In this document: in pieces, positions 1 through 64,000 of the stretch | Layout: each line of letters starts with the position of its first letter | How positions within the stretch are numbered: the first letter of the stretch is position 1 | Source: Candidatus Levyibacteriota bacterium | GTDB lineage: Bacteria > Patescibacteriota > Microgenomatia > Levybacterales > UBA12049 | NCBI GenBank assembly: GCA_049519175.1 | Contig: JBEKQZ010000001.1 | Coordinates: 224,043 to 288,042 of the forward strand | Direction: 5' to 3' | Length of the DNA: 64,000 nt | Position numbers and translations under genes: made by a program | Notes under the pieces: model-generated | What the model saw: the letters and a program-made list of their open reading frames with translations, nothing else | What the model was told of the DNA's origin: nothing | Databases searched by the model: none

Positions 1-16
1 TTTTAGCGCTTTTTGC

Positions 17-25
17 TGGTATAAT
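17..25 (+). promoter_or_regulatory. Possible extended -10 promoter element (TGgTATAAT) upstream of first gene
   Basis: Sequence ctGGTATAATtc at 17-25, 18 nt upstream of the ATG at 43. No convincing -35 seen. Confidence 0.2.
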
Positions 26-42
26 TCAATTAAAGAAAAAAT

Positions 43-759
43 ATGCATAAGGTCTCGGAATTATCCATTTTCTTTCCGTTTTGGAACGAGCAGGAAAACA
101 TTGAAGCGGTTATTCAAAAAGCCATTCTGGTGGCGCAAAAAGTTACCGACAAGTGGGAAATAATCATAATTGATGATGGCTCCTCGGATAAAACTTTAGA
201 AATTGCAAAACAGCTGGCCAAACAAGAACCAAGGCTAATTGTTGTTTCTCATGAAAAAAATCGGGGTTATGGGGCGGCGCTTAAAACCGGTTTCGCAAAA
301 GCCAGATATGACTTGGTAGTTTTTAATGACGGTGACGGACAGTTTGACTTAGCGGAAATAACGAAATTTTTAGACAGAATTGAGAATGCGGATCTGGTAA
401 TCGGCTACCGAAAAAAAAGATTGGACAGTCCCTTAAGACACGTCTTGATGAATATGCTAAAAGTTTGGGATTTAGTTTTATTCGGATTTCACTTTAAAGA
501 TATCGATTGTGGTTTTAAGCTTTTCAAAAAAGAAGCCTTAAGTAAAATCTTGCCTTTTCAGTCGGAGGGCGCGATGATCACCACGGAAATTCTAGCAAAA
601 GCCAAAAGAGCACATCTCAAAATTGTGCAGGTTGAGGTAAATCATTATCCAAGAATCTATGGCAATCAAAGCGGTGGGAATTTAAGAGTGATAGTAAGAG
701 CGGTTAAGGAAAGTTTATCTCTTTGGAGAGATTTAAATTTTAATTATGGAAGAAATTGA
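43..759 (+). CDS. GT2 glycosyltransferase, dolichyl/polyprenyl-phosphate sugar synthase (DPM1-like), soluble form
   Basis: The N-term IFFPFWNEQENI and IIIDDGSSDKT (DxD-type GT2 signature), NDGDGQFD and CGFKLF are typical of Dpm1/GtrB-like enzymes. ATG at 43. Confidence 0.8.
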   Translation: MHKVSELSIFFPFWNEQENIEAVIQKAILVAQKVTDKWEIIIIDDGSSDKTLEIAKQLAKQEPRLIVVSHEKNRGYGAALKTGFAKARYDLVVFNDGDGQFDLAEITKFLDRIENADLVIGYRKKRLDSPLRHVLMNMLKVWDLVLFGFHFKDIDCGFKLFKKEALSKILPFQSEGAMITTEILAKAKRAHLKIVQVEVNHYPRIYGNQSGGNLRVIVRAVKESLSLWRDLNFNYGRN

Positions 760-2200
760 CATTGCGGTAATTACCAAGCGTTCGATTCACGGCATTTTTG
801 CTTTGACCTCGCGAACTTTTGTCATACAAATAGTTAGTTTCCTGGCTAATTTTTTGCTGACTATTTTTTTGACACCCGCCATCTTCGGCGTTTATTTTGT
901 TGTTTCGGCCGCCATCGCTTTTCTTTCTTATTTTTCGGATATCGGTTTGGCGGCCGCACTAATCCAAAAGAAAGAAGCGATTACCAGGGATGATTTAATA
1001 ACCACTTTTACCTTACAGCAAATATTAGTAATTTCGGTTGTTGCAATTGCGCTTCTGTTGTCCAATTTTGTCGGTAACTTTTATCATTTAGGTCAGGATG
1101 GAGTTTTCCTATTCCAAGCTCTAGCGGTGGCTTTTTTCCTCTCTTCTTTAAAAACAATCCCTTCCATAATCCTAGAGCGGGATTTACATTTTGAAAAATT
1201 GGTCATTCCGCAAATCGTTGAAACTTTCTTTTTTAGCGTTGTCGCCGTTGTTTTGGCGATGAAAGGTTTTGGCATCTCCAGTTTTACCTACGCTGTTTTA
1301 GCCAGAGGGATTGCCGGAGTGATTGCAATTTACATCATCAACCCTTGGAAGCCGGGTCTTGGATTTTCCAAAGATTCCGCGCGAAAGCTATTGTCTTTTG
1401 GAATTCCCTTCCAGCTAAATAGTTTCTTGGCTTTAATAAAAGATGACTTATTTGTCGCTTACTTAGGTAGAGCCTTGCCGATAGCGCAAGTCGGTTTTAT
1501 TGGCTTTGCGCAAAAGTGGGCTTATGCGCCGCTAAGGTTAATTATGGATAACGTTATCAGAGTTACTTTTCCGTCTTTCTCAAGATTACAGCATGAAAAG
1601 GAAGTTTTGGAGAGGGCAATCGAAAAATCAATTTTTGCAGCCTGTTTTTTAATCTTCCCGGCGTTGGTCGGCTTAGTTTCGCTCTCTCCTTATTTTATTC
1701 ATTTAATTCCCAAATACCTTAAATGGGAACCCGCCATTTTATCTTTAGCGCTTTTTTCGATTAATGCCGCCTTATCTTCCATTTCCACTCCTTTAACCAA
1801 CGCGCTTAACGCCATCGGAAAAATAAAAGTCTCATTGTATTTAATGGTCGGTTGGACCATCGCCACTTGGGTTTTGACTCCTATTTTCATAGTTTTGTTT
1901 GGTTTTAATGGCGTTGCAGCGGCTTCCGCTTTAATTGCCTGCTCGGTAGTTTTGGTAATCTATCTAACGAAAAAATATGTTAAGTTTAATGTTTTTGCGG
2001 CCACAATGTATCCTTTTTTAGCCGCCGCAATAATGGGTGTTGCAATTTATTTCCTCAGTCCGATTCTAGTAAAAGGTTTAATCTCACTTGCTTTTATGAT
2101 TTGCCTAGGCGCTATGCTATACTTTCTATGCATTTTCCTTTTTGCGCGCAATGAAGTGCTTGCGGATGCCAGGATTGTCTTAAAACATTTAAGAAGATAG
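746..2200 (+). CDS. Wzx-like oligosaccharide flippase / polysaccharide biosynthesis protein (MOP superfamily)
   Basis: 484 aa with about 12-14 hydrophobic helices across the protein. Its size and topology are typical of the Polysacc_synt/Wzx family, and it sits in the glycan locus. Confidence 0.7.
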   Translation: MEEIDIAVITKRSIHGIFALTSRTFVIQIVSFLANFLLTIFLTPAIFGVYFVVSAAIAFLSYFSDIGLAAALIQKKEAITRDDLITTFTLQQILVISVVAIALLLSNFVGNFYHLGQDGVFLFQALAVAFFLSSLKTIPSIILERDLHFEKLVIPQIVETFFFSVVAVVLAMKGFGISSFTYAVLARGIAGVIAIYIINPWKPGLGFSKDSARKLLSFGIPFQLNSFLALIKDDLFVAYLGRALPIAQVGFIGFAQKWAYAPLRLIMDNVIRVTFPSFSRLQHEKEVLERAIEKSIFAACFLIFPALVGLVSLSPYFIHLIPKYLKWEPAILSLALFSINAALSSISTPLTNALNAIGKIKVSLYLMVGWTIATWVLTPIFIVLFGFNGVAAASALIACSVVLVIYLTKKYVKFNVFAATMYPFLAAAIMGVAIYFLSPILVKGLISLAFMICLGAMLYFLCIFLFARNEVLADARIVLKHLRR

Positions 2201-2201
2201 A

Positions 2202-3128
2202 ATGAGTAAAATTTCGGCCGTAATTTCGGCCTTCAACGAAGAAAAAAACATTGAGAGATGTCTTAAATCTTTGTCCTTTGCGGATGAAATCATAGTTGTG
2301 GATAACAGCTCTTCTGACAAAACTGCCGAGATTGCCCAAAAATATACCTCTAAAGTCTTTACGCAAAAAAATAATCCGGCAGAAATTGACCTGCAAAAGA
2401 ATTTTGGGTTTGAAAAAGCCACCAATGAGTGGATATTAAGCATCGATGCCGACGAGGAAGTTTCTCCGGCACTGGCGGAAGAAATAAAGAATATTCTAAA
2501 AACAAAACCATCAAGCATTGCGAATATAAACGGATTCTTGATTCCGAGAAAAAATTATATGTTTGGGAAGTGGATAAAAGAAAATACTGGTTGGTATCCG
2601 GATTATCAACTAAGGTTTTTTCGGAAAGGCAAGGGAAAATACAAAAACAAAGCTGTTCACAAAGATTTATCAATAGAGGGGGAGACGGAAAAACTTAAAG
2701 AACATATAATTCACCATAATTACGATTCAATAGAACAATACGTTAAAAAAATTCTCATTTATGCTCCGAATGAAGCAGAAGAATATTTACGTGGCGACTA
2801 TAAATTCTCATATTTTGACGTAATCCGTTTTCCGCTAAATGATTTTATGGCTTGGTTTTTTGCCAGGAAAGGATATAAAGACGGTTTCTATGGATTAGTG
2901 CTCGCTCTTATGCAAGCTTTTTATCATTTCCTAGTTTTCGCGTTCATCTGGGAGAAGCAAGGATTCAAAGACTATGACAAAGAGGATTTCTTAAAAGATA
3001 CAGAGAATGAATTCAAAAAATCAGGCCAGGAAATTTTATATTGGATTTCCAAAGAAAAGTTGGAGAATATCAAGAATCCAATTCAACGTCATCTGCAAAG
3101 AGTTTCAGACAAACTCCACGGAATGTAA
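2202..3128 (+). CDS. GT2 family glycosyltransferase (WaaE/KdtX-like subfamily)
   Basis: VISAFNEEKNIERCLKSL..ADEIIVVDNSSSDKT..LSIDADE. It is paralogous to the 4038 and 25426 genes. Confidence 0.8.
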   Translation: MSKISAVISAFNEEKNIERCLKSLSFADEIIVVDNSSSDKTAEIAQKYTSKVFTQKNNPAEIDLQKNFGFEKATNEWILSIDADEEVSPALAEEIKNILKTKPSSIANINGFLIPRKNYMFGKWIKENTGWYPDYQLRFFRKGKGKYKNKAVHKDLSIEGETEKLKEHIIHHNYDSIEQYVKKILIYAPNEAEEYLRGDYKFSYFDVIRFPLNDFMAWFFARKGYKDGFYGLVLALMQAFYHFLVFAFIWEKQGFKDYDKEDFLKDTENEFKKSGQEILYWISKEKLENIKNPIQRHLQRVSDKLHGM

Positions 3129-3130
3129 TT

Positions 3131-4045
3131 ATGACGAAAGTTTTTGTCACACTTATCAATTACAATAGTAATCAAGCTACTTCTGATTGTCTTCACTCTT
3201 TGGAAGAAATAAATACTGCGGATTTTGTTCTAAGTGTGGTTGTGATTGATAATGCTTCAACGGAAAAGTTCACGAAAGATAAAAAATATCAAAAACTAAA
3301 TTTAAAAATAATCAGAAGCGAAAAGAATTTAGGGTTTGCGGGCGGACAAAATTTAGGAATAAAGTTTGCTCTAGATAATGGCGCGGATTATGTTGTTGTT
3401 TTGAATGACGACGTTATTTTGGATAAAGATTTAATCGTTGAACTTTTAAAAACTTTTGAAACAAATAAAGATTGTGGAATGGTTTCCCCAAAAATCTATT
3501 TTGCCAAAGGTTACGAGTTTCATAAAGATAGATATCAACAAAATGAACTTGGTAAAGTCATTTGGTATGCTGGCGGAAAAATTGATTGGCAAAATGTAAT
3601 TGCATCACATCGTGGCGTTGATGAAGTTGATAAAGGGCAATATGAAAAAGTGGCAGAAACGGATTTTGCCAGCGGCTGCTGCGAGATGATCAAGCGGAAA
3701 GTGCTTGAAAAGATTGGGCTTTTTGACGAAAGATATTTTTTATACTATGAAGACAATGATCTAAGTCAGCGGGCGAAAGCTTACAACTTCAAAATTCTCT
3801 ATCAGCCAAAAGCGATTATGTGGCACTTGAATGCCGGTTCCACCGGCGGCTCCGGGTCAACGCTTCACGATTATTACATCACCAGAAATAGATTGTTGTT
3901 CGGATTCAAATACTCTTCGTTAAGAACAAAACTGGCGCTTAGTAAAGAAAGTTTCAGAGATATTTTATCCGGAAGACCCTGGCAAAAAAAAGGAGCATTA
4001 GATTTTTATTTAAGAAAATTTGGGAAAGGAAGTTATCATGAATAA
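3131..4045 (+). CDS. GT2 family glycosyltransferase (rhamnosyltransferase-like)
   Basis: After the ATG at 3131: VTLINYNSNQ..VVVIDNAST..VVVLNDDVIL..YYEDNDLSQR. The ORF track starts at 3041 (in frame), but 3131 lies directly after the upstream stop. Confidence 0.8.
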   Translation: MTKVFVTLINYNSNQATSDCLHSLEEINTADFVLSVVVIDNASTEKFTKDKKYQKLNLKIIRSEKNLGFAGGQNLGIKFALDNGADYVVVLNDDVILDKDLIVELLKTFETNKDCGMVSPKIYFAKGYEFHKDRYQQNELGKVIWYAGGKIDWQNVIASHRGVDEVDKGQYEKVAETDFASGCCEMIKRKVLEKIGLFDERYFLYYEDNDLSQRAKAYNFKILYQPKAIMWHLNAGSTGGSGSTLHDYYITRNRLLFGFKYSSLRTKLALSKESFRDILSGRPWQKKGALDFYLRKFGKGSYHE

Positions 4046-4814
4046 AATTTCGGCCATCATCATTGCCAGAAACGAAGAGAAAATGATTGAAGAGGCTTTA
4101 GACAGTCTAGCTTTTTGCGACGAAATTATCGTTGTGGATAATGGTTCAGTAGATAAAACGAAAGAAATTGTCGAGAAAAAAGGTGCTAAAATTTATGAGA
4201 TAAGAACGAACGACTTTTCAGAACTGCGAAATTTCGGTTTGAGTAAAGCAGAAAATAACTGGATTTTATATCTGGATGCAGATGAAAGAATTGACGACGA
4301 ACTCAGAAATTCAATCAAAGATACTATTTCGACAGATACCCGATATGCGGCATTTTTCTTAAAAAGGAAAAATTTTTATTTTGGCAAACACGAATGGCCA
4401 AAGATAGAAAGATTGGAGAGGCTATTCAGAAAAGAAAAGTTAAAACAGTGGAAGGGAACCTTGCACGAAAGTCCGGTTGTTGACGGCGAAATAGGCAGGA
4501 TTGACAAAGGACTAATTTTGCATTTTACTCATCGCGACTTAGAAAGTATGCTAAGCAAAACCAATGAATGGTCGGCTAAGGAAGCACTTCTAAGATATAA
4601 CAGCGGGCATCCTAAAATGACCTGGTGGAGGTTTCCCCGGGTAATGCTGACGGCTTTCTTGGATTCTTACATTAAGCAGGGTGGATATAAAGCGGGAGTT
4701 ACTGGCGTTGTGGAAAGTATGTATCAAGCGTTTAGTATGTTTGTCACTTATGCCAAACTTTGGGAATTGCAAAGTAAAATTGAAAGTAAAAAATTAGGAA
4801 TAAAAAAGCTATGA
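4038..4814 (+). CDS. GT2 family glycosyltransferase (paralog of 2202 gene)
   Basis: MNKISAIIIARNEEKMIEEALDSLAFCDEIIVVDNGSVDKT..YLDADE. An aaggaag SD lies before the ATG at 4038. The ORF track starts at 4020. Confidence 0.75.
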   Translation: MNKISAIIIARNEEKMIEEALDSLAFCDEIIVVDNGSVDKTKEIVEKKGAKIYEIRTNDFSELRNFGLSKAENNWILYLDADERIDDELRNSIKDTISTDTRYAAFFLKRKNFYFGKHEWPKIERLERLFRKEKLKQWKGTLHESPVVDGEIGRIDKGLILHFTHRDLESMLSKTNEWSAKEALLRYNSGHPKMTWWRFPRVMLTAFLDSYIKQGGYKAGVTGVVESMYQAFSMFVTYAKLWELQSKIESKKLGIKKL

Positions 4815-7156
4815 TGAGATTAATACAACGCTTTTGGCCCGTTGTCCTAATTATCGCAGTTTGGTTTATCTTTGCGTCGCCATATTTCATTCAGCACAAA
4901 GTCCCTTTCTCGTCAACTTATCTGGTAAATTTTTTTTCTCCGTGGAATGCTTATCAGGGATTTGCGTCACCAGTCAAAAACAACGCCATGCCGGATGTAA
5001 TATCACAAATCTATCCTTGGAAAACTTTAACAATAGAAGCGCTTAAGCATTTACAAATTCCCCTGTGGAATCCTTACGGTTTTTCGGGAACACCACTACT
5101 GGCAAATTATCAATCAGCGGTTTTGTCGCCGTTTAACTTATTGTTTTTTATCCTGCCGTTTATTGACGCTTGGAGTTTATTAGTATTGTTGCAACCCTTA
5201 CTGGCTGGGATTTTTACTTATTTTTTCTTACGGACGTTAAGAATAAGTAAGGAGGGCGCCGTGATTAGTTCTTTGGGTTTTATGTTTTGCGGTTTCCTTA
5301 CAACTTGGATGGCTTATGCAACGCTTGGCTACGCCATTTTATTTTTACCTTTGGCTTTATTTGCAATCGAAAAATTTTACCAAACACAAAAGAACCGGTT
5401 TTTGGTGCTGCTTGCTTTTTCTTTGCCACTGTCTTTTTTCAGCGGACATTTTCAAATCAGTATTTATTTTTTTCTATTCGTAATCGCCTATCAACTTTTT
5501 AAATTCTGGCAGGTAAAAAACCTTAAAAATGCTCTTGTTCTTCTTTTCTATACATTCGTTGGTATTCTATTATCGCTTCCTCAGCTACTCCCTTCAGTAG
5601 AGGCATACACACAATCTTTAAGAAGTGGTATCTTTGAAAAGGCGGAAGTCATTCCTTGGGGCTATCTGTTGACTTTTCTGGCGCCCGACTTTTTAGGAAA
5701 TCCTGTCACCAGAAATGATTGGTTCGGGCACTACGCGGAATGGAATGCTTACGTTGGCGTGATTCCTCTCATTTTGGGATGCTTCGCGCTTTTTAGGGTC
5801 AGAAAAAAGGAAATTTTGTTTTTCGGGCTAATGGCACTACTGGCAATTCTTTTCTCTTTTCAAACCCCGCTTTTAGATTTACTGGTAGTTCTTAAGATCC
5901 CGGTTTTGTCAACCAGTGCTCTTAGTCGGATAATTGTATTGTTTAGCTTTTCTGTAGCTGTTTTGGCCGGGTATGGATTTGAACAATTACTTTTTGACAT
6001 TAGACAAAAAAACATCAGACCTATTTATTTACTACTTACTTTCTTCGTTATGATATTTGCGGTTTTTTGGGGAGTAATTCTTCTGAAACTAATTATACCT
6101 TTAGATAGAATAGTAATCGCTAAACAAAATCTGATTCTTCCGACGGTCTTGTTCTTCATTTTTTGGGTACTGGTCACGTCTTCATTGTTGGTGGTTCATC
6201 TAAAAAAAGGATTTTTCCTTAAAATTTTACCGCTGGCGTTAATCTTGGTTGTGGCTTTCGATTTGTTAAGGTTTTCTGGCAAATGGATGCCGTTTGACCC
6301 AAGAAGTTTAATGTATCCTAATATTCCGATTGCTCAAGAGCTAAATAAAATTTCGGGTTTTGATAGAGTGATGAGTAATATCGGCGGAGAAGGCACGCTT
6401 TATTACCGTTTACCGTCACTTGAAGGATATGACGCGGTTTACATAAAAAGATATGGAGAGTTTATTGCCTCCTTGAGTAACGGAAAGCTTGCGGAATCGG
6501 CAAGGTCGGTAGTCAGTTTTCCCAAAAACGGTTTATATACAAAACAAGCGATTAATTTATTGGGAGTAAAATATATCGTTAATAAAGTCGCTGATGGGCA
6601 TTCGGTTTGGAATTTTCCTTTTTGGACCTATCCGGCCGGCACGTTTTTAACTATTTATAATGACGGCATCTATCAAGTTTTTGAGAATAAAGATGTTTTC
6701 CCCAGAGCGTTCCTGGTCAATCAATATGCTGTTGTCAGTAATCCGCAGAAAATTTTAGACACAATGTTTGGTTTACATTTTGATTTAAGACAAGCAGTTG
6801 TTTTGGAACAAAATCCAAAGCTCAAACTGAGCGGACAAGGGACAGCACATATTAGTAGCTATGCTTCCGGAAAAATTTCAATTGAAACAAATTCCAGTGG
6901 AAATAATCTTTTATTCCTTTCGGATACTGATTATCCCGGTTGGCAAGCTTATGTCGATGGACGCCCAACATCAATTTACCGGGCCGATTTTGCTTTCCGG
7001 GCTATTTATGTTCCGTCAGGCATACATCAAGTCGAGTTTATTTATAATCCGTTGAGTTTCAATTTGAGTGTTCTAGCGACGGTTTTTGGGTTAATACTGA
7101 TGGCAGTTTTTACGGTTATTCTTAAAAGAAGCCCTATTTTTTCTCCCAAAATTTGA
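4811..7156 (+). CDS. YfhO-family polytopic membrane glycosyltransferase (GT-C fold)
   Basis: The N-terminal loop is PLWNPYGFSGTPLLANYQSAVLSPFN. The protein has many TM helices. The C-terminal beta-rich domain (DYPGWQAYVDGRPTSIY...GIHQVEFIYNP) plus a final TM anchor is typical of YfhO. Confidence 0.7.
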   Translation: MMRLIQRFWPVVLIIAVWFIFASPYFIQHKVPFSSTYLVNFFSPWNAYQGFASPVKNNAMPDVISQIYPWKTLTIEALKHLQIPLWNPYGFSGTPLLANYQSAVLSPFNLLFFILPFIDAWSLLVLLQPLLAGIFTYFFLRTLRISKEGAVISSLGFMFCGFLTTWMAYATLGYAILFLPLALFAIEKFYQTQKNRFLVLLAFSLPLSFFSGHFQISIYFFLFVIAYQLFKFWQVKNLKNALVLLFYTFVGILLSLPQLLPSVEAYTQSLRSGIFEKAEVIPWGYLLTFLAPDFLGNPVTRNDWFGHYAEWNAYVGVIPLILGCFALFRVRKKEILFFGLMALLAILFSFQTPLLDLLVVLKIPVLSTSALSRIIVLFSFSVAVLAGYGFEQLLFDIRQKNIRPIYLLLTFFVMIFAVFWGVILLKLIIPLDRIVIAKQNLILPTVLFFIFWVLVTSSLLVVHLKKGFFLKILPLALILVVAFDLLRFSGKWMPFDPRSLMYPNIPIAQELNKISGFDRVMSNIGGEGTLYYRLPSLEGYDAVYIKRYGEFIASLSNGKLAESARSVVSFPKNGLYTKQAINLLGVKYIVNKVADGHSVWNFPFWTYPAGTFLTIYNDGIYQVFENKDVFPRAFLVNQYAVVSNPQKILDTMFGLHFDLRQAVVLEQNPKLKLSGQGTAHISSYASGKISIETNSSGNNLLFLSDTDYPGWQAYVDGRPTSIYRADFAFRAIYVPSGIHQVEFIYNPLSFNLSVLATVFGLILMAVFTVILKRSPIFSPKI

Positions 7157-7370
7157 GTTCTTCCAATTTCATTTTTTTCGTAGCAAAAAAGAAAAGATAA
7201 ACAATTTCCAAAATTCCCACGGTATTTAAGATCAGAATTCCGACAAACCAATTCCTTTGTTTAAGCTGAGCGGCTCTCCAAAGAGCAAGTCCTTTCCAAA
7301 GCAAAGACCAAAGATAAAGAATGAAAAATAACCACATTTGGTTTTGGCCGATGGCGCTAAAAAGATTCAT
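7134..7370 (-). CDS. Small 2-TM membrane protein (PLDc_N/DUF5652-like), the only minus-strand gene
   Basis: 78 aa with an ATG start (cat at 7368-7370). Two hydrophobic helices with a W..LALW..AAQ....WF..ILILNTVGILEIVYLF pattern. It occupies the only sizeable gap between + strand genes. Confidence 0.4.
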   Translation of the reverse strand: MNLFSAIGQNQMWLFFILYLWSLLWKGLALWRAAQLKQRNWFVGILILNTVGILEIVYLFFFATKKMKLEELKFWEKK

Positions 7371-7436
7371 TGCTTAAATTATAGCTTGCTATAGTCCATA
7401 AATGCAACTGGTTTGAAAACTTGCTAGAATAGAAGT

Positions 7437-8516
7437 ATGAGAATCGGGATATTTGATCCTTATCTAGATTCACTCGTCGGTGGAGAAAAATACATGCTGA
7501 CCGCGGCCTGGTATTTATCCCAAAAACACGAAGTGTCTGTTTTTTGGGATCAAAAAGATATATTGGAAAAGGGCGCCGAAAAATTCAACCTTGATTTATC
7601 TAAAATAAAAATGACCTGTAACATTTTTTCCGCAAAAACACCTTTTTATAAAAAATATCTTGCCAGCAAAAAGTATGATGCAATCCTTTTTTTAAGCGAC
7701 GGTAGTTTGCCAATCATTGGTACTAAATTATACGTACATTTTCAATTTCCGATTGAATGGGTTAATCCAAGTAGTCTTTTAAGCAACTTTAAAAAAAAGC
7801 GTATTAAAAAAATAATTTGTAACTCATATTTCACAAAGTCTTTTATCGATAAAAAATTTAATGTAGACAGCGAAATTTTATATCCGCCGACCTATTTTAA
7901 AAAAGATTTTCCAAAAGTGGAGTTGAAGCAGAAAAAAAATCAAATTCTTAACGTCGGAAGACTTTCTGTTTTTCCCGACGGCGGGTTATTTAAAAAACAG
8001 GATTTTTTGATTAAAGCTTTTAAAGAAATCGTTGACAGCGGCGTTAAAAATTGGGAGTTAATTCTAGTAGTCAGTTATCTGGAGAGAGATAAAGAAGTTC
8101 TGGAAAATTTAAAGAAACAAATTAAAGGTTACCCGATTAAAATTCTAGCCAATATCAGTTTTGCGCAGTTGAATCAGGTTTATGCCGCAAGTAAAATTTA
8201 TTGGCACGCTTCCGGTTTTGGAGAAGACTTAAAGACTCATCCCGAAAGAGCGGAGCATTTTGGCATTACAACGATCGAAGCGATGATGAATGGAATTGTG
8301 CCGGTTGTTATCAACGCTGGCGGGCAAAAAGAAATTGTTCAAGACTCGCAAGATGGGTTTTTGTTCGAAAATGAGAAGGAGTTAATTGCCAAAACGATAA
8401 AATTAATTAAAGATGATTCTTTATGCTCAAAAATGGCGAAAAGTGCTAGAGAAAAAGCGGAAGAATTCTCAACGGATAGATTTTGCGAAAAGCTGGAAGC
8501 AATTTTTAGCAAATGA
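7437..8516 (+). CDS. GT4 family glycosyltransferase (group 1)
   Basis: The C-terminal domain has EHFGITTIEAMMNGIVPVV..GGQKEIV (the E-x7-E GT4 signature). Confidence 0.8.
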   Translation: MRIGIFDPYLDSLVGGEKYMLTAAWYLSQKHEVSVFWDQKDILEKGAEKFNLDLSKIKMTCNIFSAKTPFYKKYLASKKYDAILFLSDGSLPIIGTKLYVHFQFPIEWVNPSSLLSNFKKKRIKKIICNSYFTKSFIDKKFNVDSEILYPPTYFKKDFPKVELKQKKNQILNVGRLSVFPDGGLFKKQDFLIKAFKEIVDSGVKNWELILVVSYLERDKEVLENLKKQIKGYPIKILANISFAQLNQVYAASKIYWHASGFGEDLKTHPERAEHFGITTIEAMMNGIVPVVINAGGQKEIVQDSQDGFLFENEKELIAKTIKLIKDDSLCSKMAKSAREKAEEFSTDRFCEKLEAIFSK

Positions 8517-10783
8517 ATAAAGTAAAAATATTATTGATAGTTTGTCTTTTCCTATTGCCTTTATTTTTTTTCAAAGCGTCATTTTTGCAAGGTAGGCTGC
8601 CAATTCCCGCAGACACAATTGTCGGACTTTATTACCCTTTTCGGGATTTATATTTCAAAACAAATCCGAACGGTATTGCTTACAAAAATTTTTTGATTAC
8701 CGACCCGGTCCGGCAACAATATCCTTGGAAAAGTTTAGCAACAGGTCTAGAAAAACAATTCAATTTGCCGCTTTGGAATCCTTACAATTTTGCCGGCACG
8801 CCACTACTGGCTAACTTTCAGTCCGGTGCCTTTTATCCGCTTAATTTACTTTTTGCTATTTTGCCTTTTTCTTTTGCCTGGAGCTTACTTATCTTTTTGC
8901 AGCCACTTTTAGCCGGTATTTTTTTATTCTTTTATTTATTAAATCTAAAACTTAATAAAGCCGCCAGTTTTTTGGGAGCGCTTACTTTTTCTTTTTGCGG
9001 ATTTTCGATTGCCTGGCTGGAATGGGGAACAATTTTAAACACAGCGCTCTGGCTACCTTTAATTTTATTGGCGATAGATAAAATCGTTCAAAATTCAGAA
9101 GTCAAAATTCAGAAGTCAAAATTAGCTTGGTATTTTATTTTAGTCTTTGCGTTTATTTCTGCTTTTTTCGCCGGGCATCTGCAAACATTCTTCTATTTGT
9201 CGGTTTTTGCTGCTTTATATTTTCTTGTTCGTTGGTTCCAATGTGGAAGAAAAATAAAAATGCTTGGTAGCTTTTTTGTTTGTTTTTGCCTATTCTTTAT
9301 TTTGATTTTGCCCCAGCTTTTGCCGACTTTGCAATTTATCGCTCTTTCGGCCAGAAACGTCGATCTTGTCGGTTGGAAACAAGCCGGTTGGTTCATTCCT
9401 TGGCAGAATTTAATTCAATTTATCGCTCCGGATTTCTTTGGTAACCCGGCAACGCTTAATTATTATGGCATCTGGAATTATGGTGAATTTATCGGCTACA
9501 TCGGCATTGTGCCCCTGATTATGGCGTTGTTTGCGCTTTTTTTCAGACGGGATAAAAAAACTTTTCTTTTTGGAACAGCATTTTTCCTGTCGTTAATTTT
9601 TGCTCTGCCGACAATTTTCGCCAAAATTCCCTTTAAATTTGATTTACCATTTCTTTCAACCGCCCAACCAACACGACTATTATTCATTACGGATTTTTCC
9701 TTAAGCGTTTTAGCCGCTTTCGGATTAGACCGTTTTATCAATGCCCAAAATAAAAAGCCCATCATTATTATTCTGGGACTTTTCGGCATAATCTTTGTTG
9801 GACTTTGGTCTTTTGTCTTAATTTTCCATGGTCAGCTTTTGTTGGCAAAAGATTTGGCCGTAGCTAAGCAAAATTTAATTTTTCCGACAATACTATTTAT
9901 AGTAGCCTCACTTATCTTATTCATTGTAATTTTAAGTTCACGTAAAAAACTAATGCTAACATTAGTGGGTTTACTAATTTTAATTACGGTTGTTGACCTT
10001 TTTCGGTTTGGTTGGAAGTTTGAGCCTTTCACGAGCGAGCAATATCTTTTTTCGTCAACTGCAATAACGTCATTTTTGCAAAACCAGCCGGGAATATTCC
10101 GGGTGATGGCGACCGACTCGGAGATTTTACCGCCAAACTTTTCCATTATGTATAAACTGCAGACGCTCGACGGTTACGACCCATTATATCTACAGCGGTT
10201 CGGAGAGTTAATGGCGGCATCAGCCAGGGGAGAACCAAATATTAATCCGCCATTTGGTTTCAACCGAATTATCACACCGCAGGATCCCTTGTCCAGAACA
10301 ACGGATTTGTCGGGAGTTAAATACGTTTTAAGTTTGGAAGATATTAGAAACTCCAAGCTCAAAGAGGTTTTTACCGATGGGATTGTCAAAGTTTACGAAA
10401 ACGAAATGGCAATGCCTAGAGCGTTTTTTGTCAATACTACTTTTCTCGCCGATTCAAAACAACAAGCAATTAACGCCCTGTTTGATTTAAATTTCCCGCT
10501 TAATAAAAGGGCAGTTGTGGAGAATGTCCAAAACACAAAACTGTTTAAATCAAATTGGGATTTAGGAGACGCGCAAATCACAAGTTATAAGGACAATAAC
10601 GTTATCATTAAAACAAATAATCCTGGAGAAGGTTTTTTGGTTCTAACCGATAGCTTCTATCCAAATTGGCATGCGACAATCGACGGGCACGAGACCCAAA
10701 TTTATCTGACGGACTACAATTTTAGAGGTATAATTACTCCCAAGGGAAAACATACAATCGATTTTTACGATACACTATTTTAA
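8513..10783 (+). CDS. YfhO-family membrane glycosyltransferase, paralog of 4811 gene
   Basis: PLWNPYNFAGTPLLANFQSGAFYPLNLLF aligns with the 4811 protein. C-term is FYPNWHATIDGHETQIYLTDYNFRG..GKHTIDFYD. ATGA overlap with the upstream gene. Confidence 0.7.
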   Translation: MNKVKILLIVCLFLLPLFFFKASFLQGRLPIPADTIVGLYYPFRDLYFKTNPNGIAYKNFLITDPVRQQYPWKSLATGLEKQFNLPLWNPYNFAGTPLLANFQSGAFYPLNLLFAILPFSFAWSLLIFLQPLLAGIFLFFYLLNLKLNKAASFLGALTFSFCGFSIAWLEWGTILNTALWLPLILLAIDKIVQNSEVKIQKSKLAWYFILVFAFISAFFAGHLQTFFYLSVFAALYFLVRWFQCGRKIKMLGSFFVCFCLFFILILPQLLPTLQFIALSARNVDLVGWKQAGWFIPWQNLIQFIAPDFFGNPATLNYYGIWNYGEFIGYIGIVPLIMALFALFFRRDKKTFLFGTAFFLSLIFALPTIFAKIPFKFDLPFLSTAQPTRLLFITDFSLSVLAAFGLDRFINAQNKKPIIIILGLFGIIFVGLWSFVLIFHGQLLLAKDLAVAKQNLIFPTILFIVASLILFIVILSSRKKLMLTLVGLLILITVVDLFRFGWKFEPFTSEQYLFSSTAITSFLQNQPGIFRVMATDSEILPPNFSIMYKLQTLDGYDPLYLQRFGELMAASARGEPNINPPFGFNRIITPQDPLSRTTDLSGVKYVLSLEDIRNSKLKEVFTDGIVKVYENEMAMPRAFFVNTTFLADSKQQAINALFDLNFPLNKRAVVENVQNTKLFKSNWDLGDAQITSYKDNNVIIKTNNPGEGFLVLTDSFYPNWHATIDGHETQIYLTDYNFRGIITPKGKHTIDFYDTLF
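9088..9123 (+). repeat. 14-nt tandem duplication (tcaaaattcagaag x2.6) inside the YfhO paralog
   Basis: Directly visible: tcaaaattcagaag tcaaaattcagaag tcaaaatt. It encodes NSEVKIQKSKLA. Confidence 0.7.
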
Positions 10784-10784
10784 T

Positions 10785-11717
10785 ATGGATATTAGCATTA
10801 TCATTCCAAATTACAACGGTGAACAGCTATTAAAAAAGAACTTGGAAAAAGTTTGCAAAGAACTTAGTTCTTACAAATCCGGGAAGACAGAAATATTAGT
10901 GGTTGATGACGGGTCTTCGGACCAAAGCGTCGCTTTTTTAAATGAATTTTCAAAAACTCACCAAAATTGCAAAGTTTTAGTTAATAGTAAGAATCTTGGT
11001 TTTGCGTCAACCGTTAACCGAGGCGTGGAGGCTTCGATTGGCGAAATAATTATTCTTTTAAACACGGATGTCTATCCGGAAGAAGGCTTTTTGGAACCTT
11101 TACTTAAACACTTTTCCGATGCAGAAATATTTGCCGTCGGCTGTTTAGACAGAAGTATTGAAAGCGGTAGAGTTGTTTTGCGCGGCCGGGGCTTAGGCGA
11201 ATGGAAAAGGGGATTTTTGGTGCATAGAAGGGGAGAAGTCGATAAGCAAAATACTCTGTGGGTTAGCGGCGGAAGCGGAGCATTTCGGAAAACGATTTGG
11301 GAAAAATTGGGAGGATTCAATAATCTTTATGCGCCGTTTTATTGGGAAGATATTGATTTATCCTATCGGGCTTTAAAGTCAGGATACAAAATTTTATTTG
11401 AGCCGAAAAGCGTAGTTGTACACGAGCACGAAAAGGGCGCAATTAAAAGTAAGTATTCAGAGTTCAAAATAAAAACAATTGCTTATCGGAATCAATTTAT
11501 TTTTGTTTGGGAGAATGTGACGGATTTTCCCTTGCGGATTACTCACATTATTTGGTTGCCTTATCATTTTGCAAAAGCGATTATAAATTCCGACTGGGCT
11601 CTTTATCTAGGTTTTTTTGAGGCTTTTATTCTTCTGCCAAAAATAATAAAATCTAGACTTAGTTATGAGAAGCTCTTTGCTAAAAAAGACAAAGAAATTC
11701 TTAAAGACTACACATAA
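10785..11717 (+). CDS. GT2 family glycosyltransferase
   Basis: ISIIIPNYNGEQLL..ILVVDDGSSDQS..LLNTDV..YWEDIDLSYR. Confidence 0.8.
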   Translation: MDISIIIPNYNGEQLLKKNLEKVCKELSSYKSGKTEILVVDDGSSDQSVAFLNEFSKTHQNCKVLVNSKNLGFASTVNRGVEASIGEIIILLNTDVYPEEGFLEPLLKHFSDAEIFAVGCLDRSIESGRVVLRGRGLGEWKRGFLVHRRGEVDKQNTLWVSGGSGAFRKTIWEKLGGFNNLYAPFYWEDIDLSYRALKSGYKILFEPKSVVVHEHEKGAIKSKYSEFKIKTIAYRNQFIFVWENVTDFPLRITHIIWLPYHFAKAIINSDWALYLGFFEAFILLPKIIKSRLSYEKLFAKKDKEILKDYT

Positions 11718-12418
11718 TGAAGTTATCTATAATAGTACCTGTATTTAACGAAGAGAAAACCATTCTTCAAATCTTAGAAAAATTGGATAATGCTGGTATT
11801 CCAGTGCAGTACGAAATTATTGTCGTTGACGATGGGTCGACTGACACGACGAGAACAAAATTAAAAAATATCAAAGGTGCTAAAGTTATCCTACACAAAA
11901 AAAATCAAGGGAAAGGCGCTGCGGTAAAGACGGGTATAAAAAATGCAAAAGGGGATTATATTTTAATTCAGGATGCGGATTTGGAATACAATCCCAATCA
12001 AATAAAAGACTTATTAAAACCAATTCTAGCCAAAACTGCAAAAGTCGTTTATGGAACAAGACTAAATAGAACGCCTCATCTTAGAAAAGAAGAAGCGAAG
12101 CACTTTTTTATTATTCATTATTTTGGCAATAGATTTTTAAGTTTGGTAACCAGTTTTCTCTACGGACAATGGCTAACCGATATGGAAACCTGCTATAAAT
12201 TGTTTCCCAAAATCGCGCTTAATTCCATTAAGCTTAATGCCAAAGGTTTTGAATTTGAACCGGAAATAACTTCTAAATTGTTAAAGCGGGGATATAAGAT
12301 AAAAGAAGTTTCCATTGTTGCTACTCCTAGGGGATACGATGAAGGTAAAAAATTAAATACAGTCAGAGATGGTACAAAAGCCCTGTGGTATTTAATTAAA
12401 TACAGGTTTACAGATTAA
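11717..12418 (+). CDS. GT2 glycosyltransferase, polyprenyl-phosphate sugar synthase-like (DPM1-like, no TM tail)
   Basis: LSIIVPVFNEEKTI..IIVVDDGSTDTT..QDADLEY. The TAATG overlaps the upstream stop. Confidence 0.8.
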   Translation: MKLSIIVPVFNEEKTILQILEKLDNAGIPVQYEIIVVDDGSTDTTRTKLKNIKGAKVILHKKNQGKGAAVKTGIKNAKGDYILIQDADLEYNPNQIKDLLKPILAKTAKVVYGTRLNRTPHLRKEEAKHFFIIHYFGNRFLSLVTSFLYGQWLTDMETCYKLFPKIALNSIKLNAKGFEFEPEITSKLLKRGYKIKEVSIVATPRGYDEGKKLNTVRDGTKALWYLIKYRFTD

Positions 12419-13011
12419 TGAATATGAACGTAACAAGAGGATATGGACTCCTTGAGGCATTCTTAGCAAAAAAAAGAGCAAAATTGGCAAACAAGTTCAT
12501 AACAGAAGGTTATAGAAGCGGCAGAATACTGGATATAGGTTGTGGTACTTATCCATACTTTTTGGAAACGACTAAGTTTAAAGAAAAATATGGAATTGAT
12601 CCGGTTCTTAATCTGAAAGCAGTTGGAGAGAAAAGCCTTAAGCTAAGCAAAGTTGCGATCGGAAACAAGAAGTTACCCTTTGAAGATAATTTTTTTAATG
12701 TTGTGACGATGCTGGCGGTTTTCGAACATATAGAAAATAATGATCTTGAGCCGATACTAAAAGAGGCTTATAGAATTCTGAAAAAAAATGGAATCTTTAT
12801 TATTACAACACCGGCGTCTTGGTCGGATAAACTGCTTCATTTTATGGCAAGGACAGGGTTAATAAGCGCGGAAGAAATACATGAACACAAACATAATCAT
12901 CGAAGAGAACGAATAGAAGATATAATAGCGAGTGGAGGATTTAATAAGAACAATATTAGAAGTGGGTTTTTTGAGCTAGGTATGAATATGTGGTTTACGG
13001 CAAAAAAATGA
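12418..13011 (+). CDS. Class I SAM-dependent methyltransferase
   Basis: ILDIGCGTYPY (motif I) and VVTMLAVFEHIEN (motif II/post I). Confidence 0.7.
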   Translation: MNMNVTRGYGLLEAFLAKKRAKLANKFITEGYRSGRILDIGCGTYPYFLETTKFKEKYGIDPVLNLKAVGEKSLKLSKVAIGNKKLPFEDNFFNVVTMLAVFEHIENNDLEPILKEAYRILKKNGIFIITTPASWSDKLLHFMARTGLISAEEIHEHKHNHRRERIEDIIASGGFNKNNIRSGFFELGMNMWFTAKK

Positions 13012-14483
13012 TTAGAAAAATTTTTGGCAAAAGATTTGAGATTTCATTAAGCTTAGTTATTCTACTCGCTGTGATTTTAAGGTTTGTGAACTATTCTAAC
13101 AGATGGGGATTAGCTTATGATCAGGCGCGTGACGTTATTGTTTCCACTTATGCCTTAAGTCATCATTTAATCCCATTAACAGGACCTTTCTCTTCGGCGG
13201 GTCAATTCGTGTATGGTCCTCAGTGGGTTTGGATAGTTTCTGCTTTTGTTGCCGTATTTCCTGGCGCAATCATGACGCCTTGGATAATCCAGACATTACT
13301 GTATGTCTTAATGGTGCTAGTAATGTTTCTAATAGGTAAAGAGATTTTTGGGAGGAATTTCGGTTTGCTAACAGCCTTTTTTACTGCTATTTCTACAGCC
13401 CAACTTGGACAATCTACAAATCTTATATCCCCTTCTATGGCAGGCATTTTTTCAATTATTGCAGTCTATTTTTTTATAAGGTATATAAAATATTCAAAAA
13501 ATCTTGATGCTTTCTTGCTGGGCTTTTTAGTTTCTAATACTATTAATATACATTTTCAAGCGATTGGTTTAATATTTTTGCTTCCAGTAGGATTTTTAAT
13601 TAGCAAAAGAAAATTTAAAAGTTTATTATTTCTAGGGATTGGAGCATTTATCCCATTTATACCACTGGTCATTTTTGATCTACAAAATAAGTTTTTTGAA
13701 AGCAGAAATATATTGGATTACTATCTTTATGGTCAAAATAGATTATACACCCCAAATAGATGGTTAACCTATGCCGGTGTTTTTTGGCCAAAAGCTTGGT
13801 CTGGAATAATTGGCGGGCAAATAATACTTGGATATTTCTTTGCAATAATATTCTTCGTGTTTACTCTTTGGGGAATCGTAAAGAGGAAGCTGGACAAGAA
13901 TATGTTAGGCCTTATTGCAGCGTTTTCATTGATTTTTATAATGCTCCGGTATTATAAAGGGGTAATTTTTGACGGATACATAGTCTTTCTTCATCCATTT
14001 GTATTGGTTTTTTCCGCTTGGGTAGCCTATAAAATTTTCAAATTCAATAAGTTCGCCGCTCTACTGTTAATTGTTATTGTCTTTGTCTTAACAATGCAGG
14101 CAAACATCAGAGAAATATCGGTCGCGACCAATAATACAGCGAAAGAAGCTACAATCTTAAGGAATCAATTGATTAAAAAGTTTCCAAGCGAAAAATTTTC
14201 CGTATACGATTACAAATTTTCTCAGGTTAACAGGTCTTATCCATTTGTAATGTATATGAACAAGGATAATAAGATTGATGATAGTGGAATGAAAATAGGA
14301 CTAGCAAATTTTAATAGTAACGACAAAATGCGAAAAGATTTACCGATAATAATAAATGATAAATTGGGATTTCAAATTTATGATTTAAGTTCTTCGTCGA
14401 GCGCGACGCTTCTTAAGGATAAATGGATTTTTGTCAATCCAAGTGAAATTTATAAAACATCTGAGCAGTGGTATAAAGAATAG
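13008..14483 (+). CDS. Polytopic membrane protein, GT-C-like (family A: YDQ.RD loop motif, ArnT/PMT_2-like?)
   Basis: GLAYDQARDVIVSTYAL..IPLTGP..YGPQW. It has at least 10 TM segments and a soluble aromatic-rich C-terminal domain. It is paralogous to the 19452, 20943 and 22493 genes. The ATG at 13008 overlaps the upstream TGA. The ORF-track start at 12990 is GTG. Confidence 0.5.
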   Translation: MIRKIFGKRFEISLSLVILLAVILRFVNYSNRWGLAYDQARDVIVSTYALSHHLIPLTGPFSSAGQFVYGPQWVWIVSAFVAVFPGAIMTPWIIQTLLYVLMVLVMFLIGKEIFGRNFGLLTAFFTAISTAQLGQSTNLISPSMAGIFSIIAVYFFIRYIKYSKNLDAFLLGFLVSNTINIHFQAIGLIFLLPVGFLISKRKFKSLLFLGIGAFIPFIPLVIFDLQNKFFESRNILDYYLYGQNRLYTPNRWLTYAGVFWPKAWSGIIGGQIILGYFFAIIFFVFTLWGIVKRKLDKNMLGLIAAFSLIFIMLRYYKGVIFDGYIVFLHPFVLVFSAWVAYKIFKFNKFAALLLIVIVFVLTMQANIREISVATNNTAKEATILRNQLIKKFPSEKFSVYDYKFSQVNRSYPFVMYMNKDNKIDDSGMKIGLANFNSNDKMRKDLPIIINDKLGFQIYDLSSSSSATLLKDKWIFVNPSEIYKTSEQWYKE

Positions 14484-16189
14484 ATGAAGAAGTTTTTTAA
14501 TTGGAAAGTAGCATTACTGGCAATTATTATTTTAGCTGCGGTTCTTCGATTGTGGCAGCTAGGAAATATTCCTTCTGGACTGACAAACGATGAGGCCGGC
14601 GTAGGTTGGGATGCGTATTCAATCCTTCACACTGGTAAAGACCAGTGGAATCAATTCTTGCCTTTGCACTTTATGGCTTTTGGTGACTATCCGGCTCCCC
14701 TACTTAGATATATAACGGTTCCATCGATTTTTATTTTCGGACTAAACGCTTTTGCGACCAGATTCCCTTCCGCCTTATTTGGATTATTTGCTGTGGGAGT
14801 AATGTTTTTAATGAGAAAGTGGGAATTCTAAGTGCGCTTTTATTGGCTATTTCTCCTTGGGCGATAGGACTAAGCAGAGTAACAATCGAGCCAAATGTAG
14901 CGATGTGCCTGTTTATATTGGGCTTATTACTTTACTTTGCAGCGCTTAAGAAAATTAAATTCCTCTACCTAAGCGCTTTGATTTTTGCGTTAGTTTTATA
15001 TACGTATTCAGCTTACGTTCTTTTTCTTCCCCTAGTTGCTTTGGCCCTTTTAATTTGGAACCACAAGCACGTGCGGGAAAATCCTAAAGTTTATATAATC
15101 GCCGCTTTACTATTTGTCGTAATTTTAATTCCTAATTTTTTAACGAAAAACACAACGGCATCGGTTCGATTCTCTCAAGTTGGTATAACTACGAATATAA
15201 ATAGTATCGGATTAATAAATACTCTAAATGACCAAAGGGGTGCTTGTCAAACATCTTATAATCAAATTATTTGTAAAATTGTTGATAATAAAATTGTTTT
15301 ATTTACTTCGTCTTTTGTAAAAAATTATACAGCCCATTTTAATATCAATTTTCTTTACAATAACGGAACTTCAACCCAATTTTCAATTCTCCCGGAAAGA
15401 GGATTGGAATACGTTTTTGAACTCGCCTTTTTCATTCTTGGATTAGTTAGAATAGTAAGATATAAAGACAGAAAAGGATATTTACTCATTTTATTATTGT
15501 TGCTGTCGCCCATACCGGATTCTTTAACGGGAGATGGTCATTACGGAAGGGCTTCATTGATACTTCCGTTCATACTACTTATCGAAGGTTTAGGCTTATT
15601 TAGTTTGTCGGAAATTGTTTCGAGAATAAGTCTCTCTTATGTTAGAAAAGCTTTTTATCTTTTATTAGGTTTAGTAATGTTTTCGGCTGTATTTGCTTTC
15701 TGGATTAACTACACGACTTATTTTAAAAACTACTATTCCATTTATTCCCAATATGGCTATGAGAATTTGATGAAGCAAGTTTATTCCTATCGCAATAATT
15801 ACGACAGAATTTATATTTCAAGACATCTTAACGATACAAAGCAATATGTCTACTATCTTTTTTATAGTCAATATGACCCTCGAAAATTCCAGAATAAAAT
15901 TGACGTTTCCTACAGCCAGTCTTCCGACGGTTGGATATCAATAAATAAAATAGAAAATATATATTTTGTTCAGAATCCTCCTGTAATTCCGGATGATTCA
16001 ACTCTTGCTAAAGAAAAAATTCTCATAATTTCTAACCCGGTTGATTTTCCGAAATCAGTAAAACCCGTTTTTACCATCAAAGATAAATTAGGGAATATTC
16101 TATTTAAAGCCATAAATCTTTCCGATTTGATAAGATATAATCTGGAGCATAAAGAATTAATTCTTAAAGAAAATGGTCAAGCTAATTAA
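14484..16189 (+). pseudogene. ArnT/PMT (GT39)-like membrane glycosyltransferase interrupted by a frameshift at about 14815-14831
   Basis: ORF 14484-14831 (N-term with LTNDEAGVGWDAYSI) and ORF 14819-16189 (GILSALLLAISPWAIGLSRVTIEPNVA...) are in different frames. Together they align as one protein with the intact paralogs at 16173 and 17806. Confidence 0.6.
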
Positions 16190-17801
16190 TTATAAGTTTC
16201 TACTACTTTTAATAATACTCATAGGTGGATTTTTGCGATTTTATCAACTTGGGACAAATCCGCCTTCTTTGACTTGGGATGAGGCTGCTTGGGGATATAA
16301 TGCTTATTCAATTGGGATTGACGGCAAAGATGAATTTGGCCGGTTTTTGCCACACGATTATCTTGAATCCTTCGGTGATTTCAAACCGCCGATGTACGCT
16401 TATTTAGATGTTATTCCTGTCAAGTTGTTGGGCTTAAATGAATTTTCGACCCGTGTTCCTTCCGCCTTCTTTGGAGTCTTAACGGTTTTATTAACTTACT
16501 TTTTAGTACAAAGAATATTTTGGAACTCAAGTAATAAGAAAAAATATGCGCTTGCCACAGCCTTCATCTTGGCGATTTCTCCTTGGCATATCATGTTGTC
16601 GCGGGCGGCTTTCGAAGCCAATGTAGCGACCTTTTTTCTTGTCCTAGGAGTTTGGGGATTCTTGGCGGCTACCCAAGACAAAAAATGGTATCTTTTAATC
16701 TCTGCGATATCATTTGCTTTTTCGATGTACACCTTTAATACGGCTAGAGTCGTTGCGCCACTCTTAGTAATCCTACTGGCGTTTGCATTCAGAAAAAAAC
16801 TTTTCCAGATAAAAAAAGAAGTGTTGATAGCGTTTATTATCGGTCTGGCTGTTTTTCTGCCGACTTTCCGGTTTCTATTAACCCCTCAGGCGGATTTAAG
16901 ATTTCAGGAAGTAAATATTTTTAGCGATATAACAGTTGTTAAAACCGCAAATCAGGAAATTGCTAACGATGGAAATGCTTTTTGGTCAAAAATAATCCAT
17001 AACCGAAGGTTTTTATATTCTATTGATTACGTCAAGCATTATTTTGATAATTTATCACCAAACTTTCTATTTATTACGGGTGACGGAAATCCTAAATTTT
17101 CAATTCAAAGCGTTGGACAAATGTATCTTTGGGATATCCCGTTTGTCGTAATCGGAATCTTATTTTTACTTAGGAAGAAAGAAGGAAATTGGTGGCTAGT
17201 GCCATTGTGGCTTTTAATTGGTATCATTCCCGCCGCAACCGCTGAGCAGACTCCGCACGCTTTAAGAATTGAGGCATCACTTCCTATGTTTCAAGTAATC
17301 AGCGCTTACGGTTTTGTTATATTTTTATCAACAATTAAACGTTTTAGAAATATAATAGCGGCTGTTTTAATTGGACTGCTGGTGATAAATCTCGCTTATT
17401 TTTGTCATGATTATTTTGCTCATTATCCCGCTGAGTTCTCGGGAGAATGGCAGTATGGATACAAGCAATCGATTGCTTATGTCAGCTCGGTAGAAAATAA
17501 TTACGCTAGTATCCAAGTTACAACAGCCTTAGGCAGACCGTATATTTATTATCTTTTTTATACAAAAGTTAATCCCGCTTCTTTTAGACAGACTGCGAAA
17601 ATACAAAGGGACGCATTTGGTTTTGTTACAGTAGAAAGCTTTGGGAAATATTCTTTTCCGGCCAGTTTTGATTACACGTTAAGTAAAAAAGAAAAAGTGC
17701 TTTATATTGGCTCAGCCGGCAGTACTCCCAGGGGAGCGAAAATTCTTAAAACATTTGATTTATTAAACGGAGAGCCTATTTTGGTTGCTTACACAATTTA
17801 A
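16173..17801 (+). CDS. ArnT/PMT-like (GT39/GT83-type) polyprenol-phosphate-dependent membrane glycosyltransferase
   Basis: DE motif in the first extracytoplasmic loop (LTWDEAAWGYNAYSI). FSTRVPSAFFG and LAISPWHIMLSRAAFEANVA. About 11 TM segments plus a C-terminal soluble domain. Confidence 0.7.
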   Translation: MVKLINYKFLLLLIILIGGFLRFYQLGTNPPSLTWDEAAWGYNAYSIGIDGKDEFGRFLPHDYLESFGDFKPPMYAYLDVIPVKLLGLNEFSTRVPSAFFGVLTVLLTYFLVQRIFWNSSNKKKYALATAFILAISPWHIMLSRAAFEANVATFFLVLGVWGFLAATQDKKWYLLISAISFAFSMYTFNTARVVAPLLVILLAFAFRKKLFQIKKEVLIAFIIGLAVFLPTFRFLLTPQADLRFQEVNIFSDITVVKTANQEIANDGNAFWSKIIHNRRFLYSIDYVKHYFDNLSPNFLFITGDGNPKFSIQSVGQMYLWDIPFVVIGILFLLRKKEGNWWLVPLWLLIGIIPAATAEQTPHALRIEASLPMFQVISAYGFVIFLSTIKRFRNIIAAVLIGLLVINLAYFCHDYFAHYPAEFSGEWQYGYKQSIAYVSSVENNYASIQVTTALGRPYIYYLFYTKVNPASFRQTAKIQRDAFGFVTVESFGKYSFPASFDYTLSKKEKVLYIGSAGSTPRGAKILKTFDLLNGEPILVAYTI

Positions 17802-17805
17802 TTTT

Positions 17806-19455
17806 ATGAATAAAAAATGGATTTGGATTATTTTAATTGGAATAATAATGCTGGCTGCGGGATTAAGATTGTGGCAGCTCGGCAACGTTCCACCATCGCC
17901 CGATTGGGACGAAGTTGCCCTAGGCTACGATGCCTATTCAATTATTCACACGGGGCGTGATGAATTCGCACAGTTTTTGCCCGTTGTTCTTCGTTCATTT
18001 GACGATTACAAGCCGGCTCTATATGCATATCTTTCCATTCCGACAGTATTAATATTTGGATTAGATGTTTTCGCGGTTAGGCTCCCATCAGCTATTTTTG
18101 GCATCATTTCCGTTTTCGCGGTTTTTTGTCTTGTTCAGGAATTGTTTAAGGAAAATAAATATAAAGATCACCTAGCGCTACTGGCGGCATTTCTTTTAGC
18201 AATTTCTCCATGGTCGCTGCAATTTTCCAGAGTCGGTTTTGAAGCAAATGTCGGGGACACTTTAAATCTTTTGGCCGCTCTGTTTTTCGTTAAAGGCGTA
18301 AATAGTAAGCGGTGGTTTCTATTTATTTCGGCTTTTTTTGCAGGATTAAGCATTTACGTTTATCAAAGCGAAAAAGTTTTTACGCCGTTATTTATACTTT
18401 TATTGGCAATTATTTATTGGAGAAAGCTGTTTGCAATTTCTAAAAAATATTTATTTATTGTTGTAGTCTTCGGATTAATCGTAGTTACACCAATGCTTTC
18501 CTACATAGTCACTAATCGAGCGGCGTTACTAAGAGTCACGGGGACAAGTATCTTTTCTTATCAAACCCAGCTTTTGCAAAACGATATTCAGAAATTACAA
18601 CAGGACACGGTAAATCATGATCAGCTCGGTTTAATTTTAGACAACCGAAGATTTATTTTTGCGTCAACAATAATTTCCGGTTATATTATTCATTTTGATC
18701 CAAACTGGCTTTTTGTAACGGGGGATATCTCAAGACATCATGCGCCAAACATGGGATTAATCTATCTTTTTGAAGTGCCGTTTATCTTATTTGGCATTTA
18801 TACGCTTTTATTCGGTGAGTTTGATAAAAAAACAAAGCTGGTTGTTTTTGGCTGGTTGCTACTGGCTCCTGTTCCGGCGTCTATTACCACCGGCGTTCCT
18901 CATGCAGTAAGAACTTTGAATTTTCTACCGACCTGGCAGATTCTTTCGGCGATCGGGATTTTGTTTGCTTTTATCTTCTTTAACAAATATAAAAAAACAA
19001 AATATATTTTCTATTTGATTTTTATAGTTGTTTTCGTCTTTAATTTCGCCTATTATCTGGACCAGTATTTTGTCCAGCAAAATTATTATAATTCTCAGGA
19101 TTGGCAATACGGTTATCAACAGGCGGTAGCGGAAGTAAAAGCAATCGGAGGAAGTTATCACCAAATTCTTGTTTCCGATACGGCACCGCTGGACAAATCA
19201 TATATGTTTTTTTTGTTCTATCTTCAATATCCGCCGCAAGAATATCAGATAGTAGGTAAAAATAGTTCTGGTGGTTTTACTTCTCATCACTCTTTCGGAA
19301 AATATATATTTCGAACAATTGATTGGAATAAAGATTCTCATTTGAAAAACACTCTGATCATTGGCAACCCTTCAGAAATTCCCAGCGGTGTCGGAGTCAT
19401 AAAAACGATATATGATCTAAATGGTAACCCGGCGATAAAAATAGTTGGAACATGA
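17806..19455 (+). CDS. ArnT/PMT-like membrane glycosyltransferase, paralog
   Basis: PDWDEVALGYDAYSI, AVRLPSAIFG and LAISPWSLQFSRVGFEANVG. The ATG at 17806 begins MNKKWIWIILIG, matching the paralog N-termini. The ORF-track start at 17785 is TTG. Confidence 0.7.
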   Translation: MNKKWIWIILIGIIMLAAGLRLWQLGNVPPSPDWDEVALGYDAYSIIHTGRDEFAQFLPVVLRSFDDYKPALYAYLSIPTVLIFGLDVFAVRLPSAIFGIISVFAVFCLVQELFKENKYKDHLALLAAFLLAISPWSLQFSRVGFEANVGDTLNLLAALFFVKGVNSKRWFLFISAFFAGLSIYVYQSEKVFTPLFILLLAIIYWRKLFAISKKYLFIVVVFGLIVVTPMLSYIVTNRAALLRVTGTSIFSYQTQLLQNDIQKLQQDTVNHDQLGLILDNRRFIFASTIISGYIIHFDPNWLFVTGDISRHHAPNMGLIYLFEVPFILFGIYTLLFGEFDKKTKLVVFGWLLLAPVPASITTGVPHAVRTLNFLPTWQILSAIGILFAFIFFNKYKKTKYIFYLIFIVVFVFNFAYYLDQYFVQQNYYNSQDWQYGYQQAVAEVKAIGGSYHQILVSDTAPLDKSYMFFLFYLQYPPQEYQIVGKNSSGGFTSHHSFGKYIFRTIDWNKDSHLKNTLIIGNPSEIPSGVGVIKTIYDLNGNPAIKIVGT

Positions 19456-20939
19456 AAAGATTTCTTAAGTTTGATTATCTAGCTCTAGTATTAGTAATTC
19501 TTGTGGGTTCATATCTGAGGCTCCAAGCAGTGTCTACTAATTCTTTCGCTTTTACCTATGACGTTGGAAGAGATATGTTGGCACTTTCAAACATAGTGCA
19601 CCTACATAAAATTCCGTTGATTGGAGCTACTACCGGACTGCCGGGGATATTCTACGGTCCCTGGTGGTATTACATATTGACGCCATTTTTTATTATTTTT
19701 TCCGGAGACCCCCGTGGAATTGCCCTGACGATGTCTTTGATTGGAATTTTAACGCTTTTATTAAGCTTTTTTGTCGGTAGAAAGGTTGGAGGAAATTCTT
19801 TAGGCTTAATTTTTGCTTCTTTGATTAGCGTGTCGGGGATTATGATAGCTTTATCATCACAGATTTGGAATCCAAACATAGCACCATTTTTTGTAATTCT
19901 TATTCTCTTGATATTAGATAAGATTTTTGAAAAAAATAAGAAAAGTAAAGCATTTTTTTATTTTCCTTTGGGCATTTTGCTTGTCTTAAGTATTGATGTT
20001 GAAATTATTTATGGGCTTTTATTATCAGCCGGAATAATTCTTTCTTTGTTATTAATTCAACGGAAACTTAATTTGAAATCTCTTCTTCTTTTTGGGTTCG
20101 GAGGTCTAATTATTATTGCTCCAAGAATTATATTTGAGCTTAGGCACCAATTTTTAATGACAAAAGCTTTAATCGCTTTTCTGATGTCGGGTAATTCTTC
20201 ACATAGTGTTTTTACAATATTTTATAATTTTATCGATAGAATCAATATTCTATTTAACCAATTTGCGTCAACTCTTGCCAATGATAATAAACTTCTGGCG
20301 GGACTGGAGATTGTGTTCGTAATCCTCTCAATAGCGGTTTTCTATAAAAAGTCCGATGTAATAATAAAGAATTTTATTAAGATTTCATTAACAGTAATAT
20401 TAACTTTTCTGGTAGGGATAACTTTTTTTAGTCATGACATTTGGCCCCACTATTTGGTTGGACTGCCGGTTTTTTATCTTTTACTTTTTGCAATCGGCGC
20501 TTATTTGTTCGCCAAAAACTTTTCTGCAAAATTAGCAGGTTTGATAATTTTATTAATTTTTCTGATAAACTTAAATCCATATTCTTTGTTTCAAAACTTA
20601 AATAGGCCATTATGGGAGGGCGACGCGTCAGTTTATCGTAATCAAGTCGCAGTTATAGACTACGTTTATAAACAGGCTGCGGGAAAACCTTTTAAATATG
20701 TTGTCTATACCCCCCCGGTCTACGATTATACCTATCAATACCTATTTAGTTGGTACGGCCCCAAAGTTTATCACTATTCTCCCCAAGTTCAAGCAAATTT
20801 GGCATATTTTATTCTAGAACCGGATTTACAATATCCCTCAAGACTTAGAGATTGGTTAAGTCAGCGGGAAGCGGATGGGAGAATAATTAGGTCGCAAGAA
20901 GTAAAAGGAGGAATTACTGTTCAGACTAGGGTTCATTAA
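19452..20939 (+). CDS. Polytopic membrane protein, GT-C-like family A paralog
   Basis: FAFTYDVGRDMLALSNIV..IPLIGA..YGPWWYY. The conserved C-terminal domain is KPFKYVVYTPPVYDYTYQYLFSWYGPKVYHY. Confidence 0.5.
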   Translation: MKRFLKFDYLALVLVILVGSYLRLQAVSTNSFAFTYDVGRDMLALSNIVHLHKIPLIGATTGLPGIFYGPWWYYILTPFFIIFSGDPRGIALTMSLIGILTLLLSFFVGRKVGGNSLGLIFASLISVSGIMIALSSQIWNPNIAPFFVILILLILDKIFEKNKKSKAFFYFPLGILLVLSIDVEIIYGLLLSAGIILSLLLIQRKLNLKSLLLFGFGGLIIIAPRIIFELRHQFLMTKALIAFLMSGNSSHSVFTIFYNFIDRINILFNQFASTLANDNKLLAGLEIVFVILSIAVFYKKSDVIIKNFIKISLTVILTFLVGITFFSHDIWPHYLVGLPVFYLLLFAIGAYLFAKNFSAKLAGLIILLIFLINLNPYSLFQNLNRPLWEGDASVYRNQVAVIDYVYKQAAGKPFKYVVYTPPVYDYTYQYLFSWYGPKVYHYSPQVQANLAYFILEPDLQYPSRLRDWLSQREADGRIIRSQEVKGGITVQTRVH

Positions 20940-20942
20940 TTT

Positions 20943-22490
20943 ATGAAGATAAATTTAAATCCTATTGTAAAAAAAGTAAAGGCGCTGTTAATAAATAAGC
21001 GAGCGAGATGGGCAATATTTTTTTTCCTTTTAGTGTTAATAGTTTTTTTGTCAATATTCCCCAGAGCGGTAGAAGTGCTTAACAATAATCCAATATTCGG
21101 TTTTGATCAAGGAAGAGAAATGCTGGCTGCTAAGAATATAGTCGTTAACCATAAATTAATTTTAATTGGCACGGAAGTGGGAGCAGGTGTTGCTGGAATA
21201 TCGGGAGTATTCCATGGGCCAATTTATTATTATATGTTAACCATTCCTTTTATCCTTTTTAATGGTAATCCGCAAGGTGGAATTTATCTGATGTTTTTGT
21301 TTGGATTAGCGTCAATAGTTTTTGGATATTATTTTGGCAAAAAATTATTTGGGAGATGGGGAGGAATGTTGCTAGCGCTTTTAATTAGTATTTCACCGCT
21401 TTTCATAGCGCAATCAAGGTTTATCTGGAGTCCTAATCCGCCTACGCTATTTATACTTCTTTCGTTATGGTTTACGTATCTGTTAAAAGAAAAGAAAAGT
21501 ATATATATTTTTCTTGCTGCCTTTTTCGCTGCTTTTGTTTACAATTTTGAACTTGGCATTGCTGTTCCACTATCTCTCACTCTTTTAATTTACTGCGTCT
21601 TTCTTCTTAGACGAGATTTAAAGAAACTGTTGTATCTATTTGCAGGGTTTATCCTTGGTTATCTGCCGATGATTCTTTTTGAGGTACGCCATAATTTCTT
21701 AGGCACAAGGGGGATTATTAGTTATATTTTGAGTCATAAAGCAGTTGCTTCTTCGCATCCCGGTTCTTACTATCTGCTTGATCATGTTAAATCATTTATT
21801 AATTATTTCCAAGGTACTTTTCCTACCAATTCTTGGGATTCTCTGATATTAGCATTAATAATAATATTCTCTTTATATTTCTTGATTAAAGAAAAGAATA
21901 TTGCTTTTAAACATTTTTTTAGTTTTCTGCTTTTATTAATTCCGGTAACTTTTTTCGTCTTTTCTCCGTTAAGAAATACTGTTTATGGAATTTACTTACA
22001 GCATTTAGATATCGCTTACTTACTGCTTTTTTGCTACATAATTTATTCGTTTATTAACAAAAAATTAAAATTGCTGTTTATAGCGTCGCTTATATTTATT
22101 ATGGTTATGACCTTATTGGGATTACGAAATGCAATTAAGGTATCGCTTTATGACTATTCAGATTATGGAGGAACGGCAAAAATAAAAGGGAAAATTGATG
22201 CCATAGATTACATCTATAAGGATGCAAAAGGCAAACCATTTGGACTACTGGTATTTGCCCCCGGTGTTTATACATATCCCTATGATTATCTTTTGTGGTG
22301 GTACGGGCAAAGAAAATATCACTACATTCCATATGGTGAGAAAAAAGGCACTTTTTATTTGCTCATCGAGACAGATCCTTATCAGCCCTGGAGCTATAAG
22401 GGATGGTTGGAAACAGTCATAAAGACCGGTAATATAGTTTATACAAAAACTTTACCCAGTGGTTTCATTGTGCAAAAAAGAGTTAATTGA
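20943..22490 (+). CDS. Polytopic membrane protein, GT-C-like family A paralog
   Basis: FGFDQGREMLAAKNIV..LILIGT..HGPIYYY. C-term is KPFGLLVFAPGVYTYPYDYLLWWYGQRKYHY. Confidence 0.5.
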   Translation: MKINLNPIVKKVKALLINKRARWAIFFFLLVLIVFLSIFPRAVEVLNNNPIFGFDQGREMLAAKNIVVNHKLILIGTEVGAGVAGISGVFHGPIYYYMLTIPFILFNGNPQGGIYLMFLFGLASIVFGYYFGKKLFGRWGGMLLALLISISPLFIAQSRFIWSPNPPTLFILLSLWFTYLLKEKKSIYIFLAAFFAAFVYNFELGIAVPLSLTLLIYCVFLLRRDLKKLLYLFAGFILGYLPMILFEVRHNFLGTRGIISYILSHKAVASSHPGSYYLLDHVKSFINYFQGTFPTNSWDSLILALIIIFSLYFLIKEKNIAFKHFFSFLLLLIPVTFFVFSPLRNTVYGIYLQHLDIAYLLLFCYIIYSFINKKLKLLFIASLIFIMVMTLLGLRNAIKVSLYDYSDYGGTAKIKGKIDAIDYIYKDAKGKPFGLLVFAPGVYTYPYDYLLWWYGQRKYHYIPYGEKKGTFYLLIETDPYQPWSYKGWLETVIKTGNIVYTKTLPSGFIVQKRVN

Positions 22491-22492
22491 CT

Positions 22493-23788
22493 ATGGAAAC
22501 AATTAAAAAACTTTGGAAATTTTTGCTTAAAAATAAATACTTTATTGTTATAACAATAATATTCCTATTTGAAGTATTTCTCCGATTTTATCAGATGGAC
22601 GTCAAGAGCCCTTTCGGTTATGACCAGGTTGATAATGCCTGGGCCGCAAAAAACATCATCGTCAATCATTGGTTTCCTTTGGTGGGGATGGTGGCGAAGG
22701 GCAACAGCAATATCTATATTGGTCCAGCCTATTATTACATGATAGCCGTTGTTTATTGGATTTTTAACCTAAATCCAATTGCTTCGGCTGTTTTTGCGGG
22801 ACTGACGAGCATTTTCACTTTTTGGGTAATATTTTATGTTGCTAATAAATTATTTTCCAAAGAAGTGGCTCTATTCGCGGTTTTTATCAACACCTTTTTT
22901 CTTCCGGCCATATTCTTTGATAGAGTGCAATGGCCGGTTAACCTAATACCACCAATCTCATTATTAATATTTTACGTTTTGTATAAAATAACTTTGGGGG
23001 AAGTGAAAAAGATTATTATTCTAGCGCTTTTAGTTGGTTTCTCTTTTAGCGTGCATTTCACTTCAATTTTTTATCCGATTATTATTATTTTAGCTCTGCC
23101 ATTTTTCCCCAAGACCAAAGAAACTTTAAAATATGTACTTTTATCTTTGCCCTTATTTTTAATTTGGTTAGTTCCCAATATTATTTATCAAATCCAGCAG
23201 AAATCTGCCGGGTCAAATATCACGTCTTATTTACAAACCTATTATCATGGTTTTCATTTGACGAGGGTTAAACAACTGACGGGAGATGCACTTATTCAAT
23301 TTAACGCTTATTCATTCCTGGACAGACTTACTCCGTTAAAGTTTATTGCTCTTCCCGTCTTTTTTCTGGCATTTCTTTATAAATCAGTCAAAAGAGAAAA
23401 ACTTATTCTTTGCTATCTTGTTCTACTCTGGTTTATTGTCCCCTGGTTTATTTTTGCTATGTATAGTGGGGAAATCAGCGATTATTATTTTTCGATTAGT
23501 AGGTTTATCGCGCTTTTGATTGTCGCATATTTTTTTGCCAGAGTCTGGGCGGTAAAAAATATAATTCCGAAAGTCGCGGTTTTAATAGTGCTCGCTTATA
23601 TAGGGATAACAAATCTTCTTTATGATATTCCTTATCAAGATAACGGCTTAAAAGACAAGGAGAAGAATGTTCTAAGGGTAGTCAATCAGGGTGGGTGGAT
23701 AGATTTCAAAGTAGGTGCTCCGGGATCTTATTTATACTATTATTATATGAGGCAGAAAGGAATAGACCCATATGCAGCTAAAAAATAA
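22493..23788 (+). CDS. Polytopic membrane protein, GT-C-like family A paralog (shorter)
   Basis: FGYDQVDNAWAAKNIIVNHWFPLVG..IGPAYYYM. ATG at 22493. The ORF-track start at 22487 is TTG. Confidence 0.45.
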   Translation: METIKKLWKFLLKNKYFIVITIIFLFEVFLRFYQMDVKSPFGYDQVDNAWAAKNIIVNHWFPLVGMVAKGNSNIYIGPAYYYMIAVVYWIFNLNPIASAVFAGLTSIFTFWVIFYVANKLFSKEVALFAVFINTFFLPAIFFDRVQWPVNLIPPISLLIFYVLYKITLGEVKKIIILALLVGFSFSVHFTSIFYPIIIILALPFFPKTKETLKYVLLSLPLFLIWLVPNIIYQIQQKSAGSNITSYLQTYYHGFHLTRVKQLTGDALIQFNAYSFLDRLTPLKFIALPVFFLAFLYKSVKREKLILCYLVLLWFIVPWFIFAMYSGEISDYYFSISRFIALLIVAYFFARVWAVKNIIPKVAVLIVLAYIGITNLLYDIPYQDNGLKDKEKNVLRVVNQGGWIDFKVGAPGSYLYYYYMRQKGIDPYAAKK

Positions 23789-25412
23789 ATTAATAATTGC
23801 CATTTTAGTTGTGCTTTCAATTATCTCGGTGTTGTCCCTTGTCCATACGGGACTGCCTATCACCCACGATGGGCAAGATCATGTTGCAAGAATCGCCAAC
23901 TTCTACCAAAACCTTGTCGAAGGCAACTTAATTCCGAGATGGGCTGCGAATCTCAATTGGGGATACGGACATCCGATTTTGGAATTTTTATATCCCTTGC
24001 CTTCTTATTTTGCTTCTTTTTTTCATCTGATCGGTTTCTCTCTGGTTGATTCGTCAAAAATTGTCTATGGTCTGGGAATGATTTTATCTTTATTCTTCAT
24101 GTTTTTATGGCTCAAGCAATTTTTGGGTAAAGAGCCGGCACTGCTTGGTGCATTTTTGTATACCTATGCTCCTTATAGATTCGTCGACCTTTATGTCAGA
24201 GGGGATATCGGTGAGAATTTGGCTTTTGCATTCGTGCCTTTGGTTTTATATTTTATTTTTAAACTTTACAAAGAACCCAACCTAAAATACTCGTTGTTAG
24301 GCGCTTTGTCTTTGGCTCTTTTGGTAATGGCTCACAATGCGATAGCTCTTATTACAATCCCTTTTATATTCCTTTATGGAATTTATTTAATCTATATTTC
24401 GAAAAATCGTAAATCATTATTCGTTAATCTTTCAGCGTTAATTATATTCGGTTTTGCTCTGTCGGCTTTCTTTTGGGTACCTGCATTACTTGAAGGGAAA
24501 TTTACTTTAAGAGATATTGTTACAAAAGGCGGATATGTCAGTCGCTTCGTTAATTTTAAGGCTTTAATCTATGGGCCGTGGAGTTATGGTGGAAGCGGCG
24601 TATTTACGCAGCAACTGGGAATAATACAGTGGTTAGCCTTGCTTATTTCACCTGTTTTAGCTTTTGTTTTTTGGTTGAAAAAAGATAAAAATTATCTACT
24701 TGTTCTAACCTGTCTTCTGTACACTTTGTTGGCAATATTTTTAATGCTTCCTCTCTCAAATTTTCTTTGGGCAAGAATAATGCTTTTACAAAACTTCCAA
24801 TTTCCCTGGCGTTTTTTAGCAATTACCGTTTTCGCAACAGCGGTATTGGCTGCTTTACTAATTCATGCAATTCCTAAAAAATTACAGTTAATTGTTGTGC
24901 TGATTTTAATTGCATTGGTTTTGTTTGTAAGCAAGGATTACGTAAAAGCAAAAGGCTATTTGTATAAGCCGGTCAGTTTCTATACCGGAATATACTCCGG
25001 AACGACGGATACCGGTGAGAGCAGTCCGATATGGTCCGTGCGGTTTATGGAGCATTTTCCAAAAGCGCATTTAGAAGTTTTGGACGGGAAAGCAACCGTC
25101 AAAGAAATAAAAAGAACATCTATGGAACATCAATATACAGTAACCGTTGCGAAAAGGACTTTATTTGAAGAAAACACGCTCTATTTTCCGGGATGGGAAA
25201 TAAAGGCAAATAATGCCCCCGTTAATGTTCAGTTTCAGGATATGCAATATAGAGGAACCATGTTATTTTTTCTGGAGAAAGGAAATTATACTGTCGAAGC
25301 CAAGTATTCCGAAACTAAATTAAGGTTAATCTGTGATCTGATTTCTTTAGTTAGCTTAATTACTTTGGGTGGTTTATTTATCTTCGGGTTTGTAAAGCGG
25401 AGATTTTCCTAG
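23772..25412 (+). CDS. Polytopic membrane protein with YfhO-like C-terminal domain (distant YfhO/PTPS-related-like)
   Basis: The N-term has LPITHDGQDHVARI..W..NWGYGHPILEFLYPL. The C-term (YFPGWEIKANNAPVNVQFQDMQYRG..GNYTVEAKY, then a final TM helix) resembles the YfhO paralog C-termini in this window. Confidence 0.45.
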   Translation: MQLKNKLIIAILVVLSIISVLSLVHTGLPITHDGQDHVARIANFYQNLVEGNLIPRWAANLNWGYGHPILEFLYPLPSYFASFFHLIGFSLVDSSKIVYGLGMILSLFFMFLWLKQFLGKEPALLGAFLYTYAPYRFVDLYVRGDIGENLAFAFVPLVLYFIFKLYKEPNLKYSLLGALSLALLVMAHNAIALITIPFIFLYGIYLIYISKNRKSLFVNLSALIIFGFALSAFFWVPALLEGKFTLRDIVTKGGYVSRFVNFKALIYGPWSYGGSGVFTQQLGIIQWLALLISPVLAFVFWLKKDKNYLLVLTCLLYTLLAIFLMLPLSNFLWARIMLLQNFQFPWRFLAITVFATAVLAALLIHAIPKKLQLIVVLILIALVLFVSKDYVKAKGYLYKPVSFYTGIYSGTTDTGESSPIWSVRFMEHFPKAHLEVLDGKATVKEIKRTSMEHQYTVTVAKRTLFEENTLYFPGWEIKANNAPVNVQFQDMQYRGTMLFFLEKGNYTVEAKYSETKLRLICDLISLVSLITLGGLFIFGFVKRRFS

Positions 25413-25425
25413 TATCATATTTGTT

Positions 25426-26289
25426 ATGAAGCAAACTCTTTCCATAGCTCTCGCCACTTTTAATGAAGAGAAAAATTTAGCTGCGTGTTTGGATAGCGTT
25501 AAAGGGCTAGCGGATGAAATAGTAATTGTTGACGGGACATCCTCTGACAACACGGTCAAAATCGCAAAAAGTTACGGTGCAAAAGTTTTAGTTAAAGATA
25601 ATCCGCAAATGTTCCACATTAATAAACAAAAAGCGATTGATATGACAACAGGCGATTGGGTTTTGCAATTGGACGCAGATGAGAGGGTAAGTCCTCAATT
25701 GGCAGCGGAAATAAGAAAGGTTATAGAGATGAGCGAGAAAGAACTAGTAGAATATCAAAAGCAAATTCCAAACGCTAAATTATTCGAACGGCACCAAAAA
25801 TTAATCAGCGAAAGAGATGGAGAAGTGGAAGTACAAGATAAACCATACGCGGCTTTTTTTATTCCCCGGGCAAATTTTTTCTTGGGCAGATTTTTAAAAT
25901 CGGGAGGAGTTTATCCCGACGGAGTAATCAGGCTATTTAAAAAAGGGAAAGCGTATTTGCCTTGTAAAGACGTGCATGAACAATTTGTCATTGACGGTAA
26001 AGTCGGTTGGATGCAAAATGATCTTTTGCATTACGACTCGCCAACTTTTAAAAAATATATCACCCGAAATAATCGGTATACCGCGTTTATTGCCACCCAA
26101 TATAAAGAGCAAAAACTTTCAAAAAATCCAATCAATTTCGCAAAATACGTATTTGTCTTGCCCGTTCATTGGTTTTTATTAACTTTTATTAGGCATAAGG
26201 GTTTTAAAGATTCCTGGCAGGGTTTTGTGTTTTCGTTTTTCTCCGCGCTGCGATTTCCGGTTTCGTATATAATATATTTAACATTATGA
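25426..26289 (+). CDS. GT2 family glycosyltransferase (paralog of 2202/4038)
   Basis: SIALATFNEEKNLAACLDSVKGLADEIVIVDGTSSDNT..LQLDADE. Confidence 0.8.
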   Translation: MKQTLSIALATFNEEKNLAACLDSVKGLADEIVIVDGTSSDNTVKIAKSYGAKVLVKDNPQMFHINKQKAIDMTTGDWVLQLDADERVSPQLAAEIRKVIEMSEKELVEYQKQIPNAKLFERHQKLISERDGEVEVQDKPYAAFFIPRANFFLGRFLKSGGVYPDGVIRLFKKGKAYLPCKDVHEQFVIDGKVGWMQNDLLHYDSPTFKKYITRNNRYTAFIATQYKEQKLSKNPINFAKYVFVLPVHWFLLTFIRHKGFKDSWQGFVFSFFSALRFPVSYIIYLTL

Positions 26290-27248
26290 AAATTTTAGTG
26301 ACCGGTGGAGCAGGATATATCGGAAGCTTCATGGTAAAGCGCCTTGTTGAAGAAGGTCATGCCGTTACAGTTGCGGACAGCTTGGAAAGAGGACACAAAG
26401 AAGTTGTCGATCCAAAAGCCAAATTATTTCTCGGTAATCTTCTCAACAAAGCATTTGTAGAAGAATTATTCAAAGATAAATTTGATGCCGTTATTCACTT
26501 TGCCGGTTTTATTTCGATGGGTGAGTCGATGGAAAATCCTTATCTCTATTTTCAAAATAATGTTTTTACTTCGCTTAACCTCCTAGAGGAAATGGTCAAA
26601 ACAGGTAATAATAATTTTATCTTTTCATCCTCCGCCGGCGTTTATGGAAATCCGGAACAAGTTCCAATTCCGGAAACAAGCAAAACCTTGCCGACTAATC
26701 CATATGGCGAAAGCAAGTTAATGATAGAAAAAATTATGAGTTGGTATGGAAAAACCAAACAGATTTCAACCGTTGCTTTAAGGTATTTTAATGCGGCCGG
26801 TGCTTCCCTAAACGGCGCAATGGGAGAGAATCATACTCCCGAAAGTCACATTATCCCAAAAGTAATAAAAGCTTTAATGGAAAATAAAGAATTTAATCTT
26901 TTTGGCACAGATTATCAGACTAAAGACGGAACTTGCGTCAGAGATTATATCCATGTTCTGGATTTGATTGAAACGCATATCCTCGCCATCCAAAAATTAC
27001 AGACAAACCCCGGTAATTATATTTATAACGTCGGAACCGGGGTCGGATTTTCCAATCGGGAAATTATTAATATGGTAGAGAAAATTTCCAGTCAAAAAGT
27101 TAATGTTGTTAATTCTCCAAGACGACCTGGCGACGCGGATGAGCTAGTTGCTGATCCGACAAAAATAAAATCTGAATTAGGTTTTGCTCCAAAGTATTCC
27201 GACCTTGAGACAATTGTTAAAACTGCATGGCAATGGCACAACAAATGA
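26286..27248 (+). CDS. galE: UDP-glucose 4-epimerase
   Basis: MKILVTGGAGYIGSF (Rossmann motif). YGESK (catalytic YxxxK). DGTCVRDYIHVLDL. 320 aa. Typical GalE. Confidence 0.8.
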   Translation: MKILVTGGAGYIGSFMVKRLVEEGHAVTVADSLERGHKEVVDPKAKLFLGNLLNKAFVEELFKDKFDAVIHFAGFISMGESMENPYLYFQNNVFTSLNLLEEMVKTGNNNFIFSSSAGVYGNPEQVPIPETSKTLPTNPYGESKLMIEKIMSWYGKTKQISTVALRYFNAAGASLNGAMGENHTPESHIIPKVIKALMENKEFNLFGTDYQTKDGTCVRDYIHVLDLIETHILAIQKLQTNPGNYIYNVGTGVGFSNREIINMVEKISSQKVNVVNSPRRPGDADELVADPTKIKSELGFAPKYSDLETIVKTAWQWHNK

Positions 27249-28291
27249 AAATAGCAATTGATGTTTCGCCACTTGAAACCGGACATAAAGTAAGGGGAGT
27301 GGGTTTTTACCTCGTAAATCTTAAAGACGCTCTGTTAAAGTATTTTCCGGAAAATAATTATGTTTTTTTTCAAAGGGGTGAAAAGCTATCAAAAGACGTT
27401 GAAGCAATTCACTTTCCCTACTTTGAGCCTTTCTTCTTAGCGTTGCCAATTTATAATAAATTCAAAACCATCGTGACCGTTCATGACTTAACTCCGATAG
27501 TCTTTCCGCAGGCTTTTCCAAGAGGCATAAGGGGGGAAATTAAATGGCAAATGCAAAGATTTGCTTTAAAACGGGCAGATGTCATTTTAACGGATTCAGA
27601 GTCTTCAAAGAAAGACATCCAAAATTACGTCGGAGCTAGAGAAAATAAAATACACGTAGTCTATCTGGCGGCAGGAGAACAGTATATACAACTGGAAACT
27701 AAAAATTTTAAATCAGAAATTCAGAAACGATACGGTCTACCCGACCGGTTCGTATTATATGTTGGAGATGTTACCTGGAATAAAAACTTGCCAAGACTAA
27801 TCGATGCCGTCAAGTCAATAAATATTCCTTTGGTAATGATAGGTAAAAGTTTAGTTTCCGATACTTACGATAAAGATAACCCATGGAACGCCGATTTAAA
27901 CAGAGTTAATGAATTAACCAAAGGAAACAGCAATATTATGAAGCTGGGTTTTGTCTCGGCTGAGGAATTGGTGCAGATTTATAACCTGGCGACCGTTTTT
28001 GTGATGCCCTCTTTATATGAGGGTTTTGGCTTACCGATTCTTGAAGCAATGGCTTGCGGTTGTCCGGTAATTACCAGCAAGGAAGGTTCCATTCCTGAAG
28101 TTGCAGACGAAGCAGTTTTTTACGTCGATGCTTATGATGTCGAGAGTATTGCTGCGGGAATCAAGAAAGTATTTACTGATAAAAAACTACAGGGAGAGCT
28201 GAAAGAGAAGGGCTTAAAAAATGTGCAAAGATTTAGTTGGAGAAAAGCCGCACAGGAGACTACAGATGTTTATAAAGGAATTATTAGATGA
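27245..28291 (+). CDS. GT4 family glycosyltransferase
   Basis: EGFGLPILEAMACGCPVITSKEGSIPEV. The ATG at 27245 (MKIAIDVSPL) overlaps the upstream TGA. The ORF track starts at 27227. Confidence 0.8.
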   Translation: MKIAIDVSPLETGHKVRGVGFYLVNLKDALLKYFPENNYVFFQRGEKLSKDVEAIHFPYFEPFFLALPIYNKFKTIVTVHDLTPIVFPQAFPRGIRGEIKWQMQRFALKRADVILTDSESSKKDIQNYVGARENKIHVVYLAAGEQYIQLETKNFKSEIQKRYGLPDRFVLYVGDVTWNKNLPRLIDAVKSINIPLVMIGKSLVSDTYDKDNPWNADLNRVNELTKGNSNIMKLGFVSAEELVQIYNLATVFVMPSLYEGFGLPILEAMACGCPVITSKEGSIPEVADEAVFYVDAYDVESIAAGIKKVFTDKKLQGELKEKGLKNVQRFSWRKAAQETTDVYKGIIR

Positions 28292-29622
28292 AGAATAAGT
28301 TTTTTGAAACCGGCAAAAAACTTATCGGCCACGAATTAATTAGCGGTAGCTTTTATTTGTTTGTCGGTGGGACAATCGCAAACTTCTTAGCTTTTCTCTA
28401 CAACGTTTTTTTAGCAAGAACTCTTGCTCCCGTAGATTATGGGGTATATGTCAGCTTGCTTTCAATAATAACTTTGCTGGGAGTTCCGGTCCAGTCCTTA
28501 AACCCGATTGTCGTCAGATTTGCAACGGAATATTTTGTTAAAGGCGAGAAAGAGAAAGAAGCAAAACTATATTTTAAGATGACCCAGTCCATAATTCTAG
28601 TTTCACTTTTAATTTTTCTTGGATTCATCGCGTTTTCCGGTCAAATAAGCGACTTTTTGCACATTAATAACATTTGGTACGTAATTATGGTTGGAGGAAT
28701 AGTTTCGTTTCTATATCTAAGTTTTGTCAATAACGCTTTTATCCAAGGGTTCCTAAAATTTAACTTCTTCGCATTTATTAATGTTACGGGTTCTTTAATA
28801 AAACTACTAGCCGGCATAGTGCTTGTACTGCTTGGTATGCGGGTGTTTGGAGCTTTGGGTGGAATTTTTCTGATGACTTTTGGAGCGTTTATCATTGGCT
28901 TTTTCCCAATAAGGCAAGTATTTGCCCGTGTCAGAAATAATAAAGAAAAAATACCTCTGAAGGAAATCACTTTATATGCTTTGCCGACAATTGTAATAAT
29001 TTTCTCACTAATTTCCTTCACCTCAACCGATGTCATTTTAATTAAACATTTTTTTAATCCGCAAGATGCGGCTGCTTACGGAGGGCTTTCGCTATTAGGC
29101 AAGGTGATATTCTATTTTACCAGTATGATTCCGGCCGTCATGTTTCCGCTTATTATTAAAAGATATAATTCCGGTAAAAAGTTTAACAGCCTTTTCTATT
29201 TAGGATTGCTTTTGGTTTTAATCCCGTCGGTGTTTATAACTGGGTTCTATTTTGTTTTCCCCAAGTTTGTAATCGACTTATTCTTTTCGGGTAAAGCAAC
29301 TTATATGGCAATTGCCGGGTATGCAGGGTTTTTTGGTATATTCCTGACCTTGTTTAGTCTTATAAACGTTTGTGTAAATTTCTTCCTGTCTTTGAACAAA
29401 ACAAAAATTGCCCCACTGGTCGTGGGAGCGTCAGCGCTGCAGATAATTTTAATCTGTATTTTCCATAGTAATTTTTATCAAGTAATTGCCGATTCAATTG
29501 TGGCTTCCCTAATCCTGCTTGCGGCGCTAATAGTTTATTACTTATTTCTTTTTGCCAACCCCCAAAAAATAAAAGACTTTATACCGCTAATCGGCCTTGC
29601 GGAAATCAACGTCAATCAATAA
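28288..29622 (+). CDS. Wzx-like flippase / polysaccharide biosynthesis protein (second copy)
   Basis: 444 aa with about 12 TM helices. It is paralogous in architecture to the 746 gene. ATGA overlap. Confidence 0.7.
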   Translation: MKNKFFETGKKLIGHELISGSFYLFVGGTIANFLAFLYNVFLARTLAPVDYGVYVSLLSIITLLGVPVQSLNPIVVRFATEYFVKGEKEKEAKLYFKMTQSIILVSLLIFLGFIAFSGQISDFLHINNIWYVIMVGGIVSFLYLSFVNNAFIQGFLKFNFFAFINVTGSLIKLLAGIVLVLLGMRVFGALGGIFLMTFGAFIIGFFPIRQVFARVRNNKEKIPLKEITLYALPTIVIIFSLISFTSTDVILIKHFFNPQDAAAYGGLSLLGKVIFYFTSMIPAVMFPLIIKRYNSGKKFNSLFYLGLLLVLIPSVFITGFYFVFPKFVIDLFFSGKATYMAIAGYAGFFGIFLTLFSLINVCVNFFLSLNKTKIAPLVVGASALQIILICIFHSNFYQVIADSIVASLILLAALIVYYLFLFANPQKIKDFIPLIGLAEINVNQ

Positions 29623-29687
29623 TATGGTATATCTCTAATCCTGAATAAAACTGTGCTATACTTGTGCTTAAGAATTTATAGAATCTA

Positions 29688-30431
29688 ATGAAAAACGTCA
29701 GATTGTTATCTTTAGTTGTCCCCGCATATAAACAAGAAAAAACAATCGTTAAAGATATTCAGAGCCTTGCAAATGTTTTATCCGCTCTACCTTACAGATA
29801 TGAAGTCATCGTAGTGGTTGACGGATTTTTGGATAAAACTTTTGAGAAAGCAAAGTCAATAAAAAATAATAATATCAAAGTCGAAGGCTATAAGAAGAAT
29901 ATCGGCAAAGGATTTGCGATTAGATATGGAGTGGAAAAGGCAAAGGGAGATGTAATCGGTTTTATTGATGCCGGAATGGATATAGATCCGAATTCAATTT
30001 TGACACTCGTTAAATATATGCAGACTCATAATGCAGATATAGTTATAGGTAGTAAGCTGCACCCCGACTCGAATGTTAAATATCCTTTGGTTAGGAAAAT
30101 CCTTTCCTGGGGTTACCGAAATGTAGTTCATTTGTTGTTTGGGCTTAACGTAAGAGATACTCAAGCAGGATTAAAACTGTTCAAAAAAGAAGTGGCAAAA
30201 GAAATTTTTCCCAGACTTACCGTTAATACGTTTGCCTTTGATATAGAGACCTTGGTAATCGCCAAGAAAATTGGATTTAACAATGTGAGGGAAGCCCCCG
30301 TCAAGGTGAGTTTTAGAAGGGGAACAATTACAAATTTAAACTTTTTTAAGATTGCTCTAATAATGTTATTAGACACCGCACGTGTTTGGGTACAGTTAAA
30401 TATTTTTAATTCTTACGGTAAGAAAAAATAG
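29688..30431 (+). CDS. GT2 glycosyltransferase (DPM1-like)
   Basis: LSLVVPAYKQEKTI..VIVVVDGFLDKT..IDAGMDIDP..QAGLKLFKK. Confidence 0.75.
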   Translation: MKNVRLLSLVVPAYKQEKTIVKDIQSLANVLSALPYRYEVIVVVDGFLDKTFEKAKSIKNNNIKVEGYKKNIGKGFAIRYGVEKAKGDVIGFIDAGMDIDPNSILTLVKYMQTHNADIVIGSKLHPDSNVKYPLVRKILSWGYRNVVHLLFGLNVRDTQAGLKLFKKEVAKEIFPRLTVNTFAFDIETLVIAKKIGFNNVREAPVKVSFRRGTITNLNFFKIALIMLLDTARVWVQLNIFNSYGKKK

Positions 30432-30511
30432 CGATTCTGGATTTACCAAGGACCGTACGTTTATTTTTGGCTCATTTTTTGGTATAGTATGCAGCGTATC
30501 TTGGGAAATAT

Positions 30512-31288
30512 ATGAAGACAATAATATTAAGCGGAGGATTAGGTTACAGATTAAAAGAAGAAACTGAATTTAAGCCAAAGCCGATGGTGCTTATTGGAGA
30601 CAAACCAATACTTTGGCATATTATGAAAATATATGCCCACTACGGTTTTAACGATTTTATTATTGCACTGGGATACAAGGGAGATTACATAAAACAATAT
30701 TTTTTAAATCAAAAGCAATTAATTCACGATTTTACTCTTCACACAAAATCCGGTTCCGTAAGAATTCATAAATCCGACGGTAATACTGCCGACGATTTTA
30801 AAATAACATTTGTGGATACGGGAGAGGAAACTCTTCCAGGAGAAAGAATACTCCGCTTAAAAAATTATATCCCGAAGGAAGATAAAAACTTCATGGTTAC
30901 ATATGGCGATGGGGTATCCGATGTAAACATCAAGGAGTTGGTAAAATTTCATAAAAAACAAAACACTATAGGGACCATTACCGGTGTGCATCCCCGAAGT
31001 AAGTATGGACTTTTAAAGCTTAACGAAAACAGCATAGTAGATAGCTTTATAGAGAAACCGGTGCTTAAAGAAAGAACAAACGGTGGTTTTATGATTTTCA
31101 AACGCGAGTTCTTTAAGTATGTAAATCCTAACGAATATGAACATGAAGGGCTAAAAAGATTAACAAAAGAAAAACAGCTATCGGTTTTTGTCCACGACGG
31201 CTTCTGGCATTCAATGGATACCTATTCGGATGTAGAAAACCTTAATAAATTATGGATAGAAACTAAGCCTTGGAAAGTATGGAAATAA
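30512..31288 (+). CDS. rfbF: Glucose-1-phosphate cytidylyltransferase (CDP-glucose pyrophosphorylase)
   Basis: MKTIILSGGLGYRLKEETEFKPKPMVLIGDKPILWHIMKIY is near-identical in pattern to Salmonella RfbF/DdhA (MKAVILAGGLGTRL..KPKPMVEIGGKPILWHIMK). C-term PWKVWK matches RfbF APWKTWE. Confidence 0.9.
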   Translation: MKTIILSGGLGYRLKEETEFKPKPMVLIGDKPILWHIMKIYAHYGFNDFIIALGYKGDYIKQYFLNQKQLIHDFTLHTKSGSVRIHKSDGNTADDFKITFVDTGEETLPGERILRLKNYIPKEDKNFMVTYGDGVSDVNIKELVKFHKKQNTIGTITGVHPRSKYGLLKLNENSIVDSFIEKPVLKERTNGGFMIFKREFFKYVNPNEYEHEGLKRLTKEKQLSVFVHDGFWHSMDTYSDVENLNKLWIETKPWKVWK

Positions 31289-32220
31289 AAGGAAAAAAAA
31301 TTTTAGTAACTGGGGGCACGGGGTTTATAGGCAGTCATTTGGTTCAAGAGTTGGTAGATCTTAAAGCAAAGGTATCTGTTATTGATATAAAAATTGAACC
31401 AAAATCATACTTTGTGCAAAATAAATTAAAAGGAATTTGCAAATTTAAGTTCGTTGATATTCGTAATAAAAAAGCCATTGAAAGCTTTTTCTCTAAAAAC
31501 AAAATTGATTATATCTTTCATCTGGCCGCAGAGCCGATTGTTGAAAAGGCTTTTCTTAATCCGATTAATGCCTTTACAACCAATATTATGGGGACAGTAA
31601 ATCTGTTGGAAATAGTAAGAAAGAATAAAAGAATAAAAGGGATTATTGTTGCTTCTTCGGACAAAGCCTACGGTAAAACAAAATCAGCTTACACGGAAGA
31701 GTCTCCTTTAAGAGGAGATCATCCCTATGACGTGTCAAAATCCAGCATGGATCTTATTTGCCAAACGTATTACAAAACTTATGGTATTCCAATTGTGATT
31801 ACGCGTTTTGGTAATGTTTATGGTGAAGGAGATCCTAATTTGTCAAGAATTATTCCGGGAATCTTTGACGCAATTATAAAGAACAAAACGCTAAAAATAA
31901 GAAGTGACGGAACTTATGTCAGAGACTATTTATATGTTAAAGATGTTGTAGACGGATATATCTTTTTATTGAAAAATTTTAATAAAGCTGTGGGCGAAGC
32001 GTTTAACTTTTCTTCAAAAGATTCATTATCTGTTTTAGAGCTCATCAAAAAAGCGGAAAAGATACTAAATACTAAAATTAAATATAAGATTCTAAACAAT
32101 GCCCAAAATGAAATTCCCTATCAACACCTTAATGATGCAAAGATAAAAAAGTTAGGTTGGAAAAATCATTATAATTTGGAGAATTCCTTAGCTAATATAT
32201 TGGATTGGTACAAAAACTAA
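31279..32220 (+). CDS. rfbG: CDP-glucose 4,6-dehydratase-like NAD-dependent dehydratase (extended SDR)
   Basis: VTGGTGFIGSH. FHLAAEPIVEKAFLNPINAFTTNIMGTVNLLE aligns with RfbG FHMAAQPLVRLSYEQPIETYSTNVMGTVHLLE. SSDKAYG. YDVSK (YxxxK). RFGNVYGEGD. It is shorter than canonical RfbG. ATG at 31279. The ORF-track start at 31270 is TTG. Confidence 0.65.
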   Translation: MEIKGKKILVTGGTGFIGSHLVQELVDLKAKVSVIDIKIEPKSYFVQNKLKGICKFKFVDIRNKKAIESFFSKNKIDYIFHLAAEPIVEKAFLNPINAFTTNIMGTVNLLEIVRKNKRIKGIIVASSDKAYGKTKSAYTEESPLRGDHPYDVSKSSMDLICQTYYKTYGIPIVITRFGNVYGEGDPNLSRIIPGIFDAIIKNKTLKIRSDGTYVRDYLYVKDVVDGYIFLLKNFNKAVGEAFNFSSKDSLSVLELIKKAEKILNTKIKYKILNNAQNEIPYQHLNDAKIKKLGWKNHYNLENSLANILDWYKN

Positions 32221-32222
32221 TT

Positions 32223-33725
32223 ATGAAAAGAAAAATACCTACAGTAATGGTTTCTCAACATCCGGACAATGCCAGTAAACCTTCTTGGCACACCGACGCA
32301 TACATTCGAGATCACGATGAAGTAAAAGAATGTTACTATGCTTTTTCAAAATTGGGAGTTTCCGAATACAAATGGGATTGGGAAGGAAAATTTGTTGATG
32401 AATCTGTTTTTGAAAGATTAATTAGTGAATATCCCACTTTTTTTCATAAAAACCAGTTAGGTAGAGATAAGTTTCTAACTTTCCGCTTGCCGGACTATAG
32501 AGTTAATACGGAATTTAGATTGGGAAGAGCTTTGATGGGAATATTAAGTGCAGCGGGGCTTGCTGAGGAAATAGGATTTTTCTCTCCTCCGATATTTGAA
32601 GCAATATTGTCCATGACCCAATCGGCGGAAGAAATGATTGGAATTCAAGAAGCATTTCTGGAGTTGGCAAGCCTTAAGAATCCTCTCTACAAAAATAGTT
32701 TTATGAAGAATATTAATATTATCCCACTTTTTGAGGATATAAATAGAATTATGGATTCCGCTACAATTTTAGAGAAATATATTCATTTGCATAAAAGTAA
32801 ATTTGGAGTATTCCCTTCGTACATGAGGCCGTATTTAGCTAGATCTGATTCCGCTTTAAGCTCCGGCTTGGTACCTTCTGTTTTGGCAATTAAGGTTGCT
32901 TTATCTAAATACGCAAAGTTTACCAAAGACACAGGTATTGAAACATTCCCGATTATTGGCGCCGGATCTCTCCCTTTTCGTGGCGGATCAACGCCTTATT
33001 CAGTTAAGCAATTCATAAAAGAATATAGTGGAATAAAAACCATGTTGGTTCAAAGTGCTTTTCAATATGATTTTCCGGAGAAAGATGTCTTAAGTGCGAT
33101 AAAAGCAATCGAGAAGGCCTTACCTAAAAGTAAGGCTCTAATAGTCAGCAGTACGGATGAAAGAAAAATAAGGAGAGTCATTAATGATTTCGAGCCTTTT
33201 TACCAGAAAACCGTTAAAAAGATCGGGTCTACTGTGTACAGTATTGCAATTTATATGCCCGCAAGAAGAGAAAGGCTAAAACATACAGGACTGCTTAAGT
33301 ATCCAAGGTTGGTACAGGGAGTGAAAGTTCCCAGAGCAATAAACTTTACGGCCTCTCTTTACTCAATCGGTATTCCGCCTGAGTTTATTGGCGTAGGAAG
33401 AGGAATAAGAGCAGCTAAAAAAAATGGAAATCTATCGATTGTTGAAAAAACATATTTTAATTTCCATAATGACCTAGAGAAAGCGGGAGGATATTTGAAT
33501 AAAAAAGTACTCTCAGTTTTGTCTAAAAAATCGCAGGGATGGAAAGAAATACAGGAGGATGTAAGGATAATAGAGGGTTATTTAGGCAAAAAATTTGAGC
33601 CGAAAACACCGGAAGAGAAAGCTCATCAAGTTTTTAGTGAAAGTATTTATGAAAGGTTTACGCAGGGAATTGAAATGACAGACCTGATAGAAGAAGCGGC
33701 TGTTCTTAGAAGAAGTTTGGGCTAG
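32223..33725 (+). CDS. ppcA: Archaeal-type phosphoenolpyruvate carboxylase (PEPcase_2 family)
   Basis: N-term MKRKIPTVMVSQHPDNASKPSW ... EVKECYYAFSKLGVSEYKWDWEGKFVDE matches the hallmark archaeal PEPC N-terminus (..IPRTMSTQHPDN.. / ..WD.EGK.VD..). About 500 aa. ATG at 32223. The ORF-track start at 32205 is TTG. Confidence 0.65.
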   Translation: MKRKIPTVMVSQHPDNASKPSWHTDAYIRDHDEVKECYYAFSKLGVSEYKWDWEGKFVDESVFERLISEYPTFFHKNQLGRDKFLTFRLPDYRVNTEFRLGRALMGILSAAGLAEEIGFFSPPIFEAILSMTQSAEEMIGIQEAFLELASLKNPLYKNSFMKNINIIPLFEDINRIMDSATILEKYIHLHKSKFGVFPSYMRPYLARSDSALSSGLVPSVLAIKVALSKYAKFTKDTGIETFPIIGAGSLPFRGGSTPYSVKQFIKEYSGIKTMLVQSAFQYDFPEKDVLSAIKAIEKALPKSKALIVSSTDERKIRRVINDFEPFYQKTVKKIGSTVYSIAIYMPARRERLKHTGLLKYPRLVQGVKVPRAINFTASLYSIGIPPEFIGVGRGIRAAKKNGNLSIVEKTYFNFHNDLEKAGGYLNKKVLSVLSKKSQGWKEIQEDVRIIEGYLGKKFEPKTPEEKAHQVFSESIYERFTQGIEMTDLIEEAAVLRRSLG

Positions 33726-33801
33726 ATATGGATTTGATGGAATCTTTAGGAAGGTATATGATTGGCGTATTAAAAATGAATAGTAAATAAGAATTTGTAT
33801 A

Positions 33802-34653
33802 ATGAGACCAAGAAATTTAAAAACTAAAATTTTTCTCGATAGCGGAAATCCTTCCGATACCAAAGCAACACTAAAGCTTCTCGGATTTTTAGATGGACAA
33901 ACAACGAATCCTTCTTTAATAGCAAAAAGTTCGAAGGCAATAGAAAGAATCGAAAAAGGAGAAAAATTTTCAGCAGAAGAAATTTACGATTTTTACAAAA
34001 AAACAGCAGAAGAAATTTCAAACCAGATTCCAAATGGCTCCGTATCGGTTGAAGTATATGCAGATTCAAATACTAAAGCGGAAGAAATGTTAGATACCGG
34101 TAAGAAGTTTTTCTCGTGGATTCCTAATGCTCACATAAAACTTCCTATAACAAGAGAAGGACTTAAGGCAGCGAAGGAAATGATAAGTATGGGAATGAGG
34201 GTTAATATGACTCTTTGTTTTAATCAAGAGCAGGCGGCTGCAGTATATGATGCAACAAGAAGAGCTACTGCGGGTCAGGTCTTTATTTCTCCATTTGTCG
34301 GAAGACTTGATGATATTAATCAAAACGGAATAAGTCTTATTTCCAACATACTGGAAATGTATAGAGAAGGAGACGGACACGTAGAAGTTCTAGCGGCCAG
34401 CATTAGAAGTATAGACCATTTTATGGCATGTTTGAATTTAGGATGCGACATAATCACTGCTCCTTTTCCCGTGCTTAAAGAATGGGCAGATAAAGGTTTT
34501 CAGACTGCAGGCTTTGATTATAAAGTTGATTTGAAAGACATTCCTTATAAAAATATTAAGATGGAGAATTGGGAAAATATAAATATCGAAAATGAATTGA
34601 CAAATAAGGGAATCGAAAAATTCTGCGCCGATTGGACTGCCCTCATTGTCTAA
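33802..34653 (+). CDS. Transaldolase / fructose-6-phosphate aldolase family protein (short TalC/FSA type with insertion)
   Basis: KIFLDSGNPSD..GFLDGQTTNPSLI and the Schiff-base lysine context HIKLPITREGLKAAKEM. Confidence 0.75.
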   Translation: MRPRNLKTKIFLDSGNPSDTKATLKLLGFLDGQTTNPSLIAKSSKAIERIEKGEKFSAEEIYDFYKKTAEEISNQIPNGSVSVEVYADSNTKAEEMLDTGKKFFSWIPNAHIKLPITREGLKAAKEMISMGMRVNMTLCFNQEQAAAVYDATRRATAGQVFISPFVGRLDDINQNGISLISNILEMYREGDGHVEVLAASIRSIDHFMACLNLGCDIITAPFPVLKEWADKGFQTAGFDYKVDLKDIPYKNIKMENWENINIENELTNKGIEKFCADWTALIV

Positions 34654-34654
34654 C

Positions 34655-35737
34655 ATGAAAATTAAATCAAGAATTAAAGACTTCGAAGTAATATTTGCCC
34701 GAGACTTTGATTTTGTAAATGAGTTTCTTCGATTAGAACATTATGTTGTTATTGTGGGTTCAAATGCGCATTCTATTTACAAAAAAAAGATTTTCAGTAG
34801 ATTTCCCAAAGATAAAGTAATAGTAATCGAGCTAGGTGAAAAAAACAAAACTATTGGAACGGTTATCAAAGTGTATGAAAAGCTCTTAGAGCAAACGGCA
34901 AAGAAAAATTTAACAATCATTTCATTTGGTGGAGGAATAAATCAGGACGTTGTTGGATTTATTGCCTCAACTTTGTATAGGGGAGTCAATTGGATTTATG
35001 TTCCAACCACGCTGTTAGCAATGGCAGATAGCGCCATCGGACTTAAAACTTCGCTTAATTTCAGGCATTATAAGAACGTTCTGGGAACTTTTTATCCTCC
35101 TTCGAAAATTATTATCAATGTCGATTTCTTAAAAACTCTTCCTAAGTTAAATTATTTTAGCGGAATAGGGGAAATTATTAAATTTTATTTAATGAAAAAG
35201 AACGCCATTGCGGATTTGGATAACACACTAAAGAAAATAGAAAAATTAAAAAGCGGGAAGAATAGGCAAGATATTCTTAATATCATCGAGGAAAGCATGA
35301 AAATTAAACTAAGCTACATGGAAGGCGACGAATTTGATACGGGAAGAAGAAATCTTTTAAATTACGGACATGAATTTGGACATGCGCTTGAGCCGGCATC
35401 TGCATTTAATATTCCCCACGGAGTAGCTATTTTAATTGGCATAATATTTGCAAACGTCGTTTCTTATAAGAGAAAGATGATTAGTAAGCAAGTTTATGAG
35501 GATTTAAATAGGCGCTTGTTGGTACCAAACATTCCCCGTGACGTTGTAAATATCAAAAAAAGATATTTTGACAAAGACACAATTTTAGAAAATATGAAAA
35601 AAGATAAAAAAAGAATTGGTAATGGTTTGGTACTTGTTCTTCCGCGAAAAGATTTCTCTCTTATTAAAGTTAATGATTTGAGCATTGACGAATATACCTC
35701 AAGTTTGATAGAGTTGAGAAAAATAATAGGAGTATAG
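34655..35737 (+). CDS. 3-dehydroquinate synthase-like sugar-phosphate cyclase (DHQS superfamily)
   Basis: GGGINQDVVGFIAST, VPTTLLAMADSAIGLKT, and the metal-binding motifs NYGHEFGHALE and HGVAILIG. 361 aa. ATG at 34655. The ORF-track start at 34646 is TTG. Confidence 0.75.
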   Translation: MKIKSRIKDFEVIFARDFDFVNEFLRLEHYVVIVGSNAHSIYKKKIFSRFPKDKVIVIELGEKNKTIGTVIKVYEKLLEQTAKKNLTIISFGGGINQDVVGFIASTLYRGVNWIYVPTTLLAMADSAIGLKTSLNFRHYKNVLGTFYPPSKIIINVDFLKTLPKLNYFSGIGEIIKFYLMKKNAIADLDNTLKKIEKLKSGKNRQDILNIIEESMKIKLSYMEGDEFDTGRRNLLNYGHEFGHALEPASAFNIPHGVAILIGIIFANVVSYKRKMISKQVYEDLNRRLLVPNIPRDVVNIKKRYFDKDTILENMKKDKKRIGNGLVLVLPRKDFSLIKVNDLSIDEYTSSLIELRKIIGV

Positions 35738-35744
35738 TAAAAAT

Positions 35745-36527
35745 ATGAATTTATTAGAATTAAAAATGGTTGAACTCCTGAAAAACTTAAGGGATAAGTT
35801 TGGAGTGACAGCCCTTAAGGCTGAATTTGAAGCAGAGGCCTCCCGGGTTAACGAAGTAATGCGCCTAAAAGACGTTGCCGATAAGGCGGATTTGGATTTA
35901 GTGATTAAAATCGGCGGAGGAGAAGCAGTTACGGATATGTTTGAGGCGCAACATATCGGAGTGGACCTTCTTATCGCCCCCATGGTTGAAACCCCTTATG
36001 CGCTGCGTAAGTATTTAGAAGCGGTAGAGAAATATTTCTCCAAAGATTTAAGAGCGAAAATGCATTTTGGGATAAACATTGAAACAGAATTGGCTTGCCT
36101 AAAATTCCCGGAGATGCTTTTGGAGAAAAAGGTCGATTTAATCGATACGATTACCGTTGGAAGAGTTGATCTCTCCGGTTCAATCGGTCTTCCGAGAGAT
36201 CAAATTAACAGCGCTGAAGTTTATATACTTGCTGAAACTGTTTTTACTCTGGCGCGAGCAAAAAAGTTCAGAACTGCAATGGGTGGCGGTATCGCTGTTG
36301 AGGCAATACCTTTTATAAAAAAACTCGCGGCAAAAAAACTTTTAGATCGCTTTGAAACCAGAAAAATTGTATTCGAAGTTCCCGATAATTTTACAAACGT
36401 AGAGAAAGGAATTATTCAAGCTAATATATTTGAATTAATGTGGCTGGAAAATAAAAGAAATTACTACGAAAGAATTTTCCGGGAAGACGAAAAAAGAATA
36501 GAAATGTTAAAAACGAGAATTAAGTAG
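35745..36527 (+). CDS. HpcH/HpaI (CitE-like) class II aldolase/lyase family protein
   Basis: IAPMVETPYAL (PM[IV]ET motif) and TVGRVDLSGSIG (G..DLs.s.G motif) fit the HpcH/HpaI/CitE fold. The family call is less certain than for its neighbours. Confidence 0.5.
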   Translation: MNLLELKMVELLKNLRDKFGVTALKAEFEAEASRVNEVMRLKDVADKADLDLVIKIGGGEAVTDMFEAQHIGVDLLIAPMVETPYALRKYLEAVEKYFSKDLRAKMHFGINIETELACLKFPEMLLEKKVDLIDTITVGRVDLSGSIGLPRDQINSAEVYILAETVFTLARAKKFRTAMGGGIAVEAIPFIKKLAAKKLLDRFETRKIVFEVPDNFTNVEKGIIQANIFELMWLENKRNYYERIFREDEKRIEMLKTRIK

Positions 36528-36535
36528 CGAAATAA

Positions 36536-38356
36536 ATGATAAAGTTAAGCGACTACGTATGTAATTTCTTTTCCGCAAAAGGCATAACCCATGCTTTCGT
36601 ATTGGGGGGAGGAGGCAACATGCACCTCATAGACTCCGTTGATAAAAGTAAACTCGAATATGTGTGTAACCTACATGAACAAGCAGCTTCTTATGCCGCG
36701 GAAGGATATGCTAGGGTAACAGGAAAACCGGGTCTTGTTATTATCACAACCGGTCCGGGAGGAACAAATACAATGTCGGGAGTTTTAGGCTGTTGGCAGG
36801 ATTCAATTCCGATGTTTGTTATTTCCGGACAAATCGCCAGGAGATTTATGGGCGCGGGGACAAAAATGGGAGTAAGGCAGTTGGGGGTCCAAGAGATGAA
36901 TATCGTTGACGTGGCAAAGCCAATGGTTAAATATGCTTCGGTAGTAATGGACCCATTAGATATTAGATATGAACTGGAAAAAGCCTGGCATTTGTCTACA
37001 ACCGGCAGACAGGGGCCGGTTTGGCTAGATATTCCACTTGATGTGCAAAGCGCGATGATTGATGAAAAGAAATTAAAAAAGTTTAATCCTAAGGAAATTA
37101 CCCCCGATTATATTACTAACAAAAAAGCAATAGAAAAATTGGTAAAACAGACGCTCAAAAAGATTTCAGAGTCCCAAAGGCCCGTCTTATACGCGGGAAA
37201 CGGAATTAGGCTGAGTGGTGCTTATGCTGATTTCTTAAAACTAATAAACCTCTTAAAAATTCCGGTTTTAACCAGTTATGTTGGATACGATATGGTGCCA
37301 TCGAACCATCCTTATTTTTTTGGCAGAGCTCATGCCATGGGACAAAGAGCCGGGAATTTAATTATTCAAAACAGTGACTTATTGTTTAACATCGGTGCAA
37401 GATTGGATGTTCTCACGATGGGTTATGAAAAAGAAAAATTTGCCAGGGCAGCTTATAAAATTATGGTAGATATTGATAAACACGAAATAGAAAAGCCCAC
37501 GTTGTATGTCGACTTAGGTATAAATACCGACGCAAAGTTATTTATCCAAGAAATGATTAGGCAACTTAAAAAGAAACCGCTTAGATTAAATATTAAGTCC
37601 TGGTTGGATTATGGACGAAGGATGAATAAGAAATATCCAAATGTCCCGAAAGAACTATGGGAAGGAAAAAAATATGTTAACCCGTATTGCTTTATCGAAG
37701 AAAGCTGTAAGCAATTTAAGCCCAATGAAATAATTGTTCTGGCTAATGGGGTAAACGTTTTAAACTGTTCGTATCAAGCTTTTATCGTAAAAAAGGGACA
37801 ACGTATAATTCTTAATCTTGGATCAGCTCCCATTGGGTATGGGCTACCTGCGGCGATAGGCGTAAGTTTTGCCTTCAATAATAAAAAAAGGATAATTTGC
37901 ATGGAAGGCGACGGCAGTATTCAGGTGAACATTCAAGAATTACAAACAGTAAGGCACTACAATCTTCCGATTAAAATATTTATACACAGTAACGGAGGAT
38001 ACTTATCCAATCGGAACACCCAGAAAAATTTGTTTGGAGGAAGATATGTAGCATCGGGAACAGACAGCCATATTACTTCTCCCGATTTTGTAAAAGTAGG
38101 AAAAGCTTATGGAATTAAATCAATAAGAATAAATAACCACAAAGAGATGAAAGCAAAAATAAAGTATGTCCTGAATTATCCGGGACCGATTATTTGTGAT
38201 ATTAATGCGCTTAAAGATATGAGTTTAACGCCTAAGTTGTTAACAAAAAAGAGGGCCGATGGAAGTTTTTATTCGCCTGCACTTGAGGATATGTGGCCTT
38301 TCTTGAGTAAGGAAGAATTGAAGGAGGAGATGTTCATTCCATTGCTAGATGAATAA
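36536..38356 (+). CDS. Thiamine-diphosphate-dependent enzyme, acetolactate synthase large-subunit-like (YerE-like candidate)
   Basis: N-terminal Pyr domain: ITHAFVLGGGGNMHLID..ASYAAEGYARVTGKPGLVIITTGPGGTN. C-terminal ThDP motif: GSAPIGYGLPAAIG..CMEGDGSIQVNIQELQT..HSNGGY. 606 aa. Confidence 0.85.
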   Translation: MIKLSDYVCNFFSAKGITHAFVLGGGGNMHLIDSVDKSKLEYVCNLHEQAASYAAEGYARVTGKPGLVIITTGPGGTNTMSGVLGCWQDSIPMFVISGQIARRFMGAGTKMGVRQLGVQEMNIVDVAKPMVKYASVVMDPLDIRYELEKAWHLSTTGRQGPVWLDIPLDVQSAMIDEKKLKKFNPKEITPDYITNKKAIEKLVKQTLKKISESQRPVLYAGNGIRLSGAYADFLKLINLLKIPVLTSYVGYDMVPSNHPYFFGRAHAMGQRAGNLIIQNSDLLFNIGARLDVLTMGYEKEKFARAAYKIMVDIDKHEIEKPTLYVDLGINTDAKLFIQEMIRQLKKKPLRLNIKSWLDYGRRMNKKYPNVPKELWEGKKYVNPYCFIEESCKQFKPNEIIVLANGVNVLNCSYQAFIVKKGQRIILNLGSAPIGYGLPAAIGVSFAFNNKKRIICMEGDGSIQVNIQELQTVRHYNLPIKIFIHSNGGYLSNRNTQKNLFGGRYVASGTDSHITSPDFVKVGKAYGIKSIRINNHKEMKAKIKYVLNYPGPIICDINALKDMSLTPKLLTKKRADGSFYSPALEDMWPFLSKEELKEEMFIPLLDE

Positions 38357-38360
38357 TAGA

Positions 38361-39227
38361 ATGAATATACTGATAACAGGAGCTAACGGATTTCTAGGTA
38401 AGCATCTCAAAGAAAATCTTGGCAATAAATACACTCTCTTTACCCCGTCCCACAAAGAACTAGATCTTCTTGATGAAAATGCAGTCGAGAAATTTTTTAA
38501 GACACATAAGATAGACGTAGTTATTCATACCGCTTTAGTAGGTGGAAGCAGAAAAGAGGAAGAGACGGAGAGCGCTTTAGAGCAAAACTTAAGGATGTTT
38601 TTTAATATCGTGAGGAACAAAAAACATTTTAAGAAAATGATTCATTGTGGCTCCGGAGCGGAATATGATAAGCGTTTTCCAATAGCGAAAGTTAAAGAAG
38701 AAGATTTCGATAAAAGAGTTCCGGCAGATGAATATGGGTTTGCCAAGTATCTCTGTTCAAAATATATCGAAAACAGCGAGGATATAGTTTGTTTAAGAAT
38801 TTTTGCGTTATTTGGTAAAGGTGAAGATTACAGATACCGTTTTATTTCTAACGCGATGTGCAGGAACATTTTTGGCTTACCGATAACGATGAGACAGAAT
38901 GTTTACTTTGATTATATTTACATCAAAGACATAGTTAGAATAGTAGAATATTTTATAGGGCATAAGGCAAAACATAAATTTTACAACGCCGGGACAGGGA
39001 AGAGAGTGAGCTTAAAAACAATCGCCAAGAAAATCAATGAAATAGCAGATATTAAGTCAAAAGTGCTTATTAAAAAAACAGGATTAAATAAAGAATATTC
39101 GTGTAACAACAAAAGACTGGTCAAGGAACTCGGCAATTTTAAGTTCACGGATTTTAATGATTATATGAATGAGCTCTATTTATGGTATAAAGAGAATAAG
39201 AAATTAATTAAGAAGGATTTATTATGA
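38361..39227 (+). CDS. NAD(P)-dependent sugar epimerase/reductase (extended SDR, RmlD/GDP-fucose-synthase-like)
   Basis: MNILITGANGFLGKHL and YGFAKYLCSKY (YxxxK). The ORF track starts at 38349 (also ATG). Confidence 0.7.
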   Translation: MNILITGANGFLGKHLKENLGNKYTLFTPSHKELDLLDENAVEKFFKTHKIDVVIHTALVGGSRKEEETESALEQNLRMFFNIVRNKKHFKKMIHCGSGAEYDKRFPIAKVKEEDFDKRVPADEYGFAKYLCSKYIENSEDIVCLRIFALFGKGEDYRYRFISNAMCRNIFGLPITMRQNVYFDYIYIKDIVRIVEYFIGHKAKHKFYNAGTGKRVSLKTIAKKINEIADIKSKVLIKKTGLNKEYSCNNKRLVKELGNFKFTDFNDYMNELYLWYKENKKLIKKDLL

Positions 39228-39892
39228 AAAGAAAGACGGTTTTATTAACGGGGGCATCCAGGGGAATGGGAGCCGCAATTTATAAAAAGTTAAAAAAAGA
39301 TTACAACGTACTTACTCCGACAAGAAAGGAATTGGATTTATCGAATAACGCCTCTATAGACACATTTATTAAAAAGAATAAAAATACAAAAGTAGATATT
39401 ATTATTAACAACGCAGGAATTAATTTTCCACAATGGATTGAAGAGATGTCGGATGAAAATATCGAAAATACGGTGCAAACTAATTTAGTTGCCCCAATCA
39501 GGCTAATTAGAGGATTTGTTGGTAACATGAAAGAGAATCATTGGGGAAGGATTATAAACATAAGCTCGATGTTTGGAATTGTCGCAAGAGGTAAGCAGGT
39601 GCTCTACTCGGCAACAAAACACGGCATTAACGGCGTGACTAAAGCGTTAGCGCTTGAGCTGGCAAAAGACAATATCTTAGTTAACTCCGTTTGTCCCGGT
39701 TTCACAAAAACAGATATGGTTCTTAAAAAGAACAATCCGGAAAAAATTGCACTGCTTGAAAAAGACATTCCTTTGGGGAGACTGGCCGAACCTTCCGAAA
39801 TTGCAAATCTTGTTAAATTTCTGATTTCCGATGAGAGCACATATATTACTGGCTCCTGTATTCTTATCGATGGAGGGTTTACATCTAGATAA
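39224..39892 (+). CDS. Classical SDR oxidoreductase (FabG-like ketoreductase)
   Basis: VLLTGASRGMGAAI, NNAGI and YSATKHGINGVTKALALELA (catalytic YxxxK). Confidence 0.8.
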   Translation: MKRKTVLLTGASRGMGAAIYKKLKKDYNVLTPTRKELDLSNNASIDTFIKKNKNTKVDIIINNAGINFPQWIEEMSDENIENTVQTNLVAPIRLIRGFVGNMKENHWGRIINISSMFGIVARGKQVLYSATKHGINGVTKALALELAKDNILVNSVCPGFTKTDMVLKKNNPEKIALLEKDIPLGRLAEPSEIANLVKFLISDESTYITGSCILIDGGFTSR

Positions 39893-39897
39893 ATTTT

Positions 39898-40668
39898 ATG
39901 GCAATAAAAAATAATACTAGGAAAGTACCGTTATTGAGTTTATCTTTTAACGTTTATAACGAAGCAGCAAATGTGGAGAGAACATATAAGGAATGTAAAA
40001 ATATCCTTATTAAAGCAAAGATTCCTTATGAAATAATTCTGGTTGAAGGGGGTTCTAAAGACAATTCATGGAAAGTCTTACAAGCCTTGGCTAAAAAGAA
40101 TAAAGACTGCAGAGTTTTTCAGACGAAAATGGAACCAGGAAGAAAAGTAAATAAAGGAATGAGGGAAGCGCGGGGGAAATATTTTGGATATATGTGTTCG
40201 GACGGGCAGGACAACCCGAATGTTTTACCAAAATTCATAAAACTACTGGAAAGTAATAAAGCGGATTTCGTAAAAGCAAGAAGAGTTAACAGGATTTTTT
40301 GGGAGAGAAAAGTAATTTCAAGAGTGTACAATAGATTATCTGATTTACTTTTTGGGTTAGGTCTTAGTGATATTAATATGCATCCCAAAGTATTCAGGAG
40401 GGAACTGGTTAAAGGAATCAACCTTATTTCTGTTGGTGAAAGCATAGATTTAGAAGTTGTGTTACGGGCCCAGAAAAAAGGATATAGGATAGTCGAAATA
40501 CCGGTAAGGGAGAGAGTTAGAGGTGGAGGAAAATCAAGCGTCAATCCCTCAGTAGCACTGCATATGCTTACGGACATGCTTTCGTACAAATGGGGAAGGA
40601 AAAGCAAAATGTTAAATAGAAACATTAGCGGGGAAAAGCCTTCAAGGAAAGGATCTATAGCTAGCTAA
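39898..40668 (+). CDS. GT2-like glycosyltransferase (divergent; VEGGSKDNS in place of DDGS)
   Basis: LSLSFNVYNEAANV..IILVEGGSKDNS..CSDGQDNP. It has the general DPM1-like GT2 layout but atypical signature residues. Confidence 0.55.
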   Translation: MAIKNNTRKVPLLSLSFNVYNEAANVERTYKECKNILIKAKIPYEIILVEGGSKDNSWKVLQALAKKNKDCRVFQTKMEPGRKVNKGMREARGKYFGYMCSDGQDNPNVLPKFIKLLESNKADFVKARRVNRIFWERKVISRVYNRLSDLLFGLGLSDINMHPKVFRRELVKGINLISVGESIDLEVVLRAQKKGYRIVEIPVRERVRGGGKSSVNPSVALHMLTDMLSYKWGRKSKMLNRNISGEKPSRKGSIAS

Positions 40669-40677
40669 TTTTAGAAT

Positions 40678-41634
40678 ATGAAGAATAATCCGATCTATAA
40701 TACGATAAAATTAAAAGTTTTTAATAGAGGTTCTGTGGCGATATATCCAATAGTTTTAAAAAATCTTATGATAGATAAAGTTCGAACACTATTTTTATTA
40801 ATTCTAGTTAAAACTATTCGTTCCCGTTTTCTCGTAAAAACAATACGGGAGATTGACATTGATAAGCAGTCTATTTTGCTACGGCTTGAGAATGGGACAT
40901 CGTTTTTTCTTCCTACAGATAAGATTGACTCTTTAAATGGACTGCTGAGCGGAAAATTCGAAGAATCGGAAACCAGCCGCATGATTAAATATATTAAAAA
41001 GGGAGATGTAGTTTTAGATATCGGAGCAAATTATGGATTTTATACTGTTTTATTTTCGAAGTGGGTTGGTCAAGAAGGCAGGGTGCACGCTTTTGAACCC
41101 TTGCCATGGGCGATAACTCTGCTGGAGAAAAATTTATTGCTTAATAAAGCAACAGAAAACACTATTGTTAATAAATTTGGGTTGGGGGATAAAAAAAACA
41201 CAGCCGTAATATATAAATATGCTTGGTGTGATTCGGGATGGAGTTCTATGGAAAAACATGGTTGGATACCAACCAGCAATTCAAGATGTAAAATCATTAC
41301 GCTTGACGCTTACGTTAAAGAAAAGAAAATAAATAAGGTAGATTTCATAAAATGCGATATCGAAGGCGGGGAGCTTCCTGTATTTAAAGGGGCTCGTGCT
41401 ACATTAGCGAAATTTTCTCCTGTGATAATCTTCGAAGTTCTAAAGGCGTACGAAAAAGATTTTAACTATAAACCGCACGAGCTATATGATTATTTAACTT
41501 CATTAAATTATGACATATATAACGCGAGAGGAGATAAATTACGTTTAATTAAAAGTAATGAAAGTCATAGTATGTGGGGGTATTATTTAGCGATTCCACA
41601 TAAACATAAAAATACATTCAGCAAACATGAGTAA
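40678..41634 (+). CDS. FkbM-family SAM-dependent methyltransferase with N-terminal extension
   Basis: VLDIGANYGFYTV..VHAFEP..FIKCDIEGGELPVFKGA is typical of the FkbM (Methyltransf_21) domain. Confidence 0.75.
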   Translation: MKNNPIYNTIKLKVFNRGSVAIYPIVLKNLMIDKVRTLFLLILVKTIRSRFLVKTIREIDIDKQSILLRLENGTSFFLPTDKIDSLNGLLSGKFEESETSRMIKYIKKGDVVLDIGANYGFYTVLFSKWVGQEGRVHAFEPLPWAITLLEKNLLLNKATENTIVNKFGLGDKKNTAVIYKYAWCDSGWSSMEKHGWIPTSNSRCKIITLDAYVKEKKINKVDFIKCDIEGGELPVFKGARATLAKFSPVIIFEVLKAYEKDFNYKPHELYDYLTSLNYDIYNARGDKLRLIKSNESHSMWGYYLAIPHKHKNTFSKHE

Positions 41635-43678
41635 GAAAATATCTTCAAGAATAAAAATGCCTAGAAGAATCTTACTCTTTCTAATTTCTACATCATTTAT
41701 CCTGTTTGTCCTCTCTTTAGGCTATTTCCTTTTCGTAAATAGTGATCAGACAAATAACACACCTTACTACAAAGCGTCCGGTGCGCAAAACACTAATCTC
41801 ACGATAATTACACAAAAAGAATCGTGGTCAAAACAAAATCCTCAAAACTTGACTGAGCTATTTGCAAAAAAAACGATTGTAGGAACTTTTGTTGCGCAAG
41901 CCGATAACTTGGGGATTATCGAAATTCCTTTTGATACACATAACAGAAGTATCGATGATAAAGTCATTTTCCGCATAAAGGCAAACGGAGAAAAGAATTG
42001 GTATTTTCAAAGCGTCTACAATGCCGGTCAATTCCAAACAGATGTTCCTTTCCCTTTTGGTATTCCTGTAATCAAGAATTCTAGAAATAATAGGTATACC
42101 TTTGAAATCGAGTCGCTGGATGGAAGACCGAATAACTCAATCTCCTTAAGTAAAGCCAGTCCCTATTTCTTCAGTAAATACAAATTTTCTAAGGCAGAAC
42201 TGACCAGAAATCCTTTAACGTTGATTCAATTCATTGTTGTTAAAGCAATTAATCAGTTACCGCTTCTTACAGGTTACGAAATTGTTATCCTAGCCCTTTT
42301 TATACTTGCTCCCTTTTTACTCTATTTTGTTTTAATAGACTCTATAAGGAGGTTTAAGAAGTGGGTTGAAGCTACTATTCATTTAATTTCCGCGGCCAAG
42401 ATTAAAACATATCTGTCGCGATTGAAAAGGGTAAATTATAATTTGAGATACGCATTGGATAGAAAAGATAAGATAAGACTTTGCTGTTCGATAATTAGCG
42501 TTGGTTTGTTCTCCTCAGTGGCTTTTCATTATTTTCAAGGAGCGTATTATGGGCAAGGCTTTCCTCGGAATACATTTATTCCTAACTGGTTTTTTGGTGA
42601 TTTTTTTGCCGTTTTTGAACAATGGAGAAACTATCAATTTAACGGGATAGGGTTTGGTTTGTCTTATTTTCCGGGGACATATCTATTTATGGATTTGATG
42701 ACAAAATTATTTAATGCATACGTTGCGGTTCTGATAATGCTTATTTCTTTTACAGTCTTTCTATTTGCCTATACCTATAAAAATGTCAAAATTAATAAAA
42801 TCCTGGAATCTCTACGGAATGCTTTTATTATTTCCCTAATGTCTTATCCTTTTCTCTTTGCATTTCAAACTGCCAATCTTGAAATAATTACTTTTATAGC
42901 TGTCTGTCTGTTCTTTATCTTTTACAAAAAACATAAAACACTTAGTGTACTAGCTCTAGCATATGCCATTTCGATGAAACTTTTCCCCGGAGTTTTTATC
43001 ATCTTGTTATTGTTGGAAAAAAGATTTAAAGACATATTCTTAACTTGTGTATTCACTGTTTTCTTTACAATTTTACCTCTGCTTATTTTTGACGGAGGAT
43101 TCAACAAGGGCATCGGAAACTATATAAATAATTTTAAAGGAAGCCAACAACTATATTCCAACTTAATGATTCTAGGCGAGTCGGGGAATCATTATGGTCA
43201 TAGTCTATTAAATGGTTTTAGAGCTCTGTTTCCTTGGGTATTTCCTTCATCAATAGAGCCTATTCTATTTTCCTATATAATTTTTATTTCAATCATTACA
43301 TTGGCTATTATTGGTTATCTTTTCTTCTTTGAAAAAACATTCTGGAAAAGGGTAGCCTGTTTAGTGATGATGATGAACCTATTTCCTTTCACTTCTACAG
43401 ACTACAAGTTACTTTATATTTTTTTACCCTTGTTTTTTCTGATAAATCATTTAAAAAAAAGTAAGTATGATGCTATTTTTATCATCCTTTTCTCTTTGTT
43501 ATTGATTCCTAAGGATTACTTTTATTTTAATAATAACGCTTTTTCTAATCTTAATGTTGTTGCTAATCCAATTATTATGTCAACAATATTATTGTTAATC
43601 ATTTTCTTAGGGATTAAACAGAGCTTAGGTAAGGTAAGAAATACAGTCAATAATAAATTATTTAGTAAAATAGCGTAA
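41627..43678 (+). CDS. Membrane protein: signal-anchor + novel conserved extracytoplasmic domain + GT87/DUF2029-like polytopic GT-C-like domain
   Basis: N-dom: DNLGIIEIPFDTHNRSIDDKVIFRIK..NWYFQSVYNAGQFQTDVPFPFGIPVI..FEIESLDGRPNNSISL. C-dom: AYAISMKLFPGVFIILLLLEKRFKD..LPLLIFDGGFN. It is the tandem paralog of the 43684 gene. Confidence 0.5.
   Translation: MSKKISSRIKMPRRILLFLISTSFILFVLSLGYFLFVNSDQTNNTPYYKASGAQNTNLTIITQKESWSKQNPQNLTELFAKKTIVGTFVAQADNLGIIEIPFDTHNRSIDDKVIFRIKANGEKNWYFQSVYNAGQFQTDVPFPFGIPVIKNSRNNRYTFEIESLDGRPNNSISLSKASPYFFSKYKFSKAELTRNPLTLIQFIVVKAINQLPLLTGYEIVILALFILAPFLLYFVLIDSIRRFKKWVEATIHLISAAKIKTYLSRLKRVNYNLRYALDRKDKIRLCCSIISVGLFSSVAFHYFQGAYYGQGFPRNTFIPNWFFGDFFAVFEQWRNYQFNGIGFGLSYFPGTYLFMDLMTKLFNAYVAVLIMLISFTVFLFAYTYKNVKINKILESLRNAFIISLMSYPFLFAFQTANLEIITFIAVCLFFIFYKKHKTLSVLALAYAISMKLFPGVFIILLLLEKRFKDIFLTCVFTVFFTILPLLIFDGGFNKGIGNYINNFKGSQQLYSNLMILGESGNHYGHSLLNGFRALFPWVFPSSIEPILFSYIIFISIITLAIIGYLFFFEKTFWKRVACLVMMMNLFPFTSTDYKLLYIFLPLFFLINHLKKSKYDAIFIILFSLLLIPKDYFYFNNNAFSNLNVVANPIIMSTILLLIIFLGIKQSLGKVRNTVNNKLFSKIA
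42961..43092 (+). repeat. About 132-nt tract nearly identical (1 mismatch) to 45012-45143 in the tandem paralog (gene-conversion tract)
   Basis: By direct comparison, atatgccatttcgatgaaacttttccccggagtttttatcat[c/t]ttgttattgttggaaaaaagatttaaagacatattcttaacttgtgtattcactgttttctttacaattttacctctgcttatttttga is shared. The flanks diverge. Confidence 0.7.
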
Positions 43679-43683
43679 GGTAT

Positions 43684-45732
43684 ATGAGCAAACAGATTTT
43701 TTTAATCAGGCGCATTTCCAAAAGAACATTTTTCTTTTTGATTCTCACATCACTTGTCCTGTTTGTTCTCTCTTTAGGATATTTCCTTTTCGTAAATAGC
43801 GATCAAACAAATAACACCTATTATTATAAAGAGTTAGGTAGACAGGATACCAGCATTACAACGATTACGTTAAAGGAATCTTGGTCAAAGAATGTCTTAC
43901 AAGACAGAAAAGCATTGCTGACGAAAGAAGTCATTGAAGGAAATTTTATCGCGCGAACCGATAATTTGGGAACAATCGCCATACCATTTGATACACACAA
44001 TAAGAGCATTAACGATAAGGTAATTTTCCGTTTGAAAGAAACGGGGCAGAAAGAGTGGTATTTTCAAAGTATTTACAATACGAGTCAATTTCAAAATGAC
44101 ATTCCTTTTCCCTTCGGTTTTCCTATAATCACAAATTCAAAGGATAAAGCTTACACATTCCAGATAGAATCATTAACAGGGAAATATAATAATTCTATTT
44201 CCCTTAATAAGACTAATGGCTATTTCTTTAGCAAATATCAATATTCTAAAGCGGAATTAATAAACAATCCTTCCAGACTGGTTCAATTTCTTACTATTAA
44301 AATCAATGCTCAATTACCATCATTTACTCCAATTGAGGGTTTTTACGCACTCCTCTTTGCTTTAGCTCCCTTTTTACTCTACCCGATTCTAAGAACGCGT
44401 AGTAAGCAGCTTAAAAAGCTGATTAGGACTAAGAGGGCACTATTTACAATAACTAACATCAAAACATATCTTTTGTATTTAAAAAGAGTCAGTTATAATT
44501 TGAGTTACTCTTTGAAGAGAAAGGATAAAATTAAAATCTGCGCTTTAATAGTTAGCGCCGGTTTTTTCTTCGCGGTGGGCTTTCATTTTTTTCAAGGGAT
44601 ATATTATGAAAGAGGGTTTCCCGTAAATTCGTTCTTGCCTAATAATTTTTTTGGTGATTTTTTTATTGTTTTCAATCAATGGAACTGGTATAAATTTAGC
44701 AGTTTTGGTTTAAATTATTTTCCGGGAGCCTATCTTATTGTCGATTTATTAACGAAACTTTTTACTGCATATACAGCAATTGTTATTTACCTATTCTTCT
44801 TTATTACCTTTATATTCTCATACACATACATAAATGTTAAGACAGATAAAGTAATCGAATCTTTGCAATATGCTTTTATCATTTCCTTAATGTCTTATCC
44901 TTTTCTTTTCGCTTTTAACACCGCTAATTTTGAAATAATTACCTTTATATCTATTTGTTTATTTTTTATTTTTTACAAAAAACATAGAACACTTAGTGCT
45001 CTAGCCCTGGCATATGCCATTTCGATGAAACTTTTCCCCGGAGTTTTTATCATTTTGTTATTGTTGGAAAAAAGATTTAAAGACATATTCTTAACTTGTG
45101 TATTCACTGTTTTCTTTACAATTTTACCTCTGCTTATTTTTGATGGAGGATTTAATAACGGAGTAGGGAATTATATTAATCATTTTAGCCGGAGTATGAG
45201 CGCATACGCCGAGTTAATGGTCGTAAGCGGCGCAGGAAATCACTACGGCCACAGTTTGTTAAATGGTCTTTTTGCGCTTTTTACCTGGATGTTTCCTCTT
45301 CTAAGACAAATTATGCTTCCGTATATAATTATTATTTCGATAAGTTCAGTAGTGATTATTTTATATCTTATATTCTTTGAAAAAATATTTTGGAGAAGAG
45401 TCGCATGCCTGGTTATGATGATGAATCTTTTTCCCATTGTTTCTACCGATTACAAATTGCTTTATGTTTTTATACCGTTGTTTTTATTTATTAATTATTT
45501 CAAGAAGGACAAATACGATACTCTTTTTATTATTCTTTTTAGCTTATTATTAATCCCTAAGGATTATTTTTATTTCAATGGCGACCCATACATGAGCTCT
45601 AATATTGTTGCTAATCCGTTGATTATGTCGGTGATATTATTAGCTATTATATTATCAGGATTAAAACCATTAAGTCTTTTTGCAAACGTGATTCGAAGAA
45701 GATTTCGAATTTTGAGTAATTTGGCAAGTTAA
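43684..45732 (+). CDS. Membrane protein: novel conserved N-terminal domain + GT87/DUF2029-like GT-C-like domain (tandem paralog)
   Basis: DNLGTIAIPFDTHNKSINDKVIFRLKETGQKEWYFQSIYNTSQFQNDIPFPFGFPIIT..FQIESLTGKYNNSISLN. C-dom identical peptide AYAISMKLFPGVFIILLLLEKRFKDIFLTCVFTVFFTILPLLIFDGGFN. Confidence 0.5.
   Translation: MSKQIFLIRRISKRTFFFLILTSLVLFVLSLGYFLFVNSDQTNNTYYYKELGRQDTSITTITLKESWSKNVLQDRKALLTKEVIEGNFIARTDNLGTIAIPFDTHNKSINDKVIFRLKETGQKEWYFQSIYNTSQFQNDIPFPFGFPIITNSKDKAYTFQIESLTGKYNNSISLNKTNGYFFSKYQYSKAELINNPSRLVQFLTIKINAQLPSFTPIEGFYALLFALAPFLLYPILRTRSKQLKKLIRTKRALFTITNIKTYLLYLKRVSYNLSYSLKRKDKIKICALIVSAGFFFAVGFHFFQGIYYERGFPVNSFLPNNFFGDFFIVFNQWNWYKFSSFGLNYFPGAYLIVDLLTKLFTAYTAIVIYLFFFITFIFSYTYINVKTDKVIESLQYAFIISLMSYPFLFAFNTANFEIITFISICLFFIFYKKHRTLSALALAYAISMKLFPGVFIILLLLEKRFKDIFLTCVFTVFFTILPLLIFDGGFNNGVGNYINHFSRSMSAYAELMVVSGAGNHYGHSLLNGLFALFTWMFPLLRQIMLPYIIIISISSVVIILYLIFFEKIFWRRVACLVMMMNLFPIVSTDYKLLYVFIPLFLFINYFKKDKYDTLFIILFSLLLIPKDYFYFNGDPYMSSNIVANPLIMSVILLAIILSGLKPLSLFANVIRRRFRILSNLAS
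45012..45143 (+). repeat. Partner copy of the 42961-43092 near-identical tract
   Basis: See the 42961-43092 entry. Confidence 0.7.
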
Positions 45733-45741
45733 CCATAAGCT

Positions 45742-48700
45742 ATGAAAATCATATCTGGGAAAAAAACTCTATTACTTTTACTTTTCTTATCAATCGGCAT
45801 ATTTGCTTTATGTTTCTTTTATGTTTTATTTATAAATAAAGGGGCATTGGATAGCGGAGATTATTATAAATCCTCTCAGGGACAGTATGGCTTGACAACT
45901 CTTATAGCAAAAGAATCTTTAACAAAATCTCCGGCAAATCAGGAATTATCGGCAAAAAAAACACTTAATCAAAATTTTACCGCTCGATTTGATAACTTGG
46001 GAACAATAGCCCTGGCATTTGATACAAACAACAGAAGTATTAACGACAAAGTTGTTTTTCGCCTAAAACAGAGAGATCAAAAAGACTGGTATTACCAAAA
46101 TACATACAACGCTAATCAGTTCCAGAATAATATTCCATTCCCTTTTGGTTTTCCTGTTATATCAGATTCAAAGAATAAATCCTACTCAATACAAATTGAG
46201 TCATTGGAGGGTAAGTCCGGGGAGTCCTTAATTATAAGCGAAAACAATAAAAATTTTCTTAGCATATATAAATATTCTAAATCGGAATTAATCAATAATC
46301 CTAAGGCGATGATTCAATTCTTTGTAAATAAAATTAATACACAAATTCAGTTAATTGCAATAAATGAAATAATTTTGATGACATTCATAATTGTTTTGCC
46401 CCTGCTTATGTATCCGTTATTAAAACCTTTCCCCTTAAAGATTATTTTAAGACATAAAGCACTTATTTTTTTGATAGTTTTGCTTACCGGCATGTCTCTA
46501 ATTTTATATAGGAGTTATATTTTTGGCGGAAAACTTTTTCTGTTCGAAGATTTCGGAAGTGATTCCGTAAGAGTATCGCTGCCGACTTATATTTTTCTTT
46601 TTGATTGGTTTAGAAATGGAATGCCATTATGGTCAGATAAAATGGGAATAGGAACCAGCGTTTTGTCTCATAACGAAATTATTTTCGACCCCTTTACATA
46701 TATCCTGTTTCTCTTTGGTAAAGCAAACATAATTTATATGTTCGTGTATATGGTTATAACGAAAATAATTCTGGCAGGGGCATTCTTTTGGGCATTTTTA
46801 GGAAAATTCAGCAAATACAAATTGTCTTCTTATGCGAAGATTATCGGGGCGCTAACTTACGCATTTGGGGGATATATGATTGTTACAGGTCAAAACTATG
46901 TCTTTGCGACGATGTATGTTTACCTACCGTTGATTCTATTAGGATTTGAAATATGGTTGCAAAGCAAAAAGAAATGGCCATTAATTTTAATGTTGACTCT
47001 TACAGCTTTATATTTCTTTTATTTCTTTTATATGACCGCTGTTTTCTTCGCCGTTTATGCTATTTTTAGATATTTTACAGTCTACGTTTACAAACCCAAA
47101 CATTTCTTAAAATATTTGTTCACATTGGCTTCATATGGCCTTGTGGCAATAGGAATAAGCGCTTTCTATTGGTTGCCATCAATGATATTAACGCTCAGCA
47201 ATATAAGAATTGCTTCATCCTCGCAATCTCTCGATACTCTGTTTACATTTAACCCAAGCAACGTAATAACAGTATTTTCTCGTCTTCTTGGAGTAGATGC
47301 ATTGGGTGGCCCAATGAATTACGTGGGGCAGGATGCCGATTACTTTCAGCTCGTTACTTACGCAGGAATTATAACAGCCTTATTAGTGCCTCAAATATTC
47401 TACCAGTTGAGTAAAAAAACAAAAAAACCATTTATTATTTTTAGTATAGTGTTGGCGATTTTTTTGTTCGTTCCGTTTTTCTCCTATGTTCTAAACGGCT
47501 TTAGTATTATTTCTTATCGCTGGATATATTTCTTATTTTTCGTTTCGTCGCTCTTTTTATCTCTGGTTGTAAACTTTATTTTCGAAAAAAAGAGGATAAG
47601 TTTTAGACTCCTTATATTAACTGCCGGTTTTTTAGTTCTAATTTCATTAATCGCAATAATCTACCCGGTTCCTATAAAGGCGGATGGGATATTTAATATA
47701 TTAAATTCATACATCCATTCCTCAATAGTTCATAGATATCTTTTAAATAACTTCAGGGTGTTTCTTAAGGACTACATTTTTATAGCTGCATACCTAGTGT
47801 TGATTTTCCTGCTCTTTAAAACAAGATATAAGAAATTTATCATGGCCACAGTCTTAGCTTTAGTCTGTATAGAATTGGTTTGGTTCCCTACGCTCTTTAT
47901 AAATAATAGATTAACTACTTCCCCCGACCCTATAAAAAATCATCTTGGCTATTTTGATTATACAAATGAAGCGGTAGCCTATATTAATTCTATCGACACG
48001 AGTATTTATAGATTGGATAAGTCTTATGATTCGGTTAAATCCGAATATGGAATAATACCTTCAGATAATGAAGCAATGGCCCAAAATTACAGGGGGCTTA
48101 AAAACTACGTATCCAATAATCAACCAAACTATATCCGCTTTCTGCAGAAAGCGGATATATTTGTATATTATCCTAATCCCAATTTTCCTCCGGCAAAAGG
48201 AATGAAGCCCGAAGACTTTAAAGACGCTAATCTAAATTACATTAACGGAGTAGGAAATAGATACATATTGCAAACTTTTTTAGGGGTTAAATACTATTTA
48301 ACCAATAAATATTTTGACGGTCAGTTGCCTGGTTATTTCCATTATGTAAAAACAGTTGATGGTATTAGTATTTACGTAAATGATTATTATTTACCTTTGG
48401 GAATGACTTTCGACAATTTTATAACCAGCAATGAATTTGCCAAGCTAAATAATTCTTCCAAAGATTTAGCGTTGTTATCATTTGTCGTTATTGATGATCC
48501 AAAAGAATTGGGAAACATAATAAGTAGAAGCGATGCAAGTAAATTAAGCGAAATCTCACCGGAAAATATAGGGAACATCATCGGTGACCGAAGAAAAGAT
48601 TCATTGAAATTAATTTTCTACAAAGAAGATAGTCTTAAGGGAAGAATTTCTATTGTAGGAAATAAAATTCTTGTTTTAACAATTCCTTACGACAAGGGTT

Positions 48701-49005
48701 GGACAGCCTATGTTGACGGGAGCAAGGTAGTAACGTTAAAGGTTGAGAATGGGCTAACCGGTATCAAATTGTCCCCAGGTAAGCACATTGTTGAGCTAAA
48801 GTATTTCCCACAGGGAATGACTGCCGGAATAATAATTTCCCTCGTAACCTTGTTGTTGTTGCTGATAATTGCCAAATTTAAAAAAAAGATATCAAAAGCA
48901 ATGGCTCAAATTAATAAGCTTTCAATGCTATACTACAAACATTACCTGAGTAAACCATTTAAAAAAACGGTGAAAGTCTTAGAACGTTTTAGCAATGAAA
49001 TTTAA
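45742..49005 (+). CDS. Large membrane protein: novel conserved N-terminal domain fused to YfhO-like glycosyltransferase
   Basis: N-dom: FDNLGTIALAFDTNNRSINDKVVFRLK..DWYYQNTYNANQFQNNIPFPFGFPVIS..IQIESLEGKSGES. YfhO-like loop: PLWSDKMGIGTSVLSHNEIIFDPF. YfhO-type C-term: YDKGWTAYVDGSKVVTLKVENGLTGIKLSPGKHIVELKYFPQG, then a final TM. 1087 aa. Confidence 0.6.
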   Translation: MKIISGKKTLLLLLFLSIGIFALCFFYVLFINKGALDSGDYYKSSQGQYGLTTLIAKESLTKSPANQELSAKKTLNQNFTARFDNLGTIALAFDTNNRSINDKVVFRLKQRDQKDWYYQNTYNANQFQNNIPFPFGFPVISDSKNKSYSIQIESLEGKSGESLIISENNKNFLSIYKYSKSELINNPKAMIQFFVNKINTQIQLIAINEIILMTFIIVLPLLMYPLLKPFPLKIILRHKALIFLIVLLTGMSLILYRSYIFGGKLFLFEDFGSDSVRVSLPTYIFLFDWFRNGMPLWSDKMGIGTSVLSHNEIIFDPFTYILFLFGKANIIYMFVYMVITKIILAGAFFWAFLGKFSKYKLSSYAKIIGALTYAFGGYMIVTGQNYVFATMYVYLPLILLGFEIWLQSKKKWPLILMLTLTALYFFYFFYMTAVFFAVYAIFRYFTVYVYKPKHFLKYLFTLASYGLVAIGISAFYWLPSMILTLSNIRIASSSQSLDTLFTFNPSNVITVFSRLLGVDALGGPMNYVGQDADYFQLVTYAGIITALLVPQIFYQLSKKTKKPFIIFSIVLAIFLFVPFFSYVLNGFSIISYRWIYFLFFVSSLFLSLVVNFIFEKKRISFRLLILTAGFLVLISLIAIIYPVPIKADGIFNILNSYIHSSIVHRYLLNNFRVFLKDYIFIAAYLVLIFLLFKTRYKKFIMATVLALVCIELVWFPTLFINNRLTTSPDPIKNHLGYFDYTNEAVAYINSIDTSIYRLDKSYDSVKSEYGIIPSDNEAMAQNYRGLKNYVSNNQPNYIRFLQKADIFVYYPNPNFPPAKGMKPEDFKDANLNYINGVGNRYILQTFLGVKYYLTNKYFDGQLPGYFHYVKTVDGISIYVNDYYLPLGMTFDNFITSNEFAKLNNSSKDLALLSFVVIDDPKELGNIISRSDASKLSEISPENIGNIIGDRRKDSLKLIFYKEDSLKGRISIVGNKILVLTIPYDKGWTAYVDGSKVVTLKVENGLTGIKLSPGKHIVELKYFPQGMTAGIIISLVTLLLLLIIAKFKKKISKAMAQINKLSMLYYKHYLSKPFKKTVKVLERFSNEI

Positions 49006-50278
49006 CAAAGTAATAAAAGTTGCGTTAGCTATTGATATCCGGTTAAAGTTAGGCAAAAAAAAATATATTTTTTACGCCACTACTTTTTTAGGTTTTTTGA
49101 TATTTATCCTAAGCGGTTTATTAACAAGGGGATATAGTCTCTACAGCCTCTTTCAATCTAATAAAACGGATTATTTTATGGATTTTTATAATCCATTATC
49201 GGAATTACTCAACGGACCCTATTCTCATGGGTCAATTTACCCACCATTGCCGCTTTTAATTTACAAGTTTTTACTTCGTTTTGTGCCATATAATATAGTC
49301 TCTCATGGGGCTTTCGCAATTAGAGCCAGTCAAATAGGAGAAATCGTATTTCTTTTCTATTCACTAATAACTTTGTTGACATTCCTGGTTATTCTTAGAG
49401 AAGTAAAGAGAGGGAAAATAATGGAAATATACGGTTTTATCTTCTTCGTTTTATTTTCCGCTCCATTTCTTTTTATGTTTGAGCGGGCAAATATAATTTT
49501 TATTGCTCTACTATTCTCAATGGTATTTGTCTTTTTTAAAGATAGCAAAAACCGTATTATCCGTGAAGTCGCTCTTATCTGTTTGGCGATATCCGCAGGA
49601 GTTAAGCTATACCCTGCTTTATTTGGATTATTGCTCTTAAAAGAAAAGCGGTTTAAAGATACTTTTAGATTATTATTATATGGTATAACAGCATTTATCT
49701 TGCCGTTCTTTGCCGTTGGGGGAATTAGTCAGCTGCTGGTTCTAATTAAAGATATCTTAACTACGTCTAATGGTGCTTTAGATTGGGGAGTAGGTTATGC
49801 GGTGAATATCTTAAGTATTGTCAGAATATTTTATGGTTTCATTGGAGATTTCGGTAAGGGCCCTATTTTCATAGGGAATACTCTGTCTTATCTCGTTTTA
49901 CTTTTTGGAGTCATTTCCGTGTTTCTCCTAAAATCAAAATGGAAAACTGTTGCACTACTTTCTTCGCTTATGATTATGGTTTCGTCCGTAAGCTATGTTT
50001 ATTCGTTGATATTTATGATAATTCCCTTGATTATGTTTTTGGATAGCGAAGAGAAACTAAAACGGATGGATTATTTATATCTTATCTGTTTTATTTTTAT
50101 TTTCGTGCCGCTTACTTTGAATAATATCGATTTTATAAATCGTGGATTTGGGTCGTCAGCTAGGCCTTTAACTCTAAACGTGCTTATTCAAAATATAGCA
50201 CTTCTGACTATGACGGTTACTTTAATTCTTCAAGGATTCCAAGAGGGGTTGAAAGGGAAGAATGCTAAAAAAAATTAA
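48995..50278 (+). CDS. GT87/DUF2029-like polytopic membrane protein (same C-domain family as 41627/43684, lacking the N-domain)
   Basis: YPPLPLLIYKFLL and AISAGVKLYPALFGLLLLKEKRFKD..LPFFAVGG align with the C-domain motif of the 41627/43684 proteins. It contains a 9-A run at 49055-49063 near its 5' end. Confidence 0.5.
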   Translation: MKFNKVIKVALAIDIRLKLGKKKYIFYATTFLGFLIFILSGLLTRGYSLYSLFQSNKTDYFMDFYNPLSELLNGPYSHGSIYPPLPLLIYKFLLRFVPYNIVSHGAFAIRASQIGEIVFLFYSLITLLTFLVILREVKRGKIMEIYGFIFFVLFSAPFLFMFERANIIFIALLFSMVFVFFKDSKNRIIREVALICLAISAGVKLYPALFGLLLLKEKRFKDTFRLLLYGITAFILPFFAVGGISQLLVLIKDILTTSNGALDWGVGYAVNILSIVRIFYGFIGDFGKGPIFIGNTLSYLVLLFGVISVFLLKSKWKTVALLSSLMIMVSSVSYVYSLIFMIIPLIMFLDSEEKLKRMDYLYLICFIFIFVPLTLNNIDFINRGFGSSARPLTLNVLIQNIALLTMTVTLILQGFQEGLKGKNAKKN

Positions 50279-52067
50279 CTCAATAAATAGACTTGCAGTG
50301 CTAATCCCTATCTTCGTTGTGTTCATCTATAACCTGATTTTCTTCAATCGATTCTACCCAATTACAGAAGGATGGTTTTCCACATACGCTTGGTTGTTCA
50401 ATCATGGAGAATTTCCATATAGAGATTTTTATTTCCTATTACCTCCTCTCTACTTAATTAAAATGAGCATATTCACAACTTTATTTGGATATAGTTTTCT
50501 CTATTTAAGAATTGTCGGTATATTCGTAATACTTCTAATGACCTATTTTTTATACAAAAATCTCCAAATTATTTTTGGAGCAGCGATTGCCGTTTTTGTA
50601 GCGATAGTCGGTATAATTTATTATCAATCAGGCAACGCCCATATTACGTATGATTTTACGCAATTTGTCATTTTGTATGGGTTGATCCAGTCGTATTTAC
50701 TTTTAAAATATGTAAGTACTTCCGGTTCTAAAATTCAGGCAGGTGTAAAGTGGGTTTTCTGGGCGGGAATTTTTGCCGGACTGGCTTTTTTGACAAAACA
50801 AAGTAACGGCATAATGATAACTGCCTTTTCCTTTATCGGATTATCTCTGTTATCTTTGTCGAAGGCAAAAAAAGAGTTTTTAAAAATTTTAACCGCATAT
50901 ATTGGTGGATTTATTATTCCGGTATCAATAATATCCTTATGGCTATTGGTTAATTCGGCTTTCGTTCCATTTGTTCAGCAGATTTTTTCCGGTGCGATAG
51001 GGGCAAAAGGAGGATTTAGCCAGATATTTTTTTCCTGGTTTAAAGGCATATTAACCTACAACTTTATTTTTAGAGTTGGACAGATATTGCAAATACTGCT
51101 GGTTCTCGGTTACTGGATGCCTCTTTTTATTTCCAAGAAGAAAAGGGATGGCGGTATAAGCAAAGTTTTTATCCTCCTTGCATCTTTATTAATGCTTCCC
51201 GTTGTTATTCTGCCGTTAATTTTAAATAAAAATACAGTTAATGTGTTGTCAAATTTTGGCTGGCAAGGCATTAATATTATTATAGTTGCGGCAATCTCGG
51301 TTCCCTTAACCTACATATTAATTTCTTTTCTTCTAACCATTTTTAAAAAGCCTTTTAATAAAAAAATCTTTTTATTTTCCTTTGTTGCCCTCGGTTTTAT
51401 TTATGGAACTGGAGCATCAGCGGGTGTAACCGAAGTCGGAGCTTTTTTTGGATTTTGTCTTTCCGTTGCCTTAATGCTTCATTTTAGGTCAATATTTGGT
51501 TTGGGGAAAATTTTTATCATATTCTTTTGCATAAGCTTCTGTTTGATGTTGGTTAAAGCAAAGTTCGAACGTCCGTACTTCTGGTGGAATGTTACAAGTC
51601 CGGATATAAGATCGAATCTTGTAACGGTTAAAAATATGCCTTTGTTAAGAGGAATTTATATGTCACAAGAAAATGCTAATTTAATAGAGCAGGTTACTTC
51701 GGAAATAGACAAAGGTTCAAAGCCGGGGGATCCTATTCTTGTTTTCCCCAATACGCCTATCTTTTATCTAATTGCAGACAGAAAACCACCGGGGAAAGCT
51801 CCAGTTCAATGGTTTGATGTTTTGACGGATCAGATGGCTATAAAAGAAGCAGAAGCGATAAGGAAGAACCCACCGAAAGTAATTGTTTATCTGGATCTTG
51901 GTGCATCTGTTTGGGAAGCTCACGAAAGTTTATTTAGGAATGGCAAGCCAAGCGGACAACGCGAGATAGTCGAAGCCTTTATGGAAGTCATCAAATCCAA
52001 GAAAATGAATATCTCAAAAAAATATGAATTACCTAACAATGTTACTCTAACAGTATGGAGAGAATAA
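50262..52067 (+). CDS. Polytopic membrane protein, putative GT-C-like glycosyltransferase, with C-terminal soluble domain
   Basis: 601 aa with more than 12 TM segments and an N-term EFPYRDFYFLLPP motif. The soluble C-terminal 150 aa is PGDPILVFPNTPIFY... Confidence 0.4.
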   Translation: MLKKINSINRLAVLIPIFVVFIYNLIFFNRFYPITEGWFSTYAWLFNHGEFPYRDFYFLLPPLYLIKMSIFTTLFGYSFLYLRIVGIFVILLMTYFLYKNLQIIFGAAIAVFVAIVGIIYYQSGNAHITYDFTQFVILYGLIQSYLLLKYVSTSGSKIQAGVKWVFWAGIFAGLAFLTKQSNGIMITAFSFIGLSLLSLSKAKKEFLKILTAYIGGFIIPVSIISLWLLVNSAFVPFVQQIFSGAIGAKGGFSQIFFSWFKGILTYNFIFRVGQILQILLVLGYWMPLFISKKKRDGGISKVFILLASLLMLPVVILPLILNKNTVNVLSNFGWQGINIIIVAAISVPLTYILISFLLTIFKKPFNKKIFLFSFVALGFIYGTGASAGVTEVGAFFGFCLSVALMLHFRSIFGLGKIFIIFFCISFCLMLVKAKFERPYFWWNVTSPDIRSNLVTVKNMPLLRGIYMSQENANLIEQVTSEIDKGSKPGDPILVFPNTPIFYLIADRKPPGKAPVQWFDVLTDQMAIKEAEAIRKNPPKVIVYLDLGASVWEAHESLFRNGKPSGQREIVEAFMEVIKSKKMNISKKYELPNNVTLTVWRE

Positions 52068-53569
52068 GAAGATATTCTAAAAGAAAGATAGCGTTGTTTG
52101 CGATATTGGTTATCGTAAATGTAATTCTCTATTTAGTTTTATATTCCGCGTCCCGGATATCAAGTAATCAAATAACCATAAAGCAAGTATCGGGATTATC
52201 TTTTAACAGCTCTACAGACAAACTCCAACCGGTGTTTAGTAATCTACCAAGATTCTATAGAACTTTTAATTTCGAATTTGAGTCCGATTTTCTACCGAAA
52301 GACGATAATTATGGAAATATCTTTCAGACGGGGAGTGATCCCAAAACCTTAAGAGTTGAACTAATTCATCCCGCATCTCTGCAGGTTGTCATCGGATACA
52401 AGGATGACCCTGGGCAGAAAGTATATCCGATTTCGGATAAAGTCAACTTAAATAAATGGAACCATATTCAGTTAACTTATTCTTCAAACCAAAAATTGTA
52501 TGTAAAGTTAAACGATGAACCGGCTGTCTTTCTTAATGACAACAAATATGATGTCGCTATTAATGATTTGGTTTTAGGGGCAGGTTACAATAGGCAAAGA
52601 ACATTTCAGGGGTTAATAAAAAAGACAAACTTTAAGGTTACTTTCAGTGAGGCAAATGCTTTGTTGTTTATTTTATCACTGATTTCGAAATATTACTTCA
52701 TACTAGTATTTTCCCAGTTGTTGTTTTTCTATGCAAAATATTTGAGGAAACAAAGCGTAAAGATAAAGGGCCGGGATTATAATGACATATTCTTCGGTTT
52801 TCTGATAACATTTTCAATTACTGCTTCTATAGTTATACTAACAGGAATATTTTCGTCTCCATTGACCGGCCAGAGGAAGTGGATACCTTATCTTGGTTTA
52901 CTTATACCTTCAGTTGTATTAGGTATGAATTATTTAAAAATAAAGTGGTTTGAAAAAAAATACTTTTTAGCAATAGCCGGATTGCTTTCATTTACTATAT
53001 TAATACTTGGTACCCGTAACTATGAATTTCTTTCCTGGTTCGGGGTCTCCGGCGTGCTCATGGTCTGTTGTTGCATATCGATTATACCGTTAACTAGGTA
53101 TTTTTCTTTCTTCTTCGCCGGAACATTAATCTTTCTTTTTGCGATTAATTCAGTTGTTTTCATGAATAATTATGGATCGCAAGGTTACATATGGACAGCG
53201 TTGGTAGTAACGGTCGTTATATGCGCATTTCTGTCTACGCTATTTTCGCAGAATAATCATCTCTGGTGGGCTAAGGTAAATAAAATCGGATTTGCTGTTC
53301 TCCTTGCTATCTCCTCTGCGCTTGCATTACGCTCTGATTCACTATTCCTTGGATCCTCTGAGTTTCACTGGAATTACTATACCGGAGTAATCCAGACTAT
53401 ACGTAGTGGCGGAGAATTGTTATGGAGTGCTCCTTCACAATACGGATTTCTAAGCGTATTATTGCCGTCGGTTTTGCCATGGACGTCAAGGAATTCATTT
53501 TTTATTTTTCAGGCTGTCTTATTCTTTATTTGCTCTCTTATTATAATAAAAACTATATATATGCTTTAA
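52055..53569 (+). CDS. Membrane protein with N-terminal extracytoplasmic LamG/ConA-like lectin domain followed by polytopic TM domain
   Basis: After a signal anchor: NKWNHIQLTYSSNQKLYVKLNDEPAVF...NDLVLGAGYNRQRTFQGLIKK (the LamG_3-like W.H..lt......LYv.G.....l.iG....f.G.i pattern). About 9 TM follow. It may be one gene with 53613-54791 (see findings). Confidence 0.5.
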   Translation: MERIRRYSKRKIALFAILVIVNVILYLVLYSASRISSNQITIKQVSGLSFNSSTDKLQPVFSNLPRFYRTFNFEFESDFLPKDDNYGNIFQTGSDPKTLRVELIHPASLQVVIGYKDDPGQKVYPISDKVNLNKWNHIQLTYSSNQKLYVKLNDEPAVFLNDNKYDVAINDLVLGAGYNRQRTFQGLIKKTNFKVTFSEANALLFILSLISKYYFILVFSQLLFFYAKYLRKQSVKIKGRDYNDIFFGFLITFSITASIVILTGIFSSPLTGQRKWIPYLGLLIPSVVLGMNYLKIKWFEKKYFLAIAGLLSFTILILGTRNYEFLSWFGVSGVLMVCCCISIIPLTRYFSFFFAGTLIFLFAINSVVFMNNYGSQGYIWTALVVTVVICAFLSTLFSQNNHLWWAKVNKIGFAVLLAISSALALRSDSLFLGSSEFHWNYYTGVIQTIRSGGELLWSAPSQYGFLSVLLPSVLPWTSRNSFFIFQAVLFFICSLIIIKTIYML

Positions 53570-53612
53570 GAATAAAGCAGTATTCATACCAATAGCATTA
53601 ACGGCATTATCC

Positions 53613-54791
53613 TTGTTCTATTTTGCTGACCCTGCCATTATTGGGCCCACTCTTTACCCCTCATCAAGTGTTATGAGATTTTTCTGGGTTTATGTTCTAC
53701 TTTTTGCCGTATTAATAGATTATTACAAACGTAGCGTTTTGGATGGAAAGATTAAATGGTTTGTTTTGAGCGCTTATATATTAGGGGTGTTGTGGTCTGC
53801 CGAAAGCATGCTTTACTGTACGGCAATATACGGAACATATTTACTGAGCTCCGCGATAGCAATGTATAAGCTGAAAAAAAATACCAGTTTTAGGTTTTTG
53901 TTTATAAACCTTTTGGTGATTTTCCTTGTGTTGATTAGTACTAACATCTTCTATTTAACAACAACAAGCCATTTTCCGGATTTAAATATGTATTTTATGT
54001 ATGCTTTTGGTTACGCAAATGGCTATGGAGAGTTAGCAATAACCCCCTGGGGGATCTATTGGGCAATTATAATTGTTTTTTCCGCTATCGTTTTTGTCTT
54101 ATGGCGTTTATATTCTGCAAAGAAATACACAGAGTGGGTGGTCATATCCGTTTGCTTAGCCACATTATGGATTGTAACAAGCTACTATATTGGAAGAGCA
54201 GTTACCAATAATCTTACGGCGATTTTGCCTTTAATCTTTTACGTTTTTATTGTGATGTCGGCGACATTAATGGAAGTAAAGCTTTTTACATACAGGTTCC
54301 TTCTTACCTTGGTTTTTTTGCCGTGGATAATAGTCGGAATAATGGGCGGGATTGGTAATCCGCAATTTATCGATAAACTGCGGCAATTCAAATTCGCGGA
54401 AAATATTAACAGTAAAAGCTTTAAGCCGGATAATGAACTAAATAGCATCTTCAAATCCTTAAATATTGTTAATGGTGTTAGAATAGCTTATTACGGAGAT
54501 CCATATAATAATCCGGTTATTCCCAACGGCAAGGGAGGATATGTGGATCCTATTGCTGGCATGCCTCTTCCCATGACGCTTCTGGAAGAACCAATACCAG
54601 AGCAAAAAAGAGATATTATTGTAGAAAGGTTTTTAAATGGCATAAAAGGACCAATATATTTGATACATAGAAAAAAAGAGAGTTTAAACAGATTATCTGA
54701 TTGGAAAACATATTTTCAACAGAAGTATTCTCTCAAAAAAGAAGATACTGGAAAGAGTGAGTATGAGGTCTTTATAGTTAGTGACAAATAG
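53613..54791 (+). CDS. Membrane protein (about 7 TM) with C-terminal soluble domain; possibly the 3' part of the 52055 gene
   Basis: ORF in a different frame from the upstream gene, beginning at TTG 53613 (first ATG at 53673). Function not recognisable. Confidence 0.35.
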   Translation: MFYFADPAIIGPTLYPSSSVMRFFWVYVLLFAVLIDYYKRSVLDGKIKWFVLSAYILGVLWSAESMLYCTAIYGTYLLSSAIAMYKLKKNTSFRFLFINLLVIFLVLISTNIFYLTTTSHFPDLNMYFMYAFGYANGYGELAITPWGIYWAIIIVFSAIVFVLWRLYSAKKYTEWVVISVCLATLWIVTSYYIGRAVTNNLTAILPLIFYVFIVMSATLMEVKLFTYRFLLTLVFLPWIIVGIMGGIGNPQFIDKLRQFKFAENINSKSFKPDNELNSIFKSLNIVNGVRIAYYGDPYNNPVIPNGKGGYVDPIAGMPLPMTLLEEPIPEQKRDIIVERFLNGIKGPIYLIHRKKESLNRLSDWKTYFQQKYSLKKEDTGKSEYEVFIVSDK

Positions 54792-54828
54792 AGATTATAT
54801 ATATTATATACATAATACCTTAAATAAC

Positions 54829-56574
54829 ATGCATCGGTTTTCATATATTATTAGGACAATTATACTATTTTTTATATTACTTGTAATTACTATATTAATT
54901 AATTCTAACGTAGATAACAGTAATATTTATTATAAATTTAAGAATAACGTATCAGGTGGATTTACTACCATTACACAAAAAAATCAATGGAATGATGTTG
55001 CAAATACTAAAATACTACTGGCCCATAAAAAATTAGACTTAGATTTTACTGCACAATCTGATTACTTAGGTACCATAGCAATCCCATTTGACACGAACAA
55101 TGAGAGTATTCATGACAGAATTGTTTTCCGTATAAAAGAAGCTTCGGAAAAAAACTGGTTTCATCAAAATGTCTATGATACTAACCAAATTCAGGATAAT
55201 GTACCTTTCCCATTCGGTTTTCCTATCATTCAACATTCCAAAGGTATTCATTTTAAAGTCGAGATAGAATCCATGGATGGAAGAAAAAATAATCATTTGT
55301 CTCTAAATACTAATAATAGGTATTTCCTCGCAGAGTATATTTATTCAAAAGCAAATATTTTTCGAAGTCAAAGAGTGCTCTCTCAGTTCTTATATTTTAA
55401 AATTTATGAACACGTTTCTACCTTAACTATACCAGAATTATCGCTCATTATTTTAATATCTTTGATCATTCAGATTCTTCCCTATAAGTCATTATTTTCC
55501 ACCAAGAATAGAAAAAAGTATACAGAAAGTCCCAAGAAGAGTTTTACAAACAGAGTAGATTGGGTTGATGCAGGAAAAGGTTTGGGATTAATTCTAGTTA
55601 TATTTGGTCATTTGGTTACTATGGGTACAGTGCTTTCAAATTGGATTTTTAGTTTTCATATGCCACTTTTTTTCTTTTTATCGGGCTATGTAACTAAAAT
55701 TCCAAATAGAAGTATAAGTTACTCTTCAAAAAGAATATTTGTAAATTTGATAGTGCCATATTTTGTTTTTGTAACAGTCGGATTGCTTGTATCTTTGGCT
55801 ATACCAATATGGAGACATATAAATATTGATCAATTATTAGTTGAACTTTTTTATTCTGGTGTACCAAGTAGTATACAAGTTTCTCAATTATGGTTTCTAA
55901 TTTGTTTAGCGGTAACTCAATTTATGGCAATTGTTTTTTTCAGGTTAAATCATAAAGATATAACTATAACCATTATGTTAGTTTTTGTATTCGCTTTGAT
56001 AGCGTATTTAATTAATATATATCAAATTGGTTTTTGGGTACACGGAGTTTATTATCGTTTACCTTGGATGACAGATACAGCTTTTATGGGTTTATTTTTT
56101 TTCTTGATAGGATTTTACTCAAATTCTTTAAAGATTTTTTCCAAATTGACCTCACATTTTTCATATTCAAATATTGTTAAAATTTTGATTTTTTTAATAA
56201 TAAGTTTTTATTTTGGGACTCAATTAAACCATGGAGCTAGCTTAAGTGCAAACTTTTATGGAAATCTAACGTATTTTCTCATTGCTGCTTTAGCAGGTAT
56301 TATATTTATTATATATATATCAAGATTTTTTGAGAATAATAAACTGCTTATATATTTAGGAAAAAATACACTTCCGATATATGCAAGTCAATCATTTATT
56401 CTTTCTTTATTTCAGTACTTATTAAATTTAATCTTACATAAAAAATTTGCAATTATGGTAAATGTTCCGTTATTGTTATGCTTTTTGGGTCTAGTCTTAA
56501 TTATTGCAGTGCTTATAATAGTTTCTATTGTTTACAATAATACTATCCAAAAACTTATTTTAAAACTGCAATGA
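54829..56574 (+). CDS. Membrane O-acyltransferase (acyltransferase-3/OafA family) carrying the novel conserved N-terminal domain
   Basis: N-dom: SDYLGTIAIPFDTNNESIHDRIVFRIKEASEKNWFHQNVYDTNQIQDNVPFPFGFPII..VEIESMDGRKNNHLSLN. Acyl_transf_3 start: RVDWVDAGKGLGLILVIFGHLV, with about 10 TM. ATG at 54829. The ORF-track start at 54781 is GTG. Confidence 0.65.
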   Translation: MHRFSYIIRTIILFFILLVITILINSNVDNSNIYYKFKNNVSGGFTTITQKNQWNDVANTKILLAHKKLDLDFTAQSDYLGTIAIPFDTNNESIHDRIVFRIKEASEKNWFHQNVYDTNQIQDNVPFPFGFPIIQHSKGIHFKVEIESMDGRKNNHLSLNTNNRYFLAEYIYSKANIFRSQRVLSQFLYFKIYEHVSTLTIPELSLIILISLIIQILPYKSLFSTKNRKKYTESPKKSFTNRVDWVDAGKGLGLILVIFGHLVTMGTVLSNWIFSFHMPLFFFLSGYVTKIPNRSISYSSKRIFVNLIVPYFVFVTVGLLVSLAIPIWRHINIDQLLVELFYSGVPSSIQVSQLWFLICLAVTQFMAIVFFRLNHKDITITIMLVFVFALIAYLINIYQIGFWVHGVYYRLPWMTDTAFMGLFFFLIGFYSNSLKIFSKLTSHFSYSNIVKILIFLIISFYFGTQLNHGASLSANFYGNLTYFLIAALAGIIFIIYISRFFENNKLLIYLGKNTLPIYASQSFILSLFQYLLNLILHKKFAIMVNVPLLLCFLGLVLIIAVLIIVSIVYNNTIQKLILKLQ

Positions 56575-56584
56575 GCTTCAACCG

Positions 56585-56614
56585 TTGACAAGCATCCTAA
56601 GTTTGCCATACAAT
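56585..56614 (+). promoter_or_regulatory. Near-consensus sigma70-type promoter TTGACA-N18-TACAAT upstream of the methyltransferase gene
   Basis: TTGACA at 56585-56590 and TACAAT at 56609-56614, with the ATG at 56632. It lies in one of the few intergenic gaps. Confidence 0.4.
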
Positions 56615-56631
56615 CAATCACATAAATTTCT

Positions 56632-57339
56632 ATGACTGTATTTGATAAGTATGCTGACAATTATGACGAAGGACACGTCAAAGCGGTTGCGATGTCCGGA
56701 TTTAAACCCTCCCACTTCCACGAATATAAATTAAAAGAAGTTCTGGAATATCTTAAAGAGAATGGTTTGGCAAATAAAAAACTTAAATTCCTAGATTTTG
56801 GGTGCGGTACGGGAAGTAGCGTAAAGTACATAAAAAAATATTTACCCAAGGCTTCTGTTTACGGAGTCGACGTTTCCAAGGAGGAAATTAGAGTTGCCAA
56901 AGCCAATAGTAAAGGCCTTAAAGATGTGACGTTTGCCGCTTTTGACGGAACTAATATTCCCTTTACCGTTAAGTTTGACGTTATATTTATTGCCAATGTT
57001 TTCCACCATATTAGACGCGATAAACATAAAAAAGTGATGAAAAATATCTACGCTAAATTGGCAGACGACGGAATTCTGTTTATGTTTGAGCTTAATAAGC
57101 TGAATCCGTTAACTATGTTTGTGGCAATCAGGAATGATTATAAATTTGATAAAGATGCAAACCTTTTAAACCCGTTTTATGCAAAAAGGCTATTGCGAAA
57201 TGCAGGTTTTTTAAATAGCAAGGTTACTTATACGATATTCTTTCCCCAATTCCTTTCAGCGTTAATTCCACTGGAAAAATATCTCCGTTGGTTTCCTTTT
57301 GGAGCACATTACTTTTATGTTGCCAAGAAAAGCGAGTGA
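56632..57339 (+). CDS. Class I SAM-dependent methyltransferase
   Basis: KFLDFGCGTGSS (motif I) and VIFIANVFHHI. Confidence 0.7.
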   Translation: MTVFDKYADNYDEGHVKAVAMSGFKPSHFHEYKLKEVLEYLKENGLANKKLKFLDFGCGTGSSVKYIKKYLPKASVYGVDVSKEEIRVAKANSKGLKDVTFAAFDGTNIPFTVKFDVIFIANVFHHIRRDKHKKVMKNIYAKLADDGILFMFELNKLNPLTMFVAIRNDYKFDKDANLLNPFYAKRLLRNAGFLNSKVTYTIFFPQFLSALIPLEKYLRWFPFGAHYFYVAKKSE

Positions 57340-59461
57340 TATAATAGTCTTCATGCGTAAGTTTATCGCGCCCCTTTTATTACTGTCGTTAATTATAGTT
57401 GTCTTTCATTCATGGTTTAATTCCGGATTTTTAACTTCAAATGATTTTCTCTATTTTTCTAAGTCTATGATAAAAGATGCCACTTTTAATATTTATGCCT
57501 GGGATTGGCATAGTGGTCTTGATGGTTTTGCAAGATTTGTTTCTCCATATTCATGGATTTTTCCCTTTATAAATTTTCCACAAGTAGTATTTGGTAAATT
57601 GGGATTTGATTGGGCCTTTATAGAAAGGGTTGTTTACTTTTATCCACTCCTACTGCTTTTGATATTTTCTCCGATTCTTCTTGTAAAATATTTTTTCCCA
57701 AAAAATAAGTTTTATTTATTTTCCGTGCTTATTTTTGCTTTTAATACTTATTCATTATTGTTGGCCGGAGGAGAGATATTTCTTGCTCTAGCATATTCCT
57801 TGATGCCTATTGTTTTGGTTTTATTTGCTCACATGATCGATATTCGCAACAATGACGGATTTTCAAAATATAAATATTCTTTTATTGCAGGTTTAGTATT
57901 TGCCGTTCAAATAATGATAGACCCAAGGTTTGCGTTCGTAACGGTATTTTGCGTAGTTTTCTATTCGATATTTTATGCCATTTTTAAGGTTGGGAATTTT
58001 AACAAAGACAAGATAAAGAAATATGTTTATAATTTAATATTCATCTTTCTGATTCCCGGAATAATTGCAGTATTGCTTCATGCTTTTTGGATAATTCCTT
58101 CAATAATGCACGGAGGAAACCCCGTCGAAGCGCTAGGGGTTTCTTATTCGACCGGTGGTGCAGTTCAATATTTGAGTTTCGCAAAACTGGAAAATACAAT
58201 TTCGCTTTTGCACCCCAACTGGCCGGAAAATATCTTTGGGAAAGTTTATTTCATGCGGCCGGAATTTTTACTATTACCGGTTCTGGCTTTTGCGTCCCTA
58301 TTTTTTATTTCCAAAACCAAAGATCAAAAAACCAATATCTATGTGCTGTTCTTTGCGCTTTTAGGATTAGTCGGAGCATTTTTGGCCAAAGGCGCAAACG
58401 ACCCTTTCGGCGCAGTATATCTATGGGCATTTAATCATATTCCGGGGTTTATTATGTTTCGGGATCCCGCAAAATGGTATCCGCTGGTCGCGATTTCGTA
58501 TTCGATACTAATTCCCTTCACAATATGGCAAATTTATGAATTTCTAAAATCCCATTCTAAGTTTTCAATTTTCAATCCTCAATTCTCAATCAAAAACAAA
58601 TTTTTCAATTTGCCCCACTTCGCTACGGCTTCGAGGGGCAAGCAAAACCTATTTCTGTTTTTGGTTTTGGTTTATATGTTATTTCTGATTAGACCTGCGA
58701 TATTAGGGCAACTGGGCGGAATGTTTAAGGCTACTGTTATTCCGAATGATTATGTAAAGTTAGAAAAGTTTTTAGTAAATCAGCCAGATTATTTTAGAAC
58801 GCTTTGGGTGCCTTCAAAGCAAAGATTTGGTTATTACTCCAATAATCATCCGGAAATGTCCGCGCAAGTCTTATTTAATGTTACCGATAATCAAAGCTTA
58901 TTCAAAAAGCTATCGGAGGAAAATACGGAAAATCTTTTGCAAGAGGCGTCGATAAAATATGTAATTATTCCCTATGATTCCGAAAAAGAAATATTTTTAT
59001 CTGACAGGAAATACGATAATTTAATTTACTTACAAACAGTACGAGAGACTCAAAAAATACCATGGCTTAAACAAGTCGCCAGTTTTGGGAAAATAATGGT
59101 TTTTGCAGTTCCTAATCCAAAAGGCCATTTTTGGTCTCCATCAAAAACGCTTTCTTTAGCTTATGAATACATAAACCCTGTTAAGTATTCAGTCAATATA
59201 AAAAATGCTAAGAAAGGGGACATTATTGTCTTTGCAGAAAGCTATGATGTGAAATGGATTGCCGAAAATTCAACGTTTCATGTTCAAAGCTCAAAGTTCG
59301 ATAATGAATTCAACAGCTTCGTTTTACCAGCCAACGGAAACTATAATCTAAGAATCTATTATACGCCTCAGGATTACGTTAATATTGGCCTAGCAATTAG
59401 TGGGGTTACTTTATTTATTCTAGCCGGCGGCTTGTTGTTTTTAATAATTAAGAAAAAATGA
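57317..59461 (+). CDS. Large polytopic membrane protein with beta-rich C-terminal domain and terminal TM anchor (YfhO-like architecture)
   Basis: About 14 TM in the N-terminal 480 aa. The C-term YDVKWIAENSTFHVQSS..GNYNLRIYYTPQ is followed by a final TM plus KKK. The start is uncertain: ATG at 57317 or 57353, and the ORF track gives TTG at 57299. Confidence 0.45.
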   Translation: MLPRKASDIIVFMRKFIAPLLLLSLIIVVFHSWFNSGFLTSNDFLYFSKSMIKDATFNIYAWDWHSGLDGFARFVSPYSWIFPFINFPQVVFGKLGFDWAFIERVVYFYPLLLLLIFSPILLVKYFFPKNKFYLFSVLIFAFNTYSLLLAGGEIFLALAYSLMPIVLVLFAHMIDIRNNDGFSKYKYSFIAGLVFAVQIMIDPRFAFVTVFCVVFYSIFYAIFKVGNFNKDKIKKYVYNLIFIFLIPGIIAVLLHAFWIIPSIMHGGNPVEALGVSYSTGGAVQYLSFAKLENTISLLHPNWPENIFGKVYFMRPEFLLLPVLAFASLFFISKTKDQKTNIYVLFFALLGLVGAFLAKGANDPFGAVYLWAFNHIPGFIMFRDPAKWYPLVAISYSILIPFTIWQIYEFLKSHSKFSIFNPQFSIKNKFFNLPHFATASRGKQNLFLFLVLVYMLFLIRPAILGQLGGMFKATVIPNDYVKLEKFLVNQPDYFRTLWVPSKQRFGYYSNNHPEMSAQVLFNVTDNQSLFKKLSEENTENLLQEASIKYVIIPYDSEKEIFLSDRKYDNLIYLQTVRETQKIPWLKQVASFGKIMVFAVPNPKGHFWSPSKTLSLAYEYINPVKYSVNIKNAKKGDIIVFAESYDVKWIAENSTFHVQSSKFDNEFNSFVLPANGNYNLRIYYTPQDYVNIGLAISGVTLFILAGGLLFLIIKKK

Positions 59462-59685
59462 AAATACAGGATATATTATTTTTAGTTATATTGGTAATTT
59501 TGTTTTTTAAGCACAAAGAGAATTCTTTTGTGGCTTTTGGCTTACTGTGTTTTTTTCTGGCAATGCCATTTTTCTATTTTTGGGTTTTCTTTACGGCGGA
59601 AAGACTCGTCTACTATGGAACATTATTAGTTCTAATAGAAATTTTATTTAAATTCATTCAATTTGGAATAAAGCCCCGGAAATGA
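59458..59685 (+). CDS. Small (75 aa) hydrophobic membrane protein immediately upstream of GtrB-like gene
   Basis: ATGA overlap with the upstream stop. 2-3 TM segments. Its position is analogous to gtrA in gtrAB(C) clusters, but it is too short for a canonical GtrA. Confidence 0.35.
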   Translation: MKIQDILFLVILVILFFKHKENSFVAFGLLCFFLAMPFFYFWVFFTAERLVYYGTLLVLIEILFKFIQFGIKPRK

Positions 59686-59734
59686 TAAAATAGATTTAAG
59701 CTCAATTTCAGTAATCGAAGTTAGCATCAAGAAT

Positions 59735-60670
59735 ATGATTAGCGCAGTCGTCCCGGCATTCAATGAGGAAGAAAGCCTTAATGAGCTTTATAAGGTTTTG
59801 TCAGTAAATTTACTTAAGCTTGGTCAAGAATACGAAATAATTTTTGTTGATGACGGCTCAACCGACTCCACGCTTCAAATTCTGCAAAAATTAGCCTCAA
59901 AAGATAAAACCATCAGAATTTTCTCTTTTCGGAAAAACCGCGGTAAAGCAGAAGCGTTAACGGTTGGTTTTCAAATGGCAAAAGGGGATTATATTGTCAC
60001 TTTGGATGCGGATTTGCAGGATCGACCGGAAGAAATAAAAAAACTTTTAGATAAGGCAAAGGAAGGCTTTGATTTAGTTTCCGGTTGGAGAAAAGACAGA
60101 AAAGACGCGCTTAGAACCAGATTGTCTTCCCAGTTCTTTAATTTTATCATGAGTTCCTTTTGGGGAGTGCACTTGCACGACTATAATTGCGGATTAAAAC
60201 TTTATACTAAAGAAGCTGCCAGAAGCCTTAACTTATACGGAGGAATGTACCGGTTTATTCCTTTGCTGGTGGCGGAAAAAGGTTTTGAAGTTACAGAAAT
60301 TCCGGTTGTCCACGAAAAAAGAAAATTCGGAAAATCGAAATACGGATTTTCCAAAATCTTTCGGGATGTCCCCGATATGTTTACAATCCTTTTCCTCTCT
60401 AAATACGCCAAAAGACCCTTGCATTTCTTCGGCTTTGTGGGTGGAATAATTTCGGCCATTGGATTTTTTATAATGATATATCTTACAATTTTGCATTTTA
60501 TGGGACAGCGGATAGGAAATAGGCCCCTACTTACTTTCGGAATGCTCTTGATGCTGGCGGGATTACAACTTTTGTTTACCGGTCTTTTGGCCGACTTGAT
60601 TTTGCATATCTCCCAAAAAGATAGTCAGGGCATAAATCTTAACGAGGGTTTTAAATATAAGACCAAATGA
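59735..60670 (+). CDS. Polyprenol-phosphate glycosyltransferase (GtrB/ArnC/DPM1-like GT2 with C-terminal TM hairpins)
   Basis: ISAVVPAFNEEESL..IIFVDDGSTDST..TLDADLQD. The C-terminal membrane helices (FFGFVGGIISAIGFFIMIYL..LLFTGLLADLIL) are the hallmark of lipid-carrier sugar synthases feeding GT-C enzymes. Confidence 0.85.
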   Translation: MISAVVPAFNEEESLNELYKVLSVNLLKLGQEYEIIFVDDGSTDSTLQILQKLASKDKTIRIFSFRKNRGKAEALTVGFQMAKGDYIVTLDADLQDRPEEIKKLLDKAKEGFDLVSGWRKDRKDALRTRLSSQFFNFIMSSFWGVHLHDYNCGLKLYTKEAARSLNLYGGMYRFIPLLVAEKGFEVTEIPVVHEKRKFGKSKYGFSKIFRDVPDMFTILFLSKYAKRPLHFFGFVGGIISAIGFFIMIYLTILHFMGQRIGNRPLLTFGMLLMLAGLQLLFTGLLADLILHISQKDSQGINLNEGFKYKTK

Positions 60671-61239
60671 AGATAGGAATTGACATCTCACAGTTGGCGT
60701 ATCCCGAAACGGGAGTGGCAAACTATTTGCAAAATCTCGTTCAGAATTTAATCGAAATAGACAAAAAAAACGAATATATACTTTTTTTCTCTTCGTTAAG
60801 AGGAAAACTTAAAACTGAAAACTTAAAGCTAAAGAGTAGCCTAAATGTTCAAATAAAAACTTTTCGGATTCCGCCGACAATTCTGGATATTCTTTGGAAT
60901 AAGCTGCATATATTGCCGATAGAAAGCCTAATTGGCGATGTTGATATTTTTATTACCTCTGACTGGACAGAGCCGCCCGCCAAGAAGGCCAAAAAAGTGA
61001 CTATCCTCTATGATTTGATAGTCTATAAATATCCTGGGGAATCTCATCACCAAACTAGCTTTAATCCGCTCAAGTTAATTATTTCGCCCAATATTGTCGA
61101 TGTTCAAAAGCGGAAATTGAAGTGGGTTAAAAAAGAATCTCAAAGAATCTTTTGTATCTCAGAAGCGACCAAAAAAAATGCAGAGGAGATTTTAGGAATT
61201 CCCCAAAACAAGCTAGCGGTAATTTACCCGGGTTTCTAG
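60667..61239 (+). pseudogene. Truncated GT4 glycosyltransferase (N-terminal domain only; catalytic C-terminal half missing)
   Basis: 190 aa. MKIGIDISQLAYPETGVANYL.. aligns with the N-terminal domains of the full GT4s at 27245 and 62258. It stops at ..KLAVIYPGF, the position where the paralogs continue into the EX7E domain. Confidence 0.6.
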
Positions 61240-61240
61240 A

Positions 61241-61280
61241 CATATCTGGAAATATCTGGTAATATCTGGAAGTATATGGA
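61241..61280 (+). repeat. Four tandem copies of a 10-bp unit (cATATCTGGa / aATATCTGGt / aATATCTGGa / agTATATGGa) between the truncated GT4 and the Fic gene
   Basis: Directly visible. The Fic ATG (61276) lies within the fourth, degenerate copy. Confidence 0.7.
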
Positions 61281-62253
61281 AATTCCTCTAGAGTATGAAT
61301 TAACGAAGGTAATGGTCGATTTGATCTCCAAAATCGAAGCAAAAAAGGCAATTATTGAAACTACTCCGGTTTCGGAACGCTTAACAAAAACACTGCGAAG
61401 ACAGTCTCTCCTTAAAAGTTCTTTATTTTCCGCCAAAATTGAAGGCAATAAGCTTAATTTATCAGATTTGAAACGTCTAGATAAGTTTGACCCGGATTAC
61501 GAGCAAAGAATTGAAGTGGAAAATATTTTATCGGCATTATCTTTCGTAAACGGCGATCCGCATAGAAACATTAACCTTGATTATATCTTAAGTTTACACG
61601 CAATAGTCATGAAGCATTTGGGAAGCGATTTAGGAAGAATACGCAACGAACCGAGCGCAATATTTAACGAATCGGGCTTCCCTGTCTATATTCCGCCTCC
61701 GCCATCCGAGCTTGGGGGTTTGCTTGATAGGCTCGTTTCCTATATTGGTATTAAGACAAATGAAAATGTTTTGATCAAAGCTTCTCTTACGCATCTCTCT
61801 TTTGAGAAAATCCATCCTTTTATTGACGGCAACGGCAGAGTAGGAAGGCTTTTGTTCCACGCAGTCGCCATAAAAGAAGGCTACGATTTTAAAGGACTAC
61901 TCTCCATAGAAGAATTATTGAATGAAAGAAAAGCCGAATATTATGAATATTTGGATAGAAGCGATGCGACTTCATTTATAGAATTCATGCTGGAAATCAT
62001 CAATGGACAGCTTCAGAAGGTGCTTGATGAGATTAATAATAAGCAAGAAACCTCGGAAGATTTGCTTTTGCCCCGCAGAAAAGAGATATTAGATGTAATA
62101 AGGGATCATGGGGTGATGTCCTTAGATTCCATACGAAGACGTTTTCTTAAGGTATCTTCCAGGATGATTAGATATGATTTAAAGAAACTGGAAGAACAAG
62201 GATTTATAATTAAACTTGGAACTACCAGGGGAGCAATGTATAAGCTAAAATAA
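61276..62253 (+). CDS. Fic-domain protein (AMPylase-type, class II inhibitory motif) with C-terminal winged-helix DNA-binding domain
   Basis: Canonical Fic motif HPFIDGNGRVGRLL. Upstream inhibitory-helix motif SAKIEGN ([S/T]xxxE[G/N]). C-terminal wHTH-like segment DVIRDHGVMSLDSIRRRFLKVSSRMIRYDLKKLEEQGFI. Confidence 0.85.
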   Translation: MEIPLEYELTKVMVDLISKIEAKKAIIETTPVSERLTKTLRRQSLLKSSLFSAKIEGNKLNLSDLKRLDKFDPDYEQRIEVENILSALSFVNGDPHRNINLDYILSLHAIVMKHLGSDLGRIRNEPSAIFNESGFPVYIPPPPSELGGLLDRLVSYIGIKTNENVLIKASLTHLSFEKIHPFIDGNGRVGRLLFHAVAIKEGYDFKGLLSIEELLNERKAEYYEYLDRSDATSFIEFMLEIINGQLQKVLDEINNKQETSEDLLLPRRKEILDVIRDHGVMSLDSIRRRFLKVSSRMIRYDLKKLEEQGFIIKLGTTRGAMYKLK

Positions 62254-62257
62254 GAAT

Positions 62258-63379
62258 ATGATAATCGGAATTGACGGAAACGAGGCAAACATTGAAGCTA
62301 AAGTCGGCATCAGCGAATATGCCTATGAGTTGCTTTGCCAATTTTCTAAAATTGCATCTTCTAGAAAAGACCTAAAGTTCAAAATTTATTTAAAAAGTAA
62401 TCCGAGAGTGGAAATGCCGGTACCAACCGAAAACTGGCAGTACCAAATAGTTCATCCGAAGAAATTTTGGACGCAAATTGGTTTACCGTTAAAACTTTTT
62501 ATGGAAACAAAAAAACCAGATGTGTTTTTTAGTCCTTCACACTACGCCCCAAGATTCTCGCCTGTTCCAACCGCAATTTCGATTATGGATTTGTCCTACA
62601 TTCATTTTCCCGAGCTTTTTACCAAGCACGATTTGTATCAATTAGTGAATTGGACTAAATATTCCGCCAAAAACGCCAAAAAAATATTCACAATTAGTAA
62701 TTTCAGTAGAGATGATATAATCAAAACATATAAGAAAAAACTGGCAGACGTAGTCACGACTTATTTAGGAATAAAAGAAATATTAAGTAACAAGTATCAA
62801 GTATTAAGTATGGACGATTTAAATAAAAAGTTTGGAATTGAAAAACCCTACATTTTGTTTGTCGGAACGCTCCAGCCTCGAAAAAACATTGTTAAGTTAA
62901 TTGAAGCTTTTTCACTACTCAAAAATAAAGATGTTGAGTTAGTCATTGTGGGTAAAAAAGGTTGGTTGTGGGAAGATATTTTCGCCGCGCCGGAAAAATT
63001 CAAAGTCGCAGAAAAAGTTAAATTTTTAGATTTTGTGGGGAACGAAGACTTACCCAGTTTTTACAAAAACGCACTTTGTTTTGTGTTGCCAAGTTTGTAT
63101 GAAGGTTTTGGGTTGCCGGTTTTGGAAGCGATGAAATTTGGTTGCCCAACGGTAATTAGTGATGTTTCCAGTTTGCCCGAAGTCGGAGGAGATGCTTGCC
63201 TCTATGTTGACCCGCAAAGCGTTGACGATATTGCCCAAAAGCTCAATACGGTAATTTCGGATGAAAAATTACGAGCCGAAATGGTTAAAAAAGGTTATAA
63301 TCAAGTCAAGAAGTTTTCTTGGGAAAAGACAGCCAAGGAAACCTTAAAAGCGCTGGAGGAACTGGGAAAACAAAAATGA
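62258..63379 (+). CDS. GT4 family glycosyltransferase
   Basis: EGFGLPVLEAMKFGCPTVISDVSSLPEVGGD. Full length at 373 aa. Confidence 0.85.
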   Translation: MIIGIDGNEANIEAKVGISEYAYELLCQFSKIASSRKDLKFKIYLKSNPRVEMPVPTENWQYQIVHPKKFWTQIGLPLKLFMETKKPDVFFSPSHYAPRFSPVPTAISIMDLSYIHFPELFTKHDLYQLVNWTKYSAKNAKKIFTISNFSRDDIIKTYKKKLADVVTTYLGIKEILSNKYQVLSMDDLNKKFGIEKPYILFVGTLQPRKNIVKLIEAFSLLKNKDVELVIVGKKGWLWEDIFAAPEKFKVAEKVKFLDFVGNEDLPSFYKNALCFVLPSLYEGFGLPVLEAMKFGCPTVISDVSSLPEVGGDACLYVDPQSVDDIAQKLNTVISDEKLRAEMVKKGYNQVKKFSWEKTAKETLKALEELGKQK

Positions 63380-63927
63380 ATAAAATTTTGAGACGAATCA
63401 AAACAGTTTTTTGGGAATTAGTATGTTGGAAACTAGCCGTTACAGGCTACATTCCCTCGCATTATTTGAGAAGATTCGTCTATCGATTTTGGGGCATAAA
63501 AATCGGCAAAGGCTCAACAATTCACATGGGGGCGCACTTTTATTATTCTCCAAATATTTCAATCGGACAGGATTCAATAATTGGTGAAGGAGTAGTTTTG
63601 GATGGACGTGATAAACTAACCATCGGAAATCACGTTGATATAGCTTCGGAAGTAATGATTTATAATGCACAGCATGATGTTCACGACGAGAATTTTAAGG
63701 CAATCTCTTCTCCTGTTACTATTGAAGATTACGTATTTATTGGACCAAGAGCAATCATTTTACCGGGTGTCACAATCAAAAAAGGCGCGGTAGTTGGCGC
63801 CGGCGCAGTGGTCACAAAGGATGTAGAAGAATTTAAAATTGTCGGTGGAGTGCCGGCCAAAGAAATCACTGATAGACAAAACAAAAATCCCAACTATAAA
63901 CTTGGCAGAGCCGCATGGTTTAGGTAA
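63376..63927 (+). CDS. Hexapeptide-repeat (left-handed beta-helix) O-acetyltransferase (WcaF/Mac-like)
   Basis: Tandem hexapeptide repeats: IGNHVDIASEVMIYNAQH...IEDYVFIGPRAIILPGVTIKKGAVVGAGAVVTKDV. The ATG at 63376 overlaps the upstream TGA. The ORF track starts at 63319. Confidence 0.8.
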   Translation: MNKILRRIKTVFWELVCWKLAVTGYIPSHYLRRFVYRFWGIKIGKGSTIHMGAHFYYSPNISIGQDSIIGEGVVLDGRDKLTIGNHVDIASEVMIYNAQHDVHDENFKAISSPVTIEDYVFIGPRAIILPGVTIKKGAVVGAGAVVTKDVEEFKIVGGVPAKEITDRQNKNPNYKLGRAAWFR

Positions 63928-63941
63928 ATCGTTCTAATCTT

Positions 63942-64000
63942 ATGGATTTATCGATAATAATTTTAAGTTTTAACACGAAAGATTTAACGCTTGCCTGCAT
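63942..64000 (+). CDS. 5' end of another GT2-type glycosyltransferase gene (runs off window)
   Basis: MDLSIIILSFNTKDLTLAC.. is a typical GT2 N-terminus. Partial. Confidence 0.4.
   Translation, partial: MDLSIIILSFNTKDLTLAC

What the first reader, a model, noticed from the sequence alone, without database searches (positions are those of the whole stretch)
4811..59461. Exceptional expansion of lipid-carrier-dependent GT-C-type membrane glycosyltransferases in a single co-directional locus
Within 64 kb there are YfhO-like proteins (4811, 8513, 45742, probably 23772 and 57317) and three ArnT/PMT-like proteins with the DE loop motif (14484-16189 frameshifted, 16173, 17806). There are four paralogs of a further family with a YDQ.RD/IPLxG/YGPxW signature (13008, 19452, 20943, 22493). 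There are also three GT87/DUF2029-like proteins (41627, 43684, 48995) and additional polytopic proteins (50262, 52055). They are accompanied by 4 DPM1-like soluble and 1 GtrB-like membrane-anchored polyprenol-P sugar synthases and two Wzx-type flippases. This is the parts list for assembling lipid-linked sugars in the cytoplasm and transferring them outside the membrane. That chemistry is used for teichoic-acid, S-layer and protein O-glycosylation in monoderm bacteria. The number of distinct periplasmic-face transferases is far above what typical O-antigen, CPS or teichoic loci carry. It implies a highly elaborate or variable surface glycoconjugate.
Basis: partly seen in the sequence, partly recalled or inferred. 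Interest (0 to 1): 0.65.

Follow-up and report, generated by a model that had tools for sequence, protein, structure and literature searches.

The report
Giant membrane-glycosyltransferase island in Levybacteria
About half of this 64-kb stretch from a tiny-genome, uncultured Levybacteria (CPR) bacterium encodes 17 membrane enzymes that attach lipid-carried sugars to the cell surface; the array is real, is shared by the organism's relatives, and does not appear in the papers I could search.

Summary
The window holds about 50 co-directional genes. Sixteen are GT-C-type polytopic glycosyltransferases by Pfam or profile-profile comparison: YfhO and YfhO-related x5, PMT_2/ArnT-like x8, GT87 x3. A 17th is split in two (52055+53613) and its fused ortholog models as a GT-C fold. 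Together they fill about 50% of the window. With them are five polyprenyl-phosphate-sugar-synthase-like GT2s (one ArnC/GtrB-like with TM helices, four soluble), two Wzx-type flippases, an AT3 acyltransferase, three methyltransferases and sugar-nucleotide genes. The source is a 580-kb Candidatus Levybacteria (Patescibacteria/CPR) contig. The island runs past both window ends, to at least 83 kb and about 23 GT-C-type genes. It is not chimeric.

"Exceptional" needs qualifying. All 47 full-length related loci carry 4-12 GT-C genes per 21.6 kb, so this is a lineage trait with a conserved core and variable members.

[quoted passage not shown] Donors and acceptor are inferred, not shown.

New details: a CBM-like N-terminal domain with no Pfam match, shared by two GT87s, one YfhO and the acyltransferase; and a conserved precursor cassette containing an AroB-like cyclase and a ThDP enzyme.

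The parts
4811..7156 (+). YfhO-family GT-C (781 aa, about 13 TM)
   Evidence: Pfam YfhO 90.5 bits. TM scan. 35% identical to 8513. First-loop Asp62 is conserved.
8513..10783 (+). YfhO-family GT-C (756 aa)
   Evidence: Pfam YfhO 95.1 bits. Asp64. An ortholog at 45% identity or more is present in 19 of 47 relatives.
12990..14483 (+). PMT_2-related GT-C, 'YDQxRD' subfamily (PMT2b)
   Evidence: Pfam PMT_2 31.1 bits. Paralogous to 19452, 20943 and 22487. The family matches the ArnT-like family at hhalign 99.5%. Asp44. It is a variable member: 5 of 47 relatives at 45% identity or more.
14484..16189 (+). ArnT/PMT-like GT-C (PMT2a), disrupted in this assembly by a 19-nt deletion at 14805-14810
   Evidence: Two ORFs, 14484-14831 (carrying the NDEAG motif) and 14819-16189. 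An intact 574-aa gene is present in three otherwise identical assemblies. Orthologs are intact in L003, L004 and L006.
16173..17801 (+). ArnT/PMT-like GT-C (PMT2a) with the WDE motif
   Evidence: Pfam PMT_2 57.4 bits and PMT 44.4 bits. D36-E37. Ortholog present in 47 of 47 relatives.
17785..19455 (+). ArnT/PMT-like GT-C (PMT2a) with the WDE motif
   Evidence: Pfam PMT_2 52.6 bits. D42 and E43 are invariant in 40 homologs. There is a weak profile match to ArnT 5EZM (E 0.56).
19452..20939 (+). PMT2b GT-C
   Evidence: Pfam PMT_2 scores only 19 bits, but the protein is 32% identical over its full length to 20943 (E 4e-60). Asp37.
20943..22490 (+). PMT2b GT-C
   Evidence: Pfam PMT_2 36.6 bits. Asp55.
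22487..23788 (+). PMT2b GT-C
   Evidence: Pfam PMT_2 27.5 bits. Asp46.
23772..25412 (+). PTPS_related, YfhO-related GT-C
   Evidence: Pfam PF10131 26.8 bits and PMT_2 24.8 bits. hhalign against the YfhO family gives 99.8%. Asp33 is conserved. Ortholog present in 37 of 47 relatives.
41627..43678 (+). GT87 GT-C with an N-terminal CBM-like module (module = 41627-42361)
   Evidence: Pfam GT87 37.4 bits at residues 349-521. 64% identical to 43684. Module alignment.
43684..45732 (+). GT87 GT-C with an N-terminal CBM-like module (module = 43684-44418)
45742..49005 (+). YfhO GT-C (1087 aa) with an N-terminal CBM-like module (45742-46476) and a PgfM-like C-terminus
   Evidence: Pfam YfhO 232.9 bits. 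NCBIfam PgfM2 and PgfM1 partial matches at the C-terminus. Module 45% identical to that of 43684. Asp274.
48995..50278 (+). GT87 GT-C without the module (427 aa)
   Evidence: Pfam GT87 27.5 bits. hhalign against 43684/41627 gives 100%.
50262..52067 (+). PMT_2 GT-C (601 aa)
   Evidence: Pfam PMT_2 32.8 bits. About 11 TM helices.
52055..54791 (+). Split GT-C-like gene: 52055-53569 (weak LamG-like N-terminal domain plus TM helices) and 53613-54791; frameshift at about 53561-53566
57299..59461 (+). Divergent YfhO-related GT-C (720 aa, about 11 TM)
   Evidence: No Pfam hit above cutoff. More than 1000 homologs were found; the few among the 120 listed that carry a source name are called 'hypothetical protein'. 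hhalign against the YfhO family gives 99.0%, E 5e-18, over 631 columns. Asp49 is invariant.
54781..56574 (+). Acyltransferase-3 (membrane O-acyltransferase) with the same N-terminal CBM-like module (54781-55515)
   Evidence: Pfam Acyl_transf_3 86.8 bits at residues 260-580. Module 42% identical to those of the GT87s.
59735..60670 (+). ArnC/GtrB/CsbB-type polyprenyl-phosphate glycosyltransferase (GT2 with 2 C-terminal TM helices)
   Evidence: PDB ArnC E 7e-48 over the full length, GtrB E 6e-30. NCBIfam ArnC 186 bits, PgfS 148 bits. TM helices at 235-253 and 271-289.
43..759 (+). Soluble DPM1/PpgS-like GT2 (candidate polyprenyl-P-sugar synthase)
   Evidence: Pfam GT2. Best NCBIfam matches are ArnC, PgfS, AglJ and PpgS, all below cutoff. 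No TM helix.
11717..12418 (+). Soluble DPM1/AglJ-like GT2
   Evidence: NCBIfam AglJ 136.8 bits, below cutoff. Best PDB hit is Dol-P-Man synthase 5MLZ, E 3.5e-17.
29688..30431 (+). Soluble PpgS-like GT2
   Evidence: Best NCBIfam match is PpgS, 56.9 bits, below cutoff.
39898..40668 (+). Soluble ArnC/PgfS-like GT2 at the end of the precursor cassette
   Evidence: NCBIfam. It travels with the cassette in relatives.
746..2200 (+). Wzx-type (MOP) flippase, 12 TM
   Evidence: Pfam Polysacc_synt_3 159.8 bits. TM scan.
28288..29622 (+). Wzx-type (MOP) flippase, 11 TM
   Evidence: Pfam Polysacc_synt 46.8 bits. TM scan.
2202..4814 (+). Three cytoplasmic GT2 glycosyltransferases (2202-3128, 3041-4045, 4020-4814)
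   Evidence: Pfam GT2. 3041 is rhamnosyltransferase-like.
7437..8516 (+). GT4 glycosyltransferase
   Evidence: Pfam Glycos_transf_1 80.5 bits.
10785..11717 (+). GT2 glycosyltransferase
   Evidence: Pfam GT2 97 bits. Present in 32 of 47 relatives.
12418..13011 (+). SAM methyltransferase
   Evidence: Pfam Methyltransf_11.
25426..28291 (+). GT2 (25426-26289), GalE UDP-glucose 4-epimerase (26286-27248), GT4 (27227-28291)
   Evidence: Pfam. GalE TIGR01179 scores 393.7 bits, above cutoff. Conserved in 45 of 47 (GT2) and 40 of 47 (GalE) relatives.
30512..39892 (+). Precursor cassette: G1P cytidylyltransferase-like, CDP-Glc 4,6-dehydratase-like, archaeal-type PEPC, FSA/transaldolase-like, AroB-related cyclase (TIGR04425-like), HpcH-like aldolase, ALS/YerE-like ThDP enzyme, NAD epimerase/reductase, SDR
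   Evidence: Pfam and NCBIfam. The set ThDP-Epi-SDR-AroB-like-HpcH recurs in metagenome loci down to 42-45% identity.
40678..41634 (+). FkbM-family methyltransferase
   Evidence: Pfam Methyltransf_21 87.6 bits.
56632..57339 (+). SAM methyltransferase
   Evidence: Pfam Methyltransf_25, _12 and _11.
60667..63379 (+). GT4 N-domain-only gene (60667-61239), Fic+HTH gene (61276-62253), GT4 (62258-63379)
   Evidence: Pfam. In relative L167 the 190-aa GT4-N gene directly abuts the GT4 gene, with no Fic gene between them.

Best explanation
The window is the central 64 kb of an envelope-glycan assembly island of at least 83 kb in a Candidatus Levybacteria (Patescibacteria/CPR) genome. It works as a greatly multiplied 'multi-component transmembrane glycosylation system'.

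Proposed steps:
1. Cytoplasmic GT2 enzymes load several different sugars from nucleotide sugars onto polyprenyl phosphate. One is ArnC/GtrB-like and membrane-anchored; four are soluble and DPM1/PpgS/AglJ-like. The nucleotide sugars come from GalE, a CDP-hexose branch and an unusual AroB-like/ThDP cassette.
2. Other GT2 and GT4 enzymes probably build a lipid-linked oligosaccharide.
3. The two Wzx-type proteins are the only flippase candidates.
4. On the outer face of the membrane, 17 GT-C-fold transferases in the window (about 23 GT-C-type genes in the island) each add one kind of sugar or linkage. They belong to the YfhO-related, PMT_2/ArnT-like, GT87 and one orphan family, and the five families checked each keep a conserved Asp in the first outer loop.
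5. An AT3 acyltransferase acylates the product, and three methyltransferases probably methylate a sugar or precursor, at a step and on a membrane face I cannot tell.

Two GT87s, one YfhO and the acyltransferase share an outward-facing CBM-like beta-sandwich. For that reason the acceptor is most likely a polysaccharide or lipoglycan of the cell envelope, comparable in logic to mycobacterial LM/LAM/arabinogalactan assembly, rather than only proteins.

Shown: family membership, membrane topology (by hydropathy), conserved catalytic-type residues, conservation and synteny across the lineage.
Inferred: donor sugars, flipping, acceptor, and that all copies are active.
For: Family assignments.
Polytopic topology.
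Conserved first-loop Asp (DE in the ArnT-like set) in the five families checked and in each of their window paralogs.
Orthologs at 50-84% identity in conserved order in other Levybacteria, so the paralogs are old and maintained.
Tandem GT-C arrays in 47 of 47 full-length related loci.
Island extends both ways with more GT-C genes (MptA_B, PMT_2, YfhO, 2x PTPS_related upstream; a Wzy_C-faint 1024-aa protein and PMT downstream).
Published precedent for soluble GT-A + Wzx-type flippase + GT-C systems, and for CBMs on GT-C enzymes binding the acceptor polymer: PMC8035078.
The precursor cassette is linked to polyprenyl-P-type GT2 and GT87 genes in many metagenome loci.
Against: No enzyme activity, donor or acceptor is shown.
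No GtrA-family flippase, no initiating phosphoglycosyltransferase and no acceptor gene (S-layer, teichoic-acid synthase) lies in the window or its 10-kb flanks.
PDB sequence matches for the GT-C proteins are insignificant.
The CBM-like assignment rests on fold similarity at 6-10% identity, and beta-sandwiches are common.
Two GT-C genes are disrupted in this sequence.
Several Pfam scores are near or below threshold (19452, 14819, 57299).
Confidence: 0.6

Rival explanations
1. The GT-C array mainly O-glycosylates surface proteins (S-layer, pili, adhesins), as do PMT/GT39 mannosyltransferases and the Streptococcus mutans Pgf system. Each paralog would serve a different protein or sugar.
For: The ArnT/PMT-like set hits Pfam PMT and PMT_2 and keeps the PMT-type DE motif. 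The YfhO proteins match PgfM1 and PgfM2, and 59735 matches PgfS; a GalE gene is present, as is PgfE in Pgf.
Against: The Pgf matches are partial and far below cutoff (76 bits against 1500). Four membrane enzymes carry a CBM-like, not protein-binding-like, outer domain. GT87 and MptA_B-type enzymes are known as polymer-building mannosyltransferases (own knowledge). No target protein gene lies in the locus.
Confidence: 0.2
2. It is a decoration system for a teichoic-acid-like polymer, of the CsbB/GtcA/YfhO type found in Firmicutes, with many alternative side-chain sugars.
For: YfhO-family proteins and a CsbB/GtrB-like GT2 are present. The scheme is as reviewed in PMC8035078 and PMC5836110.
Against: No GtrA/GtcA flippase, no TagF/LtaS-type polymer synthase and no D-alanylation genes lie in the window or its flanks. 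The number and diversity of GT-C families (PMT_2, GT87, MptA_B) goes well beyond side-chain decoration.
Confidence: 0.1
3. Many of the paralogs are not active transferases. They would be decaying duplicates or membrane proteins with other roles, so the apparent richness overstates the chemistry.
For: Two genes are disrupted in this sequence. Several Pfam scores are marginal. Some paralogs are patchy among relatives.
Against: Every paralog checked keeps the first-loop Asp. Orthologs are conserved at 50-84% identity in order across species. One of the two disruptions is absent from three other assemblies.
Confidence: 0.07
4. The locus is a chimeric mis-assembly of several genomes.
For: GC is slightly lower (0.31-0.33) and GC skew is negative at 42-48 kb.
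Against: Identical proteins and 100%-identical DNA (apart from one 19-nt gap) occur in independent assemblies covering window positions from before 1 to about 3.7 kb, about 12.2-21.8 kb, and from just before 45.7 kb to about 58.6 kb. Relatives bridge the stretches 8-29 kb and 27-43 kb in the same gene order. The contig continues with the same kind of genes on both sides.
Confidence: 0.02

Closest known systems
Multi-component (three-component) transmembrane glycosylation systems: GtrA/GtrB/GtrX, CsbB/GtcA/YfhO, GacI/J/K/L (PMC8035078, PMC5836110)
   Same: A GT-A-fold GT2 makes a C55-P-sugar. 59735 aligns over its full length to ArnC and GtrB. The soluble-GT2 variant with a Wzx-type flippase has the GacI/GacK precedent. 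YfhO-family and other GT-C enzymes transfer the sugar outside the membrane.
   Different: Known systems have one GT-C per system and a few per genome. Here there are 17 in 64 kb, about 23 GT-C-type genes in the island, and five synthase-like GT2s. No GtrA-family protein is present. No GacJ-like partner was identified; a 75-aa 3-TM ORF at 59458-59685 has no family match.
Mycobacterial/corynebacterial envelope GT-C set (PimE, Rv2181, MptA/B/C, Emb, Aft, Pmt, with Ppm1 and PpgS) that builds LM/LAM and arabinogalactan from polyprenyl-P-sugars
   Same: Many different GT-C enzymes act in series on a polysaccharide outside the membrane. GT87 family hits occur in the window, and an MptA_B_family hit lies just upstream. 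There is a PpgS-like GT2. CBMs on a GT-C enzyme for acceptor binding have the AftD precedent.
   Different: Here the genes sit in one co-directional island in a genome of roughly 0.6-1 Mb. PMT_2 and YfhO-type families dominate. There is no evidence for a PIM anchor, arabinose donors or mycolate-type envelope. Sequence similarity is at family level only.
ArnC/ArnT lipid A aminoarabinose modification
   Same: 59735 is closest to ArnC structures (E 7e-48). The PMT2a family matches PMT_2 and, weakly, ArnT 5EZM.
   Different: There are no ArnA/B/D genes. As far as I know, CPR bacteria lack lipid A. The NCBIfam ArnC score is below cutoff (186 against 529).
Streptococcus mutans Pgf protein-glycosylation machinery (PgfS, PgfM1, PgfE, PgfM2)
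   Same: A GT2 (PgfS-like, 148 bits), YfhO-type proteins with PgfM-like C-termini, and a GalE-type epimerase.
   Different: All scores are far below the equivalog cutoffs. No adhesin targets are present. The number of transferases is much larger.
Protein O-mannosyltransferases (GT39, PMT)
   Same: 16173 hits Pfam PMT. The DE motif in loop 1 is invariant.
   Different: There are no MIR domains. The proteins are about 550 aa and ArnT-like in architecture. The acceptor is unknown.

Membership tests
GT-C fold glycosyltransferase superfamily | Polytopic membrane protein (8 or more TM helices) with the N-terminal half in the membrane | tested here: met
   7-14 predicted TM helices for all 17 candidates (hydropathy scan). 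The lowest counts, 6-8, belong to the truncated 14819 ORF and the two halves of the split 52055/53613 gene.
GT-C fold glycosyltransferase superfamily | Conserved acidic residue (Asp or Glu) in the first extracytoplasmic loop | tested here: met
   At least 90% conserved in each family: D42-E43 (PMT2a), D44 (PMT2b), D62 (YfhO), D33 (PTPS_related), D49 (57299 family). Present in each window paralog checked. Not examined for the GT87s, 50262 or 52055/53613.
GT-C fold glycosyltransferase superfamily | Match to a curated GT-C family model above threshold | tested here: met
   13 proteins score above a Pfam gathering score. 19452, 14819 and 57299 do not, but they are tied to the families by BLAST or hhalign.
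GT-C fold glycosyltransferase superfamily | GT-C three-dimensional fold | tested here: inconclusive
   [not shown]
GT-C fold glycosyltransferase superfamily | Uses a polyprenyl-phosphate-linked sugar donor | not testable with these tools
   Needs biochemistry.
YfhO (PF09586) | Match to the Pfam YfhO model above the gathering score | tested here: met
   Met for 4811, 8513 and 45742 (90-233 bits).
YfhO (PF09586), for 23772 and 57299 | Match to the Pfam YfhO model above the gathering score | tested here: not met
   Pfam gives no YfhO hit. Profile-profile comparison shows homology (99.8% and 99.0%). I file them as YfhO-related, not as members.
PMT_2 / ArnT-PMT-like (GT39/GT83-type) | Pfam PMT_2 or PMT match and a DE or D motif in loop 1 | tested here: met
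   CAZy family numbers were not assigned because no CAZy models were available.
GT87 (PF09594) | Match to the Pfam GT87 model above the gathering score (25 bits) | tested here: met
   37.4, 42.4 and 27.5 bits. The catalytic residues were not checked.
ArnC/GtrB/CsbB-type polyprenyl-phosphate glycosyltransferase | A GT2 catalytic domain plus C-terminal TM helices, with full-length similarity to solved members | tested here: met
   59735 matches ArnC 9BHC at E 7e-48 (residues 2-291 against 10-297) and GtrB 5EKP at E 6e-30. It has 2 TM helices. It is below the NCBIfam ArnC equivalog cutoff, so it is not ArnC itself.
DPM1/PpgS-like soluble polyprenyl-P-sugar synthase | A short GT2 whose best matches are Dol-P or polyprenyl-P sugar synthases | tested here: inconclusive
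   The best NCBIfam and PDB matches are AglJ, PpgS, ArnC and DPMS, but all are below cutoffs and mostly cover the generic GT2 core.
Wzx / MOP flippase | Polysacc_synt-type Pfam match and about 12 TM helices | tested here: met
   746-2200 scores 159.8 bits with 12 TM helices. 28288-29622 scores 46.8 bits with 11 TM helices.
Multi-component transmembrane glycosylation system | Co-located GT-A lipid-sugar synthase, flippase and GT-C transferase | tested here: met
   All three classes lie in one co-directional locus. The flippase is Wzx-type, not GtrA-type, as in the GacK precedent.
Multi-component transmembrane glycosylation system | A defined acceptor polymer or protein | not testable with these tools
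   No acceptor gene was identified in the window or its flanks.

The most novel reading that the evidence does not exclude
Levybacteria, despite genomes of roughly 0.6-1 Mb, assemble a major envelope heteropolysaccharide or lipoglycan almost entirely on the outer face of the membrane. About two dozen GT-C enzymes do this in series, a CPR counterpart of mycobacterial LAM/arabinogalactan assembly. The polymer would include an undescribed branched-chain or carbocyclic sugar made by the conserved AroB-like/ThDP cassette. The enzymes would be guided to the polymer by a previously unclassified, widespread CBM-like N-terminal domain family. Such a glycan coat could be central to how these episymbionts attach to or evade hosts and phages.
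Probability: 0.25. Interest if true: 0.8.

Novelty: new variant of a known kind. Interest (0 to 1): 0.55.

Why it matters
Little is known about what CPR/Patescibacteria cell envelopes are made of, yet these cells live attached to other cells and their surface is where that contact happens. This genome spends at least 83 kb of a 580-kb contig (about 14%) on glycan assembly. Its density of GT-C transferases exceeds what I know from any described locus (that comparison is from memory, not computed here).

The trait is conserved across Levybacteria. This points to a large, structured surface glycan as a core feature of the lineage.

The finding also supplies concrete targets:
- five candidate lipid-sugar synthases that could be tested in E. 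coli membranes;
- a new CBM-like domain family (about 1000 clusters) fused to membrane glycan-modifying enzymes;
- a conserved cassette for an unknown activated sugar.

If instead the glycan is ordinary decoration, the locus is still a rich source of diverse GT-C sequences for structure-function work.

Tried and rejected
- Single-sequence and profile searches of the GT-C proteins against PDB sequences gave nothing significant (ArnT only at E 0.56).
- hhalign of the 52055/53613 family against the window's GT-C families found no relation. A structure model was needed instead.
- Exact-sequence look-ups of the PEPC protein and of the 115-aa N-terminal fragment found no record.
- Pfam at E up to 1 on the 75-aa membrane ORF at 59458-59685, and on the 4-TM tails of the common roughly 340-aa module proteins, gave only noise. 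No GtrA, GacJ or ArnE/F-type assignment was possible.
- The AFDB Foldseek library was not available.
- Eight literature searches combining CPR, Patescibacteria, Levybacteria or Microgenomates with GT-C, YfhO, ArnT, GT39/83/87 or mannosyltransferase found no paper describing this expansion. TIGR04425 appears in no paper. The one Levybacteria hit (acarbose paper) concerns an unrelated AcbI homolog.
- Rejected: chimeric assembly (see rivals).
- Rejected: the IS1 transposase hit in 41627 (19.7 bits, below cutoff, inside the membrane region).
- Rejected: the 168-aa antisense ORF at 40119-40625, which lies inside a well-supported GT2 gene.

Full report
**What is in the window.** All ORFs of at least 150 aa but one lie on the + strand, about 50 in all, with only five intergenic gaps longer than 60 nt. 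GC is even at 0.31-0.39.

Pfam places the large membrane proteins in GT-C glycosyltransferase families.
- YfhO: 4811, 8513 and 45742 (90, 95 and 233 bits).
- PMT_2: 12990, 16173 (also PMT), 17785, 20943, 22487 and 50262 score above the gathering cutoff. 19452 and the truncated 14819 score below it.
- PTPS_related (plus PMT_2 just below cutoff): 23772.
- GT87: 41627, 43684 and 48995.

A hydropathy scan predicts 7-14 TM helices for each, the lowest count belonging to the truncated 14819 ORF.

All-against-all BLAST gives these paralog groups:
- {4811, 8513, (45742)};
- {14819, 16173, 17785};
- {12990, 19452, 20943, 22487};
- {41627, 43684, 48995}.

Profile-profile comparison used alignments built from the window and from related loci.
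- 23772 is homologous to the YfhO family (99.8%).
- The Pfam-less 57299 family is also YfhO-related (99.0%, E 5e-18, 631 columns). It has more than 1000 homologs, and the few listed ones that carry a source name are called 'hypothetical protein'.

The five families checked each keep an Asp (DE in the ArnT-like set) at 90% or more in the loop after TM1. Each window paralog of those families has it.

These 16 genes cover 46% of the window.

**Two disrupted genes.** The first is 14484-16189, which is split into 14484-14831 and 14819-16189.
- Three other assemblies are 100% identical over 6-9.6 kb except for one 19-nt gap: Logan SRR7028199, ENA ERZ27250043 and JGI 3300017931.
- They read TTTTTA-CTAGGCAGGAAAC-TTTTTA where the window has a single TTTTTA (14805-14810).
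- They encode an intact 574-aa PMT_2 protein.
- So this frameshift is either an assembly error or a minority deletion variant.

The second is 52055-53569 plus 53613-54791.
- The two ORFs are fused in relatives: P0271 (878 aa; 77% and 74% identity), P0273, P0274 and P0275.
- The break lies in a TA/TG stretch at about 53561-53566.
- The same split is present in the Logan assembly (L002).
- This family has no sequence link to the other GT-C families.
- I count it as a 17th, split, GT-C-like gene at moderate confidence.

**The cytoplasmic and flipping parts.** Five small GT2s (43, 11717, 29688, 39898, 59735) resemble each other. Their best matches are polyprenyl-phosphate glycosyltransferases (ArnC, PgfS, AglJ, PpgS, Dol-P-hexose transferase), all below the equivalog cutoffs.
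- 59735 has two C-terminal TM helices. It aligns end to end with solved ArnC (E 7e-48) and GtrB (E 6e-30).
- The other four have no TM helix. The best PDB hit of 11717 is Dol-P-Man synthase.

746-2200 and 28288-29622 are Wzx-type Polysacc_synt proteins with 12 and 11 TM helices. No GtrA-family protein, initiating phosphoglycosyltransferase or acceptor gene was found in the window or its flanks.

The rest of the window comprises:
- five further GT2s and four GT4-type genes;
- three methyltransferases, one of the FkbM family;
- an AT3 acyltransferase;
- GalE (394 bits, above cutoff);
- a nine-gene precursor block.

**Source and integrity.** The 1087-aa YfhO protein is encoded on ENA contig ERZ27250144:k141_64433 (579,907 bp). 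The window corresponds to about 270.8-334.8 kb of that contig.

A scan of GTDB species representatives with the ArnT-like pair gave 380 relatives. The best 80 are overwhelmingly Candidatus Levybacteria/Levyibacteriota or unnamed Patescibacteria. The closest are SMAG_U14562 (81%) and SMAG_U14563 (75%).

Flank look-ups show the island continues in both directions.
- Upstream: an MptA_B_family protein, a PMT_2, an 816-aa YfhO, a 553-aa unknown and two PTPS_related proteins.
- Downstream: a hexapeptide acyltransferase, GT2s, a 1024-aa protein with a faint Wzy_C hit, a PMT/PMT_2 and several GT4s.
- That makes at least 83 kb (about 14% of the contig) and about 23 GT-C-type genes.

Chimerism is excluded as far as sequence alone allows, by independent assemblies and by synteny in relatives.

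**Is it exceptional?** Within the lineage it is not. In the 47 related loci with full 10-kb flanks, ORFs matching the window's GT-C families number 4-12 per 21.6 kb, median 8. The equivalent stretch of the window has 9.

Gene order is conserved: 14484-ortholog, 16173, 17785, 19452, 20943/22487, 23772, GT2, GalE, with 50-84% identity.

Conservation across the 47 loci:
- Core: 16173 and 17785 in 47, GT2 25426 in 45, GalE in 40, 23772 in 37.
- Patchy, counting matches at 45% identity or more: 12990 in 5, 14819 in 8, 20943 in 13, 19452 in 16, 22487 and 8513 in 19.
- Relatives also carry extra copies that the window lacks.

So the paralogs are old and maintained, with a variable fringe. Compared with ordinary O-antigen, capsule or teichoic-acid loci, and even with Mycobacterium tuberculosis, the density is extraordinary. 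M. tuberculosis has, from my memory, on the order of 15-20 GT-C genes scattered over 4.4 Mb. That comparison was not computed here.

Eight full-text searches found no paper describing GT-C expansion in CPR.

**A shared outer domain.** Residues of about 20-236 of 41627, 43684 (both GT87), 45742 (YfhO) and 54781 (AT3) are 38-46% identical to one another (41627 and 43684, full-length paralogs, more so) and have no Pfam match.
- A profile search of 1.84 billion representatives found 1058 clusters (810 at E<1e-10). In the 150 best, the match almost always starts within about 60 residues of the N-terminus.
- The most common architecture is TM + about 170 aa + 4-5 TM (about 340 aa, no Pfam match).
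- Of 90 members scanned, six also hit PMT_2, two GT87, two AT3 and one YfhO.
- P0013 joins the module to the 52055-type membrane domain.
- AlphaFold (104-row alignment, pLDDT 91, pTM 0.84) gives a TM helix, an eight-strand beta-sandwich (residues 60-186) and two helices.
- The K/R-rich N-terminus and the position between TM1 and the next helix put the domain outside the cell. This is an inference.
- A published review notes that large GT-C enzymes such as AftD carry extracellular CBMs thought to bind the acceptor polymer (PMC8035078).

The shared module therefore suggests that these four enzymes act on the same glycan.

**Mechanism proposed.** The locus fits the published 'multi-component transmembrane glycosylation system'. 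That scheme has a GT-A enzyme making a C55-P-sugar, a GtrA- or Wzx-type flippase, and a GT-C enzyme transferring the sugar outside. It includes the GacI/J/K/L variant with a soluble GT-A and a Wzx-type flippase (PMC8035078; PMC5836110).

Here the scheme is multiplied: five candidate synthases, two flippase candidates and 17 or more transferases from at least four families, plus methylation and acylation. The number of distinct, conserved GT-C enzymes, the GT87 and MptA_B-type members and the CBM-like domains make polymer building or decoration (LM/LAM-like logic) more likely than protein O-glycosylation alone. The latter is not excluded, given the DE-motif PMT-like set and the Pgf-like partial matches.

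Family membership, topology, motif conservation and synteny are shown. Donors, flipping, acceptor and activity are inferred.

**Side finding.** Genes 30512-39892 encode, in order:
- a G1P cytidylyltransferase-like protein (275 bits, cutoff 300);
- a CDP-glucose 4,6-dehydratase-like protein;
- an archaeal-type PEP carboxylase (459 bits);
- an FSA/transaldolase-like protein;
- an AroB-related cyclase (TIGR04425, 380 bits against a cutoff of 400);
- an HpcH-like aldolase;
- an acetolactate-synthase/YerE-like ThDP enzyme;
- an epimerase/reductase;
- an SDR.

A metagenome scan with the cyclase gave 74 loci. In most contigs of 6 kb or more, the set ThDP-(Epi)-SDR-AroB-like-HpcH recurs, down to 42-45% identity. 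It usually travels with the nucleotidyltransferase, a dehydratase-like gene and a GtrB/ArnC-like GT2, and sometimes with a GT87.

This looks like an undescribed pathway to an activated unusual sugar that feeds the GT-C system. Its product is unknown.

**Verdict.** The feature is lineage-wide rather than peculiar to this window, and the acceptor is unknown. It is a new variant (in scale and composition) of a known kind of system, with a new domain family and a new cassette attached. Interest 0.55.

Noticed in passing
window 30512-39892 (also L088-L161): A conserved precursor cassette sits inside the glycan island. It comprises an NTP-transferase, a dehydratase-like gene, an AroB-related cyclase (TIGR04425-like), an HpcH-like aldolase, an ALS/YerE-like ThDP enzyme, an epimerase and an SDR. 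The core set recurs in dozens of metagenome contigs next to GtrB-like GT2 and sometimes GT87 genes. The product is unknown; it may be a branched-chain or carbocyclic sugar.
   Followed up: partly
[not shown]
   Followed up: yes
window 14805-14810: A 19-nt deletion between TTTTTA direct repeats disrupts a PMT_2 gene only in this assembly. Three other assemblies of the same population are intact.
   Followed up: yes
window 53561-53612: A frameshift in a TA/TG stretch splits a GT-C-like gene into 52055-53569 and 53613-54791. The gene is fused in relatives. The same split is seen in an independent assembly, so it is probably real.
   Followed up: yes
window 60667-63379; L167 13227-14932: A 190-aa gene encoding only the GT4 N-domain is conserved as a separate gene directly upstream of a full GT4 in a relative. 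In the window a Fic + DeoR-HTH gene (61276-62253) sits between the two.
   Followed up: partly
window 32205-33725: An archaeal-type PEP carboxylase (TIGR02751, 459 bits) and an FSA/transaldolase-like gene are embedded in the glycan locus. Among the cassette loci they appear only in the closer relatives (L088-L090, L113, L152).
   Followed up: partly
window 59458-59685: A 75-aa ORF with about 3 hydrophobic helices lies just upstream of the ArnC/GtrB-like GT2. It was called as a gene in the source contig. It has no family match. It could be a small membrane partner of the GacJ type, but this is untested.
   Followed up: partly
window 42000-48000: This stretch has the lowest GC (0.31-0.33) and the only negative GC skew in the window. 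It coincides with the most similar paralog pair (41627 and 43684, 64% identical), which suggests a relatively recent duplication.
   Followed up: no
L005, L008, L012 and many others: Many related MAG records are titled 'uncultured Gammaproteobacteria bacterium', and some 'Pacearchaeota' or 'Limnocylindrales'. They carry Levybacteria-type loci, so the titles look like placeholder or mis-binned labels.
   Followed up: no
window 52055-52714: The N-terminal outer domain of 52055 differs from the shared CBM-like module. It gives only weak Laminin_G_3/ConA-like hits (21 bits) and was poorly modelled (pLDDT<50). Relative P0013 has the CBM-like module in its place, an apparent domain swap.
   Followed up: partly

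Follow-up and report, generated by a model that had tools for sequence, protein, structure and literature searches.

Results

The window, a 64,000-nucleotide stretch of a Candidatus Levyibacteriota genome (JBEKQZ010000001.1:224043-288042), holds nine ORFs between positions 30512 and 39892, all on the plus strand and separated by at most 80 bp or overlapping. ORF coordinates and family models confirmed the block as initially annotated, with its boundaries, named families, common direction and tight packing. It forms part of a 64-kb super-locus for glycosylation in a Patescibacterium of Levybacteria-like type. Two further genes listed below follow the block. The host is a groundwater bacterium with a tiny genome (Patescibacteria).

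30512..31288, +, RfbF-like sugar-1-phosphate cytidylyltransferase (NT); PF00483 NTP_transferase, TIGR02623, PDB 1TZF
31270..32220, +, extended SDR of the NDP-hexose 4,6-dehydratase type (RfbG-like, divergent); TIGR02622, motifs; gene-caller start 31279
32205..33725, +, archaeal-type PEP carboxylase (PEPC); TIGR02751, PF14010; gene-caller start 32223
33802..34653, +, short-type transaldolase (TAL); PF00923 TAL_FSA, 176 bits
34646..35737, +, dehydroquinate synthase (DHQS)-like NAD/metal enzyme, TIGR04425 family; DHQS N- and C-terminal domains
35745..36527, +, divergent HpcH/HpaI-type class II (pyruvate) aldolase; PF03328
36536..38356, +, YerE/JanthE-like ThDP-dependent carboligase; three ThDP domains, PDB 8RPH; gene-caller start 36620 (shorter ORF), probably wrong
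38349..39227, +, extended SDR (SDRx), RmlD/GDP-fucose-synthase-like; PF01370, 98 bits
39224..39892, +, classical FabG-like SDR (SDRc), 222 aa; adh_short_C2, 157 bits
39898..40668, +, GT2 glycosyltransferase with ArnC/PgfS-like catalytic domain; PF00535, 77 bits; ArnC and PgfS, about 47 bits
40678..41634, +, FkbM-family methyltransferase; PF05050, 88 bits

Relatives of the DHQS-like protein were found at 329 genome loci; the 80 that we inspected span many phyla, and 43 loci were well covered, with 6 kb or more of flanking sequence on each side. Cultured carriers include Sulfuriferula multivorans, Geobacter sp. AOG1, Paenibacillus and Effusibacillus. Across the 80 loci, genes for the DHQS-like enzyme, the FabG-like SDR, an HpcH-like (or NeuB-like) aldolase and the ThDP enzyme form a recurring cassette, usually together with rfbF/G/H. 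The 43 well-covered loci contained SDRc in 41 cases, an HpcH-like or NeuB-like gene in 38, the ThDP gene in 36, a 4,6-dehydratase-like gene in 38, and NT and RfbH in 28 each. The neighbourhood of the DHQS-like gene is kept in Proteobacteria, Firmicutes, Nitrospirota, Bacteroidota, Chloroflexota and CPR. Synteny analysis of related genomes recovered the block itself in independent metagenome contigs (L082, L090, L002 and L007). Since the block recurs there and its core in many phyla, the arrangement is not due to chance.

The first two genes fit the type of pair that the initial annotation had named, but 'strongly RfbF-like' was a slight overstatement, as both proteins score below the NCBIfam equivalog cut-offs. 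The RfbF-like ORF reached 275 bits on the glucose-1-phosphate cytidylyltransferase model TIGR02623 (cut-off 300; aligned 1-257 of 255 model positions), 205 bits over its full length against the glucose-1-phosphate cytidylyltransferase 1TZF, and 42% identity to the NT of the JanthE cluster; its orthologues occur in 40 of the 80 loci. For the RfbG-like ORF, the CDP-glucose 4,6-dehydratase model TIGR02622 gave 205 bits (cut-off 278) and the dTDP-glucose dehydratase model 179 bits, while in the PDB dTDP-glucose 4,6-dehydratase scored 141 bits and CDP-glucose 4,6-dehydratase 124 bits. It carries the motifs SSDKAYG and YDVSK, and orthologues (48-68% identity) adjoin NT in L091, L014 and L025, the latter two of which also contain a true E1. 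As claimed before for E1/E3, tblastn detected no RfbH/E1, E3 or NeuB-like homologue anywhere in the 64-kb window, so the product would keep its 3-OH. RfbH (669 bits on NF011936 in related loci, Cys motif present) is usual in the wider family, and the lack of E1 in this locus is a local variation.

The ThDP enzyme had been likened to YerE, and this assignment held. The closest characterised protein is JanthE from Janthinobacterium sp. HH01 (PDB 8RPH; 409 bits, E 2e-121), with an alignment spanning residues 2-599 and a full-length identity of about 36-40%, whereas acetolactate synthases scored 223 bits at best. An IlvB-type enzyme accompanied by ilvN and ilvC, the alternative raised at the outset, was not borne out: JanthE is far closer, and neither gene was found in the Pfam annotation of window ORFs of at least 120 aa. 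PDB 5AHK, presumably YerE of Pseudomonas protegens, scored only 216 bits. The window enzyme has a canonical GDG motif and groups with other DHQS/HpcH-associated ThDP enzymes, separate from those associated with DmpG. These clades follow the type of cassette and not the host: L011 holds both cassettes, AcDH-DmpG-ThDP1 and ThDP2-SDRx-SDRc-DHQS-HpcH, and its two ThDP paralogues fall into different clades.

For the DHQS-like ORF, the best model was TIGR04425, named 'AroB-related putative sugar phosphate phospholyase (cyclizing)', with 380 bits (cut-off 400), versus 260 bits for aroB (cut-off 305). Other cyclases scored lower (DOIS 112 bits, EEVS ValA 106, and 82 for the chain of 5TPR, which we take to be a DDGS). 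Inspection of the active site revealed that every AroB motif residue is kept in the family: R112, D128, K134, N144, E176, K179, K221, R235, N239, H242, H246, H258 and K321/K322 are invariant or nearly so, and some of these are presumably the residues that bind the phosphate and carboxylate of DAHP in AroB. The sole consistent difference from AroB that we saw is at the position following the first metal-binding His, where Thr is replaced by Glu. The FabG-like SDR (motifs TGASRGMG, NNAG and S...YSATK) is the most conserved partner, present in 76 of the 80 loci, always on the same strand and typically directly upstream. At the P0128 locus and in L091 the DHQS-like and SDRc genes are both missing and a HAD phosphatase is found instead, with PEPC, HpcH-like, ThDP and SDRx genes (at P0128 also TAL) retained. 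This exchange fits a role in phosphate removal.

On PF03328 (HpcH_HpaI) the aldolase scored weakly, with 30 bits over a Pfam cut-off of 25, but all 29 family members tested matched this model (best E 3.8e-13). A profile search of the PDB with the family retrieved YfaU, HpaI and DDG aldolases, and the invariant E113 and D142 align with the acidic residues of the (V/I)E and (A/V)DLS motifs of YfaU and HpaI. The HpcH-like gene occurs in 49 of the 80 loci and a NeuB-like PEP-condensing enzyme in 14; the two were never found together in any well-covered locus. Both are 3-deoxy-2-ulosonate-forming enzymes.

PEPC was assigned with 459 bits on TIGR02751 (cut-off 146) and 420 bits on PF14010. Among 12 Patescibacterial contexts, it was embedded in ThDP/aldolase branched-sugar modules in eight, with HpcH-type as well as DmpG-type aldolases, and paired with an aminotransferase in a housekeeping-looking arrangement in four. 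We know of no earlier description of a glycan cluster with a dedicated PEPC of its own. The next gene, first labelled 'transaldolase/FSA-family', encodes a transaldolase and not an FSA: transaldolases (3R8R, 114 bits) outscored FSA (56-73 bits) in the PDB, and the Lys (HIKLP), Glu (SVEV) and Phe (SPFVGRLDD) positions of the transaldolase signature are visible. It lies in-cluster in L002, L003, L007, L082 and at the P0128 locus, with cassette genes on either side in L002 and L003. Transaldolase and PEPC are limited to some Patescibacteria and missing from most related loci, and are thus not essential to the chemistry. Judged by synteny, the four central-metabolism-type genes are no coincidental insertions, but PEPC and transaldolase are Patescibacterial accessories outside the conserved core.

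The best NCBIfam matches of SDRx (heptose epimerase, Fcl and RmlD) were weak; it has a YGFAK motif. Orthologues occur in 35 of the 80 loci and in the HAD-variant loci, and the reductase adjoining JanthE is not one of them. A GT2 gene also follows the module in L007, L082, L090 and at the P0128 locus, and a PgfS-like GT2 (219 bits) is present in 41 of the 80 loci. The window contains 13 GT-C genes. The FkbM methyltransferase, which is not conserved in related loci, is a possible tailoring enzyme whose membership in the module is uncertain.

Discussion

Most likely, the product of the nine-gene module is a CDP-activated sugar that bears a long carbon side chain. With a probability of roughly 0.55, we read the block as encoding the synthesis of a CDP-activated 4-C-acyl-branched 6-deoxyhexose along YerE or 'unifying scheme' lines, with an unusual side-chain donor cassette. 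The frame of this pathway is well supported: the RfbF-like enzyme would convert Glc-1-P and CTP to CDP-glucose and the RfbG-like enzyme would form CDP-4-keto-6-deoxyglucose; the ThDP enzyme would decarboxylate a keto-acid donor and add the remainder to C4 of the CDP-4-keto sugar; SDRs would reduce the resulting ketone or ketones; and the GT2, a candidate for the first enzyme to use the activated branched sugar, would place it on the cell surface together with the many GT-C enzymes. SDRx may reduce the C1' ketone of the side chain, the role of YerF, or act as epimerase/reductase on the sugar.

For the donor, we infer that the HpcH-like, DHQS-like and FabG-like enzymes make the keto acid and that transaldolase and PEPC feed this route. 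From pyruvate or oxaloacetate and a phosphorylated aldehyde (E4P, G3P or another candidate), the aldolase would form a DAHP-like 2-keto-3-deoxy-7-phospho acid. Transaldolase would supply erythrose-4-phosphate (E4P) as the aldehyde partner and PEPC oxaloacetate as a source of pyruvate or its enolate; the position of PEPC could also reflect general pyruvate or oxaloacetate supply. By NAD+/metal chemistry, the DHQS-like enzyme, either non-cyclising or acting in the manner of a 4,6-dehydratase, would eliminate phosphate from the DAHP-like keto acid, and the FabG-like SDR would reduce the resulting ketone to 4,5,6-trihydroxy-2-oxoheptanoate (a 3,7-dideoxyheptulosonate). Joined to CDP-4-keto-6-deoxyglucose, this donor would yield a caryophyllose-like sugar with the 3-OH kept. 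The reading is supported by the side chain of caryophyllose, 1,3,4,5-tetrahydroxyhexyl (PMC5706390), which the predicted donor matches after decarboxylation. The CDP-linked branched-chain 6-deoxyhexose of the initial annotation is thereby retained as a 4-C-branched sugar, which the rfbF/rfbG-like pair, the YerE-like enzyme and the SDRs fit, but its simple C2 yersiniose-like branch is unlikely.

The enol-pyranose intermediate of true DHQS readily undergoes cyclisation, and all AroB catalytic residues are retained here, so a non-cyclising outcome needs a special explanation. The DHQS-like protein might instead be a true cyclase that forms 3-dehydroquinate or an epimer from aldolase-made DAHP, with the adjacent SDR as a dehydroquinate reductase giving a quinate-like cyclitol. 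The ThDP enzyme would use this carbocycle as its ketone acceptor, or another reaction would link it to the CDP-sugar, resulting in a carbocycle-bearing or caryose/bradyrhizose-like sugar. Conservation of the substrate-binding motif residues and the wording 'phospholyase (cyclizing)' agree with such a route, as does the acceptance of cyclic ketones by YerE-like enzymes in vitro (PMC12247030). We nevertheless consider it unlikely: dehydroquinate and quinate are not alpha-keto acids, which leaves the ThDP donor unexplained; the canonical ketone acceptor is already supplied by rfbF/G/H, usual in these clusters; no conserved acyl- or ether-forming enzyme for attaching a free cyclitol was seen in the 80 loci; and the plain HAD phosphatase of the two sister loci points to phosphate removal, not ring formation.

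Rather unlikely, too, is a different order of steps, in which the ThDP enzyme first couples the aldolase product, still phosphorylated, to the CDP-sugar, and the phosphate is removed afterwards from the sugar-bound side chain by the DHQS-like enzyme plus SDR or, in the variants, by HAD. Spontaneous cyclisation would be avoided, as phosphate elimination would come only after consumption or reduction of the C2 ketone, and the HAD exchange and all synteny data are equally compatible with this order. However, R235, which aligns with the carboxylate-binding Arg of AroB, and K221 are invariant, suggesting a carboxylate-bearing DAHP-like pyranose as substrate and not a bulky CDP-linked one.

The initially proposed yersiniose-like branch, with C2 from pyruvate and PEPC, transaldolase, DHQS-like and HpcH-like enzymes serving another purpose, is improbable, because the ThDP gene is accompanied by a dedicated keto-acid donor cassette and the clades of the ThDP enzymes correspond to cassette types. 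JanthE and YerE do accept pyruvate in vitro (PMC12188165, PMC12247030), and PEPC could merely raise the pyruvate or oxaloacetate supply. In published pathways, however, aldolases encoded in the cluster go with longer donors, and pyruvate is not accepted by ErwE (PMC9306805). Moreover, in the majority of the 43 well-covered loci, which belong to different phyla, DHQS-like, SDRc and aldolase genes occur alongside the ThDP gene.

Transaldolase normally belongs to the pentose-phosphate pathway and the PEPC-aminotransferase pair looks like housekeeping, but it is very improbable that PEPC, transaldolase and AroB are housekeeping genes lying by chance in a glycosylation locus of a compact genome, given a DHQS-like protein that fails the aroB cut-off and does better on TIGR04425, its conserved neighbourhood in the phyla listed above, PEPC inside branched-sugar modules with two aldolase types and transaldolase amid cassette genes. 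Synteny largely refutes such an insertion; occurrence at unrelated loci, which the initial annotation had considered, applies to PEPC in the four contexts with an aminotransferase, where it is a housekeeping gene of other Patescibacteria.

Comparison with known systems

With AroB and the sugar-phosphate cyclase superfamily, the DHQS-like protein shares the two-domain fold and the NAD, metal, phosphate and carboxylate motif residues. Unlike AroB, it prefers the TIGR04425 model, its gene was never in a shikimate context in the loci examined but with the SDR and usually a ThDP gene, and its proposed outcome is phosphate elimination feeding a sugar side chain. Members of the class II pyruvate-aldolase fold (HpaI, BphI/DmpG and macrophomate synthase) convert oxaloacetate to pyruvate enolate, a rationale for PEPC beside HpcH-type and DmpG-type modules alike; oxaloacetate is a putative substrate of the window aldolase. 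Three-component surface glycosylation combines a GT2 polyprenyl-phosphate sugar synthase, a small flippase and a GT-C (CsbB/GtcA/YfhO, ArnC/ArnT). Similarly, related loci hold a PgfS/ArnC-like GT2, a small membrane protein without family match that may be a GtrA-type flippase, and a large GT-C, and in the window the ArnC-like GT2 lies directly 3' of the module, along with the GT-C genes. In contrast to that system, the window GT2 has no membrane helices at its C-terminus, nor was a small GtrA-like gene identified beside it.

As with YerE/YerF in yersiniose A formation by Yersinia pseudotuberculosis, ThDP-dependent acyl attachment to a CDP-4-keto-deoxyhexose would be followed by reduction (PMC9306805, PMC12247030), but YerE takes pyruvate (C2 branch) and a 3,6-dideoxy acceptor from E1/E3 and requires no aldolase. 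The JanthE cluster resembles the module in its rfbF-rfbG-rfbH-ThDP-reductase-aldolase layout; its order, NT-RfbG-RfbH-JanthE-reductase-acetaldehyde DH-DmpG aldolase, is the erwiniose architecture (PMC9306805). JanthE differs in its CDG motif, its separate clade and its donor cassette of acetaldehyde dehydrogenase and DmpG-type aldolase, where the window has DHQS-like, SDR and HpcH-like genes; which substrates it uses physiologically is not known (PMC12188165).

The 'unifying scheme' published for sugars with long acyl branches, in which an HpcH/citrate-lyase-type aldolase is expected (Steitz et al. 2022, PMC9306805), comprises ErwE/F/I/J (erwiniose, Pectobacterium atrosepticum), MMAR_2331/2332 (caryophyllose, Mycobacterium marinum) and MyGE (gastriose). 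The module shares its CDP-hexose genes, pyruvate aldolase making a 4-hydroxy-2-oxo acid, YerE-like ThDP carboligase, NAD(P)H reductase(s) and glycosyltransferase. MMAR_2331 likewise belongs to the aldolase/citrate-lyase (HpcH) family, and the side chain predicted here is identical to that of caryophyllose. The module departs from the scheme in its Patescibacterial host, in missing E1/E3, so that the sugar would be 6-deoxy and not 3,6-dideoxy, in the DHQS-like and FabG-like SDR enzymes as obligatory partners of the aldolase, and in PEPC and transaldolase. The gene combination, initially thought undescribed, is only partly so, as the HpcH-kind aldolase was already expected; the additions to this recently published scheme are the dehydroquinate synthase relative, PEP carboxylase and transaldolase.

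Gene content of the module and its surroundings

ORF coordinates, Pfam and NCBIfam matches bore out the nine genes of the module at 30512-39892, with the families proposed in the initial annotation and all on the + strand:

30512-31288, +, RfbF-like cytidylyltransferase (NT)
31270-32220, +, RfbG-like short-chain dehydrogenase/reductase (SDR)
32205-33725, +, PEP carboxylase (PEPC)
33802-34653, +, transaldolase (TAL)
34646-35737, +, dehydroquinate synthase-like (DHQS-like) protein
35745-36527, +, HpcH-like aldolase
36536-38356, +, ThDP enzyme
38349-39227, +, extended SDR (SDRx)
39224-39892, +, FabG-like SDR (SDRc)

Neighbouring genes of the module overlap or are separated by at most 80 bp. All 52 window ORFs of at least 120 aa point in the same direction (+), and those with a Pfam match are nearly all glycosylation genes, forming one co-directional super-locus that spans 1-64000. 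It encodes 13 GT-C-type membrane proteins (7 PMT_2/PTPS_related, 3 GT87 and 3 YfhO), 10 GT2 and 3 GT4 enzymes and several methyltransferases. Further Pfam matches were:

746-2200, +, Wzx-like flippase
28288-29622, +, Wzx-like flippase
54781-56574, +, Acyl_transf_3 protein

The window belongs to a metagenome contig of 580 kb, and the nearest named relatives of its proteins are found in Levybacteria and other Microgenomates (Patescibacteria). Five large ORFs of 392-720 aa had no Pfam match at E<=1e-5 (14819-16189, 19452-20939, 52055-53569, 53613-54791 and 57299-59461). Towards the end of the window, a Fic/DOC + HTH_DeoR gene (61276-62253) is flanked by an ORF with only a GT4 N-domain (190 aa, 60667-61239) and by a full-length GT4 gene (62258-63379), an arrangement that may be what is left of a glycosyltransferase gene that was disrupted or duplicated. 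Positive AT skew (+0.06 to +0.16) marks 26000-28000 and 30000-42000, most membrane-protein genes have negative AT skew, and GC skew peaks over genes for soluble enzymes; this pattern probably reflects amino-acid composition and not foreign origin.

A predicted CDP-6-deoxyhexose core

NT aligned end to end with the glucose-1-phosphate cytidylyltransferase model TIGR02623 (275 bits, equivalog cut-off 300) and matched PDB 1TZF with 205 bits. The RfbG-like protein reached 205 bits with TIGR02622 (cut-off 278), and its score for dTDP-glucose dehydratase was nearly equal. Among extended SDRs its type is that of the NDP-hexose 4,6-dehydratases, with the motifs SSDKAYG and YDVSK; an Asp-Lys pair beside the catalytic Ser/Thr is considered specific to CDP enzymes. 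Two related loci (L014 and L025) encode its orthologues together with a true E1 (RfbH), one of the classical CDP-3,6-dideoxyhexose enzymes. By tblastn, neither RfbH/E1 nor E3 had a match within the 64-kb window, confirming that ddhC/ddhD are missing here. The window covers 30 kb upstream of the module and 24 kb downstream, and with E1 and E3 missing from this range the core would be a 6-deoxy and not a 3,6-dideoxy sugar.

The ThDP enzyme resembles YerE-type lyases

The N, M and C domains of ThDP enzymes (PF02776, PF00205 and PF02775) all matched the 606-aa protein, which contains the motif GDGSIQVN. By far its best solved relative is JanthE (PDB 8RPH; 409 bits, E 2e-121, residues 2-599); scores were 223 bits for the best acetolactate synthase (AHAS), 165 for glyoxylate carboligase and 118 for pyruvate oxidase. 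All NCBIfam ALS models remained far under their cut-off (368 versus 538), and Pfam annotation of ORFs of at least 120 aa found no ilvN or ilvC in the window. With 409 bits for JanthE versus 223 for AHAS, and no ilvN/ilvC, the alternative of an IlvB acetolactate synthase is not borne out. IolD-, MenD- or cyclohexanedione hydrolase-like functions were considered as well, and none of these enzymes was among the top matches.

The YerE-like JanthE from Janthinobacterium sp. HH01 has been characterised: it joins alpha-keto acids to ketones, and the substrates that it uses in the cell are not known (PMC12188165, PMC12247030). We found its gene in the order cytidylyltransferase, RfbG-like dehydratase, RfbH-like protein, JanthE, epimerase-family reductase, acetaldehyde dehydrogenase, DmpG-type aldolase, epimerase and GT2. 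This is the architecture of the erwiniose cluster (ErwE/F/I/J) as published in the 'unifying scheme for acyl-branched sugars' (PMC9306805). The suggestion of a YerE-like function is therefore well founded, both in the match to JanthE and in the architecture of the JanthE locus. In the window and in related loci, the ThDP gene lies among CDP-hexose genes (rfbF/rfbG, in some cases with rfbH), a reductase and a glycosyltransferase. Homology and context thus support a putative YerE-like lyase that would add a decarboxylated keto acid to a CDP-4-keto sugar. The public gene call gives this protein 578 aa, with a start that corresponds to 36620, and probably truncates it: in the ORF with its start at 36536, JanthE already aligns from residue 2.

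A conserved cassette around the DHQS-like gene

When one genome per species was scanned, 329 loci were found to encode relatives of the DHQS-like protein, and we inspected the best 80 of these. They include Patescibacteria, Sulfuricurvum, Nitrospira, Nitrosospira, Sulfuriferula, Geobacter, Paenibacillus, Effusibacillus, Bacteroidota, Chloroflexota, Melainabacteria and Spirochaetes. The cassette also has carriers in culture, namely Sulfuriferula multivorans TTN, Geobacter sp. AOG1, Paenibacillus sp. CGMCC 1.60098 and Effusibacillus consociatus. Across the 80 loci the recurrent neighbours are glycan genes, with no shikimate-pathway gene among the recurrent families or in the window, and the FabG-like SDR gene is always on the strand of the DHQS-like gene, typically immediately upstream. 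When plasmids were searched by tblastn with the DHQS-like protein, the only match was a Fusobacterium AroB. For the 43 loci whose flanks each reach 6 kb or more, neighbourhoods were counted by tblastn of the window proteins and clustering of neighbouring ORFs.

Table. Genes accompanying the DHQS-like gene in 43 related loci
FabG-like SDR: 41 of 43
HpcH-like or NeuB-like condensing enzyme: 38 of 43 (29 + 9, never both)
4,6-dehydratase-like SDR: 38 of 43
ThDP enzyme: 36 of 43
Cytidylyltransferase: 28 of 43
RfbH (NF011936 669 bits, Fe-S Cys motif): 28 of 43

This synteny shows that the DHQS-like and HpcH-like genes, noted at first as central-metabolism types without a place in sugar-nucleotide pathways, are not strays. 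In the related loci the genes that often come next encode a GT2 resembling PgfS/ArnC, a small membrane protein with no family hit (possibly a GtrA-type flippase) and a large GT-C enzyme.

Four observations indicate what the cassette does. First, one locus (L011, 1792-11974) carries two ThDP genes in tandem with a single NT/dehydratase pair common to both; one comes after acetaldehyde dehydrogenase and a DmpG aldolase, and the other stands in front of SDRx-SDRc-DHQS-HpcH. The shared pair suggests that two different branched sugars are made from one precursor. Second, in a neighbour-joining tree without bootstrap, which included the characterised JanthE, ThDP enzymes sorted by cassette type and not by host. 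Those associated with DmpG (L083, L084, the first L011 enzyme and JanthE) were separate from all DHQS/HpcH-associated ones, and the L011 paralogues fell one into each group. Third, 14 loci (including L043 and L045 from Chloroflexota) encode a NeuB/PseI-like PEP-dependent condensing enzyme of about 360 aa instead of the HpcH-like protein, in each case beside the pair of SDR and DHQS-like genes. This indicates that the two enzymes are exchangeable, both making 3-deoxy-2-ulosonic acids. Fourth, the P0128 locus and L091 (1-9440), whose modules are closely related to that of the window, keep PEPC, the HpcH-like protein (53% identical), the ThDP enzyme and SDRx, lack the DHQS-like protein and the FabG-like SDR, and contain a HAD phosphatase in their stead. 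On the simplest reading the aldolase product is phosphorylated and loses its phosphate by one of two routes: hydrolysis by the HAD enzyme, or elimination and then reduction by the DHQS-like protein and the SDR. Taken together, these observations indicate that the HpcH-like protein, the DHQS-like protein and the FabG-like SDR form a cassette making the donor of the ThDP enzyme.

The HpcH-like and DHQS-like proteins

The HpcH-like protein matched PF03328 with 30 bits (gathering cut-off 25), as did 29 of 29 relatives. Its N-terminal half is divergent, with no catalytic Arg located, and a PDB search with the single sequence was uninformative, so that a family profile was needed. In this profile, the invariant residues E113 and D142 align with the acidic residues of the (V/I)E and (A/V)DLS motifs in YfaU and HpaI, the expected metal ligands. 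Judged from these matches, the family truly belongs to PF03328, divergent though it is. A phosphonate route via PEP mutase and phosphonopyruvate decarboxylase was rejected on two counts: the 260-aa protein and all of its 29 relatives match HpcH_HpaI and not PEP mutase, and the ThDP enzyme, with its 606 aa, is of the JanthE kind.

The DHQS-like protein scored 380 bits with TIGR04425 ('AroB-related putative sugar phosphate phospholyase (cyclizing)'), just short of the cut-off of 400, and 260 bits with the aroB model TIGR01357, under its equivalog cut-off of 305. Alignment with five AroB structures placed the AroB motifs at R112, D128, K134, N144, E176, K179, K221, R235, N239, H242, H246, H258 and K321/322, and every motif residue is kept in the family. 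Carpenter et al. reportedly assigned the roles of the AroB residues in 1998 (Glu and two His as metal ligands; binding of DAHP phosphate and carboxylate). The one consistent change that we saw relative to AroB is at residue 243, directly after the first metal-binding His: Glu is nearly invariant in the family (GHEFGH), while the five best AroB structures have Thr (GHTxGH). Glu243 is a candidate determinant of altered chemistry. C7-cyclitol cyclases (EEVS/DDGS/DOIS) scored below AroB and the motif residues are AroB-like, which argues against such a function; the sugar-phosphate cyclase type of the ebo cluster (PMC5133447) was set aside because its gene set is different.

PEP carboxylase and transaldolase are lineage-specific

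PEPC matched TIGR02751 with 459 bits (cut-off 146; aligned 11-506). Archaeal-type PEPC is common in Patescibacteria, and in 8 of the 12 contexts examined its gene lies inside a branched-sugar module, together with an HpcH-type aldolase (the window, L014, L082, the P0128 locus, L090 and L091) or a DmpG-type one (L083 and L084). In the remaining four (L085, L087, L088 and L089) it is paired with Aminotran_1_2 and looks like a housekeeping gene, the pair resembling a two-gene PEP to oxaloacetate to aspartate unit. A class II pyruvate aldolase is common to all eight module contexts, and class II pyruvate aldolases (HpaI, BphI, macrophomate synthase) are known to decarboxylate oxaloacetate to the pyruvate enolate. 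From these two points we infer that PEPC supplies the aldolase.

TAL is encoded within the cluster in the window, L002, L003, L007, L082 and the P0128 locus. Besides the Schiff-base Lys, a catalytic Glu instead of Gln and Phe instead of Tyr in the SPF/YVGR motif mark transaldolase as against FSA, and the residues found here (HIKLP, SVEV and SPFVGRLDD) give the transaldolase signature. Short transaldolases were also the best PDB matches (114 bits versus 56-73 for FSA), with all NCBIfam equivalogs under their cut-off. The link of both genes to the module that the initial annotation had drawn therefore stands, given PEPC in 8 of 12 contexts and TAL in six clusters, but they are lineage-specific accessories and not part of the core.

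Proposed pathway

Homology and context support a route in which CDP-glucose would be formed and dehydrated at C4 and C6, the ThDP enzyme would attach a decarboxylated keto acid at C4, and SDRs would then reduce the product before downstream GT2 and GT-C enzymes transfer the sugar. For the donor, TAL may provide E4P and PEPC oxaloacetate or pyruvate, from which the HpcH-like aldolase could make a DAHP-like acid. The DHQS-like protein would oxidise C5, eliminate the C7 phosphate and return the hydride, either to C7, in the manner of NDP-hexose 4,6-dehydratases, or to C5, with a tautomerisation to follow. Phosphate removal could come ahead of the coupling step or behind it. Reduction of the remaining ketone by the adjacent SDR would give 4,5,6-trihydroxy-2-oxoheptanoate, and decarboxylative coupling with C1' reduction would yield a 1,3,4,5-tetrahydroxyhexyl branch. 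The side chain of caryophyllose is 1,3,4,5-tetrahydroxyhexyl, so the predicted branch equals it at the level of constitution (PMC5706390).

Alternatively, the TIGR04425 DHQS-like proteins could be genuine cyclases in a sugar-nucleotide pathway. The ThDP enzyme would then join a carbocycle to the surface sugar (a dehydroquinate/quinate-derived or caryose/bradyrhizose-like fused unit), with the precursor made by a PEPC-driven decarboxylative aldol reaction. The real DHQS enol-pyranose intermediate cyclises readily, and this together with the retained AroB residues makes a true cyclase and a carbocyclic product possible; we regard this outcome as unlikely. If it were true, genes for carbocyclic monosaccharides would be known for the first time, and both a DHQS homologue and PEP carboxylase would have a new role, with Patescibacteria among the carriers. 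The searchable literature contained no paper mentioning TIGR04425 and none that combined dehydroquinate with caryophyllose; among the papers listed, none combined dehydroquinate with bradyrhizose, or YerE with dehydroquinate synthase.

Significance and relation to known pathways

If the phosphate-eliminating, open-chain donor pathway is correct, a large family of unassigned AroB paralogues that spans phyla, with 329 genome loci counted in a single scan, gains a function, namely phosphate removal that deoxygenates a side-chain precursor. It would also explain the source of the 6-deoxy polyhydroxyalkyl donors of caryophyllose-type sugars and extend the predictive 'retro-biosynthetic' reading of branched-sugar clusters. 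Ultra-small and biosynthetically poor Patescibacteria would devote nine genes to one exotic surface sugar, and this outlay, recruited PEPC and transaldolase included, would point to the weight of surface glycans in episymbiotic life. As biocatalysts for tertiary alcohols and deoxy keto acids, the ThDP enzymes, aldolases and DHQS-like enzymes would be attractive too.

The module is of a known kind, of which a 2024 in-silico survey is said to have found more than 200 branched-sugar clusters. Acyl-branched CDP-sugar pathways of the YerE type that have an aldolase gene in the cluster have been published (PMC9306805, PMC12247030), and to that extent the impression of an undescribed gene combination did not hold. 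Four features nevertheless appear new to the searchable literature: one large sub-type to which the pair of DHQS-like protein and SDR is obligatory, the HAD phosphatase that takes the place of this pair, the PEPC and transaldolase recruited in Patescibacteria, and the version without E1. Compared with these known systems, the module offers a concrete, testable assignment for a large orphan family of AroB paralogues and stands for a striking metabolic outlay by a bacterium with a minimal genome, but is not a categorical novelty.

Follow-up and report, generated by a model that had tools for sequence, protein, structure and literature searches.

A four-gene unit that is probably the side-chain arm of an operon for a long-branched surface sugar

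The locus studied here has the parts of the published scheme for acyl-branched sugars. That scheme runs from an aldolase, either of the HpcH type (MMAR_2331) or of the BphI type (ErwI), over a gamma-hydroxy-2-oxoacid to a ThDP enzyme and a reductase, and ErwE does not accept pyruvate (PMC9306805). The side chain of caryophyllose is a 1,3,4,5-tetrahydroxyhexyl group with a methyl group at its terminus (PMC5706390). In this study we analysed a 64-kb glycan locus from a CPR bacterium resembling Levybacteria (the whole stretch, hereafter the window) for which the original prediction had claimed a group of four + strand genes at 32223-36527. All four are real, and the ENA annotation of the source contig has genes at exactly these coordinates. 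Their products are, in this order, a PEP carboxylase of the archaeal type, a small transaldolase, a protein resembling DHQS and a divergent aldolase of the HpcH/HpaI fold, and the genes lie in a tight operon whose junctions either overlap or leave gaps of 3-77 bp. The same order is found again in related CPR contigs with DHQS-like proteins that are 67-83% identical, hence the adjacency is not due to chance. As one unit, however, the four genes hold together only in this CPR sub-lineage and not across the wider set of some 120 related loci, drawn from many phyla, that we compared. We think that they are probably the feeder, or side-chain arm, of a larger operon for a long-branched surface sugar. 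The features of this region, all on the + strand, are:

29688-30431, +, GT2 glycosyltransferase resembling polyprenyl-phosphate sugar synthases (PpgS/AglJ/DPM-like; Glycos_transf_2, 73.7 bits)
30512-31288, +, sugar-1-phosphate cytidylyltransferase, DdhA/RfbF-like (TIGR02623, 275 bits, cut-off 300; NTP_transferase, 77.5 bits)
31270-32220, +, CDP-hexose 4,6-dehydratase-like SDR, DdhB-like (TIGR02622, 204.9 bits, cut-off 278; Epimerase, 186 bits)
32223-33725, +, archaeal-type PEP carboxylase (PEPcase_2, 419.9 bits)
33802-34653, +, small-type transaldolase (TAL_FSA, 176.5 bits)
34646-35737, +, DHQS-like NAD+/metal enzyme of the TIGR04425 clade (DHQ_synthase and DHQS_C domains)
35745-36527, +, divergent HpcH/HpaI-fold class II (metal-dependent) pyruvate aldolase (PF03328 HpcH_HpaI)
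36536-38356, +, YerE/JanthE-like ThDP-dependent carboligase (all three TPP domains present)
38349-39227, +, RmlD/GDP-fucose-synthase-like reductase or epimerase (Epimerase, 98 bits; RmlD_sub_bind, 56 bits)
39224-39892, +, classical short-chain dehydrogenase, FabG-like SDR (adh_short_C2, 157 bits)
39898-40668, +, second GT2 glycosyltransferase (Glycos_transf_2, 77.5 bits)
40678-41634, +, FkbM-type methyltransferase, which might O-methylate the sugar (Methyltransf_21, 87.6 bits)
41627-45732, +, two GT87-like polytopic (GT-C) glycosyltransferases (PF09594, 37 and 42 bits)

With somewhat better than even confidence, we read the genes at 30512-39892 as one operon for a nucleotide-activated deoxyhexose with an acyl branch at C4, in which the four core genes supply the side chain. 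From gene identities, fold, active-site conservation and the patterns of co-occurrence and substitution we infer all substrates, the order of the steps and the lack of cyclisation as follows. The transaldolase would supply erythrose-4-phosphate. PEP carboxylase would provide oxaloacetate, which the metal-dependent aldolase would decarboxylate to a pyruvate enolate; alternatively, the aldolase might use pyruvate directly. Joining the enolate to the phosphorylated aldose, it would form a DAHP-like 3-deoxy-hept-2-ulosonate 7-phosphate. On this compound the DHQS-like enzyme would catalyse the first half of the DHQS reaction, namely NAD+-dependent transient oxidation, beta-elimination of phosphate and re-reduction, and the FabG-like SDR, as its presumed ketoreductase partner, would reduce the 6-keto group to give 3,7-dideoxy-heptulosonic acid, an omega-deoxy 2-oxoacid. 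The ThDP carboligase would decarboxylate this 2-oxoacid and add the remaining C6 unit to the 4-keto group of a CDP-4-keto-6-deoxyhexose, the acceptor that the cytidylyltransferase and the DdhB-like dehydratase would make. The RmlD-like enzyme, a candidate YerF-type side-chain ketoreductase, would then reduce the new ketone, and the product would be a caryophyllose-like sugar with a methyl-terminated polyhydroxy-hexyl branch. The GT2 enzyme at 29688-30431, whose top NCBIfam matches PpgS and AglJ all fall under their cut-offs, is a candidate for loading the finished sugar onto a lipid carrier; the sugar would probably pass by way of polyprenyl phosphate to the GT87-like enzymes, candidate users of a polyprenyl-phosphate-linked donor.

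The first two core genes are the least widely shared. The PEP carboxylase scores 459 bits against the archaeal-type equivalog TIGR02751 (cut-off 146) and 163 bits against PDB 3odm. The best PDB matches of the transaldolase are the transaldolases of B. subtilis, Thermus and Thermoplasma, and its catalytic Schiff-base lysine aligns and is conserved. PEP carboxylase occupies the same position in L041-L044, L052 and L053 and is confined to the CPR sub-lineage; none of the 39 genome loci that the DHQS-like protein retrieved (L002-L040) has it. The transaldolase gene occurs in some CPR loci and in a single other locus, of 49% GC, where it adjoins the aldolase gene; L002, L003, L005 and L055 show this adjacency. 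The proposed tie of these two genes to the DHQS-like/HpcH pair thus holds in the CPR sub-lineage, but they are not conserved partners across the roughly 120 loci. It might be possible that both are ordinary central-metabolism genes that came by chance to lie in the glycan operon of a streamlined genome and are not specific to the pathway. Both proteins do resemble standard members of their families, and PEP carboxylase is missing from all non-CPR cassettes and even from the close Levybacteria relative L002, whose DHQS-like protein is 85% identical. However, the two genes are inserted between the dehydratase and DHQS-like genes with the tight junctions described above, their order is retained in contigs whose DHQS-like proteins share as little as 67% identity, and CPR cassettes with another gene order, like the 49%-GC organism, again have the transaldolase next to the aldolase. 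We therefore regard a chance placement as improbable.

The aldolase is divergent, with only 30 bits against PF03328 (cut-off 25). Its AlphaFold (AF2) model has a pLDDT of 94, and the best Foldseek matches are SbnG, HpaI, YfaU and HpcH (probability 1.0, TM ~0.6). E113 and D142 are invariant and align with the metal ligands of HpaI and YfaU. Structure matches and alignment thus place the protein with the pyruvate aldolases, as had been predicted, rather than with CitE or malyl-CoA lyase, and it may join a phosphorylated aldose to either pyruvate or oxaloacetate.

The DHQS-like protein belongs best to TIGR04425 (379.9 bits, cut-off 400), where cassette orthologues score 462, 407 and 403; with aroB it reaches 259.8 bits (cut-off 305). 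All 14 A. nidulans DHQS active-site residues, which presumably include the carboxylate and phosphate ligands, are identical in this protein and in 16 cassette orthologues. K250 and R264, which we take to be ligands of the DAHP carboxylate, are invariant across the TIGR04425-type clade, which has its own substitutions near both. The fingerprint classifies the substrate-specificity residues as DHQS/DAHP-type and rules out a sedoheptulose-7-phosphate cyclase, one of the enzymes that had been suggested. The pocket is therefore of the DAHP type, which suits a 3-deoxy-2-ulosonate phosphate from the neighbouring aldolase; since all 14 are identical, the substrate should be the free 3-deoxy-2-ulosonate 7-phosphate. 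The DHQS active site, together with the label '3-dehydroquinate synthase' that some sources give to relatives, could also suggest a housekeeping aroB of the shikimate pathway. We consider this hardly credible: the score lies under the aroB equivalog cut-off and is higher on TIGR04425, identity to true AroBs does not exceed 37%, compared with 41-50% within the clade, the SDR, ThDP enzyme and aldolase are constant neighbours across phyla, and the 64-kb window holds glycan genes throughout and no shikimate genes. The enzyme would rather eliminate phosphate from a DAHP-like 3-deoxy-2-ulosonate 7-phosphate, and it seems to strip the phosphate instead of making an aromatic precursor or a ring sugar.

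In one alternative the full DHQS reaction takes place, with ring closure: dehydroquinate or one of its epimers would form from the aldolase product and be reduced by the SDR to a quinate-like cyclitol carboxylate, and the ThDP enzyme would make a separate, short yersiniose-type branch. The carbocycle would then be a glycan substituent or building block of its own, which is the carbasugar reading of the original prediction. The 14 residues are intact, its nearest relatives of solved structure are without exception DHQS, the NCBI name of TIGR04425, 'phospholyase (cyclizing)', presumes cyclisation, and an adjacent SDR would be just as suitable for reducing a ring ketone. Authentic DHQS intermediates reportedly cyclise readily (work of Knowles and Bartlett); with all catalytic residues intact, release of an open-chain product is therefore not the default expectation. 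However, HAD phosphatases take the place of the SDR and the DHQS-like protein in otherwise identical cassettes. Of the cassettes whose flank measures 2.5 kb or more, 30 have SDR plus DHQS-like protein, 7 a HAD phosphatase and none both as separate genes (23, 4 and 0 after removal of near-duplicates; P = 6e-4). Two different HAD subfamilies were recruited, a HAD_2 gene also lies beside the aldolase in L084 and in six further loci that had counted as having neither, and the aldolases of a HAD-type cassette (Carboxydothermus) and a DHQS-type cassette (Effusibacillus) are each 70% similar to the query. DHQS-like and HAD_2 domains are fused in one protein, P0372 of L129, whose cassette contains the SDR as well, so the two functions do not strictly exclude each other; in HAD motif IV this protein has ENS in place of ED/GDS, a change that could be important or neutral. 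With cyclisation the products of the two cassette types would be chemically unrelated. Moreover, no ligase, acyltransferase or nucleotidyltransferase able to attach a cyclitol acid is conserved across the loci, a pyruvate-using YerE needs no aldolase and yet the aldolase is always present, and clade-specific substitutions lie near K250 and R264. Cyclisation thus appears rather unlikely to us, and neither a carbasugar nor a free ulosonic-acid monomer is supported as the product. Given the HAD substitution, the product is probably the acyl donor of a branched CDP-sugar; in the HAD-bearing relatives, hydrolysis of the phosphate would leave a branch with a terminal CH2OH.

One cluster, L130, bears on both ring closure and step order. 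It holds a SIS isomerase, NeuB and HpcH aldolases and a CMP-transferase, and looks like a KDO-pathway cluster in which SDR and DHQS-like genes stand where a KdsC phosphatase is expected. The CMP-ulosonate-type transferase needs an open or pyranose ulosonic acid, which argues against cyclisation. The module in L130 also operates without any ThDP enzyme. This disfavours a different order, in which the ThDP enzyme moves the phosphorylated C6 unit to the CDP-ketosugar and the DHQS-like enzyme acts on the side chain afterwards, either eliminating phosphate only or cyclising C6' onto the C1' ketone to give a cyclohexane-branched sugar. The gene set would be identical, so co-occurrence leaves the order of steps unfixed, and prior reduction at C1' would account for an absence of cyclisation. 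Yet ThDP coupling removes the carboxylate that the invariant K250 and R264 presumably bind, and we judge such an order to have little probability.

Elimination before coupling, as we prefer, is set in a cassette of wide distribution. NTase, 4,6-dehydratase, often an RfbH-type E1 (723 bits), ThDP enzyme, reductase, SDR, DHQS-like and HpcH-like genes recur in CPR, Sulfuricurvum, Lentisphaerae, Geobacteraceae, Anaeromyxobacter, Chlorobi, Bacteroidota, Actinobacteria and Firmicutes. The conserved partners of the DHQS-like gene are the CDP-glucose 4,6-dehydratase pathway, the YerE/JanthE-like carboligase, the reductase and the SDR, which is its immediate neighbour in 37 of 41 metagenome loci. The dehydratase co-occurs with the NTase across loci, and the cytidylyltransferase is kept beside the cassette in many phyla; it is indeed nearby, as predicted, but of the glucose-1-phosphate type and not a CMP-ulosonate synthetase. 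The ThDP carboligase carries a GDG motif and matches best JanthE, a YerE-like enzyme that has been characterised (8rph, 409 bits, compared with 223 for acetolactate synthases and 216 for PpYerE, 5ahk). The RmlD-like gene adjoins it in most loci, and the FabG-like SDR has the motifs TGxxxGxG, NNAG and S...YxxxK. Homologues of the second GT2 adjoin the cassette in L005, L009, L013, L026, L027 and L049-L053, and GT87-like genes flank it in L005, L007, L018, L032, L040, L063, L067, L086 and L088. Several observations count against our reading: in the window lineage the SDR and DHQS-like genes are not adjacent, the E1 3-dehydrase of most non-CPR cassettes is missing from the window, the NTase, dehydratase and TIGR04425 scores are all under curated cut-offs, and a Novosphingobium locus has NTase, dehydratase and HpcH-like genes without ThDP or DHQS-like genes.

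In conclusion, the window operon would follow the YerE/ErwE/MMAR_2332 scheme of yersiniose, erwiniose and caryophyllose-type sugars. The exchange of an HpcH-type for an HMGL/BphI-type aldolase in that scheme is mirrored in L018 and L024, where an HMGL-type aldolase stands in place of the HpcH-like one. Decarboxylated 3,7-dideoxyheptulosonate would give exactly the methyl-terminated side chain of caryophyllose.

In this study we assign the locus, from its genes, to the YerE-type branched-sugar clusters, with an undescribed module made of an SDR and a DHQS-like protein; a 2024 survey of YerE-like clusters may already note this association. In this CPR lineage a dedicated PEP carboxylase (PEPC) and a transaldolase (TAL) belong to the cluster as well. 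The account is well supported at the level of genes, and the chemistry is what we infer from them. Profile and structure searches confirmed the four genes on which the original prediction was built (PEPC, TAL, the DHQS-like gene and the HpcH-like aldolase gene), which stand in the following row:

30512-31288, + strand, cytidylyltransferase (NTase)
31270-32220, + strand, 4,6-dehydratase
32223-33725, + strand, PEPC
33802-34653, + strand, TAL
34646-35737, + strand, DHQS-like
35745-36527, + strand, HpcH-like aldolase
36536-38356, + strand, ThDP enzyme
38349-39227, + strand, reductase
39224-39892, + strand, SDR

All genes of the window lie on the + strand and every annotated ORF is one of glycan assembly: GT2/GT4 transferases, methyltransferases, one acyltransferase, two flippase-like proteins and many polytopic proteins of GT-C type (PMT_2, YfhO, GT87). 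The closest relatives of the encoded proteins carry the names Levybacteria, Roizmanbacteria, Gottesmanbacteria or Patescibacteria, which marks the host as a CPR bacterium of Microgenomates type. The window sequence recurs without differences inside a 580-kb ENA metagenome contig (ERZ27250144, k141_64433). No tRNA genes were found in the 64-kb window. Outside the row of enzymes the following features were recorded:

746-2200 and 28288-29622, + strand, two flippase-like genes
4811-7156, 8513-10783 and 45742-49005, + strand, YfhO
12990-25412, + strand, about eight PMT_2-like genes in a row
41627-45732 and 48995-50278, + strand, GT87-like
50262-52067, + strand, PMT_2-like
60667-61239, + strand, ORF of 190 aa with an N-terminal Glyco_transf_4 domain only
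61276-62253, + strand, Fic/DOC plus DeoR-HTH gene
62258-63379, + strand, complete GT4

At least 12 GT2 genes are present, and the number of polytopic GT-C-type transferases is unusual. This GT-C, GT2 and flippase content points to a CPR bacterium that glycosylates extensively outside the cytoplasm, with polyprenyl-phosphate sugars as donors. Three sizeable ORFs of the glycan locus are without a Pfam match (19452-20939, 495 aa; 53613-54791, 392 aa; 57299-59461, 720 aa), and a truncated glycosyltransferase may have been the site, or the neighbour, of an insertion that brought in the Fic gene.

The four genes are preceded by the glucose-1-P cytidylyltransferase-like and then the CDP-glucose 4,6-dehydratase-like gene, and on their 3' side follow the ThDP enzyme, an RmlD-like reductase, a FabG-like SDR, a GT2, an FkbM methyltransferase and GT87-like proteins. 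Since the gene junctions are overlaps or gaps of a few bases, and a promoter and terminator scan of 29-46 kb gave nothing above shuffles, we regard 30512-45732 as one operon. In the region 26000-48000 the skews of GC and of AT both have strongly positive values from 30 to 42 kb, the part that encodes soluble enzymes, and change sign at about 42 kb with the first of the membrane-protein genes; this pattern is probably an effect of coding composition and not a replication signal.

The best family of the DHQS-like protein is TIGR04425, which NCBIfam names 'AroB-related putative sugar phosphate phospholyase (cyclizing)'. The match of 379.9 bits lies just under the cut-off of 400 and leads the next family by 120 bits; against the aroB equivalog TIGR01357 the protein reaches 259.8 bits, below the cut-off of 305. 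Its orthologues in related cassettes score 462, 407 and 403 (above 400) and 397 bits against TIGR04425, and 254-271 bits against aroB, all under 305. The sub-cut-off aroB score, the separate clade, the glycan context and the lack of any shikimate (aro) genes within the 64-kb window make a housekeeping aroB very unlikely, in keeping with the original prediction.

That prediction had also asked which substrate type the active-site residues would indicate. In a MAFFT alignment with A. nidulans DHQS as reference (sequence 100% identical to 1dqs; A. nidulans numbering), 14 of 14 DHQS active-site residues (R130, D146, K152, N162, E194, K197, K250, R264, L267, N268, H271, H275, H287 and K356) recur unchanged in the window protein, 16 cassette orthologues and true AroBs. 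This fingerprint was contrasted with the residues that we take to be specific for sedoheptulose-7-P cyclases. Hence the pocket is of the DAHP type, not the sedoheptulose-7-P or glucose-6-P type, and the order of scores against PDB sequences agrees: DHQS 154 bits, DOIS (BtrC) 112, ValA 106 and DDGS 82. With the DHQS residue at every fingerprint position and the lower ValA, DDGS and BtrC scores, a sedoheptulose-7-P cyclase or DOIS can be set aside. The TIGR04425 clade does carry fixed substitutions relative to AroB (G118Q, G151L/S, Q169P, A193G, V253Y, V254M, R259F, E260D, L263R and L286P), several of them adjoining K250 and R264. These two residues, presumably the carboxylate ligands of DAHP, are invariant in the clade alignment, which makes it less likely that the protein acts first on erythrose-4-P to give a 4-deoxytetrose. 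Among the DHQS-like matches of a tblastn search against plasmids there were only true aroB genes. Our literature search, whose reach ended short of the 2024 survey, found nothing on TIGR04425 or on DHQS in LOS or caryophyllose clusters, and no tables of DHQS residues.

The HpcH-like protein matches HpcH_HpaI (PF03328) weakly, with 30.0 bits at a cut-off of 25, and its identity is carried by structure. The AlphaFold model (pLDDT 94) is a TIM-barrel whose best Foldseek matches are SbnG, HpaI, YfaU and HpcH (4b5w, 7et9, 2vws, 2v5j; probability 1.0, TM 0.58-0.62). The family profile places two invariant residues, E113 and D142, on the metal-ligand motifs 'QVE' and 'GPADL' of HpaI/YfaU (HpaI Glu149/Asp175); an equivalent of the catalytic Arg70 cannot be identified by sequence, as that region has no reliable alignment. 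The fold and the putative Glu/Asp metal ligands link the window protein to HpaI, HpcH, YfaU and macrophomate synthase, from which it differs in being only 14-18% identical and in its long helical C-terminus (residues 219-259). A CitE or malyl-CoA lyase identity, which would have spoken against the original prediction, is not favoured by similarity: RipC ranks 26th in Foldseek and malyl-CoA lyase appears in the profile search only at E = 0.58, behind nine aldolases.

The family is not confined to branched-sugar pathways, as contexts in Novosphingobium and Ilyobacter indicate. The plasmid search returned three HpcH-like genes, all in other contexts. On the Novosphingobium humi megaplasmid NZ_CP103869.1 (locus L046, 12037-14807) an NTase, a 4,6-dehydratase-like and an HpcH-like gene (41% identical) adjoin the genes of a Wza-type exporter and of a PMT_2 protein, while neither a ThDP nor a DHQS-like gene lies within 14 kb; this aldolase may have another role with CDP-sugars. 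In Ilyobacter the HpcH-like gene has genes for aconitase and isocitrate dehydrogenase around it. A metagenome contig of 49% GC (L055, 9087-11673) places an HpcH-like gene between a KDPG/KHG class I aldolase (9087-9896) and a transaldolase (10816-11673), so that two different pyruvate aldolases and a TAL stand together there.

The ThDP enzyme leads to the pathway as a whole. It has three TPP domains and a GDG motif (GDG(X)nN), and its best solved relative, over residues 2-599, is 8rph with 409 bits, far ahead of acetolactate synthases with 223 bits. The 8rph structure is JanthE, a characterised YerE-like carboligase (PMC12188165); JanthE has an unusual CDG motif where the window enzyme aligns a GDG. 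As Steitz et al. 2022 (PMC9306805) showed, the donors of the YerE-like enzymes from the erwiniose, caryophyllose and 'gastriose' clusters are long gamma-hydroxy-2-oxoacids, pyruvate is not accepted by ErwE, and the clusters contain a reductase and a pyruvate aldolase, either BphI-type (ErwI) or of the 'aldolase/citrate lyase family' (MMAR_2331). In the window the aldolase, ThDP and reductase genes are contiguous (35745-36527, 36536-38356, 38349-39227), and this trio is kept across loci. DdhA-like and DdhB-like proteins are present too, below curated cut-offs. As the aldolase, ThDP enzyme and reductase of the published clusters are all found, we file the operon as an acyl-branched CDP-sugar cluster. 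No E1 3-dehydrase (RfbH) was found in the window, and judging from the gene content the acceptor sugar here would keep its 3-OH.

A genome scan seeded with the DHQS-like protein gave 39 loci, onto which the window proteins were mapped. The recurrent set consists of NTase, 4,6-dehydratase, ThDP enzyme, reductase, SDR, DHQS-like and HpcH-like genes, usually joined by the DegT-family E1 (RfbH/DdhC, 723 bits), which is present in most non-CPR cassettes. It occurs in CPR, Sulfuricurvum, Lentisphaerae, Geobacter, Anaeromyxobacter, Chlorobiaceae, Bacteroidota and Actinobacteria, and also in the cultured Firmicute Effusibacillus consociatus. PEPC was in none of the 39 loci and TAL in three, all CPR, so the four genes do not form the functional unit that had been proposed. 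Of the expected co-localisation in related genomes, the pairing of HpcH-like and DHQS-like genes was kept, while PEPC and TAL stay with them only in close CPR relatives or in some CPR loci. The proposed link between aldolase and DHQS-like enzyme stands, and so does the non-housekeeping status of the latter. Two loci of Geobacteraceae (L018, L024) have an HMGL/4-hydroxy-2-oxovalerate-aldolase-like gene in place of the HpcH-like one, a swap that mirrors the published alternation of aldolases; a further locus (L057) has an additional ErwI/ErwJ-like pair. The HMGL-type aldolase of L018 (7597-9192) and L024 is about 530 aa long, with a C-terminal extension of about 270 aa that has no Pfam match. 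In L013 (13177-15477) a polytopic membrane protein without Pfam match adjoins the cassette where the GT87-like gene is absent; with homologues in L019, L021, L023, L026 and L040 it forms a group of about 760-820 aa that may transfer the branched sugar as GT-C-type enzymes not yet classified.

The cassette of Carboxydothermus pertinax contains NTase, dehydratase, E1, ThDP, HpcH, reductase and GT2 genes, lacks SDR and DHQS-like genes, and has a HAD-IIA hydrolase where these would be. A metagenome scan seeded with the aldolase family added 80 loci. Counting cassettes that extend at least 2.5 kb beyond the core, SDR plus DHQS-like genes occur in 30, a HAD in 7, and both as separate genes in none (23, 4 and 0 after near-identical loci are collapsed; P = 6e-4 for no overlap). 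In six loci that were initially counted as 'neither' a HAD_2 gene directly adjoins the aldolase or ThDP gene, and L084 has one as well. In that HAD-type cassette a radical-SAM gene lies between two tandem HpcH-like genes and the HAD_2 gene (6781-8061). Two unrelated HAD subfamilies are used, hence the replacement has more than one origin. Carboxydothermus (HAD-type) and Effusibacillus (DHQS-type) have aldolases of the same similarity, 70%, to an actinobacterial query; no Mycobacterium proteins were among the 120 matches listed for the search seeded with it. The SDR is the immediate neighbour of the DHQS-like gene in 37 of 41 metagenome loci.

Because a HAD systematically takes the place of SDR and DHQS-like protein, and because the SDR adjoins the DHQS-like gene, we favour phosphate removal as the task of the module. 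In the simplest reading the aldolase product would carry a phosphate that has to be removed. In HAD-type cassettes the HAD would hydrolyse it, as KdsC does in KDO synthesis; in DHQS-type cassettes the DHQS-like protein would eliminate it via a transient NAD+-dependent oxidation, as DHQS does in the first half of its reaction, and the ketone left by elimination would be reduced by the SDR. With erythrose-4-P as acceptor this eliminative route would yield 3,7-dideoxyheptulosonate, and decarboxylative transfer with reduction would then give a branch of 1,3,4,5-tetrahydroxyhexyl structure with a terminal CH3, just as in the side chain of caryophyllose (structure quoted in PMC5706390). Phosphate removal might also come after ThDP coupling, as the gene set does not fix the order of steps. 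The carbasugar or ulosonic-acid end product of the original prediction was not borne out, as the locus fits a YerE-type branched-sugar cluster in which a HAD can replace SDR and DHQS-like protein.

Nevertheless, the catalytic machinery of the DHQS-like protein is intact and DHQS intermediates cyclise spontaneously, so that a true cyclase making a dehydroquinate-like ring, rather unlikely in our estimation, has to be weighed. Its substrate might be the DAHP-like acid in free form or, once coupling has taken place, the side chain; that Levybacteria-like CPR bacteria and cassette carriers from at least eight other phyla thus place a carbocyclic (quinate-like or cyclohexane-branched) sugar unit on their surface glycans, independently of shikimate from PEP/oxaloacetate and erythrose-4-phosphate, we consider an unlikely outcome. 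Two other candidates were dropped: a bradyrhizose-like bicycle, formed if an aldolase adduct on the nucleotide sugar lost its CDP by elimination, since this product would no longer be activated, and a phosphonate (PEP mutase) pathway, brought up by the proteins of the PEP/pyruvate superfamily, as the PEPC is a full-score archaeal-type PEPC.

Against a cyclic product speaks one of two fusion proteins with the signature residues of the clade found among 1.8 billion representatives. P0420 (L130, 5395-7458) is a DHQS-like protein fused to a D-2-hydroxyacid dehydrogenase and lies behind an SDR. Its locus (2551-11578) contains NeuB, SDR, P0420, a GFO/MocA oxidoreductase, a methyltransferase, an SIS isomerase, HpcH fragments and a CTP_transf_3 protein (KdsB/NeuA-type), a KDO/sialic-acid-like layout with SDR and DHQS-like domain where KdsC would be and without a ThDP enzyme. 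Since the CMP-transferase and the 2-hydroxyacid dehydrogenase both need a 2-oxo or ulosonic acid, an acyclic product is favoured, and the product of this locus may be a CMP-activated deoxy-ulosonic acid. The other fusion, P0372 (L129, 1714-3471), joins a DHQS-like to a HAD_2 domain in a cassette of the order reductase, SDR, fusion, HpcH-like. It is a counter-example to strict exclusivity of SDR plus DHQS-like protein and HAD, a single case and the only coexistence seen; in its HAD motif IV the residues are ENS, as opposed to GDS or ED in the HADs of the cassettes.

Phosphate elimination also gives PEPC and TAL a possible purpose. The PEPC reaches 459.4 bits against TIGR02751 (cut-off 146; residues 11-506 on model positions 1-506) and has 3odm as its PDB relative. 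TAL, a transaldolase of the small type, matches Pfam TAL_FSA with 176.5 bits, and its Schiff-base Lys aligns with 3r8r and 9ui2; the best NCBIfam equivalog, fsa_talC_mipB, is matched with 139 bits at a cut-off of 246, a score that does not tell transaldolase from F6P-aldolase activity. In close CPR relatives the order NTase, dehydratase, PEPC, TAL, DHQS, HpcH, ThDP, reductase, SDR is kept down to 67% identity of the DHQS-like protein; hence PEPC and TAL are a lineage-specific addition and not a one-off. TAL would supply erythrose-4-P. HpaI-type aldolases and macrophomate synthase have an oxaloacetate decarboxylase side activity that yields pyruvate enolate, and by this precedent oxaloacetate from PEPC would be the source of the enolate, an idea of the original prediction that this reading supports.

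If this reading is true, TIGR04425 gains a function, a widespread clade named only hypothetically, with thousands of members in CPR, Proteobacteria, Bacteroidota, Chlorobi, Firmicutes and Actinobacteria, and the DHQS active site is reused outside aromatic biosynthesis. SDR and DHQS-like protein may form a module of general use, 'eliminate phosphate, then reduce', by which ulosonate phosphates become omega-deoxy acids. Such a module would explain the methyl-terminated polyhydroxy side chains of caryophyllose-type sugars, and branch structure would become predictable from sequence: methyl-ended with DHQS-like protein and SDR, hydroxymethyl-ended with a HAD. A metabolically minimal CPR bacterium would then have a PEP carboxylase and a transaldolase of its own reserved for a surface sugar. 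For biocatalysis, too, there is interest in the long-chain 2-oxoacid donors and in the YerE-like enzymes that match them.

Among known systems the closest are the acyl-branched sugar clusters of yersiniose (YerE/YerF), erwiniose (ErwE/F/I/J) and caryophyllose (MMAR_2331 aldolase, MMAR_2332 ThDP), brought together by Steitz et al. 2022 (PMC9306805). They have in common with the window a pathway to a 4-ketosugar derived from CDP-glucose, a YerE-like carboligase, an NAD(P)H reductase and a pyruvate aldolase of HpcH or BphI/HMGL type for the long 2-oxoacid donor. As far as consulted, the published scheme is without DHQS-like protein, SDR, HAD, PEPC or transaldolase and does not say where the deoxy-aldehyde of the C6 branch comes from; the window differs further in lacking E1 and in its CPR host. 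With the KDO pathway (KdsD, SIS isomerase; KdsA, aldol condensation; KdsC, HAD phosphatase; KdsB, CMP transferase) the logic is shared, in that a C3 unit and a phosphorylated aldose give a 3-deoxy-2-ulosonate phosphate which then loses its phosphate, a layout followed by the HAD-type cassettes and L130. However, the aldolase here is a pyruvate/oxaloacetate-dependent class II enzyme and not a PEP-dependent KdsA or DAHP synthase, the proposed phosphate loss is eliminative and reductive, and the acid would be consumed by the ThDP enzyme instead of being CMP-activated. The sedoheptulose-7-P cyclases and DOIS belong to the same superfamily as the DHQS-like protein, and both occur in secondary-metabolite or glycan contexts. 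AroB (TIGR01357; 1dqs) shares fold and domains with it, and presumably NAD+ and metal use, but the DHQS-like gene lies in a glycan operon and not among shikimate genes, has an SDR as its partner and can be exchanged for HAD phosphatases.
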